From assembly GCA_965219345.1 (NCBI GenBank), contig OZ244732.1, positions 1,248,001-1,312,000 of the forward strand: a DNA stretch of 64,000 nucleotides, given 5' to 3'. The stretch is from Nitrosopumilus sp. (lineage in GTDB: Archaea > Thermoproteota > Nitrososphaeria > Nitrososphaerales > Nitrosopumilaceae). Positions 1-64,000 of the stretch are shown here, piece after piece. The notes under the pieces are model-generated. The model was given only the letters and a program-made list of their open reading frames with translations, was not told where the DNA came from and ran no database searches. The position numbers and the translations under genes were made by a program. The number at the start of each line of letters is the position of its first letter. Positions within the stretch are counted from its first letter, which is position 1.

Positions 1-420
1 TACATTCCAATAACCCCCGAATACAATCACAGTATTTCATCTGCAATGAAAAACACATTGGATTATTTCTTGGAAGAATATTTCTTCAAACCTTCAGCTA
101 TCATCTCTTATTCTGTTGGCCCTTTTGGAGGTATTATTGCTGGAACTCATCTTTGACAGATATTGGCAGGGATGGGCTGGAAAACATGTGGTTTAGCGTA
201 GGTACCAACAACTGGAACTCATCTTCGACAGATATTGGCAGAGATGGGAGCCTCTGTCATTCCATCACAACTCCCAATCTCTAAAGTTCATGAAACATTT
301 GATGATGATGGCAATCTACTTGATGAAAACTATGAGCGAAGATTTTCAAGGTTTCTAGATGAGTTTGAATGGTATGTGTCAGCTCTGGCAAAACAAAGAG
401 AATCTGGGACACCTTATTGA
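1..420 (+). pseudogene. NADPH-dependent FMN reductase (flavodoxin-like), 5' end outside window, disrupted by a 72-bp duplication+insert
   Basis: Frame 1 reads ITPEYNHSISSAMKNTLDY...SYSVGPFGG. Removing one 72-bp unit restores GTHLRQILAEMG...; the extra unit carries TGA and TAG stops. Confidence 0.85.
140..248. repeat. 37-bp direct repeat (140-176, 212-248; 2 mismatches) flanking a 35-bp unique insert
   Basis: ctggaactcatcttYgacagatattggcagRgatggg x2; insert ctggaaaacatgtggtttagcgtaggtaccaacaa. Confidence 0.95.
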
Positions 421-849
421 TTATACTAAATCATTGGTATTTGGAATTACTCTGAAGATTTTAACAGTATAATCCCCTTCAAAGACATTTACAAATTCTC
501 CAGTGTTTGAATCAAGACTTCGTACTCTGAATTTGTATTCATAAGATCCATCTCCTTTTACATCAACTTGTGAAAAGTGAATAGGATCTTCACCCTTGTA
601 CATTTGGATAATTACTGGATATCTTTCAACATAATCTGATGCTGCACCGACTACTGCTCCCCAAGGAAGTTTGTTGTCTTCAGGAATGCTCATTGCAGTG
701 ACCGTCTCTTGCAAACTTATTTCCTCATTAATTGGAGTTACAGTAATGCTGTTTTGATTAGATTCTGCAGAAATATCTGCTGGGATCATCATTATGCCAA
801 ATACTGTCATAATTGATGCCATCAAAACTAAACTTGATTTTATATTCAT
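421..849 (-). CDS. Secreted hypothetical protein (142 aa)
   Basis: Intact ORF, N-terminal hydrophobic signal-like segment, beta-rich body. Confidence 0.75.
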   Translation of the reverse strand: MNIKSSLVLMASIMTVFGIMMIPADISAESNQNSITVTPINEEISLQETVTAMSIPEDNKLPWGAVVGAASDYVERYPVIIQMYKGEDPIHFSQVDVKGDGSYEYKFRVRSLDSNTGEFVNVFEGDYTVKIFRVIPNTNDLV

Positions 850-1189
850 CTATTCCTCCTTTTTCCAAGTCCTTTAAAAAATTTGTTACTAATTTGTTCC
901 AACTTTGTAATTATGGCAATTCTTCTTCTAAATCACAACATGCCTTGTGAACCCATTTTTCATTAGAGTTTTTCAGAATTTCTTTGCCTACTTTGATTGC
1001 CTCACCACATTCTACACATTTTCCGTTAAATCTGGCCTTCATAGTTTTTCTATGATATTATCTAATTTTAACATCTCTTCTAAAAATTTCATAAATGTTA
1101 CAAAATCACCCAAAAAATATCAAGATTTTATCAAAAATAATATGTATATTCCCTTTTGAGTTAGTTGTAAAGAGAAATGATGATTATCA

Positions 1190-1510
1190 TTGCTAAGTGA
1201 AGAGGATCTAATTGCCCGAATTCTAAAAGTTAAAGATCTTAAAGAAAATTGCTTCAAATATCTTGAAGAAAGCTCAAAAGAATTAGGAGTCCCTGTTCCA
1301 ATTGGAGTTGATGCTGGAGGAGATGGCTTGATTCTAAATATTATCTCTGAATGGGAGCCTAGCAAAGTATATTGTGTAAAGTGTAACAGTCTCAAAGGTG
1401 TTAATGTAATGCCAAAGCAGTATTTTGTAACATGTCCTAGTTGCAGGTTTATCTTAGATCAAAAAGAGATAAAGAATAAATGTCCTCATTGTAGTTTTGA
1501 ATTAGTGTAA
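1190..1510 (+). CDS. Small zinc-ribbon protein
   Basis: CVKC, CPSC and CPHC motifs. Confidence 0.65.
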   Translation: MLSEEDLIARILKVKDLKENCFKYLEESSKELGVPVPIGVDAGGDGLILNIISEWEPSKVYCVKCNSLKGVNVMPKQYFVTCPSCRFILDQKEIKNKCPHCSFELV

Positions 1511-1527
1511 TCCACTTGTTATCACCT

Positions 1528-2961
1528 TCAACTTTCACACCTGGCAGTCGTAGTTATGGTCTGTCTCAGCTGACCTGTAAAGTCTTGACTGATGTCACTA
1601 ATTTGAACTTGCAGATAGCCGGTAGCAAAATGTTGAACTGGAATACCGCTTACAAAATGAGCGTCAGTTGCAGACAGTACGAATCTATTCGCGTATGGAA
1701 CGTTCAAACTCTCAAACTCTGCTTGACCAGGGTTGAACGGGGTTATGGTTACCGACTCTCTATCCCCCTCGCTAGTAGAACCGTACCTTGTCTGCCCCAC
1801 ACCCATGATTGACTCATCACGACTGTTCATCCAGTCAGTTGCAGATATGTCCACATCAATCCACGCAGTGCCAGTATTACTAATTTGAAGTGGCTTTGCA
1901 ACCGAAGTATCGCCATATGCCAGAATGCCAAAGTCCAGATCACCTGATATTATGTCAGCTGAGCATACAGGAGCATCAGTAGCGCCAGAGGCATCCAGCG
2001 TGACGTCAATTGTTTTTGATGCAATCTCGTTTAGGGACCCTACGATAGTGCCGTTTGCAGCAACGGTACCGTAAGGCAGACTGGCAGTCGCATTGTATGA
2101 AAAAGAGTCATTACTAAACACGCCTCTGATGACATAATATTTGGTACCATTTTCCAAGGTTACGGGAGTTATGACTGATCCGTCATCTGTCGTCTCAGGA
2201 AGGTCAAGTCCGACTATTGCATTACTTACAGGGAGATCAAAGGAGGGAAATGGAACCGCGAAGTCGAAGAAGCCATCACCGGGAGGTTGCAAACCAATCA
2301 GGTCATCATCACGGTCAAGCACGACTACGCCGGAACTGTTGGAGGACTTTGTAAAGTCATCCCTGAACGTTACGGATGGCTTTTCACCTACCGTAATCTC
2401 CACGGGTATGGTCTTGGTTGCCCCGGTAGTAGTACAGGTCGCATTCCCGGCATTACCGGTATAGGTGAACTCTTTTATGACAATGTCAAACGTATCGATG
2501 CCCGTATATGTAGCACCGGGGATGTAGTCAAATTCGGCAAGCATTGTGGGGTCGTGGCCAAAGTCATCCGTAGCACAGGTTATGGCAGGTACCTGATTGC
2601 CAAGATCATGATAGTCGTATGGTAATATGGGATCTCCGGATGCCACAAGGCTGCCGCCCTCTTCAGTGGTCAGGGGGTCGGGAAACACGGCAATCCAGGG
2701 ATTGTCACTGCCGGGTTGTCTAAGGTTGATGGCATTATGATATGTGGGATGAACACGATCCTCTGTTACCAGGGACAGATCATGGGCAATCGTACCATAT
2801 CCGACATCGTATCTCAGTGTTGGAAGAATCTCCACGTCAGCATCATTGACTGACTGGCCATACGCATGGCCTGCAGTCACTGCTACTGCTACTACTACCA
2901 CTGTTATCGCTGCAGCCATCAGGATCGCCGCAACAATGCCGTCCCTCTTCTTTAGTGTCAC
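1528..2961 (-). CDS. Secreted Thr/Asp-rich beta-sandwich (Ig-like) surface protein, GC-richer than flanks
   Basis: Long hydrophobic signal ending AYG; YIPGATYTGIDTF (Big_9/cadherin-like signature); C-terminal LDFG..ISNTG domain. Confidence 0.75.
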   Translation of the reverse strand: MTLKKRDGIVAAILMAAAITVVVVAVAVTAGHAYGQSVNDADVEILPTLRYDVGYGTIAHDLSLVTEDRVHPTYHNAINLRQPGSDNPWIAVFPDPLTTEEGGSLVASGDPILPYDYHDLGNQVPAITCATDDFGHDPTMLAEFDYIPGATYTGIDTFDIVIKEFTYTGNAGNATCTTTGATKTIPVEITVGEKPSVTFRDDFTKSSNSSGVVVLDRDDDLIGLQPPGDGFFDFAVPFPSFDLPVSNAIVGLDLPETTDDGSVITPVTLENGTKYYVIRGVFSNDSFSYNATASLPYGTVAANGTIVGSLNEIASKTIDVTLDASGATDAPVCSADIISGDLDFGILAYGDTSVAKPLQISNTGTAWIDVDISATDWMNSRDESIMGVGQTRYGSTSEGDRESVTITPFNPGQAEFESLNVPYANRFVLSATDAHFVSGIPVQHFATGYLQVQISDISQDFTGQLRQTITTTARCES

Positions 2962-2972
2962 TGACTGTATAC

Positions 2973-2994
2973 GGGGGGGGGGGGGGGTAAATAA
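2973..2994 (-). promoter_or_regulatory. TATA-like TTATTTA followed by a C15 tract upstream of the 477-aa gene
   Basis: G15 at 2973-2987 on + strand, TAAATAA at 2988-2994, GTG start at 2961. Confidence 0.55.
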
Positions 2995-3021
2995 CCATAT
3001 CGATCAAGGGGAACTGGTAAC

Positions 3022-3240
3022 TTAACGGGAGTTAATTCTTGATGGCAAGTTTCGGGAGCTGGTGTTCTGTATTATTGTATTCCACTTGTTATCCTATCAT
3101 CCTCATTACCGCAATTTGCAGTCCACGATTCTGTATTATTGTATTCCACTTGTTATCCCCCATCATGCGGATTCCTGCCCTGTCTGCCGGTGTGTCTCCA
3201 TCAAGACCGTACTAGTAGACATGACGGGTTCATTATTTGA
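3022..3240 (-). pseudogene. C-terminal fragment of an IS6-family transposase
   Basis: Minus strand reads GLDGDTPADRAGIRMMGDNKWNTIIQN, resembling the TPA..AGI...NKW..IQN tail of archaeal IS6 transposases; boundaries approximate. Confidence 0.55.
3065..3158. repeat. 30-bp perfect direct repeat (3065-3094, 3129-3158) flanking a 34-bp insert
   Basis: ttctgtattattgtattccacttgttatcc x2; insert tatcatcctcattaccgcaatttgcagtccacga. Confidence 0.95.
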
Positions 3241-3246
3241 TCTATC

Positions 3247-3432
3247 TTGGGAAAAAGGAGAGACACTATATTGAACACTGTCTTAGCTCTCGAAAGCCTA
3301 TATGATAAAGTCTCTTTTGTGACTCATCATTCCTATGATAAAGGCCGTGAACATCTCAATGACCTTGAGATTGAACACCTAATCAAAATGACAAATGATG
3401 TCGTCATGAAAATCAAACAGCAAACAAAGTAG
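3247..3432 (+). CDS. Hypothetical protein or 3' fragment
   Basis: Short ORF co-oriented with the downstream Zn-finger genes; 5' end abuts the IS6 fragment. Confidence 0.4.
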   Translation: MGKRRDTILNTVLALESLYDKVSFVTHHSYDKGREHLNDLEIEHLIKMTNDVVMKIKQQTK

Positions 3433-3440
3433 ATGTCAAT

Positions 3441-3605
3441 ATGAACATATGCGTTGAGGGTCACAAGACACGATTTCAGATCACATACAAGTCTGCTAAA
3501 GGCAGAACTTACAAACCAGTATGGTTAATATGCGACATATGTATGCAGAATAAAAAGTGCTTTGGTTCTGAAGATGAAATAGAATCAATTGAGATAATGG
3601 TATGA
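3441..3605 (+). CDS. Small Cys-rich protein (54 aa), missing from ORF track
   Basis: MNICVEGHKTRFQITYKSAKGRTYKPVWLICDICMQNKKCFGSEDEIESIEIMV; ATGA overlap with next ORF. Confidence 0.6.
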   Translation: MNICVEGHKTRFQITYKSAKGRTYKPVWLICDICMQNKKCFGSEDEIESIEIMV

Positions 3606-3754
3606 AAATTTGTCAAGTATGCACTAAATCATTTGCATTTGGGCGAAATGGTTGCTGTTCAATTGATTGCTATTTACAGGAATTACAAACAAAATTAAAT
3701 GAATGCTTTAGAAACGATACCAGTCATACCGAACTTTTGACAAAATTAGTTTGA
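3602..3754 (+). CDS. Small zinc-finger protein (50 aa), missing from ORF track
   Basis: MKICQVCTKSFAFGRNGCCSIDCYLQ... (CxxC...CSxxC treble-clef pattern). Confidence 0.6.
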   Translation: MKICQVCTKSFAFGRNGCCSIDCYLQELQTKLNECFRNDTSHTELLTKLV

Positions 3755-3773
3755 TTTTAATTAAAACAAGATA

Positions 3774-3844
3774 ATGGATCGGATGGGGTTTGTGTTCACT
3801 GTGAGCGCGGATACCTTTTTGATTGTTCTACAAAATTAGACGAC
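3774..3844 (-). repeat. Degenerate copy of the tRNA-Val gene (att-like scar or tRNA pseudogene)
   Basis: Three collinear blocks match the tRNA: 3774-3792 vs 32474-32492 (17/19), 3797-3809 vs 32525-32537 (11/13), 3830-3844 vs 32546-32560 (13/15). Confidence 0.65.
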
Positions 3845-3948
3845 AGAAAGCGATTGGAACGCTTAGAATATTCCTACTCTTTTTTTGTTTTCATCTGTAT
3901 CTGATAATATCTTTCAATATTTTAAAAAATATTTTTGCAAGTTAGAAA

Positions 3949-5079
3949 TCATTTTATCTTTTCAATTATGGGTAAATTAGTAATGGCCATCTTGAGATCA
4001 GGTTCATCAGATTCTGGCCAATTCCAACATCCTTGAATTCTAAGTAATACATTATTGACATCAGTACTTGTAATTTCAATATCTCTAACGTCTATATCAT
4101 ATTCATCACCAAATTGAGAGATTTCATTTATTAGCATATCTTTTAACACTTCTTCATTGATATCTGATGTTAAAATGGCATCCCAATTAGTATGGCAACC
4201 CAGATCATTTTGACGAAATTGAATTGCCCATTCTCGTTCAATTAATTTTGATTTTGTATCTGAACTAACACATGCTATGCGGTTACTTTCAGAATCGTGA
4301 GATTGTTTTAGAATAATATGCAAGTCTGATTTGCAGCGAATAGATTCCTGAAGTATACCAAATTTAGATTATTTGAGAGGGGGAAATGTTTCAGTGACAT
4401 CAGTTAGTTTTCCAATTGTAACTAAAGGATCTTCAGTTATTGCATTCCCTTGTTTGGTTACTGCAAAAGGCCAACTTACATGTATTACACATGATTCATC
4501 TTGAGTCCAAGGTGAATTATTGGATTTAAACAAAATTGCATTAAAATTATAATTACCAGGTCCCAAGGCATTGAAACCAAAAGTCACATCTTTGGTACTG
4601 TTTTTGAAAAATTTTTGGTAATCATATTCAGATGAATTTAATCCAGAAGATGTGGTTTCTGTCAAAACTGCCAAATTTTCATAACCAGTAAATAATCCGC
4701 CATGTATTGTGCCGTCTTGATTTTTCAAGTCAATAAGATATGAAGGGTCTCCAAAACTCGAAGGTAATTCCATTTGCAAATATTCGTATAAAACATCATT
4801 ATGATTTCCAATCACTGCAAAGTAATTGTGTTGAAATCCATCCAAGTCAAGAAGAGAATGATTAGTAGAATTTACCAATTTCACGGAATAATTTGTAAAG
4901 AGAAACATGCACTAATCACTAGATACATCAGTATATTCTAAAATTCCACGTGCAGAAGAATACATGTTATCTGGTAATCGTTTTTCATGTTCTTCACTTG
5001 GAAATCCATATGATTCAGAAGCCATAAACAAAATTCCAGAAAAACCAGTCATAATCAGAAAAATTACAAAATATTTCAT
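3949..5079 (-). pseudogene. Secreted protein with thaumarchaeal PLKQ...C...ACV...KL.ER.W module, broken by two in-frame stops
   Basis: MKYFVIFLIM at 5079 is in frame with ORFs 4369-4908 and 3949-4323; stops at SSD*CM and FPPLK*SKFGI. Confidence 0.8.
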
Positions 5080-5217
5080 GATACACCTATCGAGAGAATA
5101 TGACTGTCATAAAGTGTTCTAATCTTTTGTATTGATTCTATGATGTTTGAACTTATTTTGTACAATGATGAGAATGGTACTAGGCTGATCTTGCTAAATC
5201 TGATGAAAGTTTGGTTT

Positions 5218-5778
5218 TCATTTTCTTTTTCTCAAAAAATAAAACATAATTCCAGTTACCATTATGCCTCCAATGACAACTGGGATTAACTCATATGCAG
5301 TATTGGTAAATGCAATGGGTTTGGTAATAGAATTTCCTTCAACAATGATTGTTTGTCCTGGACCAAATTCTGGACCTATTTTATCTATATTAAATTGAGT
5401 ATGCATGTGATATGTTCCTGCTTCAAGAGCTTTTGCAGATAGTGAATATTCAATCACGGAGTTTCCTGGAATATTAAAAACTACATCTAGCGGTTCTCTT
5501 GCTAACATTTCCCATCTGTTACTTGTATCTGATGACTCCGAAAAAAATGACAGCCATCCTCTAATTTCTTGGTTATTAGAATTAATCAAAACTCCTCTTA
5601 CAGTCAAGGTTTCACCTGTTTGCAAAAATTGTTGGCCAAAGGTTTCATCGCCGATTGTAATTATGGGTGGAGTGAGAGTGGATTTTATACTATGCATCTC
5701 TGCACTTGGAATGGCAAAATCAATACCCTGAAATCCTAAAACTCCCAGTACAAAGATTATGACAAATACCGTTTTCAT
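5218..5778 (-). CDS. Secreted, C-terminally anchored beta-sandwich protein; C-terminal half resembles the archaeal AmoB-type fold (tentative)
   Basis: MKT signal peptide; LEAGTYHMHTQFNIDKIGPEFGPGQTIIVEG; terminal TM helix + RKRK. Confidence 0.6.
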   Translation of the reverse strand: MKTVFVIIFVLGVLGFQGIDFAIPSAEMHSIKSTLTPPIITIGDETFGQQFLQTGETLTVRGVLINSNNQEIRGWLSFFSESSDTSNRWEMLAREPLDVVFNIPGNSVIEYSLSAKALEAGTYHMHTQFNIDKIGPEFGPGQTIIVEGNSITKPIAFTNTAYELIPVVIGGIMVTGIMFYFLRKRK

Positions 5779-5795
5779 TTTTCAACACTCATTTG

Positions 5796-7145
5796 CTAAT
5801 TACTTGCATGTTTAATGATTGGAATGTTGAATGTCCATGGTCCTTCTGCAATCACAATCTTTGGAACCGGCTGATTTTCTATCGGGGTCATATGTGGTGG
5901 TTTTGTCGGAGGTAATGCATCCATTATTGCTCTATCTTGCCTTATCCATTGCACTTCTTCAATGGTGAGAGTAATTTTTTTTGCATTAGAATCTAAAGTT
6001 GGTGAAAAAATATGATGCCAAGAAGAATCTGAGATAATTTCTCTTGTTGCGGGATCTGGTCCGCTTGAACTCCCACCACCTTCACTTTCATTTGTACTGA
6101 CATAGTGATTTCCTAAATCATCTTCCAATGTAATACGTAATATTGGGTGACTATTGTGCATCCTTCCATGCATACGGCGCATTTTATGTATATCCGTAAA
6201 ATCAGATTCTGGAATTTTTATGCGTTGGTGAGAATACCAAATCAACCTCATCATGTTTGAGTAAACTTCCAATGATGGTATTGTAAACTCTGTATCTCCT
6301 ACAAAGAGTTGTTTTGATATGGAAACAACATTGACAAGTTTTTTTGGTGGAAGTCCAAAGGAATCAGCAAAGATCTTTACCAAATCCGCTTCTTTAAACT
6401 CAAATTTTGTATTTTCAGTGATAGTCCAAAAAGGTTTTCCTTCAGGTTTCACATCAAGTATTGCGGACTGAAATGAATTTGGAAATGGGGGAGTATGTGG
6501 ACGGGAACGTTTTTGCATATCATTCTCCATGTTTGGATGTTCTTGATTCTCTTTGTTCTGTAATTCATTCTGCTTTTTTTCATGCCATTCCTTTTGGAAA
6601 GGAATGTTGATTCGGTCATTCTTAGTTACTATAAAACCTATGATTTCAGAATAATCCAGATTTGATTGGTATCCAGACATCATTTTTTCAACTATATTCA
6701 TGGTAGCCAGCGTAACAAGTTCTGCCTCTGTAATATTTTCTGATCTTATCTGTGATTCTGGAAACTTGCTAAGCTTGATTGTTTGCTGCCATTCCCGTGA
6801 AACATCTACATTGCATGAAACTGGTCCATAAATGATGATTTTTGGATGAGGATGTATCTTTTTTCCAGGGTTGTTCAAAAATTCTACTTCCATTTTGTGT
6901 GCAACTATTTCCTGTAAATCTAAATTAGACATGGGCAAACATATTGCAGCAGTATTTTTGGTGATACCGCTTATCTTGACTATGTCTCCTTCTTGTATTC
7001 CAATTTTTTGCATGTATTTTGGTTCTATTTTTACAATTGTTTTACATTGATGTGGATCATTATTTTTTTCAAATCTATCCCTTCTTTTATGCACCACACT
7101 AAATTCAACTGAATTATCATCATTCTCAGTCATTGCGGTGTCCAC
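5796..7145 (-). CDS. Protein with an N-terminal CDC48_N-like double-psi barrel and no ATPase domain
   Basis: VKIEPKYMQKIGIQEGDIVKISG..TAA pattern; no Walker A/B motif. Confidence 0.6.
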   Translation of the reverse strand: MDTAMTENDDNSVEFSVVHKRRDRFEKNNDPHQCKTIVKIEPKYMQKIGIQEGDIVKISGITKNTAAICLPMSNLDLQEIVAHKMEVEFLNNPGKKIHPHPKIIIYGPVSCNVDVSREWQQTIKLSKFPESQIRSENITEAELVTLATMNIVEKMMSGYQSNLDYSEIIGFIVTKNDRINIPFQKEWHEKKQNELQNKENQEHPNMENDMQKRSRPHTPPFPNSFQSAILDVKPEGKPFWTITENTKFEFKEADLVKIFADSFGLPPKKLVNVVSISKQLFVGDTEFTIPSLEVYSNMMRLIWYSHQRIKIPESDFTDIHKMRRMHGRMHNSHPILRITLEDDLGNHYVSTNESEGGGSSSGPDPATREIISDSSWHHIFSPTLDSNAKKITLTIEEVQWIRQDRAIMDALPPTKPPHMTPIENQPVPKIVIAEGPWTFNIPIIKHASN

Positions 7146-7265
7146 AAGTTGATTTATCTAGGACATTCATAAAGTGTTTGCATCTTTTATTCTTTTGAGA
7201 ATGAAGTCATGGATTTGGAATTATTGTATATGCAGTATTGTTGTTGGTACACGGATTATTGATTT

Positions 7266-7823
7266 TCATGGATATTGATCCTCAAGACAATCATAATTTT
7301 TTAAATAATCTAAAATATTTTCAGACACACTATAATTCCCAACTTCACAATAAATAGTCATTTCATGTTCAGAATAATCAAAACCATGACGTATGTTTAA
7401 TGTAATCACGTTATTGTTTGTAAAAGTGTGCATATATCGTATGTATTCTTCATTTGGACTGTAAATTTCGACATCCTCGTATCTATCATAAAATGCAATA
7501 ACTTCAGGATAACCTTCAAATTCATTATTGTAAATATAACTTAAAATGTTAACACGCCAAGTATCCCACTGAACTGCAATTATTTCTGCACCTATTACTG
7601 CAATTATTATTATTATGATCATTTTGATGTTTTTTCTATACTTGATTAACCCAATGATACCGCCAACGCAAATCATGCCCATTCCAAAATGATACCATAG
7701 AAATCCATATTTGTCATATGCTCCTATAACCAACCAAAACATTGTTGCAGAAAACAACCCCATGAGTACTTGGAAAAAAATTGTCAACAAAGATAACTGT
7801 GATAATTTGTATTTAGTTTTCAT
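7266..7823 (-). CDS. Membrane protein (MKT start)
   Basis: Three hydrophobic helices plus soluble tail; ATGA overlaps at both ends. Confidence 0.75.
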   Translation of the reverse strand: MKTKYKLSQLSLLTIFFQVLMGLFSATMFWLVIGAYDKYGFLWYHFGMGMICVGGIIGLIKYRKNIKMIIIIIIAVIGAEIIAVQWDTWRVNILSYIYNNEFEGYPEVIAFYDRYEDVEIYSPNEEYIRYMHTFTNNNVITLNIRHGFDYSEHEMTIYCEVGNYSVSENILDYLKNYDCLEDQYP

Positions 7824-8254
7824 TTCTTTATCAATTTCCTAATAATTGAGGATCTGCACAATAGTATTCCACCAATGGATAATTCAACAATCGGTATTAT
7901 TAACGATATGACTAACTGATCTAAAATGTATGGTTGACTATGATCAATTACAGGTGATGTTGTTATCCAAGATTGTAGAAATGAAATTAGGCTGGCGATG
8001 CCAAAATATACCAATGATCCTGCTATTGCCAAAATAAAATACGGTCTTCTAGGAATGTTTTTTCTCTTTAGAATAAGATAAAGAATTGGAAATAATAATA
8101 ATACTGCAACACCCAATGAATAGCCTACAGATATTACAGCACCAATAATGCGGAATGCTTGTTGTTCTATGTTTTCTGGTGAGTCGTTCCATCCATAAAT
8201 CCAGGGAATCTGTACAAGAAAGAATACAATAATTACCAAAAGTCCAATTTTCAT
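7820..8254 (-). CDS. Membrane protein (MKI start)
   Basis: Four hydrophobic segments; flanked by identical 27-bp sequences at 7817-7843 and 8248-8274. Confidence 0.75.
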   Translation of the reverse strand: MKIGLLVIIVFFLVQIPWIYGWNDSPENIEQQAFRIIGAVISVGYSLGVAVLLLFPILYLILKRKNIPRRPYFILAIAGSLVYFGIASLISFLQSWITTSPVIDHSQPYILDQLVISLIIPIVELSIGGILLCRSSIIRKLIKK

Positions 8255-8272
8255 TTCTTTATCAATTTCCTA

Positions 8273-8662
8273 ATGACTGATGATCTGTATAATAAAAACC
8301 CTGCACCTGTTATTGTTACTTACGACATAACAGTTGAGAATGGAGACGGTAGTGGAAAATATGAAGAAGGATCTGAAGTTACCCTAAGTGCACAAGATAT
8401 TTTAGATGATATGTTTGTGTTCAAAAAGAAACTGGCAGGATGGGAGAATCTACCATATACTACACCAATAGTCACATTTGAGACAGATGATGATATAATA
8501 ACTAAACCCATCTACAAAAATGATTACACCATATTACTTGTAATCATTGGAGCTGGTGCTGGCAGAGGCGGCTTTGTATTTTTGAGAACATGGAGGAAGA
8601 AAAATACACCAAAAAAAACAGATGAATTTTCTGATTATGATGAATTAGAAGATGACTTGTGA
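8273..8662 (+). pseudogene. C-terminal relic of a homolog of the 946-aa surface protein
   Basis: ITVENGDGSGKYEEGSEVTLSA...W...YKNDYTILL aligns with IDVIDGQGSGVYKIGDTVKISA...W...YREDYTYLM. Confidence 0.7.
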
Positions 8663-8822
8663 TGTAGCAAAGCATGGTAAAGTAATCCCATCATTGATGG
8701 TTTTCAACATTTAGCTACTACAAAAGTAAAAGGTATTCAGATAAAGACTATTAACAAATCCTAATGTGTCCATACTTTACAAAGACTGAATCCTTGTCGA
8801 ATTAAATCCCAAGGTATGATGT

Positions 8823-8990
8823 ATGATAATTGATATTCCAATATCGCGTCCAAAATGTGGAGGTAAGATGTACTCTGAAAGATATGATCCTGTTCTAAAT
8901 ATTTTGAAAGACAGAAGCTGGCAAGTATGTAAAGAATGTAGTTTTCAAAGAGATACAGAAGATTTTAAGAAAGATCTTTTCACTGTCTAA
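8823..8990 (+). CDS. Small zinc-ribbon protein (55 aa; first Cys appears as Arg)
   Basis: MIIDIPISRPKCGGKMYS...WQVCKECSFQR. Confidence 0.6.
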   Translation: MIIDIPISRPKCGGKMYSERYDPVLNILKDRSWQVCKECSFQRDTEDFKKDLFTV

Positions 8991-9012
8991 AAATGTCATT
9001 CATAATATTGTG

Positions 9013-9079
9013 TGACCTCTCCATGAGAGTAATGACGTCAGGAGGAACACCGAAGGCGTTATGACTGAGAGAGGGATCA
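9013..9079 (+). ncRNA. Candidate kink-turn hairpin small RNA
   Basis: CCTCTC/GAGAGG stem, CAT bulge, tandem GA/GA, long inner stem, followed by a T-tract. Confidence 0.4.
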
Positions 9080-9197
9080 TTTTATTTCAATATGTGGTAT
9101 TCATCTCATTTTTGTCATCGCATTATGAAAGATTGTCACTTCATCTTCAATAACTGCTTGAACTAGTCTTCAACAACAAGTTACAGGTGACTGTTTT

Positions 9198-10076
9198 TCA
9201 AAGAAAATTACGAAATATCTTGAGATATCTTTTCATGAACCATTGTAAAAATATAATGTCGTTGTTTTTGACACTTGATCTTTCAAGTGCAGTATAGTAT
9301 GATCTTCTATCTGTATACTCTATGTCAAACATTGGATAATCAAATCGATTTAAAACATAATTCATCATGAGTCTTGATATTCTACCGTTTCCGTCACCAA
9401 ATGGATGTATTGTCACAAATTTTAGGTGGACTAGAGCTGCTAGTTCTACAGGATTTAGTTCTTTTTTATTTTTCTTATACCAAACAAAGAAACTTTTCAG
9501 TAAAACGGGAACGGCCTCTGATTTTGGTGGGACAAATTTACTTCCACCTATGCGCACTTCAAAGTCACGTATCTGTCCTGCAATGTCTGATTTTGTTTCA
9601 CCAAAGAGTAATTTGTGCCACGACAAAATTGTTCCTAGTGACATGTCCTGTTTTTTTTGCATGATTTGCAAAAATAGTTTTTGATGTATCCTGGTTTCAA
9701 TCATATCACTTGCAGGTTTGTTTGATGGAGTTATTCCATCCATGATAAGATCAGCGGTTTCTCGTAGGGTCAAGGTAGAGCCCTCTATTTTTTGTGTATT
9801 ATAGGTGAATCGAATAGAAAACTCTTCAATTTCCTTTTTTTGTACAGACTTTGGAATTTTAGTTCTTGTTTTTTTGTAGTTCTTCTGGACTTGTTCCATC
9901 TTGGAAACCCAATCTTCCCTGTAAAATCCTAACAGAAAGTTATATTTTATTTGTTCAATGTTTTCTGGAATCTCTTTACCAATGTAAATTTCCTTTTGTC
10001 TTTTCTGGTTTCGTATTTTGTGCTGAAGGTAGTAAAATATACGGTTACCTCGCTTTCTTTTTACTATAGATACCAC
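9198..10076 (-). CDS. Fic family protein
   Basis: HPFGDGNGRISR catalytic motif; TQKIEG inhibitory (S/T)xxxE(G/N) motif. Confidence 0.95.
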   Translation of the reverse strand: MVSIVKRKRGNRIFYYLQHKIRNQKRQKEIYIGKEIPENIEQIKYNFLLGFYREDWVSKMEQVQKNYKKTRTKIPKSVQKKEIEEFSIRFTYNTQKIEGSTLTLRETADLIMDGITPSNKPASDMIETRIHQKLFLQIMQKKQDMSLGTILSWHKLLFGETKSDIAGQIRDFEVRIGGSKFVPPKSEAVPVLLKSFFVWYKKNKKELNPVELAALVHLKFVTIHPFGDGNGRISRLMMNYVLNRFDYPMFDIEYTDRRSYYTALERSSVKNNDIIFLQWFMKRYLKIFRNFL

Positions 10077-10232
10077 AAATGTATTGCCCAGTGCAAATTA
10101 ATAAATGTATTAAATATGTACTAAATGTACTGTGCAATAACAAAATAACATTTGAAAAGTTTTAAGATGGATACTTTGAATGCAATAACGTGTATTTTGT
10201 CTCTTTTTAATTGATTCATCTCTTGAATTTAC

Positions 10233-11452
10233 TTGAAAAGAATACTATTTGCAATTGCCGTAATGTGTTTGATTTCTACCTTTATCGCCCCTGTTTTTGC
10301 ATTTAACGTCTCAGAGATAAAAAGCAAATATCAGGAGAATCATGGTGGTCAGGAAAAAATCTCGCAGAAGGCGACTATTTCATTTATGAAATATGTAATT
10401 CTGAATCATTTACAAAATCAACTTTATCCGGACACTGCTGTGACATTTCACTAGAGTTTGTCTCACTGTTACGGACCAGCACTGGTGGCATGTGGATAGT
10501 TCAAGCACAAATTGTTACAGAAGTGGGAGAAAAAAATATGCCATATTTCAAATTGACGAGACAACATTTGACGTCACCACTTATGACAGAACCGCGATAG
10601 AGTATGCCGATTCAGTTCATGATGCAATATTTTACATGAAGGATTTTGCTAATTCTCAAACAAAAAAAAACACCTAAAAATTGGCAACAGTTGGGGAGCT
10701 ATGGAATTCTACGCTACGCCAGATCCTGAGATGACAGTCAGAGCGAAAACAACTACTACAATACTTGACGAGCAGATTTCAGTATATGATATAGGATTTG
10801 TCATACTTGAACAAACATCAGTTCTAATTTCAAAAGACATTCCTTTTCCACTAGGTGCAACAGTCTATGACTCTCACAGAATAATTCCTACCACACCAGG
10901 CAAAACGGAGAATCAACATCCACAAGACCATATGTGTCAGTTCCAACGGACATAACATATGCTGCATTAATTGAAAATATCGATACACCAACTGTTGTAA
11001 ACATTCCGGACTTTGCAGGAAAATACCAATACAATGGAGGAAAGCTCACCGATGTTTCATCATTGCTTCCAAACGAGATAGGTTTTGCAGATGAGATAAC
11101 AATGTCAGGCGATGCCGATGCATCTATTGCAGACGGCATCTCCATTACTGGCAGCAGTGGCAGGATAATCATAGAGCTAAATGACTATGCAGACCAAACC
11201 ATGCTTTTAGAGTCTGTAGTGCTTCTAGGTTCCCAATTTGAGGTTGTAGAATCACCTTATGACTTGATTTCTTTGCCATATGTAAATTCAAAGGGTTATC
11301 TGCTTTATTTCTGTAATTGTAATCCTGCTACTCTTGATTTCTATGTATCCACATCATCTATTTTTGCCAAAAATGGGGTTGATTCTATATGTATAAAACC
11401 AAATTTACATTTAACCTCAAATTACAAGTTTGAGTTTCTCTATCATGTCTAA
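10233..11452 (+). pseudogene. Fragmented relic cluster, including a homolog of the N-terminus of the 740-aa protein
   Basis: 10934-11452 (PNEIGFAD...VVESPYDLI...CNCNPAT) aligns with PNILGYTD...LVESPYNLI...CTCNPAT of 25919-28141; upstream ORFs are short and frameshifted. Confidence 0.7.
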
Positions 11453-11597
11453 GGCATAAAATAAAAAATCATAATGTCTGAATTTTATTAAAGTATGATT
11501 CACAAAAATATCCGAGTGACATTAAACAAAGTTGGGAGAATAATCCTAAAAGTATTACATATCATAATTTCTTTAAATCTAAACTTTTTTATTATTT

Positions 11598-12485
11598 ATG
11601 ATATGTATTATATTCATGGTAAGTATAGTAAAAGAAAGAGGGTTTTACTATCTAAAACATCACATACAGGCAAAAGAAAAGAGAAAGTATTTGGGCAAGG
11701 CAATCCCAAAAAACATAGAATCTCTCAAAAAGGAGTTTCTAAAACAATTTTACTGTGAGGACTGGGATGAAAGGATACAGTCAATTGGCAAAAAATACCA
11801 AAAAGAGCTAAAAAAAATACCAAAGTCAATTCAACTGAAAAATTTTGAGAGTTTTGGAATTGCATTTACTTACAATACCCAGAAAATTGAAGGTTCCAGC
11901 CTCACAAAAATAGATACCAAAGACCTGCTTGTATTTGGAGTGACTCCCGCAAAGAAATCACAGATTGATACCATAGAGACAAAAAAGCACTATGAATTAT
12001 TCATGAAACTAGTAACATCAAAAAAAATACCAAAGCTTACAAAAAAAACGATACTTCAATGGCACAGGGAGATTTTTGATCAAACAAAAATAGGAGAGGC
12101 AGGAAGCATCAGATCATACGGGGTGGAAGTCACCACTAATGAGAAAATAGACTTTACTCCAGTTGCAGAAATTCCAAAAAAATTAACAGAATTTTTTGAC
12201 TGGCTTTACAAATATGATGGAGAGAAAAATACTGCAGAGTTTGCATGTATGGCACACTACAAGTTTGTATCAATACACCCGTTTGGAGATGGAAATGGCA
12301 GAATTTCACGACTCATCATGAACTATATTTTGCTGAAATACAATTATCCATTATTGATGATAAAAAGTACAGACCGAAGGCCTTATTTCAAGTCATTAGA
12401 GAAATCTCAATTAAACCATGATGAGATTCATTTTCTGAAGTGGTTTATGAAGTATTACATCAAAGAAAATAAGCAATATTTGTAA
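11598..12485 (+). CDS. Fic family protein (likely start ATG 11616, MVSIVK)
   Basis: HPFGDGNGRISR and TQKIEG motifs; paralog of 9198-10076. Confidence 0.95.
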   Translation: MICIIFMVSIVKERGFYYLKHHIQAKEKRKYLGKAIPKNIESLKKEFLKQFYCEDWDERIQSIGKKYQKELKKIPKSIQLKNFESFGIAFTYNTQKIEGSSLTKIDTKDLLVFGVTPAKKSQIDTIETKKHYELFMKLVTSKKIPKLTKKTILQWHREIFDQTKIGEAGSIRSYGVEVTTNEKIDFTPVAEIPKKLTEFFDWLYKYDGEKNTAEFACMAHYKFVSIHPFGDGNGRISRLIMNYILLKYNYPLLMIKSTDRRPYFKSLEKSQLNHDEIHFLKWFMKYYIKENKQYL

Positions 12486-12717
12486 GAACCCTTTTGTGAA
12501 TTATATCATATTCAAAAAAAAAAAAAAATAATTCATTACTAATTCTTTAGACATTCTAAAATCCACGCTCTTATGCAAATTAGTATCTGTAATGCATGAT
12601 ACTAGACTCTTATATTCTCAAAGATGAACTTGGAAAACTATACTGACGAGCAAAAGTTCATGAGATCAAACATGTTAGACGGCAACACATTTTGATCACG
12701 TCCCACTACGCATTACA

Positions 12718-13344
12718 ATGCCCGCAGTAAAATCCGAAGACCTGAAGAAGGCGTACAAGAAGGAAAGGGATCCCAGGGTCAAGATCAGGATGGCCGCAGT
12801 AAACATGGTGTGCATGAACAATGAGAGCATCCAGCATGCGGCAGACTCGCTCATGCAGTGTCCCAACTGGGTCTCCTTCTGGGTGGAACGCTTCCGGGAG
12901 GGCGGCATCGACACCCTCCGGGATCTTCCCAAGAGCGGCAGGCCACCGAAGGTCAGGCCCGAAGACATTGAAGAGACAATGTCCGGGGCAGGCAGCATCA
13001 TTACTCCCCCGCAGCTGAGGGAACGTGTCCGCAAGATGCACGGCATAACATACCACATTACAAGCGCCAGAGGATAATGCGCAGGCTGGGCATGTCTGCC
13101 AAGACGGCAAGACAGGTCCACAAAACAGGGCAGGGACAGACGAAATCAGAAGGTGGCAGCACAACGCAAAGAGGCGCGCATATCGCGCCTGGAATCGAGG
13201 GGTTTTGTCGTCGTAGTCTTTGACGAGTCCATATTCATAGACGACCCGGCATCGGGAACAAAGTACTGGTCCCCGAAGGCCAGCCCATAGTCACCACATA
13301 CAAGGGCAGACACGGCAGGGTCGTGGCGTACGGTTCCATCGCGA
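12718..13344 (+). pseudogene. IS630-family transposase, frameshifted and truncated by IS5
   Basis: HTH region W..RF..GG...L.D.P.SGRP; later frame FDESIF (first catalytic Asp); GC-rich. Confidence 0.85.
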
Positions 13345-14358
13345 CTTGCTTTGTTTCCCAACACCAACTAATCATTAACACCATCTAACCATTTGAAACA
13401 ATTTTGATTTTTCTACTGTATTACAATCATCTTGTTGTACAGACAGACCTTCATTTTCAACTCATGAATCATGTTTTCTCTCCTGTGCGATGTGACATGC
13501 TCTCCAAACATTCTTTTGAATGCAGAAAACACTCCTTCTACGATCCACCTATCGCCATAGCTTACGCTGTTCTTCCACAAATCATAATTGAAAATTTGGG
13601 CCAGTACTGCCTTTCTTCTTGGATAGCAATCAGTAGTAACTGATGAGTTCTTTCTTGTCTTGATTCCTGGAATTATGTTACCATGGTACAAATATGAAAA
13701 ATTATCTTTTGTGTCATATGCACCATCAGCTAGTGTCTTAGTCACATTTCCAAATTGCTTTGACTGCTCAACTAGTGATACAAAAGATTTGGAATCATGG
13801 GAATGATCATCTGTAATTTCCAAACCTGTAATCTGTTTTGATTTTACATCTGCTGCCACATGAATCTTGAGAAATCCTCTTCTTTTCTGCCATTTCTGTC
13901 TCATCCACTCACCCCTGTCTGCAACCTTGATTCCTGAACTATCTATTGCAATGACAATGTCTTTTCCCAGCTTTGGGCTCATCTTGATGTCAAGCTTGTT
14001 TACTCTTTTCCAGATGGCAGAATATGTTGGTGTTTCTGTCTTGGATTTGAGATGTGATTTTATCAGACCTTCAGTTTGTCTATATGGAAGATGCAGATAT
14101 GCATGGCAGTATCCCAGTGCTTCCATGAATGATTCAGGATAAACATACTGGTGTCCTTCTTTTCCACGGTTCATTTCTTTGAGTTCTTTTGTCCATGAGT
14201 CTATTGCGTCAAAAGACAGCATGATTTCACCTCTTCTTACTAGTGTTTGGTTGTATTTTTTCCAGTTTCTACTCATGGAATGATACAAAATGTTCTGATC
14301 CAAACCTTGAGTGATGAAATTAATCAGATAAACTAGTCAGGTTAGGAAACACAGCAAG
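13345..14358 (-). mobile_element. IS5-family insertion sequence
   Basis: 18-bp imperfect TIRs cttgctttgtttcccaac / gttaggaaacacagcaag (16/18); no target duplication. Confidence 0.85.
13413..14303 (-). CDS. IS5-family DDE transposase
   Basis: YNQTLVRRG, IAIDSSG, LADGAYD and RWIVEGVFS motifs. Confidence 0.92.
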   Translation of the reverse strand: MDQNILYHSMSRNWKKYNQTLVRRGEIMLSFDAIDSWTKELKEMNRGKEGHQYVYPESFMEALGYCHAYLHLPYRQTEGLIKSHLKSKTETPTYSAIWKRVNKLDIKMSPKLGKDIVIAIDSSGIKVADRGEWMRQKWQKRRGFLKIHVAADVKSKQITGLEITDDHSHDSKSFVSLVEQSKQFGNVTKTLADGAYDTKDNFSYLYHGNIIPGIKTRKNSSVTTDCYPRRKAVLAQIFNYDLWKNSVSYGDRWIVEGVFSAFKRMFGEHVTSHRRENMIHELKMKVCLYNKMIVIQ

Positions 14359-14438
14359 CAAAGTGGTTTTGTTATTTTTGAAAGTACTGTAACTAGATTA
14401 TTTTTTGAGATGTCAGTCTCATAATTTTCGTAAAGCAT
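14359..14438 (-). pseudogene. Truncated partner gene (possible AbiEii-like nucleotidyltransferase) cut by IS5
   Basis: MLYENYETDISKNNLVTVLSKITKPL overlaps the end of the upstream gene and ends at the IS5 TIR. Confidence 0.45.
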
Positions 14439-15024
14439 CTTTCTCCATCTTTTCTAGTAACATATCTCCTGCTTCAATGCATACACCTCTCTCACTATAT
14501 AAATCCAATATTATTTGAGGTATAGATACGAGCATTAAATCATCTACTTTGAATGATTTGTAAAATACATGATCATCACCAATTAAAATTCTCATATTTC
14601 CTTTACCGACCAGTCCATTTTGCACTAACGATTCATGCCAACGTAGTTTGTCTGATGCATGTATGTAAATATCAGTTCGTGATGGAAATAGATAATTTTG
14701 TATTTTGTTGTCTGCCTGGTATGTTGTCAGGGCATATTCCAGATTGGTTTTTCTTAATAATTCCAATGGTCTTTGTATCATATATTCTCGATATTCTGGA
14801 ATTGGTTGCCATTGTTTCCACCACATCATTAACGATTTGAAATTCCTTACTCTAGTTTTTTGGATTATTCCTTGTTTTTCTAGTTTTTCTAATAATTTGT
14901 GAATCCACGGATATCCACTATCTGCCAGCTTTGATATTCGATATTTTGTCAATGTTCCATTGGGCTCATTAAATAGTATTCTGGCTACTCTACCCTTGAT
15001 ATTAGTTCGCGTTTCCTTTTTCAT
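14419..15024 (-). CDS. AbiEi-like (type IV TA) antitoxin or wHTH regulator
   Basis: N-terminal wHTH; YALT...DIYI...VSIPQIILDLY pattern. Confidence 0.6.
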   Translation of the reverse strand: MKKETRTNIKGRVARILFNEPNGTLTKYRISKLADSGYPWIHKLLEKLEKQGIIQKTRVRNFKSLMMWWKQWQPIPEYREYMIQRPLELLRKTNLEYALTTYQADNKIQNYLFPSRTDIYIHASDKLRWHESLVQNGLVGKGNMRILIGDDHVFYKSFKVDDLMLVSIPQIILDLYSERGVCIEAGDMLLEKMEKDALRKL

Positions 15025-15050
15025 TCTATTACTTTATTTTTACTAACCGT

Positions 15051-15118
15051 TTCTAATAAATTTATATCGTTTTATTTTAAATAATAGTTCTAATAGATAT
15101 ATATTGTTTTATTTTAAA
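15051..15118. repeat. 31-bp imperfect tandem repeat (37-bp period) in the promoter of the AbiEi-like gene
   Basis: ttctaataaatttatatcgttttattttaaa vs ttctaatagatatatattgttttattttaaa (28/31). Confidence 0.6.
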
Positions 15119-15209
15119 AGAACATTGTAAAAACGATATTTTATACTTGAATTATGTATAGCAGATCAAAAAATGTATGTATTTTTTCTTTAAATATAGA
15201 TTAGTGTCT

Positions 15210-16150
15210 TAAAAGTTAACACTTTTTCACGATCTCTTATTTTACCGTTCAGTCTTTCTATTTTGTTATTGTTCTTGTCACCTTTCAAGTGAATGTGTCT
15301 AACGTGGTTTGTATCATTGCCAAACACTTTCTTACTTGATTTCATGTACGCTGGCAATCAATCTTTTATGAAATTTCTAGGATTCTTGCCAGCTTGCTCT
15401 TTAGTCATGGTCAATAGATTGTCTGCATTATGATGAAATTTGTTGTCTGCAGCATCAGAAGCCAACCAAAATCTAGAATCATCATCCATTGAGGCAAAGA
15501 GATAACACATTGTTTGCCGTTGATTTTTACCCATGCCTCGTCTGCCCTGAACCAGTTACCAACTCTAGGCACAATGTCATTAAGATACCTTGATGTCATT
15601 TTGGAATATTTTTCAATCCAGTTGTAAATACTGCAATAACTTACCTCAATCTCTTCTTTGCTCAAAACAGTCTGCAATGTCTCTAACTGACATTTCAGTA
15701 TAATACATCTGCAAGGCCCTAGTAATGATAACATCCTTTGATCTCATTTTTTCAAATCCGAAATTGGCAGTAAATCGCTTCTTGCAGTCAAGACATTTGT
15801 AACTCTGCTTATTACCTTATTTGGATTTTCTCATACCTCATTTTTTGATACTGCCTGAATCACAATACTTGCATAATGATAACTTGTTTCGTTCCATGAT
15901 TCTGAATGTATTGTTACGATAGCACTTGTTTTTTCGGATTATCTCCAACACGATTTTGATGTGCTTGCAATCATCTTTTCTAACCTGATGATCTTTACAT
16001 TCACAGATTAATCCATCTCCAATCTTTGACACAACGTAAAAATTTTCAGGATTGGCCTGTGATCTTACTTAACTTGTCATGGTCAAATTGAGAACAGTAT
16101 CCTTTTGACTCCATTATTTGTTTGGCTCACTGTGTTCGTGAATTCATGCA
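15210..16150 (-). pseudogene. IS6-family transposase with SWIM and Zn-ribbon N-terminus, multiply frameshifted
   Basis: CECKDH...CKHI (SWIM), CKYCDS...YKCLDCKKRF, WFRADE, NNKIERLNGKIRDREKV; boundaries approximate. Confidence 0.85.
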
Positions 16151-16493
16151 TGATTCACCTCGAAAATTAATATAGAATTAAAATAATTTGTAATGCGGAG
16201 GGAAAAAGAAGGCTCAGTTGTCACGGCTGTTTGTTTCTTTTTTTCTTCTTGTAGTTTTGATTGTTTTTGTAGTCATTGCTAGCACAGCAAAAGATTTGAT
16301 ACAAGCATCATGATCACAGCGTGTCACAGCGTGCCACAACTGTTGAATCCTGCATCGTTCTTGGTTCGTGTTGAATTAAGAATTTGGTGTTTATTTCCGG
16401 CTAGATAATGCATTTGATGAGGCCAACGCCAACTAGCCTCACGGTGGATTAGTCAGTGTTGAAGAATAAAGTAGAAAGTCGACACGGAAATTT

Positions 16494-16703
16494 TCATGGA
16501 GTGTTGTTTACATCGCCTTTTTGTATCGACTGCCTCCTGAGCTCGGCGGCAACAGCCTTTTGCACCTCCGGCGGCAGATCCCCGTGATGAAGCAGCGACA
16601 CTCGCAGGCCCATTATCACGTCGTGTACGCTCAAAAAGTCGTTGTCCATATGCGGTGCAAACGTGTTCTTGAACGTCTGATTAGATGAATCTTGGAGGGT
16701 CAT
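16494..16703 (-). CDS. Hypothetical protein
   Basis: Overlaps the end of the upstream ORF; last of three coupled ORFs. Confidence 0.4.
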   Translation of the reverse strand: MTLQDSSNQTFKNTFAPHMDNDFLSVHDVIMGLRVSLLHHGDLPPEVQKAVAAELRRQSIQKGDVNNTP

Positions 16704-17133
16704 TCTTTTTCAACACCACTATAGATAGTTGTCCATACCTTCGTTTATACTTTAATGCCTTCTCACGCTCGATCCCGGAGATTGCTATGGTGACATCTCT
16801 GTATGTGATCCCGTTAATGTCAGTCCATTGGCCCAGCATTACGCCTGCTCCCTGTTTGCGAAACCTGACATACTCATTTCTAGTGTGCTCATCAAAGTTC
16901 TTCTTGTTGTTGGTGACAGAGATAAGGTAGACTGGCTGTCCACCATCTGTAAGTCTTTCAAAAAGTGTGTCCCTTTCGTCTGGCTTTGCCAGATCTATGC
17001 AGGATCCAATGCTCGGATGATATGTTACGGATTTTGAACCGTGCTGCCGGATTGACTTTACTCCAGCATCGTATTCCCTGCCGTATTCGTGAGGATCGTG
17101 TTGTTGCTTGCGATCCAAACCTGGCCCACTCAC
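16681..17133 (-). CDS. Hypothetical protein (150 aa)
   Basis: Intact ORF; GTGA overlap with upstream gene. Confidence 0.65.
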   Translation of the reverse strand: MSGPGLDRKQQHDPHEYGREYDAGVKSIRQHGSKSVTYHPSIGSCIDLAKPDERDTLFERLTDGGQPVYLISVTNNKKNFDEHTRNEYVRFRKQGAGVMLGQWTDINGITYRDVTIAISGIEREKALKYKRRYGQLSIVVLKKNDPPRFI

Positions 17134-17297
17134 GCTACAATCTTTGCAAGCTTTTTGAGTTCTTCTTTGGTCAATGTCAGCCTAAACAGCACTGCGTCTG
17201 GATTCTTTGCATTCTTGGCCTGCGGATAAAAACTAATCACAAACTTGGAGCCGTCCTTTTTTATCTCGTATGGCCTTCCGCCGATGGTATCTCGCAT
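17130..17297 (-). CDS. Small basic protein (55 aa), missing from ORF track
   Basis: MRDTIGGRPYEIKKDGSKFVISFYPQAKNAKNPDAVLFRLTLTKEELKKLAKIVA. Confidence 0.65.
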   Translation of the reverse strand: MRDTIGGRPYEIKKDGSKFVISFYPQAKNAKNPDAVLFRLTLTKEELKKLAKIVA

Positions 17298-17351
17298 GAT
17301 GATATGAAACAGACGAGATTTATAGAGTTATTGTATTATCTAAAATTTTAG

Positions 17352-18108
17352 TCAGATCTCCATTACTGTCACTGTATCGTTTTGATGTATGGCATAATGG
17401 TGTAATGCGGTATCAAGACAGATGTGGTATTTGTTTTGCTGGACATAGAGCATAGCAAATCTTACGAGAGTAACAGGTATCAAGACAGATGTGGTATTTG
17501 TTTTGCCGTACCTCTGGTGCTCTGGTATGGCCAAATATCTGCCTGATTGCTGGAATGTCTGTAAACTCGTCATAGTCACACCATACGATTCCGCCGTTTT
17601 TGTGCGGACCACCGCGCGATATTCCGACCTGAAAGAATTTTTGCAGACGATTCACATCATCAATATGTCTTAGACCCTCAACTGACTGTGCCATGAACTC
17701 TTTCAGACTCGTAGTTCCATATTCCTCAAAGAACTGCCTGCTTACTCCTGCATGGGTACAAAGATAGCTGCCAACATAGCAGTACGAAGTCATTTTCGTC
17801 CATGGTATGTCATACGAACCTATGATGTATCTTTTGAACTCGAAGAATCCAGAGCAGCGAAATGCAGGATTGCCAGTCATGTAGTGCAGATCATGGTTTC
17901 CAACCAAGTGAACTCTGTCTTGCTGTTCTAGTGATGTGACAAGCCATCTTGCAGTATTGTGAGTGTCCAAGGCCGTCTCGTAGAACGCATCAAAGTAATC
18001 TCCCAGAAATACAGTCTTGTCCAGGGATTCCCTTTCTATGATGGACTCTGCAGTCTGGAATTTTGTGTGGATGTCAGGTATTATGAGGGTTTTAGCGTCG
18101 TGTGCCAT
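17352..18108 (-). pseudogene. Calcineurin-like metallophosphoesterase, C-terminus frameshifted by a 67-bp duplication+insert
   Basis: DIH, GDYFD, GNHD, HAG and GHT motifs; removing one unit restores HICLDTALHHYAIHQNDTVTVMEI*. Confidence 0.88.
17409..17506. repeat. 31-bp perfect direct repeat (17409-17439, 17476-17506) flanking a 36-bp insert
   Basis: ggtatcaagacagatgtggtatttgttttgc x2; insert tggacatagagcatagcaaatcttacgagagtaaca. Confidence 0.97.
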
Positions 18109-18159
18109 ACTTGGTATGATGCATGTATGAATTTGTGTCTAGCTTTGCCATGATAAATA

Positions 18160-20376
18160 GTGTCAATATCATCAATACAGGTTTTGCATGAATTATTTCA
18201 TATATTAGAATCAAGTTGTAATGTCGTGGAGTCAAAGAGAATATGCAAGGGAGTCTGCAAAAGATTCAGGGTAAAAAAGCCCGTCTCTGGAGGCAGATAC
18301 GAGGCAGGACAGGGACGATGCCAGACATGTGACGTATGGATAGACTATCATGGAGGACATCTCAAGGACGGGGCTCCTGCAAGGATTGACTCGGCCGGAT
18401 GGTTCTGCAACTGTTGCAACTATAGAGTCCGCAAGAATCCAAGAAACATAGATCGCAAGGCAAAGTTGAGATCCGCAAATTCAGATGAGACAACCTCCGG
18501 TAAAAACGACGATGGTGTGGACCTGTCATATTTTAACAAGCGCCGAGCCCGCATGATAAAGTACATTGCAAGATGCATTCCAAGAGACAGGGATGTGTTT
18601 GACGAGTACGAATTCAGGGATGCACTCATGCAACACGCCATGTCTACATATGATATAGAGTCGGAATTCAACATGCCGATTGAGGATATAATCAGCCTTG
18701 CATATACGACAACTCCACCAAACAAGATATCGATGATCGTGGAGCTTGAGCGAGTTCGTGCCGTTCTAGGTGATACTCCAACAAAGCAAGAGTTTGAAGA
18801 GAATTCCAGCCTTATAGTATCGCAGTATGACGATGAATTTGTGTCTTGGGAACATCTCTTAGACAGGCTGGATTATGATCCATGGTACAGAGACAAGGCA
18901 AAGACGACACTTCCTACCTTTGAGAATATCATGCTACCGCTTTTGGAATTTTTATCAGACAGTCATAAAAGAGATTATTCAGAAGTAACTAATTATCTGG
19001 CATCCTATTTCAAACTAACTCAGAAAAGCCTGAAAATACAAAAGCCGTCTGGAGGAAGTTATTTTTACAATAAGATCGGATGGGCCAAAACATATCTGAC
19101 ACGTGCAGGCGTCTTGCAAAAGAAGGCAAAAGTATTTCAGATATCTACACTGGGTTTGGATGTATTAAAACAGAAACCGCCAAGAATTGACCGTGCGTTT
19201 CTGCACCGGCTTTCAGAGAATGCTTTGCACGAATCAGAGTCAGATAAAAAACACAGTCAGAACCAGAATATTCATACAGCACAGGAACCGTCACATGAAG
19301 AATACATGAACAGGCTCAATTGTCTAATTGACAAGATGCTACGTCTGGTAAAATCCAGTCAGAGCGGTGCATACATGAGCGATATCAGGATGTTGCTTGA
19401 TATCTCACAGGAGGAGATGTCCGGCGTTACCACAAGGCTGATAAGAATAGACGGTGTCTCCAAAAAAGAGATTGTTCATGATGGAATGCTAAAGGATATC
19501 TTGTTTCGATATGATGAACCAGTTGATGATATTGAGTCAAATGATATCGCACAAAATGAATACATTGAACAGACATCTGTACAAACAACAGACAGTATAG
19601 ATGTAATAGCACAACAAATGATTGATCAGTATTATGCAAATAGAAAGCTAGACAAATCTTTGCAACACAGCTTGACTATGGAATATCTCAAGTCCAGATC
19701 GATAGAATCTGTAATTGAGAATCATCCCGACCTGTCAGAGAAGGATATTCGACGCCATGTAAGAACACCACTGCGCTTACCAGATGAATTAAGAGTGCTC
19801 AATGAGACAGGTCTGCATCCAGATCCAAAATATTCACTATACATTGCACTTTTTGCAACAGACCATTACCAGTGGAACGGAGAAAAAGATGTGGAAGAGA
19901 ATGTGATACACATGGCCAAGTTATTATCAAGATATGTTATGTCGTTGAACAAATCCCCCAGCGGTAAATATGAGAAAAGCCAAGATGGTATAAAAGGTGG
20001 AACTCTATCAACTGCCATAGCTGTCTGGATAGCCGTTGCTACACTACATAAAGAGCATGGAATGGATACTGTCTTCTCAAAGCAGCTCATAACAGACAAA
20101 ATGATCCAGCAAAAACTATGTAATGTATCCTACAAAACCATCTCAGTTCACATCTCAAGTCACTGTGTTGCCAATGCCCCAACAACAATGTCTGCAGTTC
20201 ATCGAAAGCTGTATCGTGTTGGGCCTGGAGCATACAGGTTATACAAGAGAGGCGAGTCGTGTCATCCTACTAGAGAACGATGTAAAATAGCACCACTTCC
20301 CATACAAATGTCAGATGAATACAAAGATCTTAGAAGATGGTATGATGAAGAGTATTGTAGAGCCAATGATTCATAG
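18160..20376 (+). CDS. Multidomain DNA-binding protein: Cys-rich Zn finger, HNH-associated repeat, Mrr N-terminal wHTH, further helical/wHTH domains
   Basis: CKGVC..CQTC..CNCC; LGDTPTKQEF..Y...F.SW; PTFENIMLPLLEFL...NKIGWAKTYLTRAG. Confidence 0.75.
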   Translation: MSISSIQVLHELFHILESSCNVVESKRICKGVCKRFRVKKPVSGGRYEAGQGRCQTCDVWIDYHGGHLKDGAPARIDSAGWFCNCCNYRVRKNPRNIDRKAKLRSANSDETTSGKNDDGVDLSYFNKRRARMIKYIARCIPRDRDVFDEYEFRDALMQHAMSTYDIESEFNMPIEDIISLAYTTTPPNKISMIVELERVRAVLGDTPTKQEFEENSSLIVSQYDDEFVSWEHLLDRLDYDPWYRDKAKTTLPTFENIMLPLLEFLSDSHKRDYSEVTNYLASYFKLTQKSLKIQKPSGGSYFYNKIGWAKTYLTRAGVLQKKAKVFQISTLGLDVLKQKPPRIDRAFLHRLSENALHESESDKKHSQNQNIHTAQEPSHEEYMNRLNCLIDKMLRLVKSSQSGAYMSDIRMLLDISQEEMSGVTTRLIRIDGVSKKEIVHDGMLKDILFRYDEPVDDIESNDIAQNEYIEQTSVQTTDSIDVIAQQMIDQYYANRKLDKSLQHSLTMEYLKSRSIESVIENHPDLSEKDIRRHVRTPLRLPDELRVLNETGLHPDPKYSLYIALFATDHYQWNGEKDVEENVIHMAKLLSRYVMSLNKSPSGKYEKSQDGIKGGTLSTAIAVWIAVATLHKEHGMDTVFSKQLITDKMIQQKLCNVSYKTISVHISSHCVANAPTTMSAVHRKLYRVGPGAYRLYKRGESCHPTRERCKIAPLPIQMSDEYKDLRRWYDEEYCRANDS

Positions 20377-21093
20377 GCTGTATGGTGGCCTGTATTCTGT
20401 TCTGATGTTTGGAAATTTTTGCTCTATCATCTTTGCAAGCTGCTTTGCATATTGACTGCGGGAGTTGTCAGTAATCACATATTTTGGATTTACTGCTTCG
20501 ATATAGTCATAGATTCCTCTAATTGATGTGTGTGCAGCAAGATTAAATCTACATCCTCCTTCAAAGGGAATTATCGGTGGCTCATTTTTTGTAAATCTGA
20601 ATCTGTCCACCATGATCTTATGACAGTGATATACTTCATCATCTAACACCATATTTGACAGGAATATCACACATTTTTTGTTGGAGTGTAGGATATTCCA
20701 AAAATCCGGAGAGTTGTATTCAACTATCTCCCGAAACTGATTTGATTCGTATTGATAGATCATGCGCAGAACTTGTTCTTGTTTTTTATCCATGACAAAC
20801 ATCACACCATCATCTATCTTTTTGCCATATCCAACCTCAAAGTGTCGTATTATCTCCTGAAGTGTTCCAGATGAGGCCTGTATTACTATTTGATTATGCA
20901 GATCTAGTTGTTCTACGGTATACTCAAACATGCGATTTTTGATGGATTTTCTGTCCGTCTGCCCATCTATCCATGGGTCGCCATGAGTAGAATCTATTAC
21001 AAGATAATCGGCCTGTCTGATCTGAATGTCAGGAAAGCTAAAGTCGCCCGAGTACAGCCTCGCTTGTCCGAACAGCAAACAAAGAATTGTCAC
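20371..21093 (-). pseudogene. C-terminal part of an MBL-fold/beta-CASP nuclease
   Basis: LYSGDF, LVIDSTHG and AAH motifs; the HxHxDH N-terminus is missing and replaced by an unrelated frameshifted MKT-start remnant (21282). Confidence 0.65.
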
Positions 21094-21325
21094 AAACCGC
21101 TTTTATCTGGTTAGGGGAACATACAATCCAATCCTCAGGAAAGTGATATGTGTTAAAAACCAAATCCGTATTCTTGTAAATTTCTTCAACGTTTGTTGTA
21201 CTTGGAATTGCTTCATCGTCTACAACTTCTTTACGTGCATAAATTGTCCTACTGATTCAACTAATGGTATTCCGGTTTTCATATTTCTCTTAGGCCTAAG
21301 TTGTTAATAAAAACTATTTTCTAAC

Positions 21326-21715
21326 TTACAACTTCTTGAGCATCTCGGCAACCGTAACCATCTGAATTCCCTTGAACCCCTTCACTCTAAGAAGGTCATC
21401 GTCCCCTGAAACGATGTAATCTGCCTTTCCGTCGTATGCAGTGTTTACGATCACGTCGTCGTCAGGATCGTCTATGACTTTGAACTTTGACTTGATCATC
21501 TTGATATCGCTCGAAGAAACCAACGCAAACAGAATCTTTGATATTTCCCCTTCATCCATCTTGAACTTTGATCCGCGAAGAACTTTCGCCGTCTCGTTGA
21601 GTATCTCGTCAGAAGTGACCAAGACGTATTTTTTATCTTCTACTGCCTTATTCAACAGTTGTCTCGGCTTTCCGTTGCGAATTACTGCACTGATAAACAC
21701 GTTTGTGTCAAGCAC
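21326..21715 (-). CDS. PIN-domain (VapC-like) toxin
   Basis: LDTNVFISA...DPDDDVIVNTA...YIVSGDDDLL. Confidence 0.9.
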   Translation of the reverse strand: MLDTNVFISAVIRNGKPRQLLNKAVEDKKYVLVTSDEILNETAKVLRGSKFKMDEGEISKILFALVSSSDIKMIKSKFKVIDDPDDDVIVNTAYDGKADYIVSGDDDLLRVKGFKGIQMVTVAEMLKKL

Positions 21716-21746
21716 TACTCTGTATATCTAAAACAACTCCGACGTG

Positions 21747-22019
21747 CTACTTTTTGCGTCTTGCCTTTCTGTATTTTTTGACCTCGCCTACAATCTCCTT
21801 GTCTGAGACTTTCAGCTTCTTTGAGTCCATCTTCTTGAATATGCTGTCCCACTCCTTCTTCACATCAGGAACACGAAGCGTTTTCATCACTATGATGTCC
21901 CCTTTGCGCATCACGACAAATCTTGTCTTTGTCTTCAGCCCCATCTCCTTTCTGAAGAGTTGAGGTATCACTACCTGGCCTTTCTCGCTCATGGTTGTTA
22001 TTTCAAGTTCTTGTGACAT
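21747..22019 (-). CDS. AbrB/MazE/SpoVT-family antitoxin
   Basis: MSEKGQVVIPQLFRKEMGL; directly upstream of the PIN gene. Confidence 0.9.
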   Translation of the reverse strand: MSQELEITTMSEKGQVVIPQLFRKEMGLKTKTRFVVMRKGDIIVMKTLRVPDVKKEWDSIFKKMDSKKLKVSDKEIVGEVKKYRKARRKK

Positions 22020-22734
22020 CTTTCTTACCTGTAGTAATATTTTACTTTCTTACCTTTTATAGTTTAGTATGATGTCAGTTAAGCGAAATGAACACATACG
22101 AGGTATCTGCCCTGCACTATCTTTGAAACACCATCCATCATGGATTTCAAATGTATTATCCACGCAAGTACACATGTCATAAATCCGAACCGTCACTCTA
22201 TCCGTGTCTTTCCTCCTTTGATCTGGTCGCTTATCTTGCGGACACAACGATGTGCCGCAGGGTCTGTTTAGAGGTACTGCTTGTAGGCTCACAGGTTCAT
22301 AGAGTTTTACAACAAGCGCAAAACAGCGTGTTCCAAAACGGCTCGCCTAGTTGGAATGAATCCAGTATGTGCAGTATTTTATTGAAAAGTTTCATTTCTG
22401 ACTTGAGATAATATGATATTATGGAATCGGGCCAGTATCGCGTGGAACCAATTGAGATCTGTTCTGGCATCAAAAGTCCCGATGATCCATGGGAAAGGCA
22501 TACGAATTAGCAATATGCAGCTGCATGGTTTAACCAAAAAAAAAAAAATCTCAAGATTGACTGTAAGGTAATGGATCTACGAGAAGATATCAAAAAAAAA
22601 AAGTATGAAGCGAGATTTGTTGGAATAATGGAGTTGCCAGAAACAATTGCCTAGTACCCTCTGTAGTCCCGTAGATCTGGAGGATAAGTATTCTGGCAAA
22701 CACACTACAGCATACCAATATAAAAAATCTCAAC

Positions 22735-25575
22735 TCATTTTTGTGACTGATTTTTCACAGATTTGCTCCTCTTTGCGTTTATTCCATTTGGGATAAACCC
22801 CATAATTTTCTCCAGCATATTTTGTATCCGCCACCTGGCGCCTGACGTGTTTTTTACTAGTATAAAGACACTGCCTGCAATCAACGGAACAGTGACTAGT
22901 GCCATCAGGTAGGTATAGTCCTCCCTATACACTGCAACAATGTGTGAATCCCTACTTGCAACAAAAGACACTGCAGGTGAATCTGCCGCATCAATTCCCT
23001 CCCAGTGATCAAACACGTCACGAATCAAAAACAAGACCTTGTATTTGTCTGGTGCAGATATTTTGACTGTATCGCCAATCTTATACACGCCAGAGCCCTG
23101 CCCGTCAATCACGTCAATTAGAATCTCCTCGTTGTACGATGCTGATATCCTTACATCCTGCGTTGGTGTCATGTGAAGATAATTCCCCTTGATCTTCTCA
23201 CCGTTTACAGTCATCTTTTCAAATGCATATCCCCTGCTGTGCGCAGTCGTTTTTTTAGAAAACGCAATCTCGATATTGTCTGGCCTAAACTCTGAATAGT
23301 ACGGCGATACAGCTTCAATTGCATTGCTACCTACTGTAACATCAAACGGCATGGCTAGTCTTTTTCCCTCTGCATCATGTATTGTAACATCAATTGAGAA
23401 TATTTTTTTTACAGATATGGTTTCTGATATCGATACTGTCTCATAGCCGTCCCTTGTTGCAAGTACGGTAATTGTTGATGATTCATCTTCTGCATCAGGC
23501 GTTATTACAAACGTATCGTGTGCAGTATGCTCGTATGGATGATCCGTGATTAGCGTATAGCTTGCATTAACAGAGTTGAGAGCCTTCAGCACTGTCTGCT
23601 GGCCTAATCTCAAATCCGTCTTTTCAATGTCCAGGCTAACACTCATAGTATTTGCAAACCCAGATAGTTCCAGCTCTGATGCCCCCACATCCGAGATTAT
23701 CGTGGCCTGCGCATCACCGGAATTCTTCAGCAGCATGTGTCCGTCCCGTATTGTGACTCCAAGAGGGGAGGAGATCTTCCAGTGTGTGGCTTTGTACAGT
23801 GGCACTCCAAAGGAATCCACTGCATGTACGGCAAACGGGAACCACTCTTGGATGTGAACCTGTTCTGGTGCAAGCAGCTCTATTGACGTGGCAATCTTTG
23901 CAGGCAAGATATCTGCACTGGCAGAATCTATGCCGTCCATTGTTGCAGTGATGGCATCTGTTTTAGACAGTACGCCGCCAATTGTTGCCGAACCCGAATG
24001 TGTGGGCTGTATAACACCAGACAGTCTGGCAGATTCAGAGTATATCAAAAACTCTACGTCCCTTCCAAAGACGTCTTGCGCATCAATCATGGTGCCGCTT
24101 TTGTCTGTTATGCTGACTATGGCAACATCTTGTTTTGTGTGCGCAGTTGCAGCAAGTACGGTAATGTCCAGCCCAAACTCTTCTGTGTGTTGCGGAGCAA
24201 TTTCCACTCTGGCATTACCTGACTCTAGACCCTTACCTGATATCTGAATCTCATGAGTCCCATGATCCCCTGTGATCTCAAACTCTATTGCGTTGGTCTT
24301 TGTTATGTGCTGCTGCTCTAAAAGATAGACACCGTCGTGTTCTAGTCCGTCTGAAGAGGAGACATAGACAGTACCATGTGAGCTTGCAGGGGTGATTGTG
24401 GCGCCTTGGGATATTGCGCCGTCCATCTTTCCGACATCATCAATGAACAGCTCCAATGACTGTGTCTTGTTTATGTGGTATGTGGCAGCTACCCCCCATG
24501 CGGATTCGGATGTAACATCAGGGTATATCCAGGATAGTATGATGTTTGGCTCATGTTCTGTGTCATCTCGCATCACAAAGTTTTGCTCCTGAATCTTTAT
24601 TGTTGCAGAGTCGTCTGTACTGCCAATCTTTGCAGGGCCCACAAATATAGTATCATGTGCCGTGCCAAACTCCGCACTTGCAGTAATTGTTGCGTATCCC
24701 CTGTCGCCAGTGTACAGTATTCCCTTTGCAACGCCATCTACTAGATGTATCTGAAATCCGTCTGAACCTGTAACGTACGGGTTTGTGTTTAGTCTTGCAA
24801 TGTCTGTGTTGCTAGAATGAACAAAGGCATCTACCACATACGGCGGTACAAACGGTCTTTGCTCCTTTTCTAACCACACATAGTAAAACGCATAAGAGTT
24901 CTCCATGGCAATGTCCGGAGCTATGGCCATTCTGAGGGTGAACCCATCTTGAATCTTTTCTATGTGCGTCTTGTACGAATCCAGCTGATCGGCACTTGCA
25001 ATTATGTGGCCTGTCCCGCCTATATCCATCTCAAATGCTTTTAGAGTCGTACCGTTTCTTATGGTAATCGTATCTGGGGCATCAATTGCCTGCGTCGTGC
25101 TAATGTCTATCCTCAGATTCTCATTTGCAGGTGCAGGAGAGCCGCCCTCATCTACAAGCATCACATATCCAAGCATTGAATCTGCCTTTGTCTTGTTTGC
25201 AGGAATTACAATTTGCAGCCCGGATGCTTCGCTTTTTTTAGAATAGACCTGCGTTGATACAGAGTACAGCTGCCCGTCAATTGCTGCAAAGATATCTGCT
25301 GTTCCCTCATGTATTGGAGCAATTGAGAATATTCCATGATTCTGATAGGGTAGAATGGAGACGCTCTCCTGAATGTTTATTGCATCATCGCCGGCAGACA
25401 GCAAGACAAGTGAGCCCTGAGGCGTTGCCTCTGATATGACGACCCCCTCGTATTGCTCCCCTACAATCATGTGTTCTGGCACCCACAGTGTAACGTCAGC
25501 TTCTGCATATGCTGGTGCTGCCACGCACGCCAAAAAGACTATACACAAAAAGACTACACACAGCAAGCTTTTCAT
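22735..25575 (-). CDS. Large secreted multi-Ig-like surface protein with C-terminal TM anchor (946 aa)
   Basis: Signal peptide ending AYA; beta-rich; GSGxY..G..V.I.A module; TM helix + basic tail. Confidence 0.85.
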   Translation of the reverse strand: MKSLLCVVFLCIVFLACVAAPAYAEADVTLWVPEHMIVGEQYEGVVISEATPQGSLVLLSAGDDAINIQESVSILPYQNHGIFSIAPIHEGTADIFAAIDGQLYSVSTQVYSKKSEASGLQIVIPANKTKADSMLGYVMLVDEGGSPAPANENLRIDISTTQAIDAPDTITIRNGTTLKAFEMDIGGTGHIIASADQLDSYKTHIEKIQDGFTLRMAIAPDIAMENSYAFYYVWLEKEQRPFVPPYVVDAFVHSSNTDIARLNTNPYVTGSDGFQIHLVDGVAKGILYTGDRGYATITASAEFGTAHDTIFVGPAKIGSTDDSATIKIQEQNFVMRDDTEHEPNIILSWIYPDVTSESAWGVAATYHINKTQSLELFIDDVGKMDGAISQGATITPASSHGTVYVSSSDGLEHDGVYLLEQQHITKTNAIEFEITGDHGTHEIQISGKGLESGNARVEIAPQHTEEFGLDITVLAATAHTKQDVAIVSITDKSGTMIDAQDVFGRDVEFLIYSESARLSGVIQPTHSGSATIGGVLSKTDAITATMDGIDSASADILPAKIATSIELLAPEQVHIQEWFPFAVHAVDSFGVPLYKATHWKISSPLGVTIRDGHMLLKNSGDAQATIISDVGASELELSGFANTMSVSLDIEKTDLRLGQQTVLKALNSVNASYTLITDHPYEHTAHDTFVITPDAEDESSTITVLATRDGYETVSISETISVKKIFSIDVTIHDAEGKRLAMPFDVTVGSNAIEAVSPYYSEFRPDNIEIAFSKKTTAHSRGYAFEKMTVNGEKIKGNYLHMTPTQDVRISASYNEEILIDVIDGQGSGVYKIGDTVKISAPDKYKVLFLIRDVFDHWEGIDAADSPAVSFVASRDSHIVAVYREDYTYLMALVTVPLIAGSVFILVKNTSGARWRIQNMLEKIMGFIPNGINAKRSKSVKNQSQK

Positions 25576-25684
25576 CTAAATACGAATTTGAATTTTGGAT
25601 TTAAGCGGGGAAGAACTGATTCGGTATGAGACACCTGCCAACGAATTCACAGTATTTTCATAAAAAAAAATATCTGAGGCTTGA

Positions 25685-25861
25685 TTATTCTATCCTTAGT
25701 GCCTTTGATGGGCACTCATCTACCACCTTTCTGATCTGCTCTTCTGGAGCACCGTCCTGGATTATGACAAACTTTCCGTCCTGTACTGAAAATACAGACG
25801 GAAGATTCTTTACGCATTTTCCAGAATGAATGCAGATCTCCTCATCCCAGCTTACTTTCAT
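25685..25861 (-). CDS. Small monocluster ferredoxin (Fer4_19/YjdI-like, 58 aa), missing from ORF track
   Basis: MKVSWDEEICIHSGKCVKNLPSVF...VDECPSKAL. Confidence 0.85.
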   Translation of the reverse strand: MKVSWDEEICIHSGKCVKNLPSVFSVQDGKFVIIQDGAPEEQIRKVVDECPSKALRIE

Positions 25862-25918
25862 GGTTTACTCTATGACTACAGCTAGAAAAACTAGACGGTT
25901 TGCACGCCTCAACCCATG

Positions 25919-28141
25919 TCACATGCTTGTGTTTATGCTGGCATATCGCAAAACAGCAGTGGCAGAGGCCGTACCGCTCCTTTGATATTCAGTAAATCCG
26001 GAAGGCACAGGCGGAATACTCCCCTGTGCAAATATCTGATTGTAAAAATAAAACTCTACAAAGTCCGCCTCTCTTACCGGGACTGAAATCGTATCAGTTA
26101 TGGTAATTTCAGGATATGAGAATCGCGCAATGTGCGTAGCTGACGTACTGTGACTTTGTGCCGTGTGGTCAGTCTCTGGCGTATCACTGAAAAATATCTG
26201 TGTTCTAGTATTGCCGTTTATCGGTGTGATCTCCCCGTTGATGTACACCTCAATCCATGTTGTAAGCGGGTCTGTGGGCCGAGGAGGTGGGGGAGGAGGC
26301 GGGTTGCCCAGATACTTCCGGGTGTTTGTAATTTCAGACGTCCCAGATATGGTTGCCTGCACATGTGCTTTTGCGTTTCCGTCGTGCGTGGCAACCATGT
26401 ATGCTATGGCCCCGGCCGTTGACTGTACACTGTGGATAAAGCCGTCTGGATTGCTTTGCGTAATCGTGTCTGACACAGAGTCTGCAATGTACAGTCCCGT
26501 GCCGCTCAGTACGTCTGCTACGTTTAGGGATATTGGCACACCGCTGATTCTCATGTGAATGCTTTGGTACGTTGGAATTACTGGGACAAAGATGCTCTGT
26601 CCATCTGTATAGTTTCCATCAAGATACTGCAAAGACAGCCTCTCATCCAAATTGATTCCAGTTATCGTTACATCTCCTATCACTGGAATCTTGACATAGG
26701 CATGAACGTTGTACAGGGTATCTTTTAGCTTGGATTCTGCAAATATTCTGTCATGTATGGTATCGTGTAGTGTCGCATCATTGTGGTGATCAAATATTAC
26801 GGTCTGAATGCTAGGTGAACCGGCACTGTACATAATGGATTTGTCATGTATATGGAGCACTCCGCCAATCTCAGATGACACATCTGAATCCGGCGCAGGT
26901 ATGCTTATCGTGCCTTGTTTTGTGGTAAAGCCTGCTGCAATTGTGTGGCCGTCTCGGATTATACTGTAGCCAGTATCAGGAGCCACTCCGGACACATCTA
27001 TGAAATTTCTCTGCCCCAGTGCCGTTCCTTTGATCTCAGATGTCCCGCCTGCTGAATCAATTATCAGATAGTTGCCGTTCCCTGATGGCAGCGTAATTGT
27101 AGTCTCAAAATTTCCAGAAAACGCATGGATCTCCCTTACAGGAAGCGTGTCATATATCCAGTGATTAAAATCGCCCACATTGTTGTAGTTTATTCTAAAG
27201 ATTTTGGCACCGGGCCTCAGAATATCCCCGATGTTCATATTTTGTGGATTTGCAGTGTCGCCAACTATAACATGGTATCTGCTAGTGGCATCTGGCTGGA
27301 TTATCAGGGGTGCATTTACTGTCACTGTATTGGTTCCAGATACCGTGTACCTTCCTTTGCAACATTTTCCATGGTACACAGAGGCACTGGCATTCTGTGT
27401 ATATTGGAATGTGGCAGATTTCTCAGAATCATCTGCAGAGCCTGCCTCTAAGGCCAGACCAGTAGTTGCTGGGTTGCATGTGCAATGATTTATCAAAAAC
27501 CCGCGTGTTGCATCATGTGTAATTGTAATCAGATTGTACGGGGACTCTACTAACCGGATTGTAGTGCCCTGGCTGAGCTTTCCGGTCAGTACCATCTCTT
27601 CTGCGTTATGATCATCTAGGTGCAGTACGGTTCTTCCCTTGCCTCCGATGAGAATTTTATCATACAGATCAACTTGTGCGTTGCCATTTATTTCTCTAGA
27701 GTCCGTATATCCAAGTATGTTGGGATGATCATTTGATGAGACCCTTGACAAAACCCCGCCGTCTCTGCCGACGTTTTCCATATCATAGCCATGGTAAAAC
27801 TCTGGTATCTCTGCAAGTCTGGAAAGTTCTGTGTCAAGTACGGCAGTTACAAATTTTGTTTGCGGATGCATTGTATTGTATGGTTTGATGGACTGTTCTT
27901 TGCCAAGCAGTCCTGTTGCGTGTATTACTTTGCCGGTGTAATCCTCATGTACGAGTCTGGAGTTTATTCCTATTCCATCTAGCATTGATGTGCCGTTGCC
28001 TGCACCGTCATTGCTTTCGTTTAATGCATCTGTGCCATCTAACACAAAGACGTTGCCCCTGCTAGTTACTATCTCGATGCTATCTGCATGTGCTGCACAT
28101 GGCACAAAAAATGCAAGAATCAACAGTCCGTACAGCTTCAT
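25919..28141 (-). CDS. Large secreted beta-rich protein (740 aa), putative adhesin
   Basis: Signal peptide; IEIVTSRGNVF motif like archaeal pilin C-termini; poly-Pro segment. Confidence 0.8.
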   Translation of the reverse strand: MKLYGLLILAFFVPCAAHADSIEIVTSRGNVFVLDGTDALNESNDGAGNGTSMLDGIGINSRLVHEDYTGKVIHATGLLGKEQSIKPYNTMHPQTKFVTAVLDTELSRLAEIPEFYHGYDMENVGRDGGVLSRVSSNDHPNILGYTDSREINGNAQVDLYDKILIGGKGRTVLHLDDHNAEEMVLTGKLSQGTTIRLVESPYNLITITHDATRGFLINHCTCNPATTGLALEAGSADDSEKSATFQYTQNASASVYHGKCCKGRYTVSGTNTVTVNAPLIIQPDATSRYHVIVGDTANPQNMNIGDILRPGAKIFRINYNNVGDFNHWIYDTLPVREIHAFSGNFETTITLPSGNGNYLIIDSAGGTSEIKGTALGQRNFIDVSGVAPDTGYSIIRDGHTIAAGFTTKQGTISIPAPDSDVSSEIGGVLHIHDKSIMYSAGSPSIQTVIFDHHNDATLHDTIHDRIFAESKLKDTLYNVHAYVKIPVIGDVTITGINLDERLSLQYLDGNYTDGQSIFVPVIPTYQSIHMRISGVPISLNVADVLSGTGLYIADSVSDTITQSNPDGFIHSVQSTAGAIAYMVATHDGNAKAHVQATISGTSEITNTRKYLGNPPPPPPPRPTDPLTTWIEVYINGEITPINGNTRTQIFFSDTPETDHTAQSHSTSATHIARFSYPEITITDTISVPVREADFVEFYFYNQIFAQGSIPPVPSGFTEYQRSGTASATAVLRYASINTSM

Positions 28142-28142
28142 G

Positions 28143-28496
28143 CTATCTCCCCGATGTGATCTGCGTTATCGCATCTGCAACTCTGAGGTCTGCAGGTATT
28201 GCTTGTGTCTGCGATGAAAGAATGGTAGTTTCTGCTTTTTGCGTATGTATCACAGACCCTGAATCATCAAGTATTCTGACCTCCCTGACGTGGATTGGAA
28301 CAGGACCCGTGTTTTTTAGCCACAGCTGCCCGTCTTGGATTGTAACTGCTGCCTGCTCCTGGAGTCGTTGTGCCTGCATCTCGACAGTCCTTTGCATGGT
28401 ATCTGAATATCTGACCTGCTCATCAGAAAAGGAGATCATCATGGATATCGAGGCTACTGCCACTGCCAAAACCCCTAAAATCACAATCGGATTCAT
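28143..28496 (-). CDS. Archaeal pilin/ArlF-like protein
   Basis: N-terminal hydrophobic helix, coiled ..QRLQE segment, LKNTGPVPIHVREVRILDDSG. Confidence 0.6.
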   Translation of the reverse strand: MNPIVILGVLAVAVASISMMISFSDEQVRYSDTMQRTVEMQAQRLQEQAAVTIQDGQLWLKNTGPVPIHVREVRILDDSGSVIHTQKAETTILSSQTQAIPADLRVADAITQITSGR

Positions 28497-28544
28497 AACA
28501 TTGCAAATTTGAGGAGTATTTAAGGCAAAAAAATACCCTCACCG

Positions 28545-28628
28545 ATCACCCCGTTGTTGCCAACAGTAGGCAACAACAGGGCAATAAATCACCCTGTTGT
28601 TGCCAACAGTAGGCAACAACAGGGCAAT
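28545..28628. repeat. Two tandem 41-bp units (43-bp period), each a 13-bp-stem hairpin
   Basis: ccc(t/c)gttgttgcc-aacagta-ggcaacaacaggg x2. Confidence 0.95.
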
Positions 28629-29362
28629 CAGTGGTCCTGAATTTTCTCTGGGGATCCGGAAAATGTGGAATTGTCTGCTTGATTCAAAGTCGTACCTGCA
28701 TAATCTAGCAGCTCAAAGGTAAACATTACCGGCGGATCATCTGTGTTCCAAAACGGATTATATGCAATTGCAGTGATTGGAAATGCAACGTCTTGCGATA
28801 TCATAAATGTGCTTTGCTCAAAGATGCCGTACTGTATTGCAGATACGTCAAGTGTGTTGCCGTTTTGCAGCTCGATGTTGTCCTCAAAGCTTACCACAAG
28901 CTTGTCTCCGCTATACAGGGACGATGAGACATCTCCCCAGACGGCTCCAATCTTTAGATGCTTTGGGGAATGCGGAGATGCAAACTGTGCAAGATAAAAG
29001 ATCGTCTCTTCAATGGAACGTGCGACATCTCTTCCTGCAAACGTGTGAACCTTCATCGTATCTGAATCCAACAAAAATATGTAGTGTGCAACTGCATTGT
29101 CAACCGTGACTTCTGCTTGAACTATCCAATAGCTTCTGTTTTCAGAAAATAATTCTGCATAAAAATCCATTCTTATCTGGTAGCACTCATGCACTACTGA
29201 TTGTGAGTCGCACACATGATACGTAAAAAAATCTCCCGGTATGATTGACTTTCCTGCATGCCACATATCTGCTAAATAATATGCAACAATGTCGTCTGCA
29301 TCATATGCAAAGGCAGGTGTTACACATGCAATCAATACAGGTATCGCATAAACGTATCTCAT
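28628..29362 (-). CDS. Secreted hypothetical protein (244 aa)
   Basis: Signal peptide ending AFA; W..G.....GD.F.Y.VC pattern. Confidence 0.75.
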   Translation of the reverse strand: MRYVYAIPVLIACVTPAFAYDADDIVAYYLADMWHAGKSIIPGDFFTYHVCDSQSVVHECYQIRMDFYAELFSENRSYWIVQAEVTVDNAVAHYIFLLDSDTMKVHTFAGRDVARSIEETIFYLAQFASPHSPKHLKIGAVWGDVSSSLYSGDKLVVSFEDNIELQNGNTLDVSAIQYGIFEQSTFMISQDVAFPITAIAYNPFWNTDDPPVMFTFELLDYAGTTLNQADNSTFSGSPEKIQDH

Positions 29363-29407
29363 AAAAATAAAATGAGGTTTTTGGTTAAAAGAACTGTTTC
29401 TAATCTT

Positions 29408-29641
29408 TTATTTCCATTCTTGGTATCCGTCCAGAGTCCATACCTTCCAGCCTTTTTTGGCAAGTCTGCCATTAAAGATCATCACCTTGCATCTGCGGCA
29501 AATCTTGATTGGAATATTCTCCCTTTTTCGCTTCTCAAGTCTAACCAAAATGCTTGGAGTGTTCAATGAGGCGATCTGGCATTCTGGACACCTGGGAGAA
29601 TCACCCTGGTCATGCGTATTGCTTATTTCTTTATTTTTCAT
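29408..29641 (-). CDS. Small zinc-ribbon protein
   Basis: CPEC...CRRC; ATG at 29641 preferred. Confidence 0.6.
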   Translation of the reverse strand: MKNKEISNTHDQGDSPRCPECQIASLNTPSILVRLEKRKRENIPIKICRRCKVMIFNGRLAKKGWKVWTLDGYQEWK

Positions 29642-29789
29642 TATTACCGTAATGTACGGTACAGATCGATAAAAACATTGTGCGTAACTTCTCCACCTGT
29701 TCAATCTGTGTCATTTTGTAATTTTCCACAAGGCGTTCATTTAGACGGATTGGTATTAAGTTAGGGTGATCATAGTTATAATATGTTAA

Positions 29790-30122
29790 ATGCCAGAAAA
29801 CATCAAGATTATGTCAAAAAATAGGGAAATAGAAACTAAAAATCAACATGAAGAAAAATTGGATGAAGTATTATTCATGTTTGTAGATGATGAAATGGAT
29901 TATGATATTTCTAAAAATGAGATCGTTAAGATTGTAGAAAATCATACGCTAAATGCAATTAACAAAGTACAAGATGAAGATGATGATTGGATCACAAATT
30001 GTCATAAGGAACGCACTTATTCGTGGTATAGTAATTACCAATCTAAAGGCCATTATGTTTGTGCTCCTTGGGCTTCTGGTGCTGGACACACGTTATACAG
30101 CACTATTGGACTTGGAATCTAA
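29790..30122 (+). CDS. Hypothetical protein in an AT-rich patch
   Basis: ORF with upstream TTATAA; no motif recognised. Confidence 0.4.
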   Translation: MPENIKIMSKNREIETKNQHEEKLDEVLFMFVDDEMDYDISKNEIVKIVENHTLNAINKVQDEDDDWITNCHKERTYSWYSNYQSKGHYVCAPWASGAGHTLYSTIGLGI

Positions 30123-31164
30123 CTCTTCTCTTTTATTTTTTAAAAAGAAGAAAAATATTATTTTGTTAATTGTTGTATTTGTTTCAATATATTTGTCGTT
30201 TCCAATTATTGGGAATGTTTGTAATCAGTTTAGTCTTAGTATAGATGATATTTGTGTACAGATTTGGCGTTATGGTCCTATTATTACACTGGAAGAGAAT
30301 ATTTGGGATTATGAGAAGGATAATTGGTATGAAAGCCAAACATGATTTTATTACGATTTTGTGATCAAAATTCTGATCGTTAGACGTTTAATCAATATGA
30401 TTCTAGAAATGTCAATAATGGAAAAAACATCAAAAATACAAATTGCCAGTATTTTCACAATATGTGCTACACTGATTGGAGGTATTGGGAATATACAAGC
30501 TGAAGAACAAGAACCAGATATTAAAAAGGTAGTAAAAGAAATTTCAAGAGTTACGAGAATATATCAAAGATGAATCTCCACTATAAGAAGATGCAATGCA
30601 AATCAGAAATGCCCTGATTCAGCAAAGCACACTGAGAATGGCCCGCAGTAGGATAAGAGACGATTTCGTATGGGAGAACCTGTGCAGTTTGCCATTTTGC
30701 AGGTACTCTTTCTGCTGCCGTGTCAGAATGACATCAAATCAGTTCTGCAGTCAAGCTTGGATGGATTGGTAGAATATTCGAAAAATCCAAAAGCACCAAT
30801 AGTCAAAGAGAAGGAAAAATTTCGCGTCCTTAACTCGTGTTTTTAAATTTCTTTATGCAGAAAAGTAACATGATGCCTTTGATGAGATTTTGAGCCTTTT
30901 ATTTGGGGACATATTGGGTATCATGTCTGAGAATACAGGACTGTCATTATTTGAAGAACTTGCAAGAGAGATGATTAAAAATATCAAGCCTCGCAGACTA
31001 GAATTCTGAACAAATGGCACAATGACCTTTTAAAATACCCCATGTCATACAACATGGATGACATAGTAATGATGTCAAAAAAGACCTTTGATCTCATACA
31101 GGAATTTCTAATCCGGTATGAAAAAATGATCAACGGCATGAACAGGAACCAGGCCCGTAAACCA

Positions 31165-32430
31165 TCATTCACACTTTGGACAATGCTCCCCAACATATGA
31201 AGAAGAGCAGATATCGCATGCGCTGATGTTTTTGAGAATCTCCATGATGCCGGTATCTTGAATCTTTTTTGCCAAATCTTTAAACTCGCTTACCTCCTGC
31301 ATCAACTTTGCATTCTCAGAAGACTGGATTACCTTGGCCTGCCGTATCTTTTCTTGGGCGTCTTTTGCCTCTTTTTTGAGGCGTTGTTCATCAGATATGG
31401 TAAGAAAAGCAATGGCCTTTTGATACTCAGAGAACCGCTCAAAGTCTTCTTCTACATATCTTTCATAGTTTTTCTCAAGGCCCACCTTGTGCCCCATCAT
31501 GTCCTCTTTGTCCAGGTAGTTTACCTTGGCACGTCTCATCATTGTGTTAAAATATTTTCGAAACCCGTGATCAAGCTTTACAGAGTACCTCTTTTTTCCC
31601 GGTGGCAAAGGCGGCCTGAGTCCTGCATCTTTTGCCATGTTCTCCACTCTCTTTCTTACACCCTTTTGTTCCAGCCTTCTTACTTCAAGACGGTCGGTGA
31701 CCCTTAGCAGTGGAAAGTCTGGTTCCGGATAAGAGTGGAGATCATTTCTCCACTTTTCCCGGTACTGCCACAAATACTCGCATGCCTCTGGCGTGATAAA
31801 CGTCCAATAGCTTTCAGGGTCTCCACAATACACCAGCAACGCGCCGCCCTTGAACTGTTCCTCCTCATCTCTGAAAAATATCACATCACGCCACGTAAAA
31901 TAACTCCATGACTCCAGTCTGAATCCGGCCGATGAGAACATTGTAATTATTACCTTGTCTGTAATGTCATGTGCTGCAATCATCATCTTTTGTAGTTCTT
32001 CTCTTGTGTATGCCCTGTCCTGTGAGTTTACGGGCCTTGGATACAAATGGTAAAGCCGCTTCCAGTGTATGGCAACATCGTTTGTATCAAGTAGCACCTT
32101 GATTGGTTTTGGATAGTTTGGGACGGTGTTGGGACTAATCTCTCCCTGTCTTACTAGTCCGTTAAAGTGCTTGATGTATTCTGCAATGATGTTTGTGCCA
32201 GCCTTTGGGTTTTTCTCACAGAGCTTGACAAAGCATTCTGCACTGGACTCTAATGTTCCGTCTGGGACCGCGCATCCTAGCTGTTCGTAAAGTTCTTGCG
32301 GTACCTCCCTTAGAAACCTCTCGAGGTTTTTGACATAGTGCCTCTTTGTTCCAGGGTCTTTTATGCCATCAAGGAACTTTTCGTATGGAACCCCATCAGT
32401 TGTAATCTTTTGTAGATCAATTTCGAGCAT
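31165..32430 (-). CDS. Tyrosine recombinase/integrase with a C-terminal coiled coil and CxxC...CxxC
   Basis: SAGFR, HGFRKYF, MMGH and Y (KNYERY) motifs; ATG 32430 preceded by CTTAAA TATA-like box; next to tRNA 3' end. Confidence 0.92.
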   Translation of the reverse strand: MLEIDLQKITTDGVPYEKFLDGIKDPGTKRHYVKNLERFLREVPQELYEQLGCAVPDGTLESSAECFVKLCEKNPKAGTNIIAEYIKHFNGLVRQGEISPNTVPNYPKPIKVLLDTNDVAIHWKRLYHLYPRPVNSQDRAYTREELQKMMIAAHDITDKVIITMFSSAGFRLESWSYFTWRDVIFFRDEEEQFKGGALLVYCGDPESYWTFITPEACEYLWQYREKWRNDLHSYPEPDFPLLRVTDRLEVRRLEQKGVRKRVENMAKDAGLRPPLPPGKKRYSVKLDHGFRKYFNTMMRRAKVNYLDKEDMMGHKVGLEKNYERYVEEDFERFSEYQKAIAFLTISDEQRLKKEAKDAQEKIRQAKVIQSSENAKLMQEVSEFKDLAKKIQDTGIMEILKNISACDICSSSYVGEHCPKCE

Positions 32431-32474
32431 TCCACCCTTTATGTTTGAACCAGATTTAAGCCCCTCATGATATA

Positions 32475-32566
32475 TGGACCGGATGGGATTTGAACCCACG
32501 ACCTTTGCGGGATTTCTCCTTACGCAGTGTGAGTGCGTCATCCAAACCAAACTAGACGACCAGTCC
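32475..32566 (-). tRNA. tRNA-Val(CAC) with a 17-nt non-canonical intron (32504-32520)
   Basis: Cloverleaf: GGACTGG/CCGGTCC acceptor stem, ACGCA-CTCACAC-TGCGT anticodon arm, GTGGG-TTCAAAT-CCCAT T arm; BHB-like splice motif. Confidence 0.9.
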
Positions 32567-32661
32567 AACGAACTTACAAAAGTACAAGCTTTTCTATCTT
32601 TGGATTTTCAGATATTTCGTAATTACCATCCCCTTTTGTACTAATTTTCAAAACATACACC

Positions 32662-32910
32662 ATGTCACTACAGGAATTTGATGCCTTGATTGATAAAATG
32701 AACTTGGCATTTGAATACGCAGAAAATCTTGGACAATATGTCTCTGCAGCCAAAGTTTTGTTCCAAATGAATGAACAACTACCTGAAGACATTCAACTAT
32801 CCCTTGAGGAATTAGAAAATCCTGAAGCTGCAAAATCCTTCACAACACAATACAGTTCAGAAATAAAATCAGCAATTACACAGTATAGACAAAGATTGAT
32901 GAATTTCTAG
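32662..32910 (+). CDS. Hypothetical protein (82 aa)
   Basis: Intact helical ORF with core-like composition. Confidence 0.7.
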   Translation: MSLQEFDALIDKMNLAFEYAENLGQYVSAAKVLFQMNEQLPEDIQLSLEELENPEAAKSFTTQYSSEIKSAITQYRQRLMNF

Positions 32911-32912
32911 TT

Positions 32913-33080
32913 CTATTTCTTAACGCCGAGAGTCCTGTTCTTTAGTCTAAGATATGGGTTTCTGCATTTTCTGCATCTTATGGCATCTATATCATTTCTG
33001 GCTCCACACTTGAAGCAGATCTTCATAACAAGACGTGATTGTTGTGCAATGCGTTTCTTCTCGGGGTCTGTGATTGGCAT
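32913..33080 (-). CDS. rpl40e: 50S ribosomal protein L40e, missing from ORF track
   Basis: MPITDPEKKRIAQQSRLVMKICFKCGARNDIDAIRCRKCRNPYLRLKNR. Confidence 0.93.
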   Translation of the reverse strand: MPITDPEKKRIAQQSRLVMKICFKCGARNDIDAIRCRKCRNPYLRLKNRTLGVKK

Positions 33081-33111
33081 TTAATTCACTCCAAAATCTC
33101 TCTCTTTTATT

Positions 33112-34026
33112 CTAATCGGATTTTTGCATCTTTCCTGCTAGTAACACTGGTACTTCTGCAGGTCTCTTTGCTACTGGAACGTTTGCTTTGTTAAACATGG
33201 ATATCTTGGATTCTGCAGAACCATAAGTTCCCATTACTATAGCTCCGGCATGTCCCATTCTCTTCTCTTTTGGTGCTGCTCTTCCAGCAATGTATGCTAC
33301 TGTTGGTTTGTTAAACTCTAAATCAATAATTTTCTGAGCTAAAATTTCTTCCGAGTCTCCGCCAATCTCTCCCACAACTACCAGTCCCTCCAAGTCTGGA
33401 ACGTCTTTTACCATTTCAAATGCATCAATGAGCCTTGTTCCATTAACTGGGTCTCCTCCAATTCCAATTGTAATTGATTGTCCAAATCCTGCAGTGGTTA
33501 GTGCATCTGAAATTTCATAGAGCAAAGTTCCACTCTTTGATAGAACAGCAATCTTCCCTGCCTTGAAAGGAGTTACTGGCATGATTCCGATCTTGATTAG
33601 TTCTGGGATCATTATTCCTGGAGTGTTTGGTCCAATTACTGTAGCTCCTTTCTCTTTTGCTAATTCTAATACTGCCATAGTATCTCTAATTGGAACATGT
33701 TCTGGTATTGCAACTAGTAGCTTGATTCCGGCTTCAAGTGCATCTTTTGCAGCAGCGAGAAAGAATTTTGCTGGAACAAAGATAATTGAAATTTTTGCAT
33801 TTGTAGCATCTACTGCCTCTTGCATTGTATCATAGATTGGAATTGTATCTTCAAATTTCTGACCTCCCTTGCCCGGGGTCACTCCTGCAATTATGTTAGT
33901 TCCATCTATAATCATATGCCTTGCATGAATGGAGCCGTATGCTCCAGTAATTCCCTGAACGATAACTCCTTTTTTCATATAATCAGAATCTTCTGGATTT
34001 CCTTTGAGCAGTTCAAAGATATCCAT
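33112..34026 (-). CDS. sucD: Succinyl-CoA synthetase alpha subunit
   Basis: VQGITG, IGPNTPG and RMGHAGA motifs. Confidence 0.95.
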   Translation of the reverse strand: MDIFELLKGNPEDSDYMKKGVIVQGITGAYGSIHARHMIIDGTNIIAGVTPGKGGQKFEDTIPIYDTMQEAVDATNAKISIIFVPAKFFLAAAKDALEAGIKLLVAIPEHVPIRDTMAVLELAKEKGATVIGPNTPGIMIPELIKIGIMPVTPFKAGKIAVLSKSGTLLYEISDALTTAGFGQSITIGIGGDPVNGTRLIDAFEMVKDVPDLEGLVVVGEIGGDSEEILAQKIIDLEFNKPTVAYIAGRAAPKEKRMGHAGAIVMGTYGSAESKISMFNKANVPVAKRPAEVPVLLAGKMQKSD

Positions 34027-35132
34027 TATTTTTTTACTCCCATTACTGCTGCATTGATTGCTTCTTCCACTGAATCAAATATCTTGGTTTTAGAACCTCG
34101 AAGCATCTCTTTTGCCTTTTCTGATTCAGTTCCTTTCAGTCTTGAAAACACTGGCAAGTCAATCAAATTATTTTCATATGCTTTAAGAAATGCTTCAGCT
34201 ACTACTGTTGTCTTTACAATTCCGCCATAAAGATTTACAAGAATTCCTTTTACTTTACTTATCTTACTGATCAAAGTTAATGCTTCGTAAACTGATTCTG
34301 TAGTTGCACCGCCACCAACATCAAGAAAACATGCTGGCTTGCCACCACTATCAGATAACATATCAAGTGTAGACATTACAAGTCCTGCACCATTCCCTAC
34401 TACTGCAATATTCCCATCTAGTTCCACTAAGGAGAACCCACTTTTTTCTGCTCTTGTTTCTATCTCTGACATCTCCTGGTATTTTCGTAATTCTTCATGT
34501 CGAAAATCACTATTATCATCTGTAACAAATTTACCGTCAAGTGCAATTACTGAATCGTCTTGCATGATTGCAAGTGGATTGATCTCTACAAGTTCAGCTT
34601 CTTTTTCAATTGTAAGCTTTGATAATTTTTTCAAAGTATCGACAAAACCATCTGCTGTCTTTCCTTCTAGTCCCATCTCTTTTGCAACTTCGTTTGCAAT
34701 CTCATCTGAGACATCTCCTAATCCAATCTCTTTGATGATTTGATTTTTTACTGATTCGATCTCAACTCCACCTTCTGCTGATGCAATGATTGTGTAGTGT
34801 CTTTTTGAACGGTTCAAAAATATAGAAAGATACAACTCTTTTTTGATGTCTGCCATCTTTTCAAGCAGAATTGCCCTAGCTTTCTCTCCTTTAATTACCA
34901 AATCCATGACTTGAGGGTACTTTAGCTCAAATTCATCATCGTTTTGGCATGTTTGAATTCCTCCTGCCTTTCCCCTTCCTCCTACGGGAACCTGAATTTT
35001 AATCACAAATGGGTATCCTAACTCCTTTGCATGCTTTTTTCCTTCCTCTATATTAGTAGATGACTTGCTATCGAGAAGATTAATTCCATATTCTCGAAAT
35101 AATTCCTTTGCTTGAAACTCTAGTAAACGCAT
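34026..35132 (-). CDS. sucC: Succinyl-CoA synthetase beta subunit
   Basis: LLEFQAKELF, GGRGKAGG, GNGAGL and FLDVGGG motifs. Confidence 0.95.
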   Translation of the reverse strand: MRLLEFQAKELFREYGINLLDSKSSTNIEEGKKHAKELGYPFVIKIQVPVGGRGKAGGIQTCQNDDEFELKYPQVMDLVIKGEKARAILLEKMADIKKELYLSIFLNRSKRHYTIIASAEGGVEIESVKNQIIKEIGLGDVSDEIANEVAKEMGLEGKTADGFVDTLKKLSKLTIEKEAELVEINPLAIMQDDSVIALDGKFVTDDNSDFRHEELRKYQEMSEIETRAEKSGFSLVELDGNIAVVGNGAGLVMSTLDMLSDSGGKPACFLDVGGGATTESVYEALTLISKISKVKGILVNLYGGIVKTTVVAEAFLKAYENNLIDLPVFSRLKGTESEKAKEMLRGSKTKIFDSVEEAINAAVMGVKK

Positions 35133-35160
35133 GCAAAAATTCTGACCTTCACGGTCTTTA

Positions 35161-35502
35161 TTAATTATGATATTGTCTCAGCTGTTCCTCAAGAAAATCA
35201 ATCATCTCTAAAAAGCGATCCTGGCTTTTTCTCAATAATTCTTGAGGATAATCTTGAATTGTAAATACTATTTGTTGATGAATGCTTGGAACTAAAATTC
35301 CTCCTGATGTAATTAACTGCTCAATGACATATCCTTTGGTAAGTGTACACACAATTTCTTCATAAGATTCTTCTTCTTCTTCTAGAGTTTGTCTGTACAG
35401 AACAATAGGTTTGTTTGTCTTTGCAACAATGTTTGAACCTTTTTCTAACAAATCTGATAAATGCTGAATCTGCCAAGCATCAAGGCTAATCTGCTTAACC
35501 AT
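35161..35502 (-). CDS. Hypothetical protein
   Basis: Intact ORF in core context. Confidence 0.75.
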   Translation of the reverse strand: MVKQISLDAWQIQHLSDLLEKGSNIVAKTNKPIVLYRQTLEEEEESYEEIVCTLTKGYVIEQLITSGGILVPSIHQQIVFTIQDYPQELLRKSQDRFLEMIDFLEEQLRQYHN

Positions 35503-35605
35503 ATTCTTTATACGTAGTTTTTCTATTTAACCGTGATAAAACAACGCATATTCACTATTTGTCGTCAATAAAGTAACCAAAGTCAAAAAGAAAATGATTT
35601 GGCAT

Positions 35606-36193
35606 TTATGCCATATCTAGTGCTCGAGAGTGCTTTCTAGTATGTGGCCTTTCACCCGAATGCTTTCTTCTCATGTGTCCTGATGGTCTTCCATAGATTA
35701 GTTCTAGGAACCATGACTCATGTTCAATCTCTTCTGCTAAGATATCTTTTGCAATGTCATATGTTGCAGGATCTTTGCCCAGCGTCATTTTACAAATTTT
35801 ATCCCAGTTAACAATTGCACCTTGTTCTGCTTTGAGACATTTTTCTAGGATTTCTTTGTGATCTGTTGGATTTGCTGGAAGCTGTAAGAATTCACAACCT
35901 GACATCTTGATAAACTCAGTTGCATCATTTGGAAGAGTACCTCCTAACTGATAGATTCTCTCAAGACAAGACTCAAAATGACTAAGATCTTCTAACCTTG
36001 CATCCTCAATAATTCCTTTGAGTCCCTCTCCTTTCATGCCTGTACAATGTGCTCTGAGGTTGGTAAAGTAGTAGTATGCTGTAAATTCAACTGCAGCATT
36101 GCTGATTAACTGTTTTAGTAGTTCATCAACATCAAGACCATTTTGTTTTAGAATATTAATTCCAACAACATTTGGTTTACTTGATTCGGACAT
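35606..36193 (-). CDS. dps: Dps-like (DpsL) ferritin-family DNA protection protein
   Basis: EFTAYYY, EDARLEDLSHFE and EEIEHESWFLE motifs. Confidence 0.88.
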   Translation of the reverse strand: MSESSKPNVVGINILKQNGLDVDELLKQLISNAAVEFTAYYYFTNLRAHCTGMKGEGLKGIIEDARLEDLSHFESCLERIYQLGGTLPNDATEFIKMSGCEFLQLPANPTDHKEILEKCLKAEQGAIVNWDKICKMTLGKDPATYDIAKDILAEEIEHESWFLELIYGRPSGHMRRKHSGERPHTRKHSRALDMA

Positions 36194-36244
36194 TATTCTT
36201 GCAAATTATGATTCTAATAAAAATATTACACTAATTCTCAAAAT

Positions 36245-39200
36245 CTATTCTACTGAGATTCTGATTTTTTGTCCATCAATATCATCTTCTTTGTATTCTT
36301 TACAAGATTCCGAAAAATTCACCTGTTTTACTCTAACTAAAAATGCCAACTCTTCTGCTCTTTCTTTTACCATTTCAAGTGATTCATCATCTAAATCAAG
36401 AATAGATGCAACACCTAAAACATCAGTTGGATTGTATCCTCTCTCTTTTCTAAGAGTTTGCAGCCTTCTTGCAACATCTTTTACTAGCCCCTTTGCCACC
36501 AAGTCTTTGTTTCGTGATGTTGAGATAAACACGATATAGTTGTCTCTTTTTGCTGCTGCAAAGTTTTCACTTGCATCAAAATCTATAATGAAGTCTTCAT
36601 TGTCAAGTGAGATAGTTTCTCCATCAATATCAAAATTATATTTACCATCTTTTTGTAATGATGAAATAATTTCTTCAGGATTGGTTTCATTAAATGTTGT
36701 AACTAGTTTTCCCATGTGTTGTTTTGCTTTAGGCCCAATTCTTTTTCTTTCTAATTCAACTATTGCTTTAACAGGCAATCCTAACTGTTTTAATTCTAAA
36801 AGTTGTTCTAATCCTGATTCTTTTTGTGTTTCAAAAATATTGAATTTTTCTACGTTTAATTGAGATTGTAACAAATCTGATAATGATTCAAGTTTACTTT
36901 TTTGATCTTTTCTTACACAAATTTGTACTTCGTTTAGAGGCCACCTTCTCTTTAGTTTTCCTTTCATTTTTGCAGCTGATGATACAGATACAACATCTTT
37001 CATAATACCAAATGACTCTTCAATCTCTTGATTAACAAGTGATTCTTGGTATTGAGGCCATGAATCAAGTAGAATGCTTTGTTTTCCCTCAAACACTGTT
37101 TGATATAGATGCTCACTAGAAAATGGACAAAATGGATGAATCAAAATATCTAGAGTTTTGAGTACTTCACCTAGTACTGCATATATTGCCAGTCTTCTGT
37201 TTTTCTTTTCCTCGTCTTCATTCCATAATTCTCCTCTAGTAATTGGAATGTACACTTGGCTTAGATTATTTATGATAAAATCATCAATTGCCTTCGCACC
37301 CTCGTGGAATTTACATGTCTGATTCTTTTCTGTAATTTCACGGATTAATTTTTGAAGTTTTGATAAGAGCCAAATATCTGGCGATGTTAACAAATCATTT
37401 TGCTTTGCCCACTCAATTGTGCTTGATTGTTCAAAATTATCATACTCACTATTTTGCTTAAAGTAAAGATGCAGATTGAACAGTGTATTGATCACCTGAT
37501 ATGGCCTTGACATTAATTCATCTGTGCTGAAACTTAGTGGTTCAATTGGGCTTGCCTTCCACATAAAGTAGAATCGTACTAAATCTGCTGGATATTTTCG
37601 TAGTAATTCTGCTCCCTCCAAAACATTTCCTTTGCTTTTACTCATCTTGCCTCCTTTTTCATCAAGAACGTGTCCTTGAAACAAAAATGACTTGTAAGGT
37701 GGAGTTGGATTATTGCTTAAAATAACATTTTCAATTAAAAGAGTGTATGCCCACCCTCTAGTTTGATCAATCCCTTCTGTAAAAAATGGTGCAGGAATTT
37801 CTTTTGAATATTCTTCATCTGTCAATGATGCATATGGTGCAGAACCGCTATTGTGCCATGTATCTAAAACATACTCTTCTCTCTTTGTATTGATGCTACT
37901 ACATTTTTTGCATTTTACAGTAACATTGTCAATCCATGGTCTATGTAGTTCAAAATCTGGCCCGTCTGGCAAATTATATGCTGCATCAACTATTTCTTTT
38001 CTTGTAAAGAACCAATTTTTTTCACCACAATCTTCACAATTCCAAACAGGTAATGGGCAACCCCAAATTCTTTCTCGTGAAATACACCATGGATGTCTTT
38101 CTTTGATAATTCCAAGGAATCTGTTTTTTGGCTGCTCAAAAAAGTACTCTACGCTTTCTGCAGCATCAATTGCTTTGTTCTCAAGACGGTCTAATTTGTA
38201 AAACCAACCTCTTCTTGCAAGCCATACAATTGGATGGTGTGATCTCCAACACAAGGGATACTTGTGTTTAATTTTTCCAATCTTTACTAGGGCATTACAG
38301 TCTTTTAGATCCTCTACAATTGTTCTATCTGCATCTCTGACAAACATTCCTGTATACCTGCCTGCTTGAGCAGTAAATTTTACTTCATCATCTATGGGGC
38401 TGAAAATCTTGACATTTCTTTTATTTGCAATTTTGATATCTTCTTCACCGTTTGCAGGAGATAGGTGTACTAATCCACTTCCTGTGGTGACATCGACAAA
38501 TGATTCAGAGACTGCAATATGATAATTGTCCGATTTTGCACACTCGTTTAATTCTGGAATTAAATCAAGTAATGGGTGGACGTATTTTTTTCCTTCAAAC
38601 TCTGAACCCTTTACAGTTTTTTCAATTTTATAATCGTCAATTTTTACCTCTACCATGAATTCCACTAGTCTTGTTTTTCCAATAACCCATGTTTCATTTT
38701 CTACTTTAACATAAACATAATCTTCTTTGGGTTGCAAACCCACCATTGCATCTGTAATTAGAGTAAATGGCATAGTAGTCCATACTATCAAAAATGCGTC
38801 TTCATCAACTAGTTTTACTTTGTAGTAAAGTGATGGATCTTTTACTTCTTCATATCCTTGATTTACTTCTGCATGGCTAAGTGATGTCTGGCAACTTGGA
38901 CAATATGCAATTACAGTAAAGTCTTCTTCTAAAATTTTATTTTCATATGCTTTTTTTAGCACTTGCCATTCTCTTTCTATAAATTCATCTCTGAAAGTCC
39001 AGTATGCTTTATCATGATTAAATGACATTCCAAGTAACTCATCAACGTCAACCCATACTTTGTTGTATTTCTCTACTACTTTTTTACATTCAGATACGAT
39101 TCTTTCAATTCCAAATTGTTTGATGGCTTCAGTCTTCCCACCTGTTACTCCTAACTCTTTTTCAACTTGTAATTCTACTGGAAGTCCTTGAGTGTCCCAC

Positions 39201-39442
39201 CCTCCATTGAATTCAATTTTTTTCCCTTGTAATGTATTGAATCTATACCACAAATCTTTGATGACTCTGCCTCTGAGATGTCCTGCATGTGGGATTCCAT
39301 TCATTGTTGGGGGGCCTTCAATGAATCTGATTTTTTCAGGTTTGTCAGATGCAAAAATCTGTTTTTCTAAATCTATTGATTTGATGTATTCTTTTATTTG
39401 GGATTCTATTGCTTTTGCATCAAACTTTGTAGAAAGTTCCAT
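36245..39442 (-). CDS. ileS: Isoleucine--tRNA ligase
   Basis: GPPTMNGIPHAGH, WTTMPFTL, WCISRERIWG and KMSKS motifs. Confidence 0.97.
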   Translation of the reverse strand: MELSTKFDAKAIESQIKEYIKSIDLEKQIFASDKPEKIRFIEGPPTMNGIPHAGHLRGRVIKDLWYRFNTLQGKKIEFNGGWDTQGLPVELQVEKELGVTGGKTEAIKQFGIERIVSECKKVVEKYNKVWVDVDELLGMSFNHDKAYWTFRDEFIEREWQVLKKAYENKILEEDFTVIAYCPSCQTSLSHAEVNQGYEEVKDPSLYYKVKLVDEDAFLIVWTTMPFTLITDAMVGLQPKEDYVYVKVENETWVIGKTRLVEFMVEVKIDDYKIEKTVKGSEFEGKKYVHPLLDLIPELNECAKSDNYHIAVSESFVDVTTGSGLVHLSPANGEEDIKIANKRNVKIFSPIDDEVKFTAQAGRYTGMFVRDADRTIVEDLKDCNALVKIGKIKHKYPLCWRSHHPIVWLARRGWFYKLDRLENKAIDAAESVEYFFEQPKNRFLGIIKERHPWCISRERIWGCPLPVWNCEDCGEKNWFFTRKEIVDAAYNLPDGPDFELHRPWIDNVTVKCKKCSSINTKREEYVLDTWHNSGSAPYASLTDEEYSKEIPAPFFTEGIDQTRGWAYTLLIENVILSNNPTPPYKSFLFQGHVLDEKGGKMSKSKGNVLEGAELLRKYPADLVRFYFMWKASPIEPLSFSTDELMSRPYQVINTLFNLHLYFKQNSEYDNFEQSSTIEWAKQNDLLTSPDIWLLSKLQKLIREITEKNQTCKFHEGAKAIDDFIINNLSQVYIPITRGELWNEDEEKKNRRLAIYAVLGEVLKTLDILIHPFCPFSSEHLYQTVFEGKQSILLDSWPQYQESLVNQEIEESFGIMKDVVSVSSAAKMKGKLKRRWPLNEVQICVRKDQKSKLESLSDLLQSQLNVEKFNIFETQKESGLEQLLELKQLGLPVKAIVELERKRIGPKAKQHMGKLVTTFNETNPEEIISSLQKDGKYNFDIDGETISLDNEDFIIDFDASENFAAAKRDNYIVFISTSRNKDLVAKGLVKDVARRLQTLRKERGYNPTDVLGVASILDLDDESLEMVKERAEELAFLVRVKQVNFSESCKEYKEDDIDGQKIRISVE

Positions 39443-39525
39443 CTGGATTTTGATATGTACGTGACATTATAAAGCTAAATTGGTTTTCTGAGACTTGGAT
39501 TATATAATTGAACAAAAGATAATTT

Positions 39526-40791
39526 TTGTTGGTAAATGTTCTGGTAATTGGTTCTGGTGGGCGAGAACATGCATTGTCATGGAAATTATCTCAAAGTCCT
39601 CAAGTTGATATTGTTTTTACTGCTCCTGGAAACGGTGGCACTGAAAACAATGTTCCAATAGATGTAGATGATATAGATGGATTATCTGATTTTGCTCAAA
39701 AAAATAATTGTTTTACCGTAGTTGGACCTGAAGCCCCATTGGCAGCTGGAATTGTTGACAAATTTAATCAGAAGAATCTCAAAGTTTTTGGTCCCTCTCA
39801 ACAGGCAGCACAACTTGAATCAAGTAAGATTTGGGTCAAGAATTTCATGAAACGAAATAACATTCAGACAGCACGATTTGAAATATTTGATGGTGCCCAA
39901 AAAGCTCAAGATTATGTAGAATCTCTTGATTACAATGTTGTAGTAAAGGCTGATGGCCTTGCTGCAGGAAAAGGTGTTATTGTTTGTAATAGTAATGAAG
40001 AAGCATTTTCTGCAATCCAGACAATTTTAGTCAAAAAGACATTTGGAGATGCTGGAAATCGTATCATAATTGAAGAGAGAGTTGATGGGATTGAAGCATC
40101 ATACATTGCACTTTCTGATGGTGAGATTACTATTCCTATGGCATCAAGTCAAGATCATAAGAGAATTTTTGACAATGACAAAGGTCCAAACACTGGTGGT
40201 ATGGGTGCATATTCTCCAACACCAATTATTGATGACGCATTAGCACAAAAAATCCAGGAAAAAATAATTGATAAAACAATTCAATCTATGAAAAATGAAG
40301 GAATTTCATTTAAGGGATTTTTGTATGCTGGAGTAATGATTAGAGATAATGAACCATATGTTTTAGAATACAATGTAAGAATGGGCGACCCTGAATGTCA
40401 ACCAATCACAATGAGAATGGACTTTGACTTGTATGATTATTTTGTTGCAAGCATTAATGGAAAATTATCCTCAATGCCTCCTATCTCTTGGAAAAATCAA
40501 TCTTCAGTGTGTGTTGTATTGGCATCTGAAGGCTATCCAGAATCGTATCCCAAAGGTGAAGAAATCTCTGGGTTTGGTTCTGTTCCAAATGAAGCATATG
40601 TTTTTCATGCTGGTACAAAAAAGATAGATGGAAAAGTTCTCTCAAATGGTGGACGTGTTTTAGGAGTTACAGCATTAGGTGATTCTTTAGAATCTGCAAT
40701 TACAAATGCTTATGCTGCATCTGATAAAATCTCATGGACTCACAAGTATTATAGAAAAGATATTGGTCAGAAAGGACTAACTTATCTCTGA
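39526..40791 (+). CDS. purD: Phosphoribosylamine--glycine ligase
   Basis: GSGGREHAL, KADGLAAGKG and GPNTGGMGAY motifs. Confidence 0.97.
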   Translation: MLVNVLVIGSGGREHALSWKLSQSPQVDIVFTAPGNGGTENNVPIDVDDIDGLSDFAQKNNCFTVVGPEAPLAAGIVDKFNQKNLKVFGPSQQAAQLESSKIWVKNFMKRNNIQTARFEIFDGAQKAQDYVESLDYNVVVKADGLAAGKGVIVCNSNEEAFSAIQTILVKKTFGDAGNRIIIEERVDGIEASYIALSDGEITIPMASSQDHKRIFDNDKGPNTGGMGAYSPTPIIDDALAQKIQEKIIDKTIQSMKNEGISFKGFLYAGVMIRDNEPYVLEYNVRMGDPECQPITMRMDFDLYDYFVASINGKLSSMPPISWKNQSSVCVVLASEGYPESYPKGEEISGFGSVPNEAYVFHAGTKKIDGKVLSNGGRVLGVTALGDSLESAITNAYAASDKISWTHKYYRKDIGQKGLTYL

Positions 40792-41345
40792 GTTTGCAAA
40801 AATCTGTCTTCAGTTACAATCCAGTCAATAATGATATCATGTTCTGATTTTGGAATATTTTTTACAATTTGTTTTTCCCAAGTCAAAGATATTGTTGTAG
40901 TTTTGTGTTCTGCCAGAAATTTATCATAAAATCCATGACCATATCCTAACCTGACTCCAATCGGCGAAATTCCTACAGTTGGTACTAAAAGTACGTCTAG
41001 ATTGTTATCTGTTTGGCAGTCATCTTTAGGCTCCATAATATCAAAACTACCTTTTTCTAGACTTGAAAAGTCACTGATTTTTCTAAACTCCATTTTTTCT
41101 CCTATGACTTTGGGCAAAAACACATCTTTCCCGTTACTGAGCAATTCCTGAATGATGTCCTGCGTCAAAACTTCGCTTCCAATTGGATGATACACTCCAA
41201 CCTTCTGAGCATTTCTAAATGAATTAATCTTCTTTAATCTTTTTTGTATCTTCTCAGCTGATATCTTCATAAAATCAAAAGATGTGTTATCTCTTTTTTC
41301 TAAAAGAAGATTTCTCAATGATTTTTTTTCAGGACTGTCTTCCAA
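40782..41345 (-). CDS. 5-formyltetrahydrofolate cyclo-ligase
   Basis: RLGYGHGFYD motif. Confidence 0.92.
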   Translation of the reverse strand: MEDSPEKKSLRNLLLEKRDNTSFDFMKISAEKIQKRLKKINSFRNAQKVGVYHPIGSEVLTQDIIQELLSNGKDVFLPKVIGEKMEFRKISDFSSLEKGSFDIMEPKDDCQTDNNLDVLLVPTVGISPIGVRLGYGHGFYDKFLAEHKTTTISLTWEKQIVKNIPKSEHDIIIDWIVTEDRFLQTQR

Positions 41346-42198
41346 TTTGAGTGCTCAAAGATGCTGCAATAATCGTGTTTTTTAATAGCATGGCTACTGT
41401 CATAGGTCCAACTCCTCCTGGAACTGGTGTTGCAAAAGATGCTTTTTTGATAATTTCTTCATAGTCTGAATCTCCTACTAGTTTTTCTTGGAATCTTGAA
41501 ATTGCAACATCAATTACAATTGCACCTTCTTTAATCATCTCAGGAGTTAAGGTGAACTTGCTTCTATCACCAACCGCAGTAATGATAACATCAGCTGCTT
41601 GGCAAAGCTCTGTTAGATTTTTAGTTTTAGAATGACAGGTAATTACAGTTGCATTTCTTTGTAATAATAGATGATAAAGTGGTTTTCCAACAAGATTACT
41701 TCTATTAATTAATACAACATTCTGTCCACCTAAATCAATTTCATGATGATCAAACATCTCCATTACTCCTGATGGTGTGCATGCAACTAGAACTGCTTTA
41801 TTCATTGCAAGTAAACCTGAATTGTGTGGCGTTAAACCATCTACATCTTTTAGTGGGGATATCCTTGCAGTAGTGGAAAATTCATCTAATTGTTCAGGTA
41901 ATGGCAGTTGAACTAAAATTCCATGAACCGAACTATCATTGTTTAGATTTTCAATAATTTCATCAAGTTGTGTCCGTGAAACATTTGCATCAAGTTTATG
42001 ATCTTTAGTGGAAATTCCTATTTCTTCACAAGCCTTGTGCTTGTTTCTAACATATGTGGCAGATGCTGGATTATCTCCAATCAAAATTGTAGCCAAACAT
42101 GGAGTAATTCCTTGAGTTTTTAGATCTTCTACTGCTTTTTTTACTCTGTCTTTGACTGATTGGGCAATGAGTATTCCATCAATTTTGGTACCTACCAT
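41329..42198 (-). CDS. folD: Methylene-THF dehydrogenase/cyclohydrolase
   Basis: GILVQLPLP, KDVDG and PVPGGVGPMT motifs. Confidence 0.96.
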   Translation of the reverse strand: MVGTKIDGILIAQSVKDRVKKAVEDLKTQGITPCLATILIGDNPASATYVRNKHKACEEIGISTKDHKLDANVSRTQLDEIIENLNNDSSVHGILVQLPLPEQLDEFSTTARISPLKDVDGLTPHNSGLLAMNKAVLVACTPSGVMEMFDHHEIDLGGQNVVLINRSNLVGKPLYHLLLQRNATVITCHSKTKNLTELCQAADVIITAVGDRSKFTLTPEMIKEGAIVIDVAISRFQEKLVGDSDYEEIIKKASFATPVPGGVGPMTVAMLLKNTIIAASLSTQIGRQS

Positions 42199-42289
42199 AA
42201 ACTGCCTTTGGTTTGTTGATATTTAATTCTTGGAATTCTTTGGTGAGAATCTTAGAAAAGAAATTAAATGGTATTTTTCTAGCCACAGT

Positions 42290-42574
42290 ATGTTTGTAAT
42301 GATGGCAGATGTTCAACTCAAAGAAGGTGTTGAAGAGGATTTCAAAAGTTGGTTTTCAGAGACAAACAAAGTATTGTCAAGCTTTCCAGGATTTATCTCA
42401 AGACGATTTTTAAAATCTGTAGATGGAAGTTATAAAATAATTGTAGAGCATGAAAGCAAGGAAACTTTTATTAAAATGCATCAAAGTCCTGAGCATAAAA
42501 AACTTCACCCAACAGGACATTCCTTTATGAGTGCAGATCCTGTAAGAAAAACATTCACAGTAGCTGCTGAATAA
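42290..42574 (+). CDS. Antibiotic biosynthesis monooxygenase (ABM) family protein
   Basis: FPGFISRRF...ESKETF..MH.SPEH; ATG 42290 preferred. Confidence 0.75.
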   Translation: MFVMMADVQLKEGVEEDFKSWFSETNKVLSSFPGFISRRFLKSVDGSYKIIVEHESKETFIKMHQSPEHKKLHPTGHSFMSADPVRKTFTVAAE

Positions 42575-42575
42575 A

Positions 42576-42896
42576 TTGAAACTTGAATTTGATTTAAACA
42601 CATATCTTGAAAAAATCAAAAAAAGCAGTTCTTATTTTCAGACTTTTATCAACAAGGATAGTTTAGCTGCTGGTGTTTTGGTTCTTCAACCTGGAGAAAA
42701 AGATACACAAGTACCTCATGACAGTGATGAGGTATATTATGTAATTTCAGGAGATGGTTTTTTGAACATTAAAGATAAAGATTACAAAGTTTCAAAAGAC
42801 AAACTATTCTTTGTAGCAAAAGATGTTGAGCATTATTTTCATGGAAACAAAAAAGAACTCAAAGTTTTATACTTTTTTGGCGGGCCGGATACTTAA
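42576..42896 (+). CDS. Cupin domain protein
   Basis: PHDSDEVYYVISG...VEHYFH. Confidence 0.88.
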   Translation: MKLEFDLNTYLEKIKKSSSYFQTFINKDSLAAGVLVLQPGEKDTQVPHDSDEVYYVISGDGFLNIKDKDYKVSKDKLFFVAKDVEHYFHGNKKELKVLYFFGGPDT

Positions 42897-43510
42897 CTGA
42901 TAATGGTTCTTCTTCCAGACACTTTGATCTTTTTTCTGGCAAACAAATTAACTGCTTCAGGATAAATTTCGTGTTCTTCTTTTAGAATTCTTTTTGATAG
43001 TGATTCTGCGGTATCATTTTCTTTTACTTTGACTACTGCCTGAATAATTATTGGACCTCTGTCCATTCCTGTATCTACAAAATGAACTGTACATCCTGAG
43101 TATTTTGCACCATGATCTAATGCTCGTTTCTGTGAATCTAATCCTGGAAATGCTGGAAGTAATGCTGGATGAATATTGATCATTTTGTTTTTGTATTTTT
43201 TTACAAACTGTGGACTGATAATTCTCATAAATCCTGCAAGACACACAAGGCCATTTCTAGGTGTAACTCCATGTTTTGTTAGAGCAGCAATCACCTTTTT
43301 GTCGTATTGTGCCCTAGTCCCTTTGAATCCCTTACTCTCAATTACTTCTACGGTTATTCCTAATTTTTTAGCTGTCTTCAGTCCCTTTGCATTAGACTTG
43401 TTTGAAATTACTACTGCAGGATTAATTGGGATCTTTTTTTTCTTAATTGACTTTAGAATAGACTCCATGTTGCTTCCACGACCTGAGATTAAAATTCCTA
43501 GATTTAGCAA
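42893..43510 (-). CDS. purN: Phosphoribosylglycinamide formyltransferase
   Basis: ISGRGSNM, NIHPALLP and GCTVHFV motifs. Confidence 0.96.
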   Translation of the reverse strand: MLNLGILISGRGSNMESILKSIKKKKIPINPAVVISNKSNAKGLKTAKKLGITVEVIESKGFKGTRAQYDKKVIAALTKHGVTPRNGLVCLAGFMRIISPQFVKKYKNKMINIHPALLPAFPGLDSQKRALDHGAKYSGCTVHFVDTGMDRGPIIIQAVVKVKENDTAESLSKRILKEEHEIYPEAVNLFARKKIKVSGRRTIIS

Positions 43511-43568
43511 CTAGTCAATACTAGATCAAACCTGTAATTTATATCAAATCTAATCACCCTGATTTTCG

Positions 43569-44549
43569 TTGCTAAAACAAGTCAGGATGACAAAAAATGG
43601 AATTCTGTGTGAAATTAATGATAAACGCGTTTACTTGGATCCAAAAAACACTGATGCCACAGGAATCAATTTTGTGTCTCATGCTCATTCTGATCATCTC
43701 CCTTCAAAAAATGGTGGAACCATTTTGTCCTCACTTGAGACAAATGAAATAGCTAATCTTCGTGGGTTTAAAATGGAAAATCATGTTGATTCTCTTGATG
43801 ATTTTTCTCTAATTGACAGTGGTCATATACTTGGTGCAAAAGGATTGCTCTTTGATGATATCTTTTACACTGGAGATATCTGTACTAGGAATCGTGGATT
43901 TCTATCTGGAGCCAAAGTGCCAAAATGTAAAACTCTGATTACTGAATGCACATTTGGTCTACCTGAATTTGTTTTTCCTAGCATGGATGAAATACAAAAA
44001 CAAGTTAATAAATTAATTTCTGAACTATATGCAAAAGGCATTCCTGTAATTTTAATGGGATATCAATTAGGCAAAGCACAAACCATTACGCAACTCTTTG
44101 GTCACTGGAATCCACTTTACTTTCATGATTCAGTATATGAGATGAATTCTCTTCATCAAAAATTAGGGGTTCCACTCAAAGATGGAATGAGTCATTCTGA
44201 GGCTGAAAAAAATGGGTTACTAGAGAAAAAACCTTGGGTAATGGTTGCACCATTAATGTCTGCTAAAAATAAATTCATTCAAGATATGAAATCAAAATAT
44301 GGTGCAGTAACAATAGGATTTAGTGGATGGGCACAATCTACAAGATTTCCTTTTGGACGTAGAACTGATTATTCTATTCCAATGAGTGATCACTGTGACT
44401 TTAATGAACTCGTAGATATGGTAGTGCAATCAGGTGCACAACAAGTTTACACTATACATGGTTTTGTTGAAGAGTTTGCAGAACACCTAAAAAAAATAGG
44501 GATCACTGCACAACCACTAGTAGAAAATTCTTTAGATGATTTTACTTAG
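43569..44549 (+). CDS. MBL-fold beta-CASP nuclease
   Basis: SHAHSDH, GHILG, TGD and SDH motifs. Confidence 0.88.
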   Translation: MLKQVRMTKNGILCEINDKRVYLDPKNTDATGINFVSHAHSDHLPSKNGGTILSSLETNEIANLRGFKMENHVDSLDDFSLIDSGHILGAKGLLFDDIFYTGDICTRNRGFLSGAKVPKCKTLITECTFGLPEFVFPSMDEIQKQVNKLISELYAKGIPVILMGYQLGKAQTITQLFGHWNPLYFHDSVYEMNSLHQKLGVPLKDGMSHSEAEKNGLLEKKPWVMVAPLMSAKNKFIQDMKSKYGAVTIGFSGWAQSTRFPFGRRTDYSIPMSDHCDFNELVDMVVQSGAQQVYTIHGFVEEFAEHLKKIGITAQPLVENSLDDFT

Positions 44550-44796
44550 TAAATTTAGTGCACTCACAATCTGCAGCTAGACACGTTTCTGAATTTCTAA
44601 TATGATCATGAGAGAAATGTTTACATTTTTCATTTTTACAGATTCTTCTTTGTGATTCTTTTTGTACAACTTTTTGTGCAATCTCATTTGCTTGGTCTTT
44701 CGTGTATCCTTTTTTGTCAATGTAGAAATGAACTATTCTATTGTATAACACATTTGGATTGAATTGTTTTTCTAGCATGGATTTGTCTGGATACAA
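44542..44796 (-). CDS. Small Cys/His-containing protein
   Basis: C..C.H...H....C...C.C tail. Confidence 0.7.
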   Translation of the reverse strand: MYPDKSMLEKQFNPNVLYNRIVHFYIDKKGYTKDQANEIAQKVVQKESQRRICKNEKCKHFSHDHIRNSETCLAADCECTKFTK

Positions 44797-44825
44797 TACG
44801 GCATCATTATATTAAAAGATCATTT

Positions 44826-46115
44826 TCAATTCAAAATCACGCCTATATCCATAAGATTTGTATGAGTAAAATCAGTTACAATGTTTCCTTTTTGTTTTTG
44901 AAAGAATCTACCTGAATCACTGTTTTTGAGAAATTCTTTCATTGTATTCAAATCAACTCTAATATTTTCTGTAATGGCTCCCGCAAAAACAGAATTTCCA
45001 TCTATTCCATCAGTACCCATTGATGAAATGACCATTTTTTTTAATTTTTGAGTATTTTTTAAAATTCTTAACACTAATTCTTGGTTCCTCCCTCCCATTC
45101 CTTTTCCAAGAACTCTAACTGTTGTCTCACCACCAAAAATAAGACATGTTTTTTGCTCCTCTGAAATATTTTCAAGAATTTTTGTTACTGCATCTTTAAT
45201 GTCTCCAAAAACTTGCATTGTAGTAACTTTGTAGCCTTTTTTCCTTGCTTCTTCTTGCATAGCATTCAAACAACCACTGTTATTTGCAATAACATAGTTT
45301 GCAATTCTTGCCTTCTTTGGAGTTTCATTACTTTCTTTTTCTAACCCTTTCTCTAAAGTTTGCAAAACTTCTATAGGCGTTTTTCTTTTTAGTTTATATT
45401 TTTCAATAATGTTTAATGCATCTGCAAATGTTGTACCGTCCATAAATGTAGTTCCTGACGCAATTGATGATAGATCATCTCCTTCCACATCAGACATTAC
45501 CAAACTTATTCCCTGACATTTCATATTTTCTACTAATTTACCTCCCTTGATTTTTGATAGATGTTTTCTAATGCAATTGAATTCTTGAATACTTGCACCC
45601 GATTTTAACAGTAAATTTGTAACAAAGATTTTATCATCAAGTGTTATTTTGTTTGGCATTGCAAGAAGTGATGATCCTCCTCCAGAAACAAGAAAAATAA
45701 TTAATTCATTACTTCGCTTATTTTGTACAAATTTCATTACTTCTTTTGCTGCCTTTACGCTTGTTTGGTCTGGTTTAGGATGCCTAGAATTAAAAATCTG
45801 AAATTTTTTGCCCTTAATTCTTGACTTGGATCCTTTTGGAATTACAACTATTCCACTTTTGATGGGAATTATTGCATTAAGTGCTCTTGTCATGGAATCT
45901 CCAGCTTTCCCAAAAGCTACTGAATAGATGTTGGAATATTTTCCAATATTGAACACATTTTCATCAATCTTGATTTCATTAGGTGTTACAAACTTTGAAA
46001 TGATGTTTTCTGGATTTGCTGCTTGAAGACCTGCTTCTAAAATTTCTAGACAATCCTTTTTCTTATCTGTAATTGCTAAATCTTTGAAATTTTGAATAAT
46101 CATATAGTTTCTCAA
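44826..46115 (-). CDS. Glycerate 2-kinase (MOFRL/DUF4147)
   Basis: SGGGSSL, GGETTV, GGRNQE and TDGIDG motifs. Confidence 0.92.
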   Translation of the reverse strand: MRNYMIIQNFKDLAITDKKKDCLEILEAGLQAANPENIISKFVTPNEIKIDENVFNIGKYSNIYSVAFGKAGDSMTRALNAIIPIKSGIVVIPKGSKSRIKGKKFQIFNSRHPKPDQTSVKAAKEVMKFVQNKRSNELIIFLVSGGGSSLLAMPNKITLDDKIFVTNLLLKSGASIQEFNCIRKHLSKIKGGKLVENMKCQGISLVMSDVEGDDLSSIASGTTFMDGTTFADALNIIEKYKLKRKTPIEVLQTLEKGLEKESNETPKKARIANYVIANNSGCLNAMQEEARKKGYKVTTMQVFGDIKDAVTKILENISEEQKTCLIFGGETTVRVLGKGMGGRNQELVLRILKNTQKLKKMVISSMGTDGIDGNSVFAGAITENIRVDLNTMKEFLKNSDSGRFFQKQKGNIVTDFTHTNLMDIGVILN

Positions 46116-46155
46116 TAATGTAAGATATAATAATAATCAATGATGCCTTTGATTT

Positions 46156-47100
46156 ATGCACACAATACGCATTCCAAAAGTTATCAACTTTGGAGAAGAT
46201 GCACTTGGTCAAACAGAGTATCCTAAAAATGCCCTAGTTGTCACAACAGTTCCACCAGAACTTTCTGACAAATGGTTAGGAAAAATGGGAATTCAGAATT
46301 ATATGCTGTATGATAAAGTACAACCTGAACCATCAATTGACGATGTCAATACTGTGATTTCACAATTCAAAGACAAAAAACCATCTGTTCTAATTGGATT
46401 AGGTGGTGGAAGTTCAATGGATGTAGTAAAATATGCTGCACAAGATTTTGGAGTAGAAAAGATCTTGATTCCAACTACATTTGGAACTGGAGCTGAAATG
46501 ACAACTTATTGTGTTCTGAAATTTGATGGAAAAAAGAAATTGTTACACGAAGACAGATTCTTAGCTGACATGGCTGTAGTCGATTCATATTTTATGAATG
46601 GCACTCCAGAACAAGTTATCAAAAATTCTGTTTGTGATGCATGTGCTCAAGCTACTGAGGGTTATGATAGCAAACTTGGTAATGACTTGACTAGAACTCT
46701 ATGTAAACAAGCATTTGAGATTCTTTATGATGCAATAATGAATGACAAATCAGAGAACTATCCATACGGTTCAATGTTGTCTGGAATGGGATTTGGAAAT
46801 TGCTCAACAACACTTGGACATGCTTTGTCATATGTATTCTCAAATGAAGGGGTTCCACATGGTTATTCACTATCATCTTGTACTACAATTGCACACAAGC
46901 ATAACAAGTCAATCTTCTATGATAGATTCAAAGAAGCTATGGAAAAACTTGGTTTTGATAAATTAGAACTTAAAGCTGATGTTTCAGAAGCTGCAGATGT
47001 TGTTATGACTGATAAAGGACATTTGGATCCAAACCCAATTCCAATATCAAAAGATGATGTCGTCAAATGTCTTGAGGGTATCAAAGTAGGTAATTTGTAA
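46156..47100 (+). CDS. Iron-containing alcohol dehydrogenase (candidate malonic/succinic semialdehyde reductase)
   Basis: GGGSSMD, IPTTFGTGAE and HALS...HG motifs. Confidence 0.88.
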   Translation: MHTIRIPKVINFGEDALGQTEYPKNALVVTTVPPELSDKWLGKMGIQNYMLYDKVQPEPSIDDVNTVISQFKDKKPSVLIGLGGGSSMDVVKYAAQDFGVEKILIPTTFGTGAEMTTYCVLKFDGKKKLLHEDRFLADMAVVDSYFMNGTPEQVIKNSVCDACAQATEGYDSKLGNDLTRTLCKQAFEILYDAIMNDKSENYPYGSMLSGMGFGNCSTTLGHALSYVFSNEGVPHGYSLSSCTTIAHKHNKSIFYDRFKEAMEKLGFDKLELKADVSEAADVVMTDKGHLDPNPIPISKDDVVKCLEGIKVGNL

Positions 47101-47194
47101 AAAATTCAAAAATTTTTTACCTTTTTTCTATTTTCTTGATAAACTGCGAAATTGGTATCTGATTAAACTTATTTATTCTAATAATCTGTCGTAA

Positions 47195-48301
47195 ATGTAC
47201 GTGACTGAAAAAAAGCTAAAATTTGGTATTCAAAACGGATTAAATGTTGCCAGAGCCGGGTATTCTGAAGATCAAATTCTAACTGCTTGTATTCTTGCCG
47301 ATAAAACTGGCTATGATTCTATTTTCTATATGGACCATACCAATGTACCACAATGGAAAAATGCAATAGTTTTGGATCCTTGGGTTATGTTATCTGCAAT
47401 TGCTGCAGTTACACAGAATGTAGAACTAGGAACTTGTGTAACTGATGCAATTAGAAGACATCCATCTAACATTGCACTAGCTGCTATTTCTCTTGATAGA
47501 GTTTCAAAAGGTAGAGCTATACTTGGAATTGGTGCGGGTGAGGCTCAAAATCTAAAAGAATTTTGTATTCCATTTGAAAAACCAGTTACAAAATGGGCAG
47601 AACAAATTAAAACTATTCACAAATTGTATGAATCGACTCCAGATAATGTAGTAAGTTTTGATGGAAAATATTACCAACTTGCAGGTGCATGTTTGCAGGC
47701 ACCTCCAATTAGAAAACCACGTCCACCAACTTACATGGCAGCTGGTGGTAAACGTACACTTGCATTAACAGGAGAACTTGGTGATGGTTGGTTGCCAATT
47801 GGTTACACTCCAGAACTCTTTGAAGATCATGCAGCACAAATTACAAAATCGATGAATGAAAATAACAGAACGCAAGAAGAAAAAGACAATTTCCAATATG
47901 CTCTTGATATTGACGTATACTTTTCTGAAGATGCAGAAGAGTCTTGGGCAAAAATGAAAGAAGCAGTAAAAGTAAGTTTGTTTAAGCCTGAAATACTTAG
48001 AGTTCACGGATTAAAAGAAATTGAAGGATTTGATTTCGTCAAATACTTTACTGAATATTCAATGTCTGATCAAACTTGGATTATAAAGATGAGAGAAGCT
48101 GCAACTAAAATTCCCGATCCTATCGCTCGCTCTTCAACTGCAGTTGGTACTCCAGATGATATAATTCCAGTATTTGAGAGATTCATGAAAGCTGGTGTTG
48201 ATCACTTTGTAATTAGATTCTGGGGTAAGAATTACTTTGGCTCTATTGATAAATTTGCAACCCATGTAATGCCAAAACTCAGAGAATTAGGCAAACAATA
48301 A
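47195..48301 (+). CDS. LLM-class (likely F420-dependent) oxidoreductase
   Basis: DPWVMLSAIA, LDRVSKGRAILGIGAG and GDGW motifs. Confidence 0.9.
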   Translation: MYVTEKKLKFGIQNGLNVARAGYSEDQILTACILADKTGYDSIFYMDHTNVPQWKNAIVLDPWVMLSAIAAVTQNVELGTCVTDAIRRHPSNIALAAISLDRVSKGRAILGIGAGEAQNLKEFCIPFEKPVTKWAEQIKTIHKLYESTPDNVVSFDGKYYQLAGACLQAPPIRKPRPPTYMAAGGKRTLALTGELGDGWLPIGYTPELFEDHAAQITKSMNENNRTQEEKDNFQYALDIDVYFSEDAEESWAKMKEAVKVSLFKPEILRVHGLKEIEGFDFVKYFTEYSMSDQTWIIKMREAATKIPDPIARSSTAVGTPDDIIPVFERFMKAGVDHFVIRFWGKNYFGSIDKFATHVMPKLRELGKQ

Positions 48302-48366
48302 GACATTCCATTTTATAGCATATGATATTTTAGAAGAAAATGCCATAATCTTGGCAAATCTTTAAT

Positions 48367-48786
48367 TTATGACTTGTGTGGTCTTTTGCTTTTGGCTTTT
48401 GTAAATGATTTTGCTCTACGTTTGTTTCGTTGTTTTGCTAATCTTTTTCTTGTACGCTCTGTTGATTTTGTTTCACCCTGAATGACTTTTGTCCTACTTC
48501 CATCTCTTAACATGATTACTTTCCCTTTGAATCTAAATTCCACATCTCTACATTTGACATAATATTTTTTGAGACAAAAAAATATTCTATTATTTGTCCC
48601 GTGCAAATCTTTGATTTCTTTTGATTTTTTTAACTCATTAATTATATTTCGAAGTATGCCTTTGTCAATATCTGTAATCCTATGTAATTCTCTAAACCAG
48701 ATGAATCTAGATTCAGAACCCCATTTTTCTAGAACATCTAAGACTTGTTGCGTAGTCTCTTCTTGTTCTTTGTCTATTTCATACAT
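48367..48786 (-). CDS. Basic wHTH-like hypothetical protein
   Basis: FRELHRITDIDKGILRNIINELKK; Lys/Arg-rich tail. Confidence 0.55.
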   Translation of the reverse strand: MYEIDKEQEETTQQVLDVLEKWGSESRFIWFRELHRITDIDKGILRNIINELKKSKEIKDLHGTNNRIFFCLKKYYVKCRDVEFRFKGKVIMLRDGSRTKVIQGETKSTERTRKRLAKQRNKRRAKSFTKAKSKRPHKS

Positions 48787-49111
48787 TGTTTGTCTTGAAA
48801 TATTCCCATATTTTATCAGTTTTCATTAATAAAAAGTTTGGATTAAAAAAGTCAAATTTTAGAATGTTCTTCCTTTTTGATTATTTTTGTAATGATTCAC
48901 TATGAACACTAAATTAAAAAATGAATGTACAGAATTGTCATGTAGAATTTTAGAAATAAAAGCATTGGCAAAAGAACTGGATAAGGAAGATTAGTATTCT
49001 TTTTTGATTTAAACTGTTTTCTTTTAGTCTAGGTATGTTTTTTCATTTGCCTGCTAGAACATTTTACTATTTTACTCTTGATTTATAAAATGATTTTTCA
49101 TAATTCAACTA

Positions 49112-49744
49112 TTGCAATTTGCTGGAATCTTAAAAATTCGTTCATTTGAAAAAATTAAAGAATTTCTTAAAGAAGAACATATTGGCAGAATTTCTAGTAT
49201 TGATAAAAATGGGTTTCCTCAAATAATTCCTATGAATTTTGTTTGTTTGAATGATAATATCTATATGCACTCTCATGTTAGAGGTGAAAAATTAGATAAT
49301 ATTTCTCGTAACGATAAAGTAGGTTTTGAAGTAGATAAAGAACTAGAATTTCTACCATCTTATTTTGAGGATCCTAATGATGCATCTCTGGCAGATACTT
49401 TGTATATCAGTGTTGTAATCAAAGGAATTGGTTCTTTTGTAACTGATAGAAAAGAAAAGACACTTGCTCTCAATGGATTGATGGAAAAATATCAACCCGA
49501 AGGACAGTATGACCCAATTAAATCTGATATGCAAGTTTTAGATAAAGTTACTGTAATCAAAGTAACTTCACAAACAATACATGGAAAATACAAAATTGGT
49601 CAGAACATGAATCTTACAGATAGAATGGATTTAGCACAAAAGATTTTGAAAAGAAATTCTCCATCAGCGAAACAAACTCTGAAAATTATGGGGTTTGAAG
49701 TGACTGATGACGGACTAAGAATGGTTGATGAACCCGTATGGTAG
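49112..49744 (+). CDS. Pyridoxamine 5'-phosphate oxidase-like flavin-binding protein
   Basis: P.IIPMNF..IYMHS..GEKL..V.FEVD...YISVVIKG. Confidence 0.88.
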   Translation: MQFAGILKIRSFEKIKEFLKEEHIGRISSIDKNGFPQIIPMNFVCLNDNIYMHSHVRGEKLDNISRNDKVGFEVDKELEFLPSYFEDPNDASLADTLYISVVIKGIGSFVTDRKEKTLALNGLMEKYQPEGQYDPIKSDMQVLDKVTVIKVTSQTIHGKYKIGQNMNLTDRMDLAQKILKRNSPSAKQTLKIMGFEVTDDGLRMVDEPVW

Positions 49745-49802
49745 CACAGAATGTAATTGTGATTAAAATCAGAAAAAATAAGAAAAAAGGAAAAAGTTTT
49801 GG

Positions 49803-50468
49803 TTAGTTCACTGTAACACTGCCAGTCATCCATGGATGAACCATACAATAGTACTCATAGCTACCTGCCTCTTCAAAGCTAAATGCATATGTTGCATCTG
49901 CCATGACTAGACTGCTATCAAATACTCCTGATGGACCATCAAATGCATTTCCGCCAGTCACTGTATGTGCTGCTGTGTCTACATTCATCCAATGTACTGT
50001 ATCTCCAGCATTAATTGTGACATCTGCTGGTGACCAACATTCGTTAGTTTCTTCACATCCTGGAACTGAAGTTCCTCCTGGAATTTCAATATGGTGTGTT
50101 TGTGGTTCTGCTGTCTCTTCCATCATGACTTCATCTTCCATCATGACTTCATCTTCCATCATGACTTCATCTTCCATCATGACTTCATCTTCCATCATGA
50201 CTTCATCTTCCATCATGACTTCATCTTCCATCATGACTTCATCTTCCATCATGACTTCATCTTCCATCATGACTTCATCTTCCATCATGACTTCATCTTC
50301 CATCATGACTTCATCTTCCATCATGACTTCATCTTCCATCATGACTTCATCTTCCATCATGACTTCATCACCGGCATTTTGTGTTGCGCCCATTGAAGCT
50401 GTAGCTCCTAATGCTACAGCTACAATTGCCATTGTTAATGCAATTGCTGCTTTGTCTATAACTGCCAT
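49803..50468 (-). CDS. Type-1 blue copper (plastocyanin/azurin-like) protein with 14 DEVMME repeats
   Basis: AHTVT...YYCMVHPWMTG copper ligands; signal/anchor helix. Confidence 0.93.
   Translation of the reverse strand: MAVIDKAAIALTMAIVAVALGATASMGATQNAGDEVMMEDEVMMEDEVMMEDEVMMEDEVMMEDEVMMEDEVMMEDEVMMEDEVMMEDEVMMEDEVMMEDEVMMEDEVMMEDEVMMEETAEPQTHHIEIPGGTSVPGCEETNECWSPADVTINAGDTVHWMNVDTAAHTVTGGNAFDGPSGVFDSSLVMADATYAFSFEEAGSYEYYCMVHPWMTGSVTVN
50118..50369. repeat. Perfect 18-bp tandem repeat x14
   Basis: ttccatcatgacttcatc; 252 bp in total. Confidence 0.97.
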
Positions 50469-50773
50469 AATTGATCTTAAATTTTATGTATGCTAAATAA
50501 ATCTAATTGTCAATATTACGTTCATAATTTCAATTTTAGAAGATTTTCAAGTTAACCGTATATTTTCCTACTTTTTGGTATTAATTCCATTTTCATAAAT
50601 CTTGATTTTTTGATATTTTTCAAATATTTGCAAAAATTTCAAAAATCAATTGAAAATTTTACATGATCGCTCTAATCGAACAATAACTGTTGTCAATGAT
50701 ATTGAACAATTCTTTCTTTTATGAATCTAGTACGTAATACAACTAACATTGTAGACGAGCTGTCATCAAGTAA

Positions 50774-51184
50774 CTAACTGTTTTTGGTCTTAAGCTCCTT
50801 TGCAATGATCTTTTTTTTGGCTAAATTTTTTTCTGTATTAATTATTTCAAATTCGATATTTAATTTTCTCTGTTCTATTAATTTTTTAATGGGCTGTATT
50901 CGCTTTTCTATAAATTCATCTTCAATTTTTAAACTAGATTTAAAATGATCATACATAATTTTTTCATCTAATTTTATTTTGACAGTGTCTTCATTTTTTA
51001 TTATAAAAACTCCAATTCCCCAAAACAAACCAACATGTAATGTGATATACTTTGATTGCAAACTTGTTACTTTATCGTTATAGATTTCTATATGATCTCG
51101 GCTCTGCTCAATAATTGAATCCTCAGTTTGAATAATCTATGAAATCTTTTTTGTATTTCCATATGAATAAAAAACATGATGCAA
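50774..51184 (-). pseudogene. Hypothetical gene with an in-frame stop
   Basis: (M)HHVFYSYGNTKKIS*IIQTED... continues in frame into ORF 50774-51061. Confidence 0.55.
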
Positions 51185-51260
51185 TTGTCAACCAAAAAGG
51201 GGCCTTTTGTCTATATATTTTGAATACGCTCCTTATGATCATAGATTGAAATGTGTATTC

Positions 51261-51467
51261 ATGCTTGAGTCGCACACATTCTTCTCAAAGATGGTCGATG
51301 AACTAGTAGAATTCTCTGAGTATGATCCGGAATTAGCAGACGGAATAAGATGGCTTGATGATCAGGCACAGAAAAAAGGTATCACATTTTATGATATGGT
51401 TTTTGAAGTGTTGTACAAACATGACGTAAACTCTAAAGCAAAAGAGTGGCTCAGTACAAGAAATTAA
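51261..51467 (+). CDS. Small hypothetical protein
   Basis: MLESHTFFSKMVDELVEFSEYDPELADGIRWLD...; start uncertain. Confidence 0.7.
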   Translation: MLESHTFFSKMVDELVEFSEYDPELADGIRWLDDQAQKKGITFYDMVFEVLYKHDVNSKAKEWLSTRN

Positions 51468-51470
51468 AAA

Positions 51471-52643
51471 TTATTTTCTCAAGTCTAGTGTTTTATATTC
51501 ACACCCTTCTGGGCCACAATACTTTCCAACATAGGCAGCTTTTGGTCTATAGAGTGCTGGTTTTGGTGCTGCTTCTGCGAATTTTTCTTCAATGATATGA
51601 GCTGCCCATCCTACAACTCTTGAAATTGCAAAGATTGGTGTGTTAAGGTCTACTGGAATTTTTAACATGTAGTAGATTGAAGCGCTATACAAATCTACAT
51701 TGGGATAGATATCTCGATCTTTCTGAGATTTCATCTCAGAAATAGTTGTGGTTTCAATTTTTTCTGTCATATCAAACCATGGTTCTTTGGTTTGTTCTGC
51801 TAGTTTTCTTGACAATTCTTTTAGAACTTGTGCTCGTGGATCATATGTTCTGTAAACTGCATGACCCATTCCCATAATTCTTTCACCTTTACTCATTTTT
51901 TCTTTAATGTATGGTTGAACTTTTCCTATATCTCCAATCTCTAACAACATTTTCATAACTTCCGTATTTGCACCTCCGTGTAATTCACCACTTAATGCTC
52001 CAATTGCAGCACTTGATGCTGAGTACATATGTGCTCTTGTTGATGCAACTTGTCTTGCTGTAAATGTTGATGCATTGAAGGTATGGTCAGCATGAAGAAT
52101 TAAACATACATCAAAGACTTTTTCCACTTCCGGATCTGGTTTTTTACCAGACATCATGTATAGAAAATTTGCAGCATGGCTTAGAGAAGGATCAGGATCT
52201 ACAATTTTTAATCCATTTCTAATTCTTTGCCAACTTGCAATGATAGTGGGGACTTTTGCAATGAGGTTTATTGCTCTATCATAACTAGCCTCTTTAGTTG
52301 CAAATTCTTCATCATAATAACCTGCAAGAGCAGCAACAAATGCCTGAAGCATATCCATGGGGTCTGCATCTTTTCTCCAATTTCCAATGTTCTTCTGCAT
52401 TTGCTTTGGAATTTGTCTTGCGTCAATCAATTTTGCATTAAATTCACTTAGTTGAGCTTTGTTTGGCAGACTATCATGAATCAGCAAATATGCTGTTTCT
52501 TCAAAGTTTGAGTTTTTTGCAAGATCTAAAATATCATATCCTCGATAAATGAGCTTGCCGATTTCTCCTTCAATGTTTGAGATCCTGGTATCTGCAATCT
52601 CAATTCCACGCAAACCAATGTTTTTAGTCTCCATATTGAGCAT
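51471..52643 (-). CDS. gltA: Citrate synthase
   Basis: DHTFNAST, LHGGAN, GMGHAVY and PNVD motifs. Confidence 0.95.
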   Translation of the reverse strand: MLNMETKNIGLRGIEIADTRISNIEGEIGKLIYRGYDILDLAKNSNFEETAYLLIHDSLPNKAQLSEFNAKLIDARQIPKQMQKNIGNWRKDADPMDMLQAFVAALAGYYDEEFATKEASYDRAINLIAKVPTIIASWQRIRNGLKIVDPDPSLSHAANFLYMMSGKKPDPEVEKVFDVCLILHADHTFNASTFTARQVASTRAHMYSASSAAIGALSGELHGGANTEVMKMLLEIGDIGKVQPYIKEKMSKGERIMGMGHAVYRTYDPRAQVLKELSRKLAEQTKEPWFDMTEKIETTTISEMKSQKDRDIYPNVDLYSASIYYMLKIPVDLNTPIFAISRVVGWAAHIIEEKFAEAAPKPALYRPKAAYVGKYCGPEGCEYKTLDLRK

Positions 52644-52752
52644 ACCGAAAATCTTCTATTATATTTTCGCCAAAATTATGTCTATGAAGTTTAGTAATTA
52701 GTCTAATATGGTAACTTTTGGCCATAAATGAAAATTTCTAATTTAAAATTAA

Positions 52753-52944
52753 ATGACACCCAAAGAGCGTAAACATTTACAAAAATTAGACGACCTGGTA
52801 CTTAACGCATCCCCAAAGGAATTAGCAAAAATTCGAGAAATCGACCATTTAACCCAGATGGAAGGATTGTCATTTTGTGATATCTATATTGATTCCAGTT
52901 CTTTGATTAATCAAAGCATCAAAAAGTCTTTTAGAAAATCTTAG
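52753..52944 (+). CDS. Small hypothetical protein
   Basis: 63-aa ORF with ATG. Confidence 0.5.
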   Translation: MTPKERKHLQKLDDLVLNASPKELAKIREIDHLTQMEGLSFCDIYIDSSSLINQSIKKSFRKS

Positions 52945-52988
52945 TTTTTCATTCTTCATTTAAATGAGGGACTAATTTTTCAATCGTA

Positions 52989-54044
52989 TTGTCAGTATCT
53001 AAACCAAAGAAACCTGCAAGTAAAAAAATTGTAAAAAAGACTTCCTCTAAAAAAACTGTTAAGAAACAACGAACAAAAGTAATCTGTATTTCTCATAAGG
53101 AAGATGCTGATGGAATCAGCTCAGCTGCATTAATCCGACAAGCCTTTGGCGGAGATGCAATTCTTGTAGATTATCCCGGTCAAATGGAAGCTATTCAACA
53201 AGTAGTTTTAGATAAAAAACTAAAATCTTTGTATATTTGTGATCTAGGACTAAGCAAAAAGACACAAGATGAATTTGTAGATATTATGACAACTCTTAGA
53301 AAAAATAAAATTGCAGTTACTTACATTGATCATCACGATCTTGATCCTACTGTTATAAAATCACTGAAGAAAATCAAAGTCAAAGTTATTCATGATATCA
53401 ATGAATGTACTGCTGTTCAGATTTATACCGCATTCAAATCCAGACTCAATGATCATGCTTCATTTATTGCAACGTGTGCAGCTATTACTGATTATATGGA
53501 GGATAGGCCAATTGGCTCCAAATTACTCCAAATTTATGACAGACAATTTGCACTAATCAACGCTACAGTACTTACATACAATATTGTTGGACATCAAAAG
53601 GAACCAGATTATTTACTGTATTTAGCAGAAGAATTGGCAGACTCTAAATTCCCACATGACATTCCAAATTCTTTTGAGTTTGCCCAAATTCAAGTCGAAA
53701 AACTCTCTCAGATGATTGCCAAAGTAAAGAAAGGAATGAAAACCATGAAAAATCTTGGTTATATGGAAATTTTAGATGCAGGAGCAAGTGGTGCTGTTAA
53801 CTTTGTGATGGGGTTATCAGGAAAAGATGTTGGTGTTGCATACAAAGAAAGAGTTGATCACGGTATCTATGCTGTTTCAGTAAGAGGTTCTAAGGACTGT
53901 AAAGTCCATTTAGGTAAAATTGTTAATATTTTAGCAACCGACCTTGGCGGTTCTGGTGGTGGACATGATAAGGCATGTGGTGCTGTAGTTCCAAAACCAA
54001 AGATAAAGAAATTCATTACAGAATTAAACAAAAAAATAAAGTAA
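52989..54044 (+). CDS. DHH/DHHA1 family phosphoesterase
   Basis: HKEDADG, DHH and GGGH motifs. Confidence 0.92.
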   Translation: MSVSKPKKPASKKIVKKTSSKKTVKKQRTKVICISHKEDADGISSAALIRQAFGGDAILVDYPGQMEAIQQVVLDKKLKSLYICDLGLSKKTQDEFVDIMTTLRKNKIAVTYIDHHDLDPTVIKSLKKIKVKVIHDINECTAVQIYTAFKSRLNDHASFIATCAAITDYMEDRPIGSKLLQIYDRQFALINATVLTYNIVGHQKEPDYLLYLAEELADSKFPHDIPNSFEFAQIQVEKLSQMIAKVKKGMKTMKNLGYMEILDAGASGAVNFVMGLSGKDVGVAYKERVDHGIYAVSVRGSKDCKVHLGKIVNILATDLGGSGGGHDKACGAVVPKPKIKKFITELNKKIK

Positions 54045-54467
54045 TCACTGTAGGAATCTGGGAATTTTCCTAACTAGATGTGAAATTGATATTCTTCCTG
54101 GTCCTGCAACAATAATTACTAAACTTGCAGCAAGAAGTATCAAGTCTAGCTCAAATGCTTTTTCTCCTGTGAGATTTGTAGCGCCTTTTACGTAAAATAT
54201 AGCTCCTAACATTACTATAGATAATAATGAGGATGAAATTCTAGTTAAAACTCCAATAATTAACAATATTCCTGGAATCGTTTCTGCCAATGCAATTGGG
54301 ATTTGCATCTCTGGTGGAAATCCAAGAGAACCGCTAAGAAACCCTGCAAAACCTGGATCAAACTTTGCTGTTCCGTGAACAATGAAAATCACTCCAATGG
54401 CAGTTCGTAATCCCATGAAAGCAACATCATGTAATACGTTTCCCTTTAGAGTTGCCTCCGTGTTCAT
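54045..54467 (-). CDS. DoxX family membrane protein
   Basis: LR..IGVIFIVHG..K and GPGRIS motifs. Confidence 0.9.
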   Translation of the reverse strand: MNTEATLKGNVLHDVAFMGLRTAIGVIFIVHGTAKFDPGFAGFLSGSLGFPPEMQIPIALAETIPGILLIIGVLTRISSSLLSIVMLGAIFYVKGATNLTGEKAFELDLILLAASLVIIVAGPGRISISHLVRKIPRFLQ

Positions 54468-55250
54468 GAATAGTTTTTTTTCTAAACGTATTAAAAGGAT
54501 CTGTGCGAATTAATGATAGGGTTGGAGTAATTTTTTAATATTTTACAAACACAAATTATTCAAAATTGAACCCAAAGATTATAGTACCTATAGTCATAAT
54601 TGGTGTTGCAATTGCTGTGTTAGCTGTTTCATTCCAAGGTGAATCTATTCCTGAAATCATCATTTCTAATCAAATTGAGTCTGTTGCAATTGATTTTGAG
54701 TCTACAGAACTGATTATGATGGAGACAAATGGCGTCAAGCATATCATTCCACTTGATAAGATCAAAGGAGGCGGACCACCAAAAGATGGAATTCCTTCCA
54801 TTGACAGTCCTATATTTGCAAATGTTCAAGGTTCTCACTTTATGTCTGATTCTGATACTGTTCTTGGAGTAGAAATTAATGGAGAAGTAAAAGCTTATCC
54901 TCTCTTTATCTTAGTTTGGCATGAAATAATTAATGACAATGTGGGTGGAACGCCAGTAGCTGTTACTTATTGTCCATTATGTTATGCCAATCAAGTCTTT
55001 GAGAGAGTTATTGATGGACAAGAAGTAGAATTTGGAACTTCTGGAAAACTATACAACAATAACTTGTTGATGTACGATAGATTAACTGAATCGTATTGGA
55101 GTCAAGCACTTGGAATATCAGTTAAAGGTGAACTAAGTGGATACAAACTGAATTTAATTCCGTTTGATGTCATTACTTGGGGTGATTGGAAAACACTTCA
55201 TCCTAATACATTGGTATTGACAACTGATACAGGACACATTCGTTCGTATA

Positions 55251-56550
55251 CAGTAGTCGGAAATGTCCCCATAAAACCAGCCAACAGATGCTCTCTGATG
55301 CGTTAACATTTTTCGATCATACAGATCTATTATCTACAGTGCCCTTACCCACCTTAGTGTTAGTGCAAAAAGGTGGGCAGGTACACCGTAACAAGATTGG
55401 AGAAAGGATACTTAATACCTTGTCAGCAATACTAGAGTCTTCATCCATAGGATTCTCTACTAGGAAGAATGCTCAATATGGGGTAAGCGAGTTTGTAGCC
55501 ATACTGATGAAGATGTCTGAATCCAACATAGCTTCCGAGGAAGCAATCAGGCTTCTCAAGCACGCAGAAAAGAAGATGCCATCACCCAAGTGGTTTCGCA
55601 ACAGGATAAACTCGTTGGGATCAGGCAGTGCAGACAAACTCTGCAGGGACATGCTCACACGCACCGCAAGACTTGCCAAGAATACATGCCGATACAAGGG
55701 AGGCGTACTAGTAGCAATAGACAAGCACCTGATACCAAGGCATGACAAGGACAACATGTCACATTTGACAAGATCCAAACCAAAGGGCGGTACAAGCAAG
55801 TTCGAGTGTTACGCAACAATGCATGTGGTAGCAGAACGGGTTCCTGCCATTTTGGAGTGCATGCAGGTAACGCGCAGCGTGGATGATGCCGATTTTGTGC
55901 GTAAATTCGTACAAAAACTCAAGGGTTACAGGATACGGGCCCGGCTGCTGCTGATGGACCGCGAGTTCTACTCTACTGAAATAATCAATCTTGTATCAGA
56001 ACATAGATGCAAGTTCCTGATGCCTGCAGTCAAGAACGCGGGGATAAAGAGGATGATACGGGAGCACCACGATAAATCACGCAAGGCAGTCTCACAGTAC
56101 GCCATCAGAAACGCAGCAGGTCAGTCTGCCACATTCACATTGATAATCACGCCATCAAAAAAGATAGACGATCCTGATGCTGACATCACGGAAAGATACA
56201 ATGTCTTTGCCACCAACCTTTCCCCAGCCAAGGCATTAGAAGAGATTGAGACGCTTCCAGATGAGTACAAGAGTAGGTGGGGAATAGAGACAGGATACAA
56301 GCAGGTCGAGCAGGTGCGTCCGAGGACAACAAGCCGCAATGCGTCATTTAGGGGAATCATGTTTCACGTCTCGATGTTCATGTACAATGCATGGGCAGTG
56401 GAGCAGTACCGAACAGATTCAAATTATGATCGGGTAACCCTGGCACTTGTCGCATATGCTACGGCAATGGCTGCGTTGGAATTATGCAGGATGGCGGGTC
56501 AACCGTATGATGTCGGAGGATCTGCCTAAGAGGCATATTTCCGACTACTG
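55251..56550 (+). mobile_element. ISH3-type (IS4-like) insertion sequence, 1300 bp
   Basis: TIR CAGTAGTCGGAAAT / ATTTCCGACTACTG; 5-bp target duplication GTATA (55246-55250, 56551-56555). Confidence 0.93.
55288..56529 (+). CDS. DDE transposase (ISH3/IS4-like); true start may be downstream
   Basis: VAID, LMDREFY and YKSRWGIETGYK motifs. Confidence 0.92.
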   Translation: MLSDALTFFDHTDLLSTVPLPTLVLVQKGGQVHRNKIGERILNTLSAILESSSIGFSTRKNAQYGVSEFVAILMKMSESNIASEEAIRLLKHAEKKMPSPKWFRNRINSLGSGSADKLCRDMLTRTARLAKNTCRYKGGVLVAIDKHLIPRHDKDNMSHLTRSKPKGGTSKFECYATMHVVAERVPAILECMQVTRSVDDADFVRKFVQKLKGYRIRARLLLMDREFYSTEIINLVSEHRCKFLMPAVKNAGIKRMIREHHDKSRKAVSQYAIRNAAGQSATFTLIITPSKKIDDPDADITERYNVFATNLSPAKALEEIETLPDEYKSRWGIETGYKQVEQVRPRTTSRNASFRGIMFHVSMFMYNAWAVEQYRTDSNYDRVTLALVAYATAMAALELCRMAGQPYDVGGSA

Positions 56551-57212
56551 GTATACAACTGATCCTTACGGAAGTTATTACGCAGAACCACGAATAATGT
56601 TTCCAGTAGAACATCAAGATGATAGAATGCATCCAAAAGAGATAATCCTTGGACTTAATCTAGATGATATCTACAAAGCTTACAAACAAAATTATATTGA
56701 ATCAAACGATAAGAGCTTAATTCAAAAGTATGCCTCATTAGGGAAAGTTATATTAACAGAGAATGACAGATAAAATCATGGGAATTCAATATGTAGCTGA
56801 CAAACTCTGGAAAAAATATGGAGGACCAAAAGGCCCAGGATTCAATTTGGATTCATTGGCAGATAATATGGCCGGATGGACCAATTACAGTTATTCTGAT
56901 TCATTAGCAGCTTTGAAAATATCTGCTTACAGGACCTAAAAAAGATTGACAGGGTATTGGACAAGCTAATCAGGTAAGGACAATACTCTTAAAAATCAAA
57001 AAAAAAAAAATCTTATTTGGAATAAAAAAAAGAAGTTCATATTCTTTCTCTTCCATCAGAGTAAAAATTTTTAATTAAAATTGAAATAATTTTAATAAAT
57101 ATTTGATTTTAATCGAATTTTTTTAATACATATAAAGAATACTTGGCAGCTTTATTACCAAGGATTCCAGTTTTTCTTCAATTAAGACTATTGTGCCTTT
57201 TTTTGGCTGATT

Positions 57213-58373
57213 TTAGTTTTTACTTATTTTGATGTGAACTTTTTCGCCTTTGTTGGAATTGTTTTGATAAATTGTTTTGGTTTTGTAACCTTGTTTTTGG
57301 AGGCATCCATCTAAAATTGAAATCCAAGGTAGTGAATGACTACTGTTTAGTTTTGACTCAATCATGATATTTTTGGTATTTACTTCATAATTCACACGTC
57401 CTGAGCACGTTATCTGCATTATTGCGTCCAACATCTCTATGATATCATCAAGTGATTTTGACTTTAATGAAATTCCATTTTTTTCCAATAGTTTGAACAT
57501 ATCAAATTCAGGTTTTTTTGACATCATTATAGAATTTAGAATATACATCAAACCGGTTTCATTAACAGTTTTAATTATTTTGTAAATTTCTTGTGCTTCT
57601 GTTTTTGTCATATCTGCAAGGGCTCTAGTTTTTATTGCATTCTTCCAGATGTTAGAAAATACTTTTTCCTGATTACTCCCAAGAATTTCAGTAGATGAAA
57701 AAATTGCTCCTTTTCCATTATTATTACTAATCATTAACAGTTCAGTCTCATCAAAAATAAAGCAATTTTGAGTAATCTCTGATGCTCTGATCTCAACTCC
57801 GTCAGGAATTGTTCTATATGACTCTGAGCAAATTTGTGTAGGAAGAACAAGTAGTTTAACATCCAGATTTCGACGTAAAACTGATAGTAACTGTTCTTTA
57901 CATTCAGCTAATAATCCAAACCCCCATTGGTCTGCCATTATTTTAATTGATGATTTTGAACCTCCAATCATAGTCTGAAGTTGAGCCAAGACATTATTTG
58001 CACTAAGTTCAAAGTATTTTTTTTCTTCAGACCCTCTAGATTTTCTACTTTCTTCACTGGCTTTCTTTAGATTTGAAATCAATGTGTTCATTGCATTTAC
58101 CTTGTTGATTTGTTCATGAATGATTCCATCAAATGCATCCTCAGGTGCAATCGCTGTACACATTATTGGCTTGCTCTTTGATATTATTACCAACTTCTTA
58201 TTTTCCAGTTTCAATAAAGTTGGATAGATTTTAGTTCGCGGAATCTCTGAATAATATGCTAACTCCCCTGCAGATATTGTTCCTTTAGCAATCAGAGCTA
58301 CATATGCCTGTGCTTCATATTTGCTTAATCCAAATTCTTCTAAACTGACTGTCAATGCATGTTCATTTACCAT
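57213..58373 (-). CDS. TrmB family transcriptional regulator
   Basis: FGLSKYEAQAY...IPRTKIYPTL. Confidence 0.9.
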   Translation of the reverse strand: MVNEHALTVSLEEFGLSKYEAQAYVALIAKGTISAGELAYYSEIPRTKIYPTLLKLENKKLVIISKSKPIMCTAIAPEDAFDGIIHEQINKVNAMNTLISNLKKASEESRKSRGSEEKKYFELSANNVLAQLQTMIGGSKSSIKIMADQWGFGLLAECKEQLLSVLRRNLDVKLLVLPTQICSESYRTIPDGVEIRASEITQNCFIFDETELLMISNNNGKGAIFSSTEILGSNQEKVFSNIWKNAIKTRALADMTKTEAQEIYKIIKTVNETGLMYILNSIMMSKKPEFDMFKLLEKNGISLKSKSLDDIIEMLDAIMQITCSGRVNYEVNTKNIMIESKLNSSHSLPWISILDGCLQKQGYKTKTIYQNNSNKGEKVHIKISKN

Positions 58374-58542
58374 GATTCTATTTGATCTGTTATTAGGTAA
58401 AATTGAGAGCTAAATTCCTTTAGACAACTACTCAAAAAAAATCAAAATTGTATCTGCAGGTGGGTGTAATCGTAGTTACTGAATTAATTGTTACAAGGCC
58501 CTCAAATACAAAATCTAGAATAACAAAATACATGTTGGTTAA

Positions 58543-59096
58543 ATGCAATGTTAGCACATTGGAAATGGAAACATATCTCATTCAGTTACTCTTGTTCCAA
58601 GATTGAAATATTCTATAAATCTGCTAGATGAAATTATTGATATTCTCAAGGAAAAAAAATGTTACCTAAAAAAATCAAACAGATCTTTGGTTACTGATTT
58701 TGATGATACTGATAATGTTCACCTTGAAGCAATTGAACTAGAACGAATTACTACCTTTTCTTTAGAGATACTCTCTCTCAAATAAAAAAAATAACAGTAA
58801 GAATATCTGACATAAACATCACTACTGAAATACTGCCTGCAGCTATCCCAATTATTCGAACAGTCAGTGCACAATTATTTGGCATTGTTCCAAATTGTAG
58901 CCAAAAACTATCTGAACTGTCAGTTCATTTGTGCAGTATAGTACTAGATTCTGCTGCACTCACAAATGCACGATTTGACTTTGTTCAATCAAATGAGGAA
59001 TCCTCAACTTTGCTTAATGAAGTAAAGTTGATGGTAGACTCTAAAATAAGTAAGCAGTACCCTAATCTTGATTTTTTTAAAGTATGTAATACTTGA
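58543..59096 (+). pseudogene. Divergent ESCRT-III/CdvB-like gene with a nonsense codon and a frameshift
   Basis: MQC*HIG...; 2-nt slip in the CT tract near 58771; C-terminus IPIIRTVSAQLFGIVP..LSEL...NEESSTLLNEV...KQYPNL; two genes upstream of Vps4. Confidence 0.65.
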
Positions 59097-59584
59097 CAAT
59101 ACTGAATTCTAAACGAAACTTTTCTAAGGATATTGAACGTATTAGAACACTTTCGTCAAAGATTGATAAAAAACTATCAGAGGCTAAACCTTCTGATGAT
59201 GATAAACTAGACAAATTTACTTCAGAAGAACTACAGGATTTAAACAAAATTGTTGGAGTTGCTGATTTCATGCTATGCAAATATGCTGACAAAAAAGAAA
59301 TGCACTCAATTCTACAGCACTTTGTATCTATTATTTCTGATACTGCCAAATCTCTTGATAGTTTAGATGATGAATTATCTGAACTGATAATTTCAGCTGA
59401 AGACTCGATAAACAAAGTAAAAGATATGCATGTCCATATATCTGAGAAATCTGATTTCAAAAAGCAATATCATGATGGGCCTGAGTATAATGAGCATGAA
59501 ACAAGTGCAATTAATTTAACCAATTTTGGCACACAGGTTAACATAGCAGAATACCAACAAAATTCTCAAGAAGAAGCTGCGTAG
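59093..59584 (+). CDS. Helical hypothetical protein upstream of cdvC
   Basis: Intact coiled-coil ORF; TTGA overlap with upstream pseudogene. Confidence 0.75.
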   Translation: MTILNSKRNFSKDIERIRTLSSKIDKKLSEAKPSDDDKLDKFTSEELQDLNKIVGVADFMLCKYADKKEMHSILQHFVSIISDTAKSLDSLDDELSELIISAEDSINKVKDMHVHISEKSDFKKQYHDGPEYNEHETSAINLTNFGTQVNIAEYQQNSQEEAA

Positions 59585-59593
59585 GTAATTAAG

Positions 59594-60787
59594 ATGAGTA
59601 TGGCCCCACAAGAATTAGAAAACACTGCTAGTAAATATGCCTCTGAGGCTATCAAATTTGACTCTCAGGGAGCGCGTGGAATGGCAATTTCACATTATCA
59701 GCAGGCTATTGATGCCCTTGTAAAATTATTGCAACTTTACCCTCATAGCAAACTGAACCAAATTTACAAAGAAAGATGTAACTCTTATCATAATAGAATT
59801 CAGGCATTACAACAGGCTGGTGGCGTAGAACCTGCAGTTGATCCAAAAGCATCAGAAAAAGATCAAAAGTCGTCTGTGCAAAGACAAGAAACAGAAAATG
59901 ACTTTGAAGATCTTGTAATGAAAGAAAAACCAGATGTTACCTGGGCCCAAGTAATTGGTTTAGAAGATGCTAAAAATGCATTACGTGAATCAATCATATA
60001 TCCTGCTAAAAGGCCTGATTTGTTTCCTCTTGGATGGCCAAAAGGAATGTTACTTTACGGACCTCCTGGTACCGGAAAAACAATGCTTGCAGCTGCTACT
60101 GCAAATGAGATGGATGGTTACTTTATCAATGTAGATGCATCATCTATGATGAGTAAATGGTTGGGTGAGGCAGAAAAGAATGTTTCAAAATTATTTGATA
60201 TGGCAAGACATTATGCTGAAAAAGAAGGTAAACCAGTTATTTTGTTTGTAGATGAAGTTGACTCTTTATTAGGTTCTAGAAATAGTGAAGTCGGCGGGGA
60301 AGTAAGAACTAAAAATCAATTCCTAACAGAGATGGATGGTGTTAATGGTAAGGGAAAAGATTTGATGCTTTATGTGATTGGAGCAACAAACAAACCTTGG
60401 AGTCTTGATTGGCCTTTCCTACGAAGATTCCAAAAGAGAATCTATGTATCACTGCCAACACTAGAAGCTAGAGAACATCTGTTTAGGGAGTATACTGAAC
60501 CCCTAAGAAAAAGTCTTAAAGTAAATCCAACTGAATTAGCAAAATTATTTGATGGATACAGTGCAAGTGACATCAAAGATATCTGTCAAGCAGCACAAAT
60601 TAAAACAGTTCACGAAATATTCAAGTCTCCAGACTATCACGAACCTGTAGAAGGTGAAGAACCTGTACAGCCAAGAGATCTTACTCCCTCTGATTTTAAG
60701 GAAATCATGGCAAGAAGAAAACCAAGTGTTTCAACTGAAATGATTCGCGCCTATCACAAATGGAGCGAAGAGTTCAAAGCACTCTGA
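59594..60787 (+). CDS. cdvC: Vps4-like AAA+ ATPase (cell division protein CdvC)
   Basis: N-terminal MIT domain; GPPGTGKT, FVDEVD, SKWLGE and RRFQKRI motifs. Confidence 0.92.
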   Translation: MSMAPQELENTASKYASEAIKFDSQGARGMAISHYQQAIDALVKLLQLYPHSKLNQIYKERCNSYHNRIQALQQAGGVEPAVDPKASEKDQKSSVQRQETENDFEDLVMKEKPDVTWAQVIGLEDAKNALRESIIYPAKRPDLFPLGWPKGMLLYGPPGTGKTMLAAATANEMDGYFINVDASSMMSKWLGEAEKNVSKLFDMARHYAEKEGKPVILFVDEVDSLLGSRNSEVGGEVRTKNQFLTEMDGVNGKGKDLMLYVIGATNKPWSLDWPFLRRFQKRIYVSLPTLEAREHLFREYTEPLRKSLKVNPTELAKLFDGYSASDIKDICQAAQIKTVHEIFKSPDYHEPVEGEEPVQPRDLTPSDFKEIMARRKPSVSTEMIRAYHKWSEEFKAL

Positions 60788-60878
60788 TCATACATTTTCG
60801 TGCGATCAATATTTTTCATTCCTTTATGTCTCACACAAAACTTAAATTAATATTAATTCGGACTCAACGAGGGTAACA

Positions 60879-62018
60879 ATAACTACCAAAAAATCTAACC
60901 ACGCAAAAAAGTTTGGAAAGCTGGTTTTTGATGATGGCACTGTTCTTGATGGTGAAGGTTTTGGTTATTCTACAACTGTTTTTGGTGAAATTGTCTTTAA
61001 CACTGGAATGGTTGGTTATACTGAAGCACTTACAGATCCATCATACAATGGCCAAATTCTTACACTAACATATCCGCTAGTTGGAAATTATGGTGTTCCT
61101 GATCCCTCTATAAAAGACGATGATGGTATTCCAAAATTCTTTGAATCTGATAAAATGCAAATTCGAGGACTAGTAGTCCATGAATTATCATTAACTGCAA
61201 GTCATTGGAATCTCTCAATGACATTAGATGAGTGGATGTACAACGAAAGGGTACCTGGAATTTCAGGAATTGACACCCGTGAACTAACAAAGAAACTTCG
61301 AACAGGCGGTGTTATGATGGCAGCTCTTGTGGTCTCTGATTCTGAAATTGATGTTGAGCAAGTCAAAAAAGAACTTGCATCAGCTGTTCATTATGACTCT
61401 GAGCAATTCATGGATGTAGTATCTACAAAACAAGAACGAGTTTATGGTGCAGGTGACAAATCAGTTGTTGTAATTGATACTGGCGCAAAAAATGCAATTT
61501 TAAGAAATATTCGTGAACTTGGATACAAGGCAATTTTACTTCCTTGGAATACAACTTATGAAAAGGTAATGTCTTACAACCCTAAAGGAGTTATACTTAG
61601 TAGTGGTCCTGGTGATCCTCAAAAATGTCCAGACACAATTGATACTGCTAAAAAATTAATTGAAAATAATATCCCTACATTGGGAATTTGTTTAGGAGCA
61701 CAAATTATTGGTATTGCAGGAAATACTGAGACTTACAAACTTAAGTATGGACATCGAGGACAGAACAAACCTTGTGTTAATTTAGAAAATAACCAAATCT
61801 ATGTTACTAGTCAGAACCATGGATATGGAATTACTCCAGAATCTTTGGAAAAATCTGAATTTAATTTATGGTTTACAAATGCAGACGACAAAACAGTTGA
61901 AGGAATAAAACACAAAAAACAAAATTGTGTTGCAGTACAGTTTCATCCAGAAGCTGCACCAGGTCCTTTTGATTGCAAGTTCATCTTTGAAGAGCTAAAA
62001 CACCTAATGGAGAAATGA
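60879..62018 (+). CDS. carA: Carbamoyl-phosphate synthase small subunit (probable non-ATG start)
   Basis: GICLG and QFHPE motifs; conserved KLVFDDGTVLDGEGFG...GEIVFNTG lies upstream of the first ATG. Confidence 0.93.
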   Translation: MTTKKSNHAKKFGKLVFDDGTVLDGEGFGYSTTVFGEIVFNTGMVGYTEALTDPSYNGQILTLTYPLVGNYGVPDPSIKDDDGIPKFFESDKMQIRGLVVHELSLTASHWNLSMTLDEWMYNERVPGISGIDTRELTKKLRTGGVMMAALVVSDSEIDVEQVKKELASAVHYDSEQFMDVVSTKQERVYGAGDKSVVVIDTGAKNAILRNIRELGYKAILLPWNTTYEKVMSYNPKGVILSSGPGDPQKCPDTIDTAKKLIENNIPTLGICLGAQIIGIAGNTETYKLKYGHRGQNKPCVNLENNQIYVTSQNHGYGITPESLEKSEFNLWFTNADDKTVEGIKHKKQNCVAVQFHPEAAPGPFDCKFIFEELKHLMEK

Positions 62019-62022
62019 ACAA

Positions 62023-64000
62023 ATGCCAAAGAATGAATCGCTAAAGAAAATTCTTGTACTGGGAAGTGGCGCAATTAAAATCGGAGAAGCTGGTGAATTT
62101 GATTACTCTGGAAGTCAATGTCTTAAAGCAATACATGAAGATGGATTGAACAGTGTTTTAATAAATCCAAACATTGCAACAATTCAGACAGACACTAGAT
62201 TTGCAGATCAGGTGTATCTTCTTCCTGTAAACCAAGAGTATGTAGAATCAATTATCGAAAAAGAAAGGCCAGATGGAATTATGTTAGCATATGGTGGACA
62301 AACTGCACTGAATTGTGGTGTTAAGCTAGAGGAATCTGGTATTTTGCAAAAATACGGAGTAAATGTACTTGGAACTCAAATTTCTGGAATTCAAAAGACC
62401 GAAGACAGGCAGCTTTTCAAGAATTCTATGAAGGAATCAGGCGTACCTGTACTGAAAAGCGAGACTGTTACTAACTTTGAGGATGCCAAAAAGGTAGCAA
62501 TAGATCTGTGCTATCCTGTCATAATTCGAGTAGCCTATACTTTAGGTGGACGCGGAGGAGGAGTCGCCCATAATGAAATTGAACTTTATGAGATAGTTGA
62601 ACGAGGTCTTAAAGCAAGTATTGTTGGCCAAGTTTTAATTGAAGAATACATTGGACACTGGAAACAAATCGAGTATGAAGTAATGCAGGACTATGATGGT
62701 AACAACGTAATTGTCTGCAACATGGAAAATGTTCTTTCTATGAAAGCCCACACTGGTGATAATATTGTAGTTGCTCCATCACAAACTATTGATAATCATG
62801 AATATCACACGCTACGTTCTACAGCATTGCGTGCAACAAAACATGTTGGGATTGTAGGTGAATGTAATATTCAATATGCACTTGAACCAAACTCAGATAG
62901 GTATGTCGCAATTGAAATTAATCCACGACTTTCACGTTCTTCTGCTCTTGCAAGCAAAGCAACAGGATATCCACTTGCATACATGTCTGCCAAAATTGGG
63001 TTAGGATACAACTTGTCAGAACTAGCTAATAGAATTACAAAAAGTACCACTGCGTGCTTTGAGCCATCACTTGATTATATTGTATGCAAACATCCTCGAT
63101 GGGACTTTGAGAAGTTTGAACTAGTAAACCGAAAACTTGGACCTGCAATGAAATCAGTAGGAGAAGTAATGGCAGTAGGTAGAACCTTTGAGGAATCACT
63201 TCAAAAATCAATCCGAATGTTGGATATTGGAAACGATGGTCTAGTTCTTAATCGTGTAAATGGGAAAACCTACACTGAAGAAGAAATTGAAAGTAAACTC
63301 ACTCATCATGATGATCATATTTTGTACAATGTTGCAATTGCATTGAAGATGGGAATTTCAGTTGAGAAAATTTACAAACTCTCTACAATTGATCCGTGGT
63401 TTATTGAAAAGATAAAAAATATCATAAATATAGAATCAAAATTAAAAGACTCTGAACTGGGAGAATCACTTCTTTGGGAAGCCAAAAAAATGGGCTTTTC
63501 AGATAAGCAAATTGCTCGTGCCAAAGATAAAACGCCTGATGAAGTGCGTGATTTACGAAAGAAATTGGGTGTTTTACCCTCTGTAAAGCAGATTGATACT
63601 CTTGCAGCAGAATGGCCTGCAGTTACAAATTACCTCTATCTAACGTATGGTGGTCATTCTCATGACATTGAGATTCCTTCTGATGAAAAAGGAATTGTTG
63701 TACTGGGAGCTGGACCATATAGAATTGGAAGTAGCGTGGAATTTGATTGGGGTACAGTCAACATGGTTTGGGGTCTACAAGAAAATGGTGAAAAAAATAT
63801 CTCTGTGGTGAATTGCAATCCAGAAACAGTATCTACTGATTATGATATTTGTACTCGATTATACTTTGAGGAATTAACACAGGAAAGGATTCTAGATATC
63901 AGTGAATTTGAAAATCCTAAAGGAATTGTTACTTGTGTTGGAGGACAGACTGCAAATAATCTAACTCCTGGTCTTGCTAAACATGGTGTTAACATCTTAG
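62023..64000 (+). CDS. carB: Carbamoyl-phosphate synthase large subunit (runs off window)
   Basis: GSGAIKIGEAGEFDYSG, EINPRLSRSSALASKATGYP and GSSVEFDW motifs. Confidence 0.97.
   Translation, partial: MPKNESLKKILVLGSGAIKIGEAGEFDYSGSQCLKAIHEDGLNSVLINPNIATIQTDTRFADQVYLLPVNQEYVESIIEKERPDGIMLAYGGQTALNCGVKLEESGILQKYGVNVLGTQISGIQKTEDRQLFKNSMKESGVPVLKSETVTNFEDAKKVAIDLCYPVIIRVAYTLGGRGGGVAHNEIELYEIVERGLKASIVGQVLIEEYIGHWKQIEYEVMQDYDGNNVIVCNMENVLSMKAHTGDNIVVAPSQTIDNHEYHTLRSTALRATKHVGIVGECNIQYALEPNSDRYVAIEINPRLSRSSALASKATGYPLAYMSAKIGLGYNLSELANRITKSTTACFEPSLDYIVCKHPRWDFEKFELVNRKLGPAMKSVGEVMAVGRTFEESLQKSIRMLDIGNDGLVLNRVNGKTYTEEEIESKLTHHDDHILYNVAIALKMGISVEKIYKLSTIDPWFIEKIKNIINIESKLKDSELGESLLWEAKKMGFSDKQIARAKDKTPDEVRDLRKKLGVLPSVKQIDTLAAEWPAVTNYLYLTYGGHSHDIEIPSDEKGIVVLGAGPYRIGSSVEFDWGTVNMVWGLQENGEKNISVVNCNPETVSTDYDICTRLYFEELTQERILDISEFENPKGIVTCVGGQTANNLTPGLAKHGVNIL

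What the first reader, a model, noticed from the sequence alone, without database searches (positions are those of the whole stretch)
140..17506. Recurrent repeat-spacer-repeat lesions inside three unrelated genes: ectopic spacer-like integration
Seen: an FMN reductase (140-248), an IS6 fragment (3065-3158) and a metallophosphoesterase (17409-17506) each carry a 30-37 bp duplication of their own sequence around a unique 34-36 bp insert (periods 72, 64, 67 bp). Removing one unit restores the reading frame. The three repeats are unrelated, so this is not a MITE or one CRISPR repeat. In all three, faint similarity runs ~6 nt past the 3' end of the first copy on the + strand. Known: Cas1-Cas2 integration duplicates a repeat-length target and inserts a fixed-length spacer, and off-target 'neo-CRISPR' integration has been shown experimentally in E. 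coli. Inference: a Cas1-type integrase (CRISPR or casposon) or an unknown fixed-length insertion/repair activity is writing ~35-bp pieces into genes and inactivating them. Three cases in 17.5 kb would be a high natural rate.
Basis: partly seen in the sequence, partly recalled or inferred. Interest (0 to 1): 0.85.

Follow-up and report, generated by a model that had tools for sequence, protein, structure and literature searches.

The report
Stray CRISPR spacer insertions across genome
In this marine ammonia-oxidising archaeon the enzymes that normally add memory pieces to the CRISPR array have also written about forty such pieces into ordinary genes and mobile DNA, three of them in this window.

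Summary
Window sites 140-248, 3065-3158 and 17409-17506 are each a 37/30/31-nt direct duplication of local sequence around a unique 35/34/36-nt insert. For all three, a related genome holds one copy of the duplicated stretch and no insert.

They belong to 38 such isolated units in the 1.87-Mb chromosome. Their periods fall in two narrow peaks, 70-76 nt (29 units) and 64-68 nt (9 units).

The genome (genus Nitrosopumilus) has an intact type I-G locus: a Cas4/Cas1 fusion, Cas2, and 164 repeats of 36 nt with 35-40-nt spacers. That is the geometry of the main peak. A decayed type I-B locus with a 30-nt repeat and period 68 fits the minor peak, which includes window sites 2 and 3.

Eight inserts are exact copies of distant chromosomal loci; none of the 163 native spacers is. 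Ectopic and native spacers share a 3'-end base bias and GC content.

Only 3 of 38 units lie in DNA conserved with the nearest relative, against 63% expected.

Verdict: natural off-target Cas1-Cas2 spacer integration. The mechanism is known; the natural scale was not found in print.

The parts
1..420 (+). 3' part of an NADPH-dependent FMN reductase gene, now a pseudogene (frame 1; the window cuts off its 5' end)
   Evidence: PF03358 on window 1-153. Colinear with the G007 orthologue once 72 nt are removed. In-frame TGA at 154-156 and TAG at 199-201 (read).
140..176 (.). Site 1, first copy of the 37-nt target duplication. It carries 2 changes relative to the second copy and the orthologue.
   Evidence: the repeat finder family D3. 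G007 has a single copy that resembles the second copy.
177..211 (.). Site 1 insert: a 35-nt spacer-like piece of unknown origin
   Evidence: No match in the own genome, in 150 other genomes of the genus at up to 3 mismatches, or, for its 29-nt core, in viral or metagenome contigs.
212..248 (.). Site 1, second copy of the duplication (class A geometry: period 72)
   Evidence: An X5 contig (8118 nt) and an X7 contig (12213 nt) cover window 1-495 without gaps.
3065..3094 (.). Site 2, first copy of the 30-nt duplication
   Evidence: the repeat finder family D6, 100% identity.
3095..3128 (.). Site 2 insert: 34 nt, unknown origin
   Evidence: No match in the own genome. Its 28-nt core has no viral match.
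3129..3158 (.). Site 2, second copy (class B geometry: period 64)
   Evidence: In G048 the two flanks map to one place and overlap by 29 nt, which is an empty site (query 51-134 and 170-243).
12867..12900 (.). Unoccupied target inside an IS-like multi-copy element. Contigs of runs X5 and X7 carry this 34-nt stretch duplicated around a 39-nt insert (period 73).
   Evidence: read laying joint 'goes back 34' with 39 letters between, depth 29.7 in X5 and 88.9 in X7. The target occurs singly at both of its copies in the assembly. A 16-nt motif of the insert is absent from the assembly.
17352..18138 (-). Metallophosphoesterase gene whose last ~19 codons are replaced by out-of-frame sequence read from the unit
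   Evidence: PF00149. Comparison with the intact 239-aa frame of G155.
17409..17439 (.). Site 3, first copy of the 31-nt duplication
   Evidence: (family D4).
17440..17475 (.). Site 3 insert: 36 nt, unknown origin
   Evidence: No match in the own genome. Its 29-nt core has no match in viral contigs or genome contigs.
17476..17506 (.). Site 3, second copy (class B geometry: period 67)
   Evidence: In the alignment G155 has exactly one copy and no insert; every aligned column but one is identical.

Best explanation
The three lesions are products of off-target ('ectopic') full-site spacer integration by CRISPR adaptation integrases.

Mechanism. A Cas1-Cas2 complex loaded with a spacer-sized DNA attacks both strands of a non-CRISPR target, one repeat length apart. 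Gap repair then duplicates the stretch between the cuts. The result is pseudo-repeat, spacer, pseudo-repeat.

Class A (29 of 38 units genome-wide, including window site 1) has 36-37-nt duplications and 35-40-nt inserts. I attribute it to the resident, intact type I-G module (Cas4/Cas1 fusion plus Cas2), whose array has a 36-nt repeat and 35-40-nt spacers.

Class B (9 of 38, including window sites 2 and 3) has roughly 30-32-nt duplications and periods of 64-68 nt. I attribute it, with about 60% confidence, to a type I-B module. That module survives only as a truncated cas1b abutting a 30-nt repeat with period 68. Otherwise class B comes from the I-G integrase using a shorter ruler.

Prespacers come from foreign DNA and, in at least 8 of 36 independent events, from the cell's own chromosome. 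Self-derived pieces can persist here. Probably this is because pseudo-repeats are not processed into crRNA; that step is inferred.

The units survive mainly in dispensable DNA.

Shown: the anatomy, the length match, the cas genes, the empty sites, the self-derived inserts, and the end signature shared with native spacers. Inferred: which enzyme made each unit, the timing, and selection as the cause of the bias towards accessory DNA.
For: 1. Peaked geometry. Among 48 isolated direct-repeat pairs with periods of 30-200 nt, 27 fall at 71-76 and 9 at 64-68. In the curated 38, class A has duplications of 32-38 nt (mode 36-37) and class B of 27-32 nt, with one of 36.

2. Native array. It has 164 repeats of 36 nt and 163 spacers, of which 150 are 35-40 nt long.

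3. Genes. Cas4g/Cas1g scores 754 bits against a 560-bit cut-off; Cas2, Csb2, Cas7g, Cas8g and Cas3g are present. The fusion matches PDB 7mi4 over its full length (551 bits).

4. I-B remnant. A 77-aa Cas1b fragment is followed at once by a 30-nt repeat, a 38-nt spacer and a degenerate repeat.

5. Empty sites for 18 of 38 units: 9 in G007, 10 in paralogues within the genome (three are in both sets), site 3 in G155 and site 2 in G048.

6. Insert origins. Eight inserts match distant chromosomal loci, seven over their full length and six exactly. Inserts are otherwise unrelated to each other.

7. Shared 3'-end bias of spacer strands, independent of orientation. Native: A at -1 in 138/326, C at -4 in 112/326. 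Ectopic: 32/72 and 26/72, each P < 0.005.

8. GC content. The 28 non-self inserts average 44%, native spacers 42%, the genome 36%, and self-derived inserts 37%.

9. Target motif. An orientation search (EM) gave 5.46 bits of information, against 3.46 +/- 0.19 in 40 random sets. G is the 5' base at 25 of 72 duplication ends (P = 0.005).

10. Comparison with relatives. G007 has no intact Cas1 and its whole chromosome was scanned: one unit-like pair, plus one ambiguous IS pair. G051 carries I-G and 0.8 of its 2.39 Mb was scanned: 5 class A units.

11. Reads. Contigs of runs X5 and X7 carry site 1; X7 differs there by 2 SNPs. X10 carries the insert of another unit.
Against: - No enzyme dependence is shown.
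- The PAM of this I-G system could not be determined. No protospacers turned up in the own genome or the phage collection; the short non-array matches I checked in the genus scan proved to be repeat-like, not spacers; and the three spacer cores tried had no viral match. The 8 self protospacers show no common flank; TTN, the motif I recall for the Geobacter system, occurs at 2 of 8.
- Similarity of targets to the native repeat ends is weak (P = 0.03), and targets are not more structured than random 36-mers (P = 0.12).
- The I-B module is dead in this genome, yet 5 of 9 class B units have perfect copies, including site 3, which lies in an island 97-99% identical to G155.
- G051 has only I-G, yet has one 29/63 candidate.
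- Sites 2 and 3 were not seen bridged by a listed contig; 520 rows were not shown.
- A low-depth joint from 3030 to 3129 in X5 and X7 is unresolved.
- One of the G051 candidates proved to be a coding 72-nt tandem repeat, so a few of the 20 G000 units without an empty site could be false. Against that, only 12 of 38 periods are multiples of 3, which is the chance level.
Confidence: 0.88

Rival explanations
1. All units, including the 30-32-nt class B ones (window sites 2 and 3), were made by the single live I-G Cas4/Cas1-Cas2 integrase, which sometimes measures about half a helical turn less. The dead I-B locus plays no part.
For: Two hot-spot pairs in paralogous targets share one boundary within 1-2 nt, while the other boundary differs by 5-7 nt: 404166 (36 nt) versus 1448839 (31 nt), and 1824847 (36 nt) versus 1483340 (30 nt). 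G051 shows only I-G and has one 29/63 candidate. Five of 9 class B units have perfect copies although cas1b is truncated.
Against: The native I-G array shows no 30-nt repeats. Class B geometry (period 64-68) equals that of the I-B remnant in this genome (30-nt repeat, period 68) and of the I-B-type array of G161 (periods 66-68). Flanks of class B units show no decayed extension to 36 nt.
Confidence: 0.35
2. Assembly or sequencing artefact, for example de Bruijn graph loops at k-mer-sized repeats or chimeric reads.
For: The duplications of sites 2 and 3 (30-31 nt) are close to a common k-mer size. Contigs of the runs break around site 2.
Against: Site 1 is carried without gaps by contigs of two runs, one with SNPs relative to the window. 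Run X10 carries another unit's insert. An artefact would not give lengths equal to the native CRISPR geometry. It would not copy 32-39-nt pieces from loci hundreds of kb away. It would not share the native spacers' end bias or avoid conserved DNA (3 of 38, P = 2.5e-12).
Confidence: 0.02
3. Local repair events without an integrase: replication slippage, template switching, or end-joining with filler DNA.
For: Such events can create short duplications with inserted filler.
Against: Inserts never match nearby sequence. The 8 with a source map far from their site. Duplication and insert lengths are tightly peaked at two values. The nearest relative without an intact Cas1 has about one such unit in 1.88 Mb.
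Confidence: 0.03
4. A casposase, or another unknown transposase or integrase, inserting short DNA (MITE-like or casposon-derived).
For: Nitrosopumilus is the host of family 1 casposons. Their casposase can integrate oligonucleotides from 7 nt upward in vitro (abstract and passages of PMC8464041).
Against: The only Cas1-family matches in the genome are the Cas4/Cas1 fusion and the Cas1b fragment. That casposase makes a 13-bp duplication at a specific site. Inserts share no terminal repeats and are unrelated to each other.
Confidence: 0.03

Closest known systems
Off-target ('neo-CRISPR') spacer integration by E. coli type I-E Cas1-Cas2 (Nivala, Shipman & Church 2018, Nat Microbiol). The paper is not held; its content is recalled and seen only as cited.
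   Same: A spacer-length insert is flanked by a duplication of non-CRISPR target sequence whose length equals the native repeat. Integration is scattered over the chromosome.
   Different: There it was seen with up-regulated Cas1-Cas2 in the laboratory, and natural evidence was called circumstantial for two other species (passage in 10.1101/148544). Here there are 38 fixed events in one wild archaeal genome, a type I-G Cas4/Cas1 fusion, two duplication lengths (36 and about 30 nt), and 8 self-derived inserts. No unit has grown beyond one spacer, except one duplicated unit.
Geobacter sulfurreducens type I-G Cas4/Cas1-Cas2 integrase (PDB 7mi4 and related entries; the organism is recalled, the entry name comes)
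   Same: Full-length homologue of the window genome's fusion protein (551 bits, residues 13-561). Same gene order for cas4/1, cas2 and array.
   Different: An archaeal host. The interference genes lie on the far side of the array, on the other strand. Off-target activity in vivo is inferred here only from its products.
Pyrococcus furiosus Cas1-Cas2 in vitro off-target integration (PMC6698737; passages read)
   Same: Integration into non-CRISPR DNA at sites that share features with repeats. The end nucleotides of the repeat (G1, C30) matter. Here G is enriched at the 5' ends of duplications (25/72) and targets carry a weak motif.
   Different: That was an in vitro plasmid assay with a 30-nt repeat system. 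Here the products are chromosomal, inherited and subject to selection.
Family 1 casposon of Ca. Nitrosopumilus koreensis (PMC8464041; abstract and passages read)
   Same: A Cas1-family integrase in the same genus, with target duplication and a molecular ruler.
   Different: A 13-bp duplication at one specific site, with kb-sized cargo bearing terminal inverted repeats. No casposase gene in this genome.

Membership tests
Off-target Cas1-Cas2 spacer integration products | Duplicated target segment as long as the native CRISPR repeat | tested here: met
   Class A duplications are 32-38 nt with mode 36-37, in 29 units; the native repeat is 36 nt. Class B duplications are 27-32 nt, against the 30-nt repeat of the I-B remnant.
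Off-target Cas1-Cas2 spacer integration products | Insert length within the native spacer length range | tested here: met
   Class A periods are 70-76; native periods are mostly 71-76 and spacers 35-40 nt. The window inserts are 35, 34 and 36 nt.
Off-target Cas1-Cas2 spacer integration products | Adaptation genes (cas1, cas2) in the same genome | tested here: met
   Cas4g/Cas1g at 754 bits, Cas2 at 36.9 bits. An intact-looking fusion aligned end to end with PDB 7mi4.
Off-target Cas1-Cas2 spacer integration products | Homologous sites elsewhere hold one copy of the target and no insert | tested here: met
   18 of 38 units, including all three window sites.
Off-target Cas1-Cas2 spacer integration products | Inserts are independent captured DNA pieces with the properties of native spacers | tested here: met
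   Inserts are unrelated to each other. Eight are copied from distant loci. They share the native 3'-end bias and GC content.
Off-target Cas1-Cas2 spacer integration products | Protospacers flanked by the system's PAM | tested here: inconclusive
   The PAM is unknown, because no protospacers of native spacers were found. The 8 self protospacers have no common flank.
Off-target Cas1-Cas2 spacer integration products | Formation depends on the integrase | not testable with these tools
   Only correlative evidence: 38 units here, 5 in 0.8 Mb of an I-G-bearing relative, about 1 in 1.88 Mb of a relative without an intact Cas1.
Bona fide CRISPR array | Three or more copies of one conserved repeat, with a leader and adjacent or matching cas genes | tested here: not met
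   Each unit has two copies of its own unique sequence, taken from a gene or mobile element. The only true arrays are at C1:1641728-1653821 and the I-B remnant.
Casposon or MITE insertion | Insert with terminal inverted repeats, multi-copy, short fixed duplication (13-15 bp), casposase or transposase present | tested here: not met
   Inserts are unique and unrelated. Duplications are 27-38 nt. No casposase is present. The casposon duplication is 13 bp.

The most novel reading that the evidence does not exclude
In this Nitrosopumilus lineage the type I-G Cas4/Cas1-Cas2 module is naturally and currently promiscuous.
- It writes spacers all over the chromosome at a rate high enough to leave about 20 fixed units per Mb.
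- New units are still arising within cultured or sampled populations. Contigs of two runs carry a unit that is absent from the assembly.
- The units form an unselected ledger of what the adaptation machinery captures: about 22% self DNA, against 0 of 163 spacers in the real array.
- They act as an insertional mutagen confined by selection to the flexible genome.
- They are raw material for new CRISPR arrays.
Probability: 0.45. Interest if true: 0.82.

Novelty: new member of a known kind. Interest (0 to 1): 0.7.

Why it matters
Off-target spacer integration has been shown with over-produced E. coli proteins and in test tubes. Whether it happens at a meaningful rate in nature, and what it costs, is largely unknown.

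This genome offers about forty natural events with exact junctions, from two integrase geometries. That makes several things measurable from sequence alone:
- target preferences of a Cas4/Cas1 fusion in vivo;
- the share of self DNA captured before selection removes it (8 of 36 here, against 0 of 163 in the array);
- the mutational burden of carrying an adaptation module. Here that is an FMN reductase pseudogene, an altered phosphoesterase, hits in IS copies, and near-complete exclusion from conserved DNA.

It also gives a natural setting to test the idea that new CRISPR arrays arise from such units.

For annotation, these units explain otherwise puzzling frameshifts and 'repeat-spacer-repeat' false positives of CRISPR finders.

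Tried and rejected
Origin of the window inserts.
- The cores of all three had no exact match in viral contigs.
- The site 1 core had none in metagenome contigs, and the site 3 core none in genome contigs.
- The whole site 1 insert had no match at up to 3 mismatches in 150 other genomes of the genus.

PAM.
- The native array used as a query found no phage record.
- In 150 other genomes of the genus it mostly matched other arrays. Five short non-array matches were fetched and proved to be repeat-like, not spacer matches.
- Three native spacer cores had no viral match.

Plasmid C2 (first 20 kb) had no match among plasmids.

Hairpin-prone targets: not supported (P = 0.12).

Clustering of units: 16 of 37 gaps are under 20 kb, against 12.5 expected (P = 0.11), so the window's three units are not a special cluster.

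Excision lengthening ORFs: the stop-to-stop test shows a clear gain at only a minority of sites. Many units lie in short or already broken frames.

The per-site orientations from the EM search are unreliable. The two hot-spot partners came out in opposite orientations. I use only the pooled statistics.

G051 candidate 307648 was rejected as a coding 72-nt tandem repeat. The insert of G051 351131 is a multi-copy sequence.

Read laying: no listed record bridges sites 2 or 3, and 520 rows were not shown. X9 and X10 have little or no depth there.

Literature. Searches found no report of natural genome-wide ectopic spacers in Nitrosopumilus or for type I-G. Supplements were not consulted. Nivala et al. 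2018 is not held.

Full report
**1. What is in the window**

Three isolated direct repeats enclose unique inserts at the reported places.
- Site 1: 140-176 / 212-248, 37 nt with 2 mismatches, period 72.
- Site 2: 3065-3094 / 3129-3158, 30 nt exact, period 64.
- Site 3: 17409-17439 / 17476-17506, 31 nt exact, period 67.

Tandem Repeats Finder does not list them, as expected for two copies separated by unrelated sequence.

Site 1 lies in an FMN reductase gene (PF03358). Site 3 lies at the 3' end of a metallophosphoesterase gene on the minus strand (PF00149). The ORF over site 2 has no Pfam match, so 'IS6' is not supported. Its left flank is multi-copy DNA.

**2. Each is an insertion with target duplication**

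Site 1: the orthologue in the closest relative G007 (about 87% identity) runs straight through with one copy of the 37-mer and no insert. The G012 matches overlap in the same way. The second copy in the window is the ancestral-like one. The first copy has since gained a C-to-T change that creates a TGA, and an A-to-G change.

Site 3: G155 holds the same island at 97-99% identity with exactly one copy of the 31-mer. Its intact 239-aa frame shows that the window's lesion replaces only about the last 19 residues.

Site 2: in G048 the left flank plus repeat and the repeat plus right flank map to one place and overlap by 29 nt.

**3. The three are part of a genome-wide set**

The window is C1:1248001-1312000 of a 1.87-Mb chromosome with a 41.6-kb second contig, 36% GC.

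I scanned all periods from 30 to 200 nt for mismatch-tolerant direct repeats and kept only isolated, non-tandem pairs. That left 48 pairs. Of these, 27 have periods of 71-76 and 9 have periods of 64-68. The other 12 are scattered.

After restoring three units lost to a complexity filter and dropping one weak pair, I curated 38 units.
- Class A: 29 units, duplications of 32-38 nt (11 of 36 nt, 9 of 37 nt), periods 70-76.
- Class B: 9 units, duplications of 27-32 nt (one of 36), periods 64-68.

Twenty-three of 38 have perfect copies; there are 20 mismatches over 1324 nt in all. Two units are paralogous copies of earlier events, because they carry the same insert, so there are 36 independent events. 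One further unit, at C1:1432749, is present as three repeats with the same spacer twice.

Only 12 of 38 periods are multiples of three, so these are not coding repeats. Similarity does not extend beyond the duplication ends.

**4. The geometry is that of the genome's own CRISPR systems**

The array is at C1:1641728-1653821. It has 164 repeats of 36 nt, and its 163 spacers are mostly 35-40 nt long.

A 561-aa Cas4/Cas1 fusion precedes it (NF049935, 754 bits; 551 bits to PDB 7mi4 over its full length), then Cas2. Beyond the array come Csb2, Cas7g, Cas8g/Csx17 and Cas3g. This is a complete type I-G system.

The only other Cas1-family match is a 77-aa Cas1b fragment at about C1:1123013. It abuts a 30-nt repeat, a 38-nt spacer and a degenerate repeat with period 68. 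This is a dead type I-B locus. The same 30-nt repeat forms an array with periods of 66-68 in relative G161.

So class A fits I-G and class B fits I-B.

**5. The inserts behave like spacers**

They are unrelated to each other, apart from the paralogous copies.

Eight match distant chromosomal loci. For example, the 39-nt insert at 88 kb is an exact copy of 523291-523329, and the 37-nt insert at 916 kb of 1636412-1636448. In every case the flanks of the source are unrelated to the integration site. This excludes local template switching. No native spacer has such a self match.

The 28 inserts without a source average 44% GC. Native spacers average 42%, the genome is 36%, and the self-derived inserts average 37%.

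Counting the 3'-terminal bases of both strands needs no orientation. Native and ectopic spacers then share a bias.
- A at -1: 138/326 native, 32/72 ectopic.
- C at -4: 112/326 native, 26/72 ectopic.
- C at -3: 89/326 native, 25/72 ectopic.

All are P < 0.005 against composition.

**6. Targets**

An orientation-free EM search finds more information at the duplication boundaries than in 40 random sets (5.46 against 3.46 +/- 0.19 bits). G is over-represented as the 5' base of the duplicated segment (25/72). Resemblance to the native repeat ends is weak (P = 0.03) and there is no excess of hairpins.

Two paralogous targets were each hit twice, once with a 36-nt and once with a 30-31-nt duplication. 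In each pair one boundary agrees within 1-2 nt. An unoccupied paralogue of one hot spot exists.

Fourteen of 38 units lie in multi-copy DNA.

**7. Where units survive**

62.6% of the chromosome has a homologue in G007, but only 3 of 38 units lie in such DNA (binomial P = 2.5e-12). Site 1 is one of the three.

This fits loss of insertions in core genes by selection. A target preference for accessory DNA is not excluded.

**8. Controls in relatives**

Seven of 81 sampled genomes of the genus have a Cas4g/Cas1g above the cut-off.

G007 has none. Its whole 1.88-Mb chromosome gives 29 isolated pairs with scattered periods. Only one looks like a unit (38/72). There is also an ambiguous pair inside an inverted repeated element and a 28-nt CRISPR-like remnant. 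For G007 the complexity filter was not applied.

G051 has I-G. In 0.8 of its 2.39 Mb it has five class A units and one 29/63 candidate. A sixth candidate proved to be a coding tandem repeat. Some G051 inserts are also self-derived.

These are two relatives only, and kin are not independent.

**9. Reads**

Runs X5-X8 hold 88-95% of the sampled words. I laid X5, X7, X9 and X10; all four are Logan contigs.

An 8118-nt X5 contig and a 12213-nt X7 contig cover window 1-495 without gaps, with 0 and 2 other letters. Site 1 therefore exists in two data sets, one of them a slightly different strain. X5 may be the source sample, so it is not independent.

X10 carries the insert of unit 1335276 in an IS copy.

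X5 and X7 also carry a unit that the assembly lacks. The 34-mer at window 12867-12900 is duplicated around 39 other letters (period 73), at depths of 29.7 and 88.9. That suggests recent or polymorphic activity, but contig depths are not shares of cells.

No listed record bridges sites 2 or 3.

**10. Comparison with what is known**

Off-target integration by E. coli Cas1-Cas2 that creates new repeat-spacer-repeat units is published (Nivala et al. 2018). That paper is recalled and seen only through citing passages. One citing text calls the natural evidence circumstantial, for two other species.

P. furiosus Cas1-Cas2 integrates off-target in vitro at sites that share repeat features.

The casposase of this genus makes a 13-bp duplication at a specific site, and no casposase is present here.

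**11. Verdict**

The mechanism is of a known kind. The case is new in its natural setting, its scale, its two geometries and its record of self-derived pieces.

Open points:
- which integrase made class B;
- the PAM;
- direct read support for sites 2 and 3;
- whether activity is ongoing.

Noticed in passing
L132 (G161:C1:2066063-2066297): A type I-B-like array (30-nt repeat) in a relative holds a spacer made of 29 nt of the I-G repeat plus 9 nt beyond it. One CRISPR system has sampled the array of another.
   Followed up: partly
G000 C1:1123013-1123344 (L004:1495-1826), outside the window: A truncated cas1b (77 aa) ends directly at a 30-nt repeat, followed by a 38-nt spacer and a degenerate repeat. 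This is a decayed type I-B locus.
   Followed up: yes
G000 C1:1432749-1432926, outside the window: A unit of period 73 present as three repeats with the same spacer twice. It is an ectopic unit that was later tandemly duplicated, a possible first step of array growth by recombination.
   Followed up: partly
window 50116-50369: 14 perfect head-to-tail copies of an 18-nt unit (TRF score 508), flanked by decaying copies.
   Followed up: no
window 28545-28630: Two tandem 43-nt copies (95% alike), each containing an internal inverted repeat (GTTGTTGCC...GGCAACAAC).
   Followed up: no
window 2975-2991, and near C1:431940: Long homopolymer runs (G17; C10) sit at the edges of repeated elements, next to ectopic units.
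   Followed up: no
window 12639-13346: An IS-like element of about 710 nt with about 5 copies in the genome. One copy (C1:1335276) carries a fixed ectopic unit, and another carries one only in runs X5 and X7.
   Followed up: partly
G000 C1:1634428-1641549 (L001:12428-19550), outside the window: The I-G adaptation genes lie a few kb after ribosomal protein genes S8 and L6, with a methyltransferase-like ORF between. The cas island may interrupt the ribosomal protein cluster.
   Followed up: no
window 18160-20376: A 738-aa ORF with an Mrr N-terminal domain, an HNH-associated repeat and DUF7669 lies next to site 3. It suggests a defence or mobile island.
   Followed up: no
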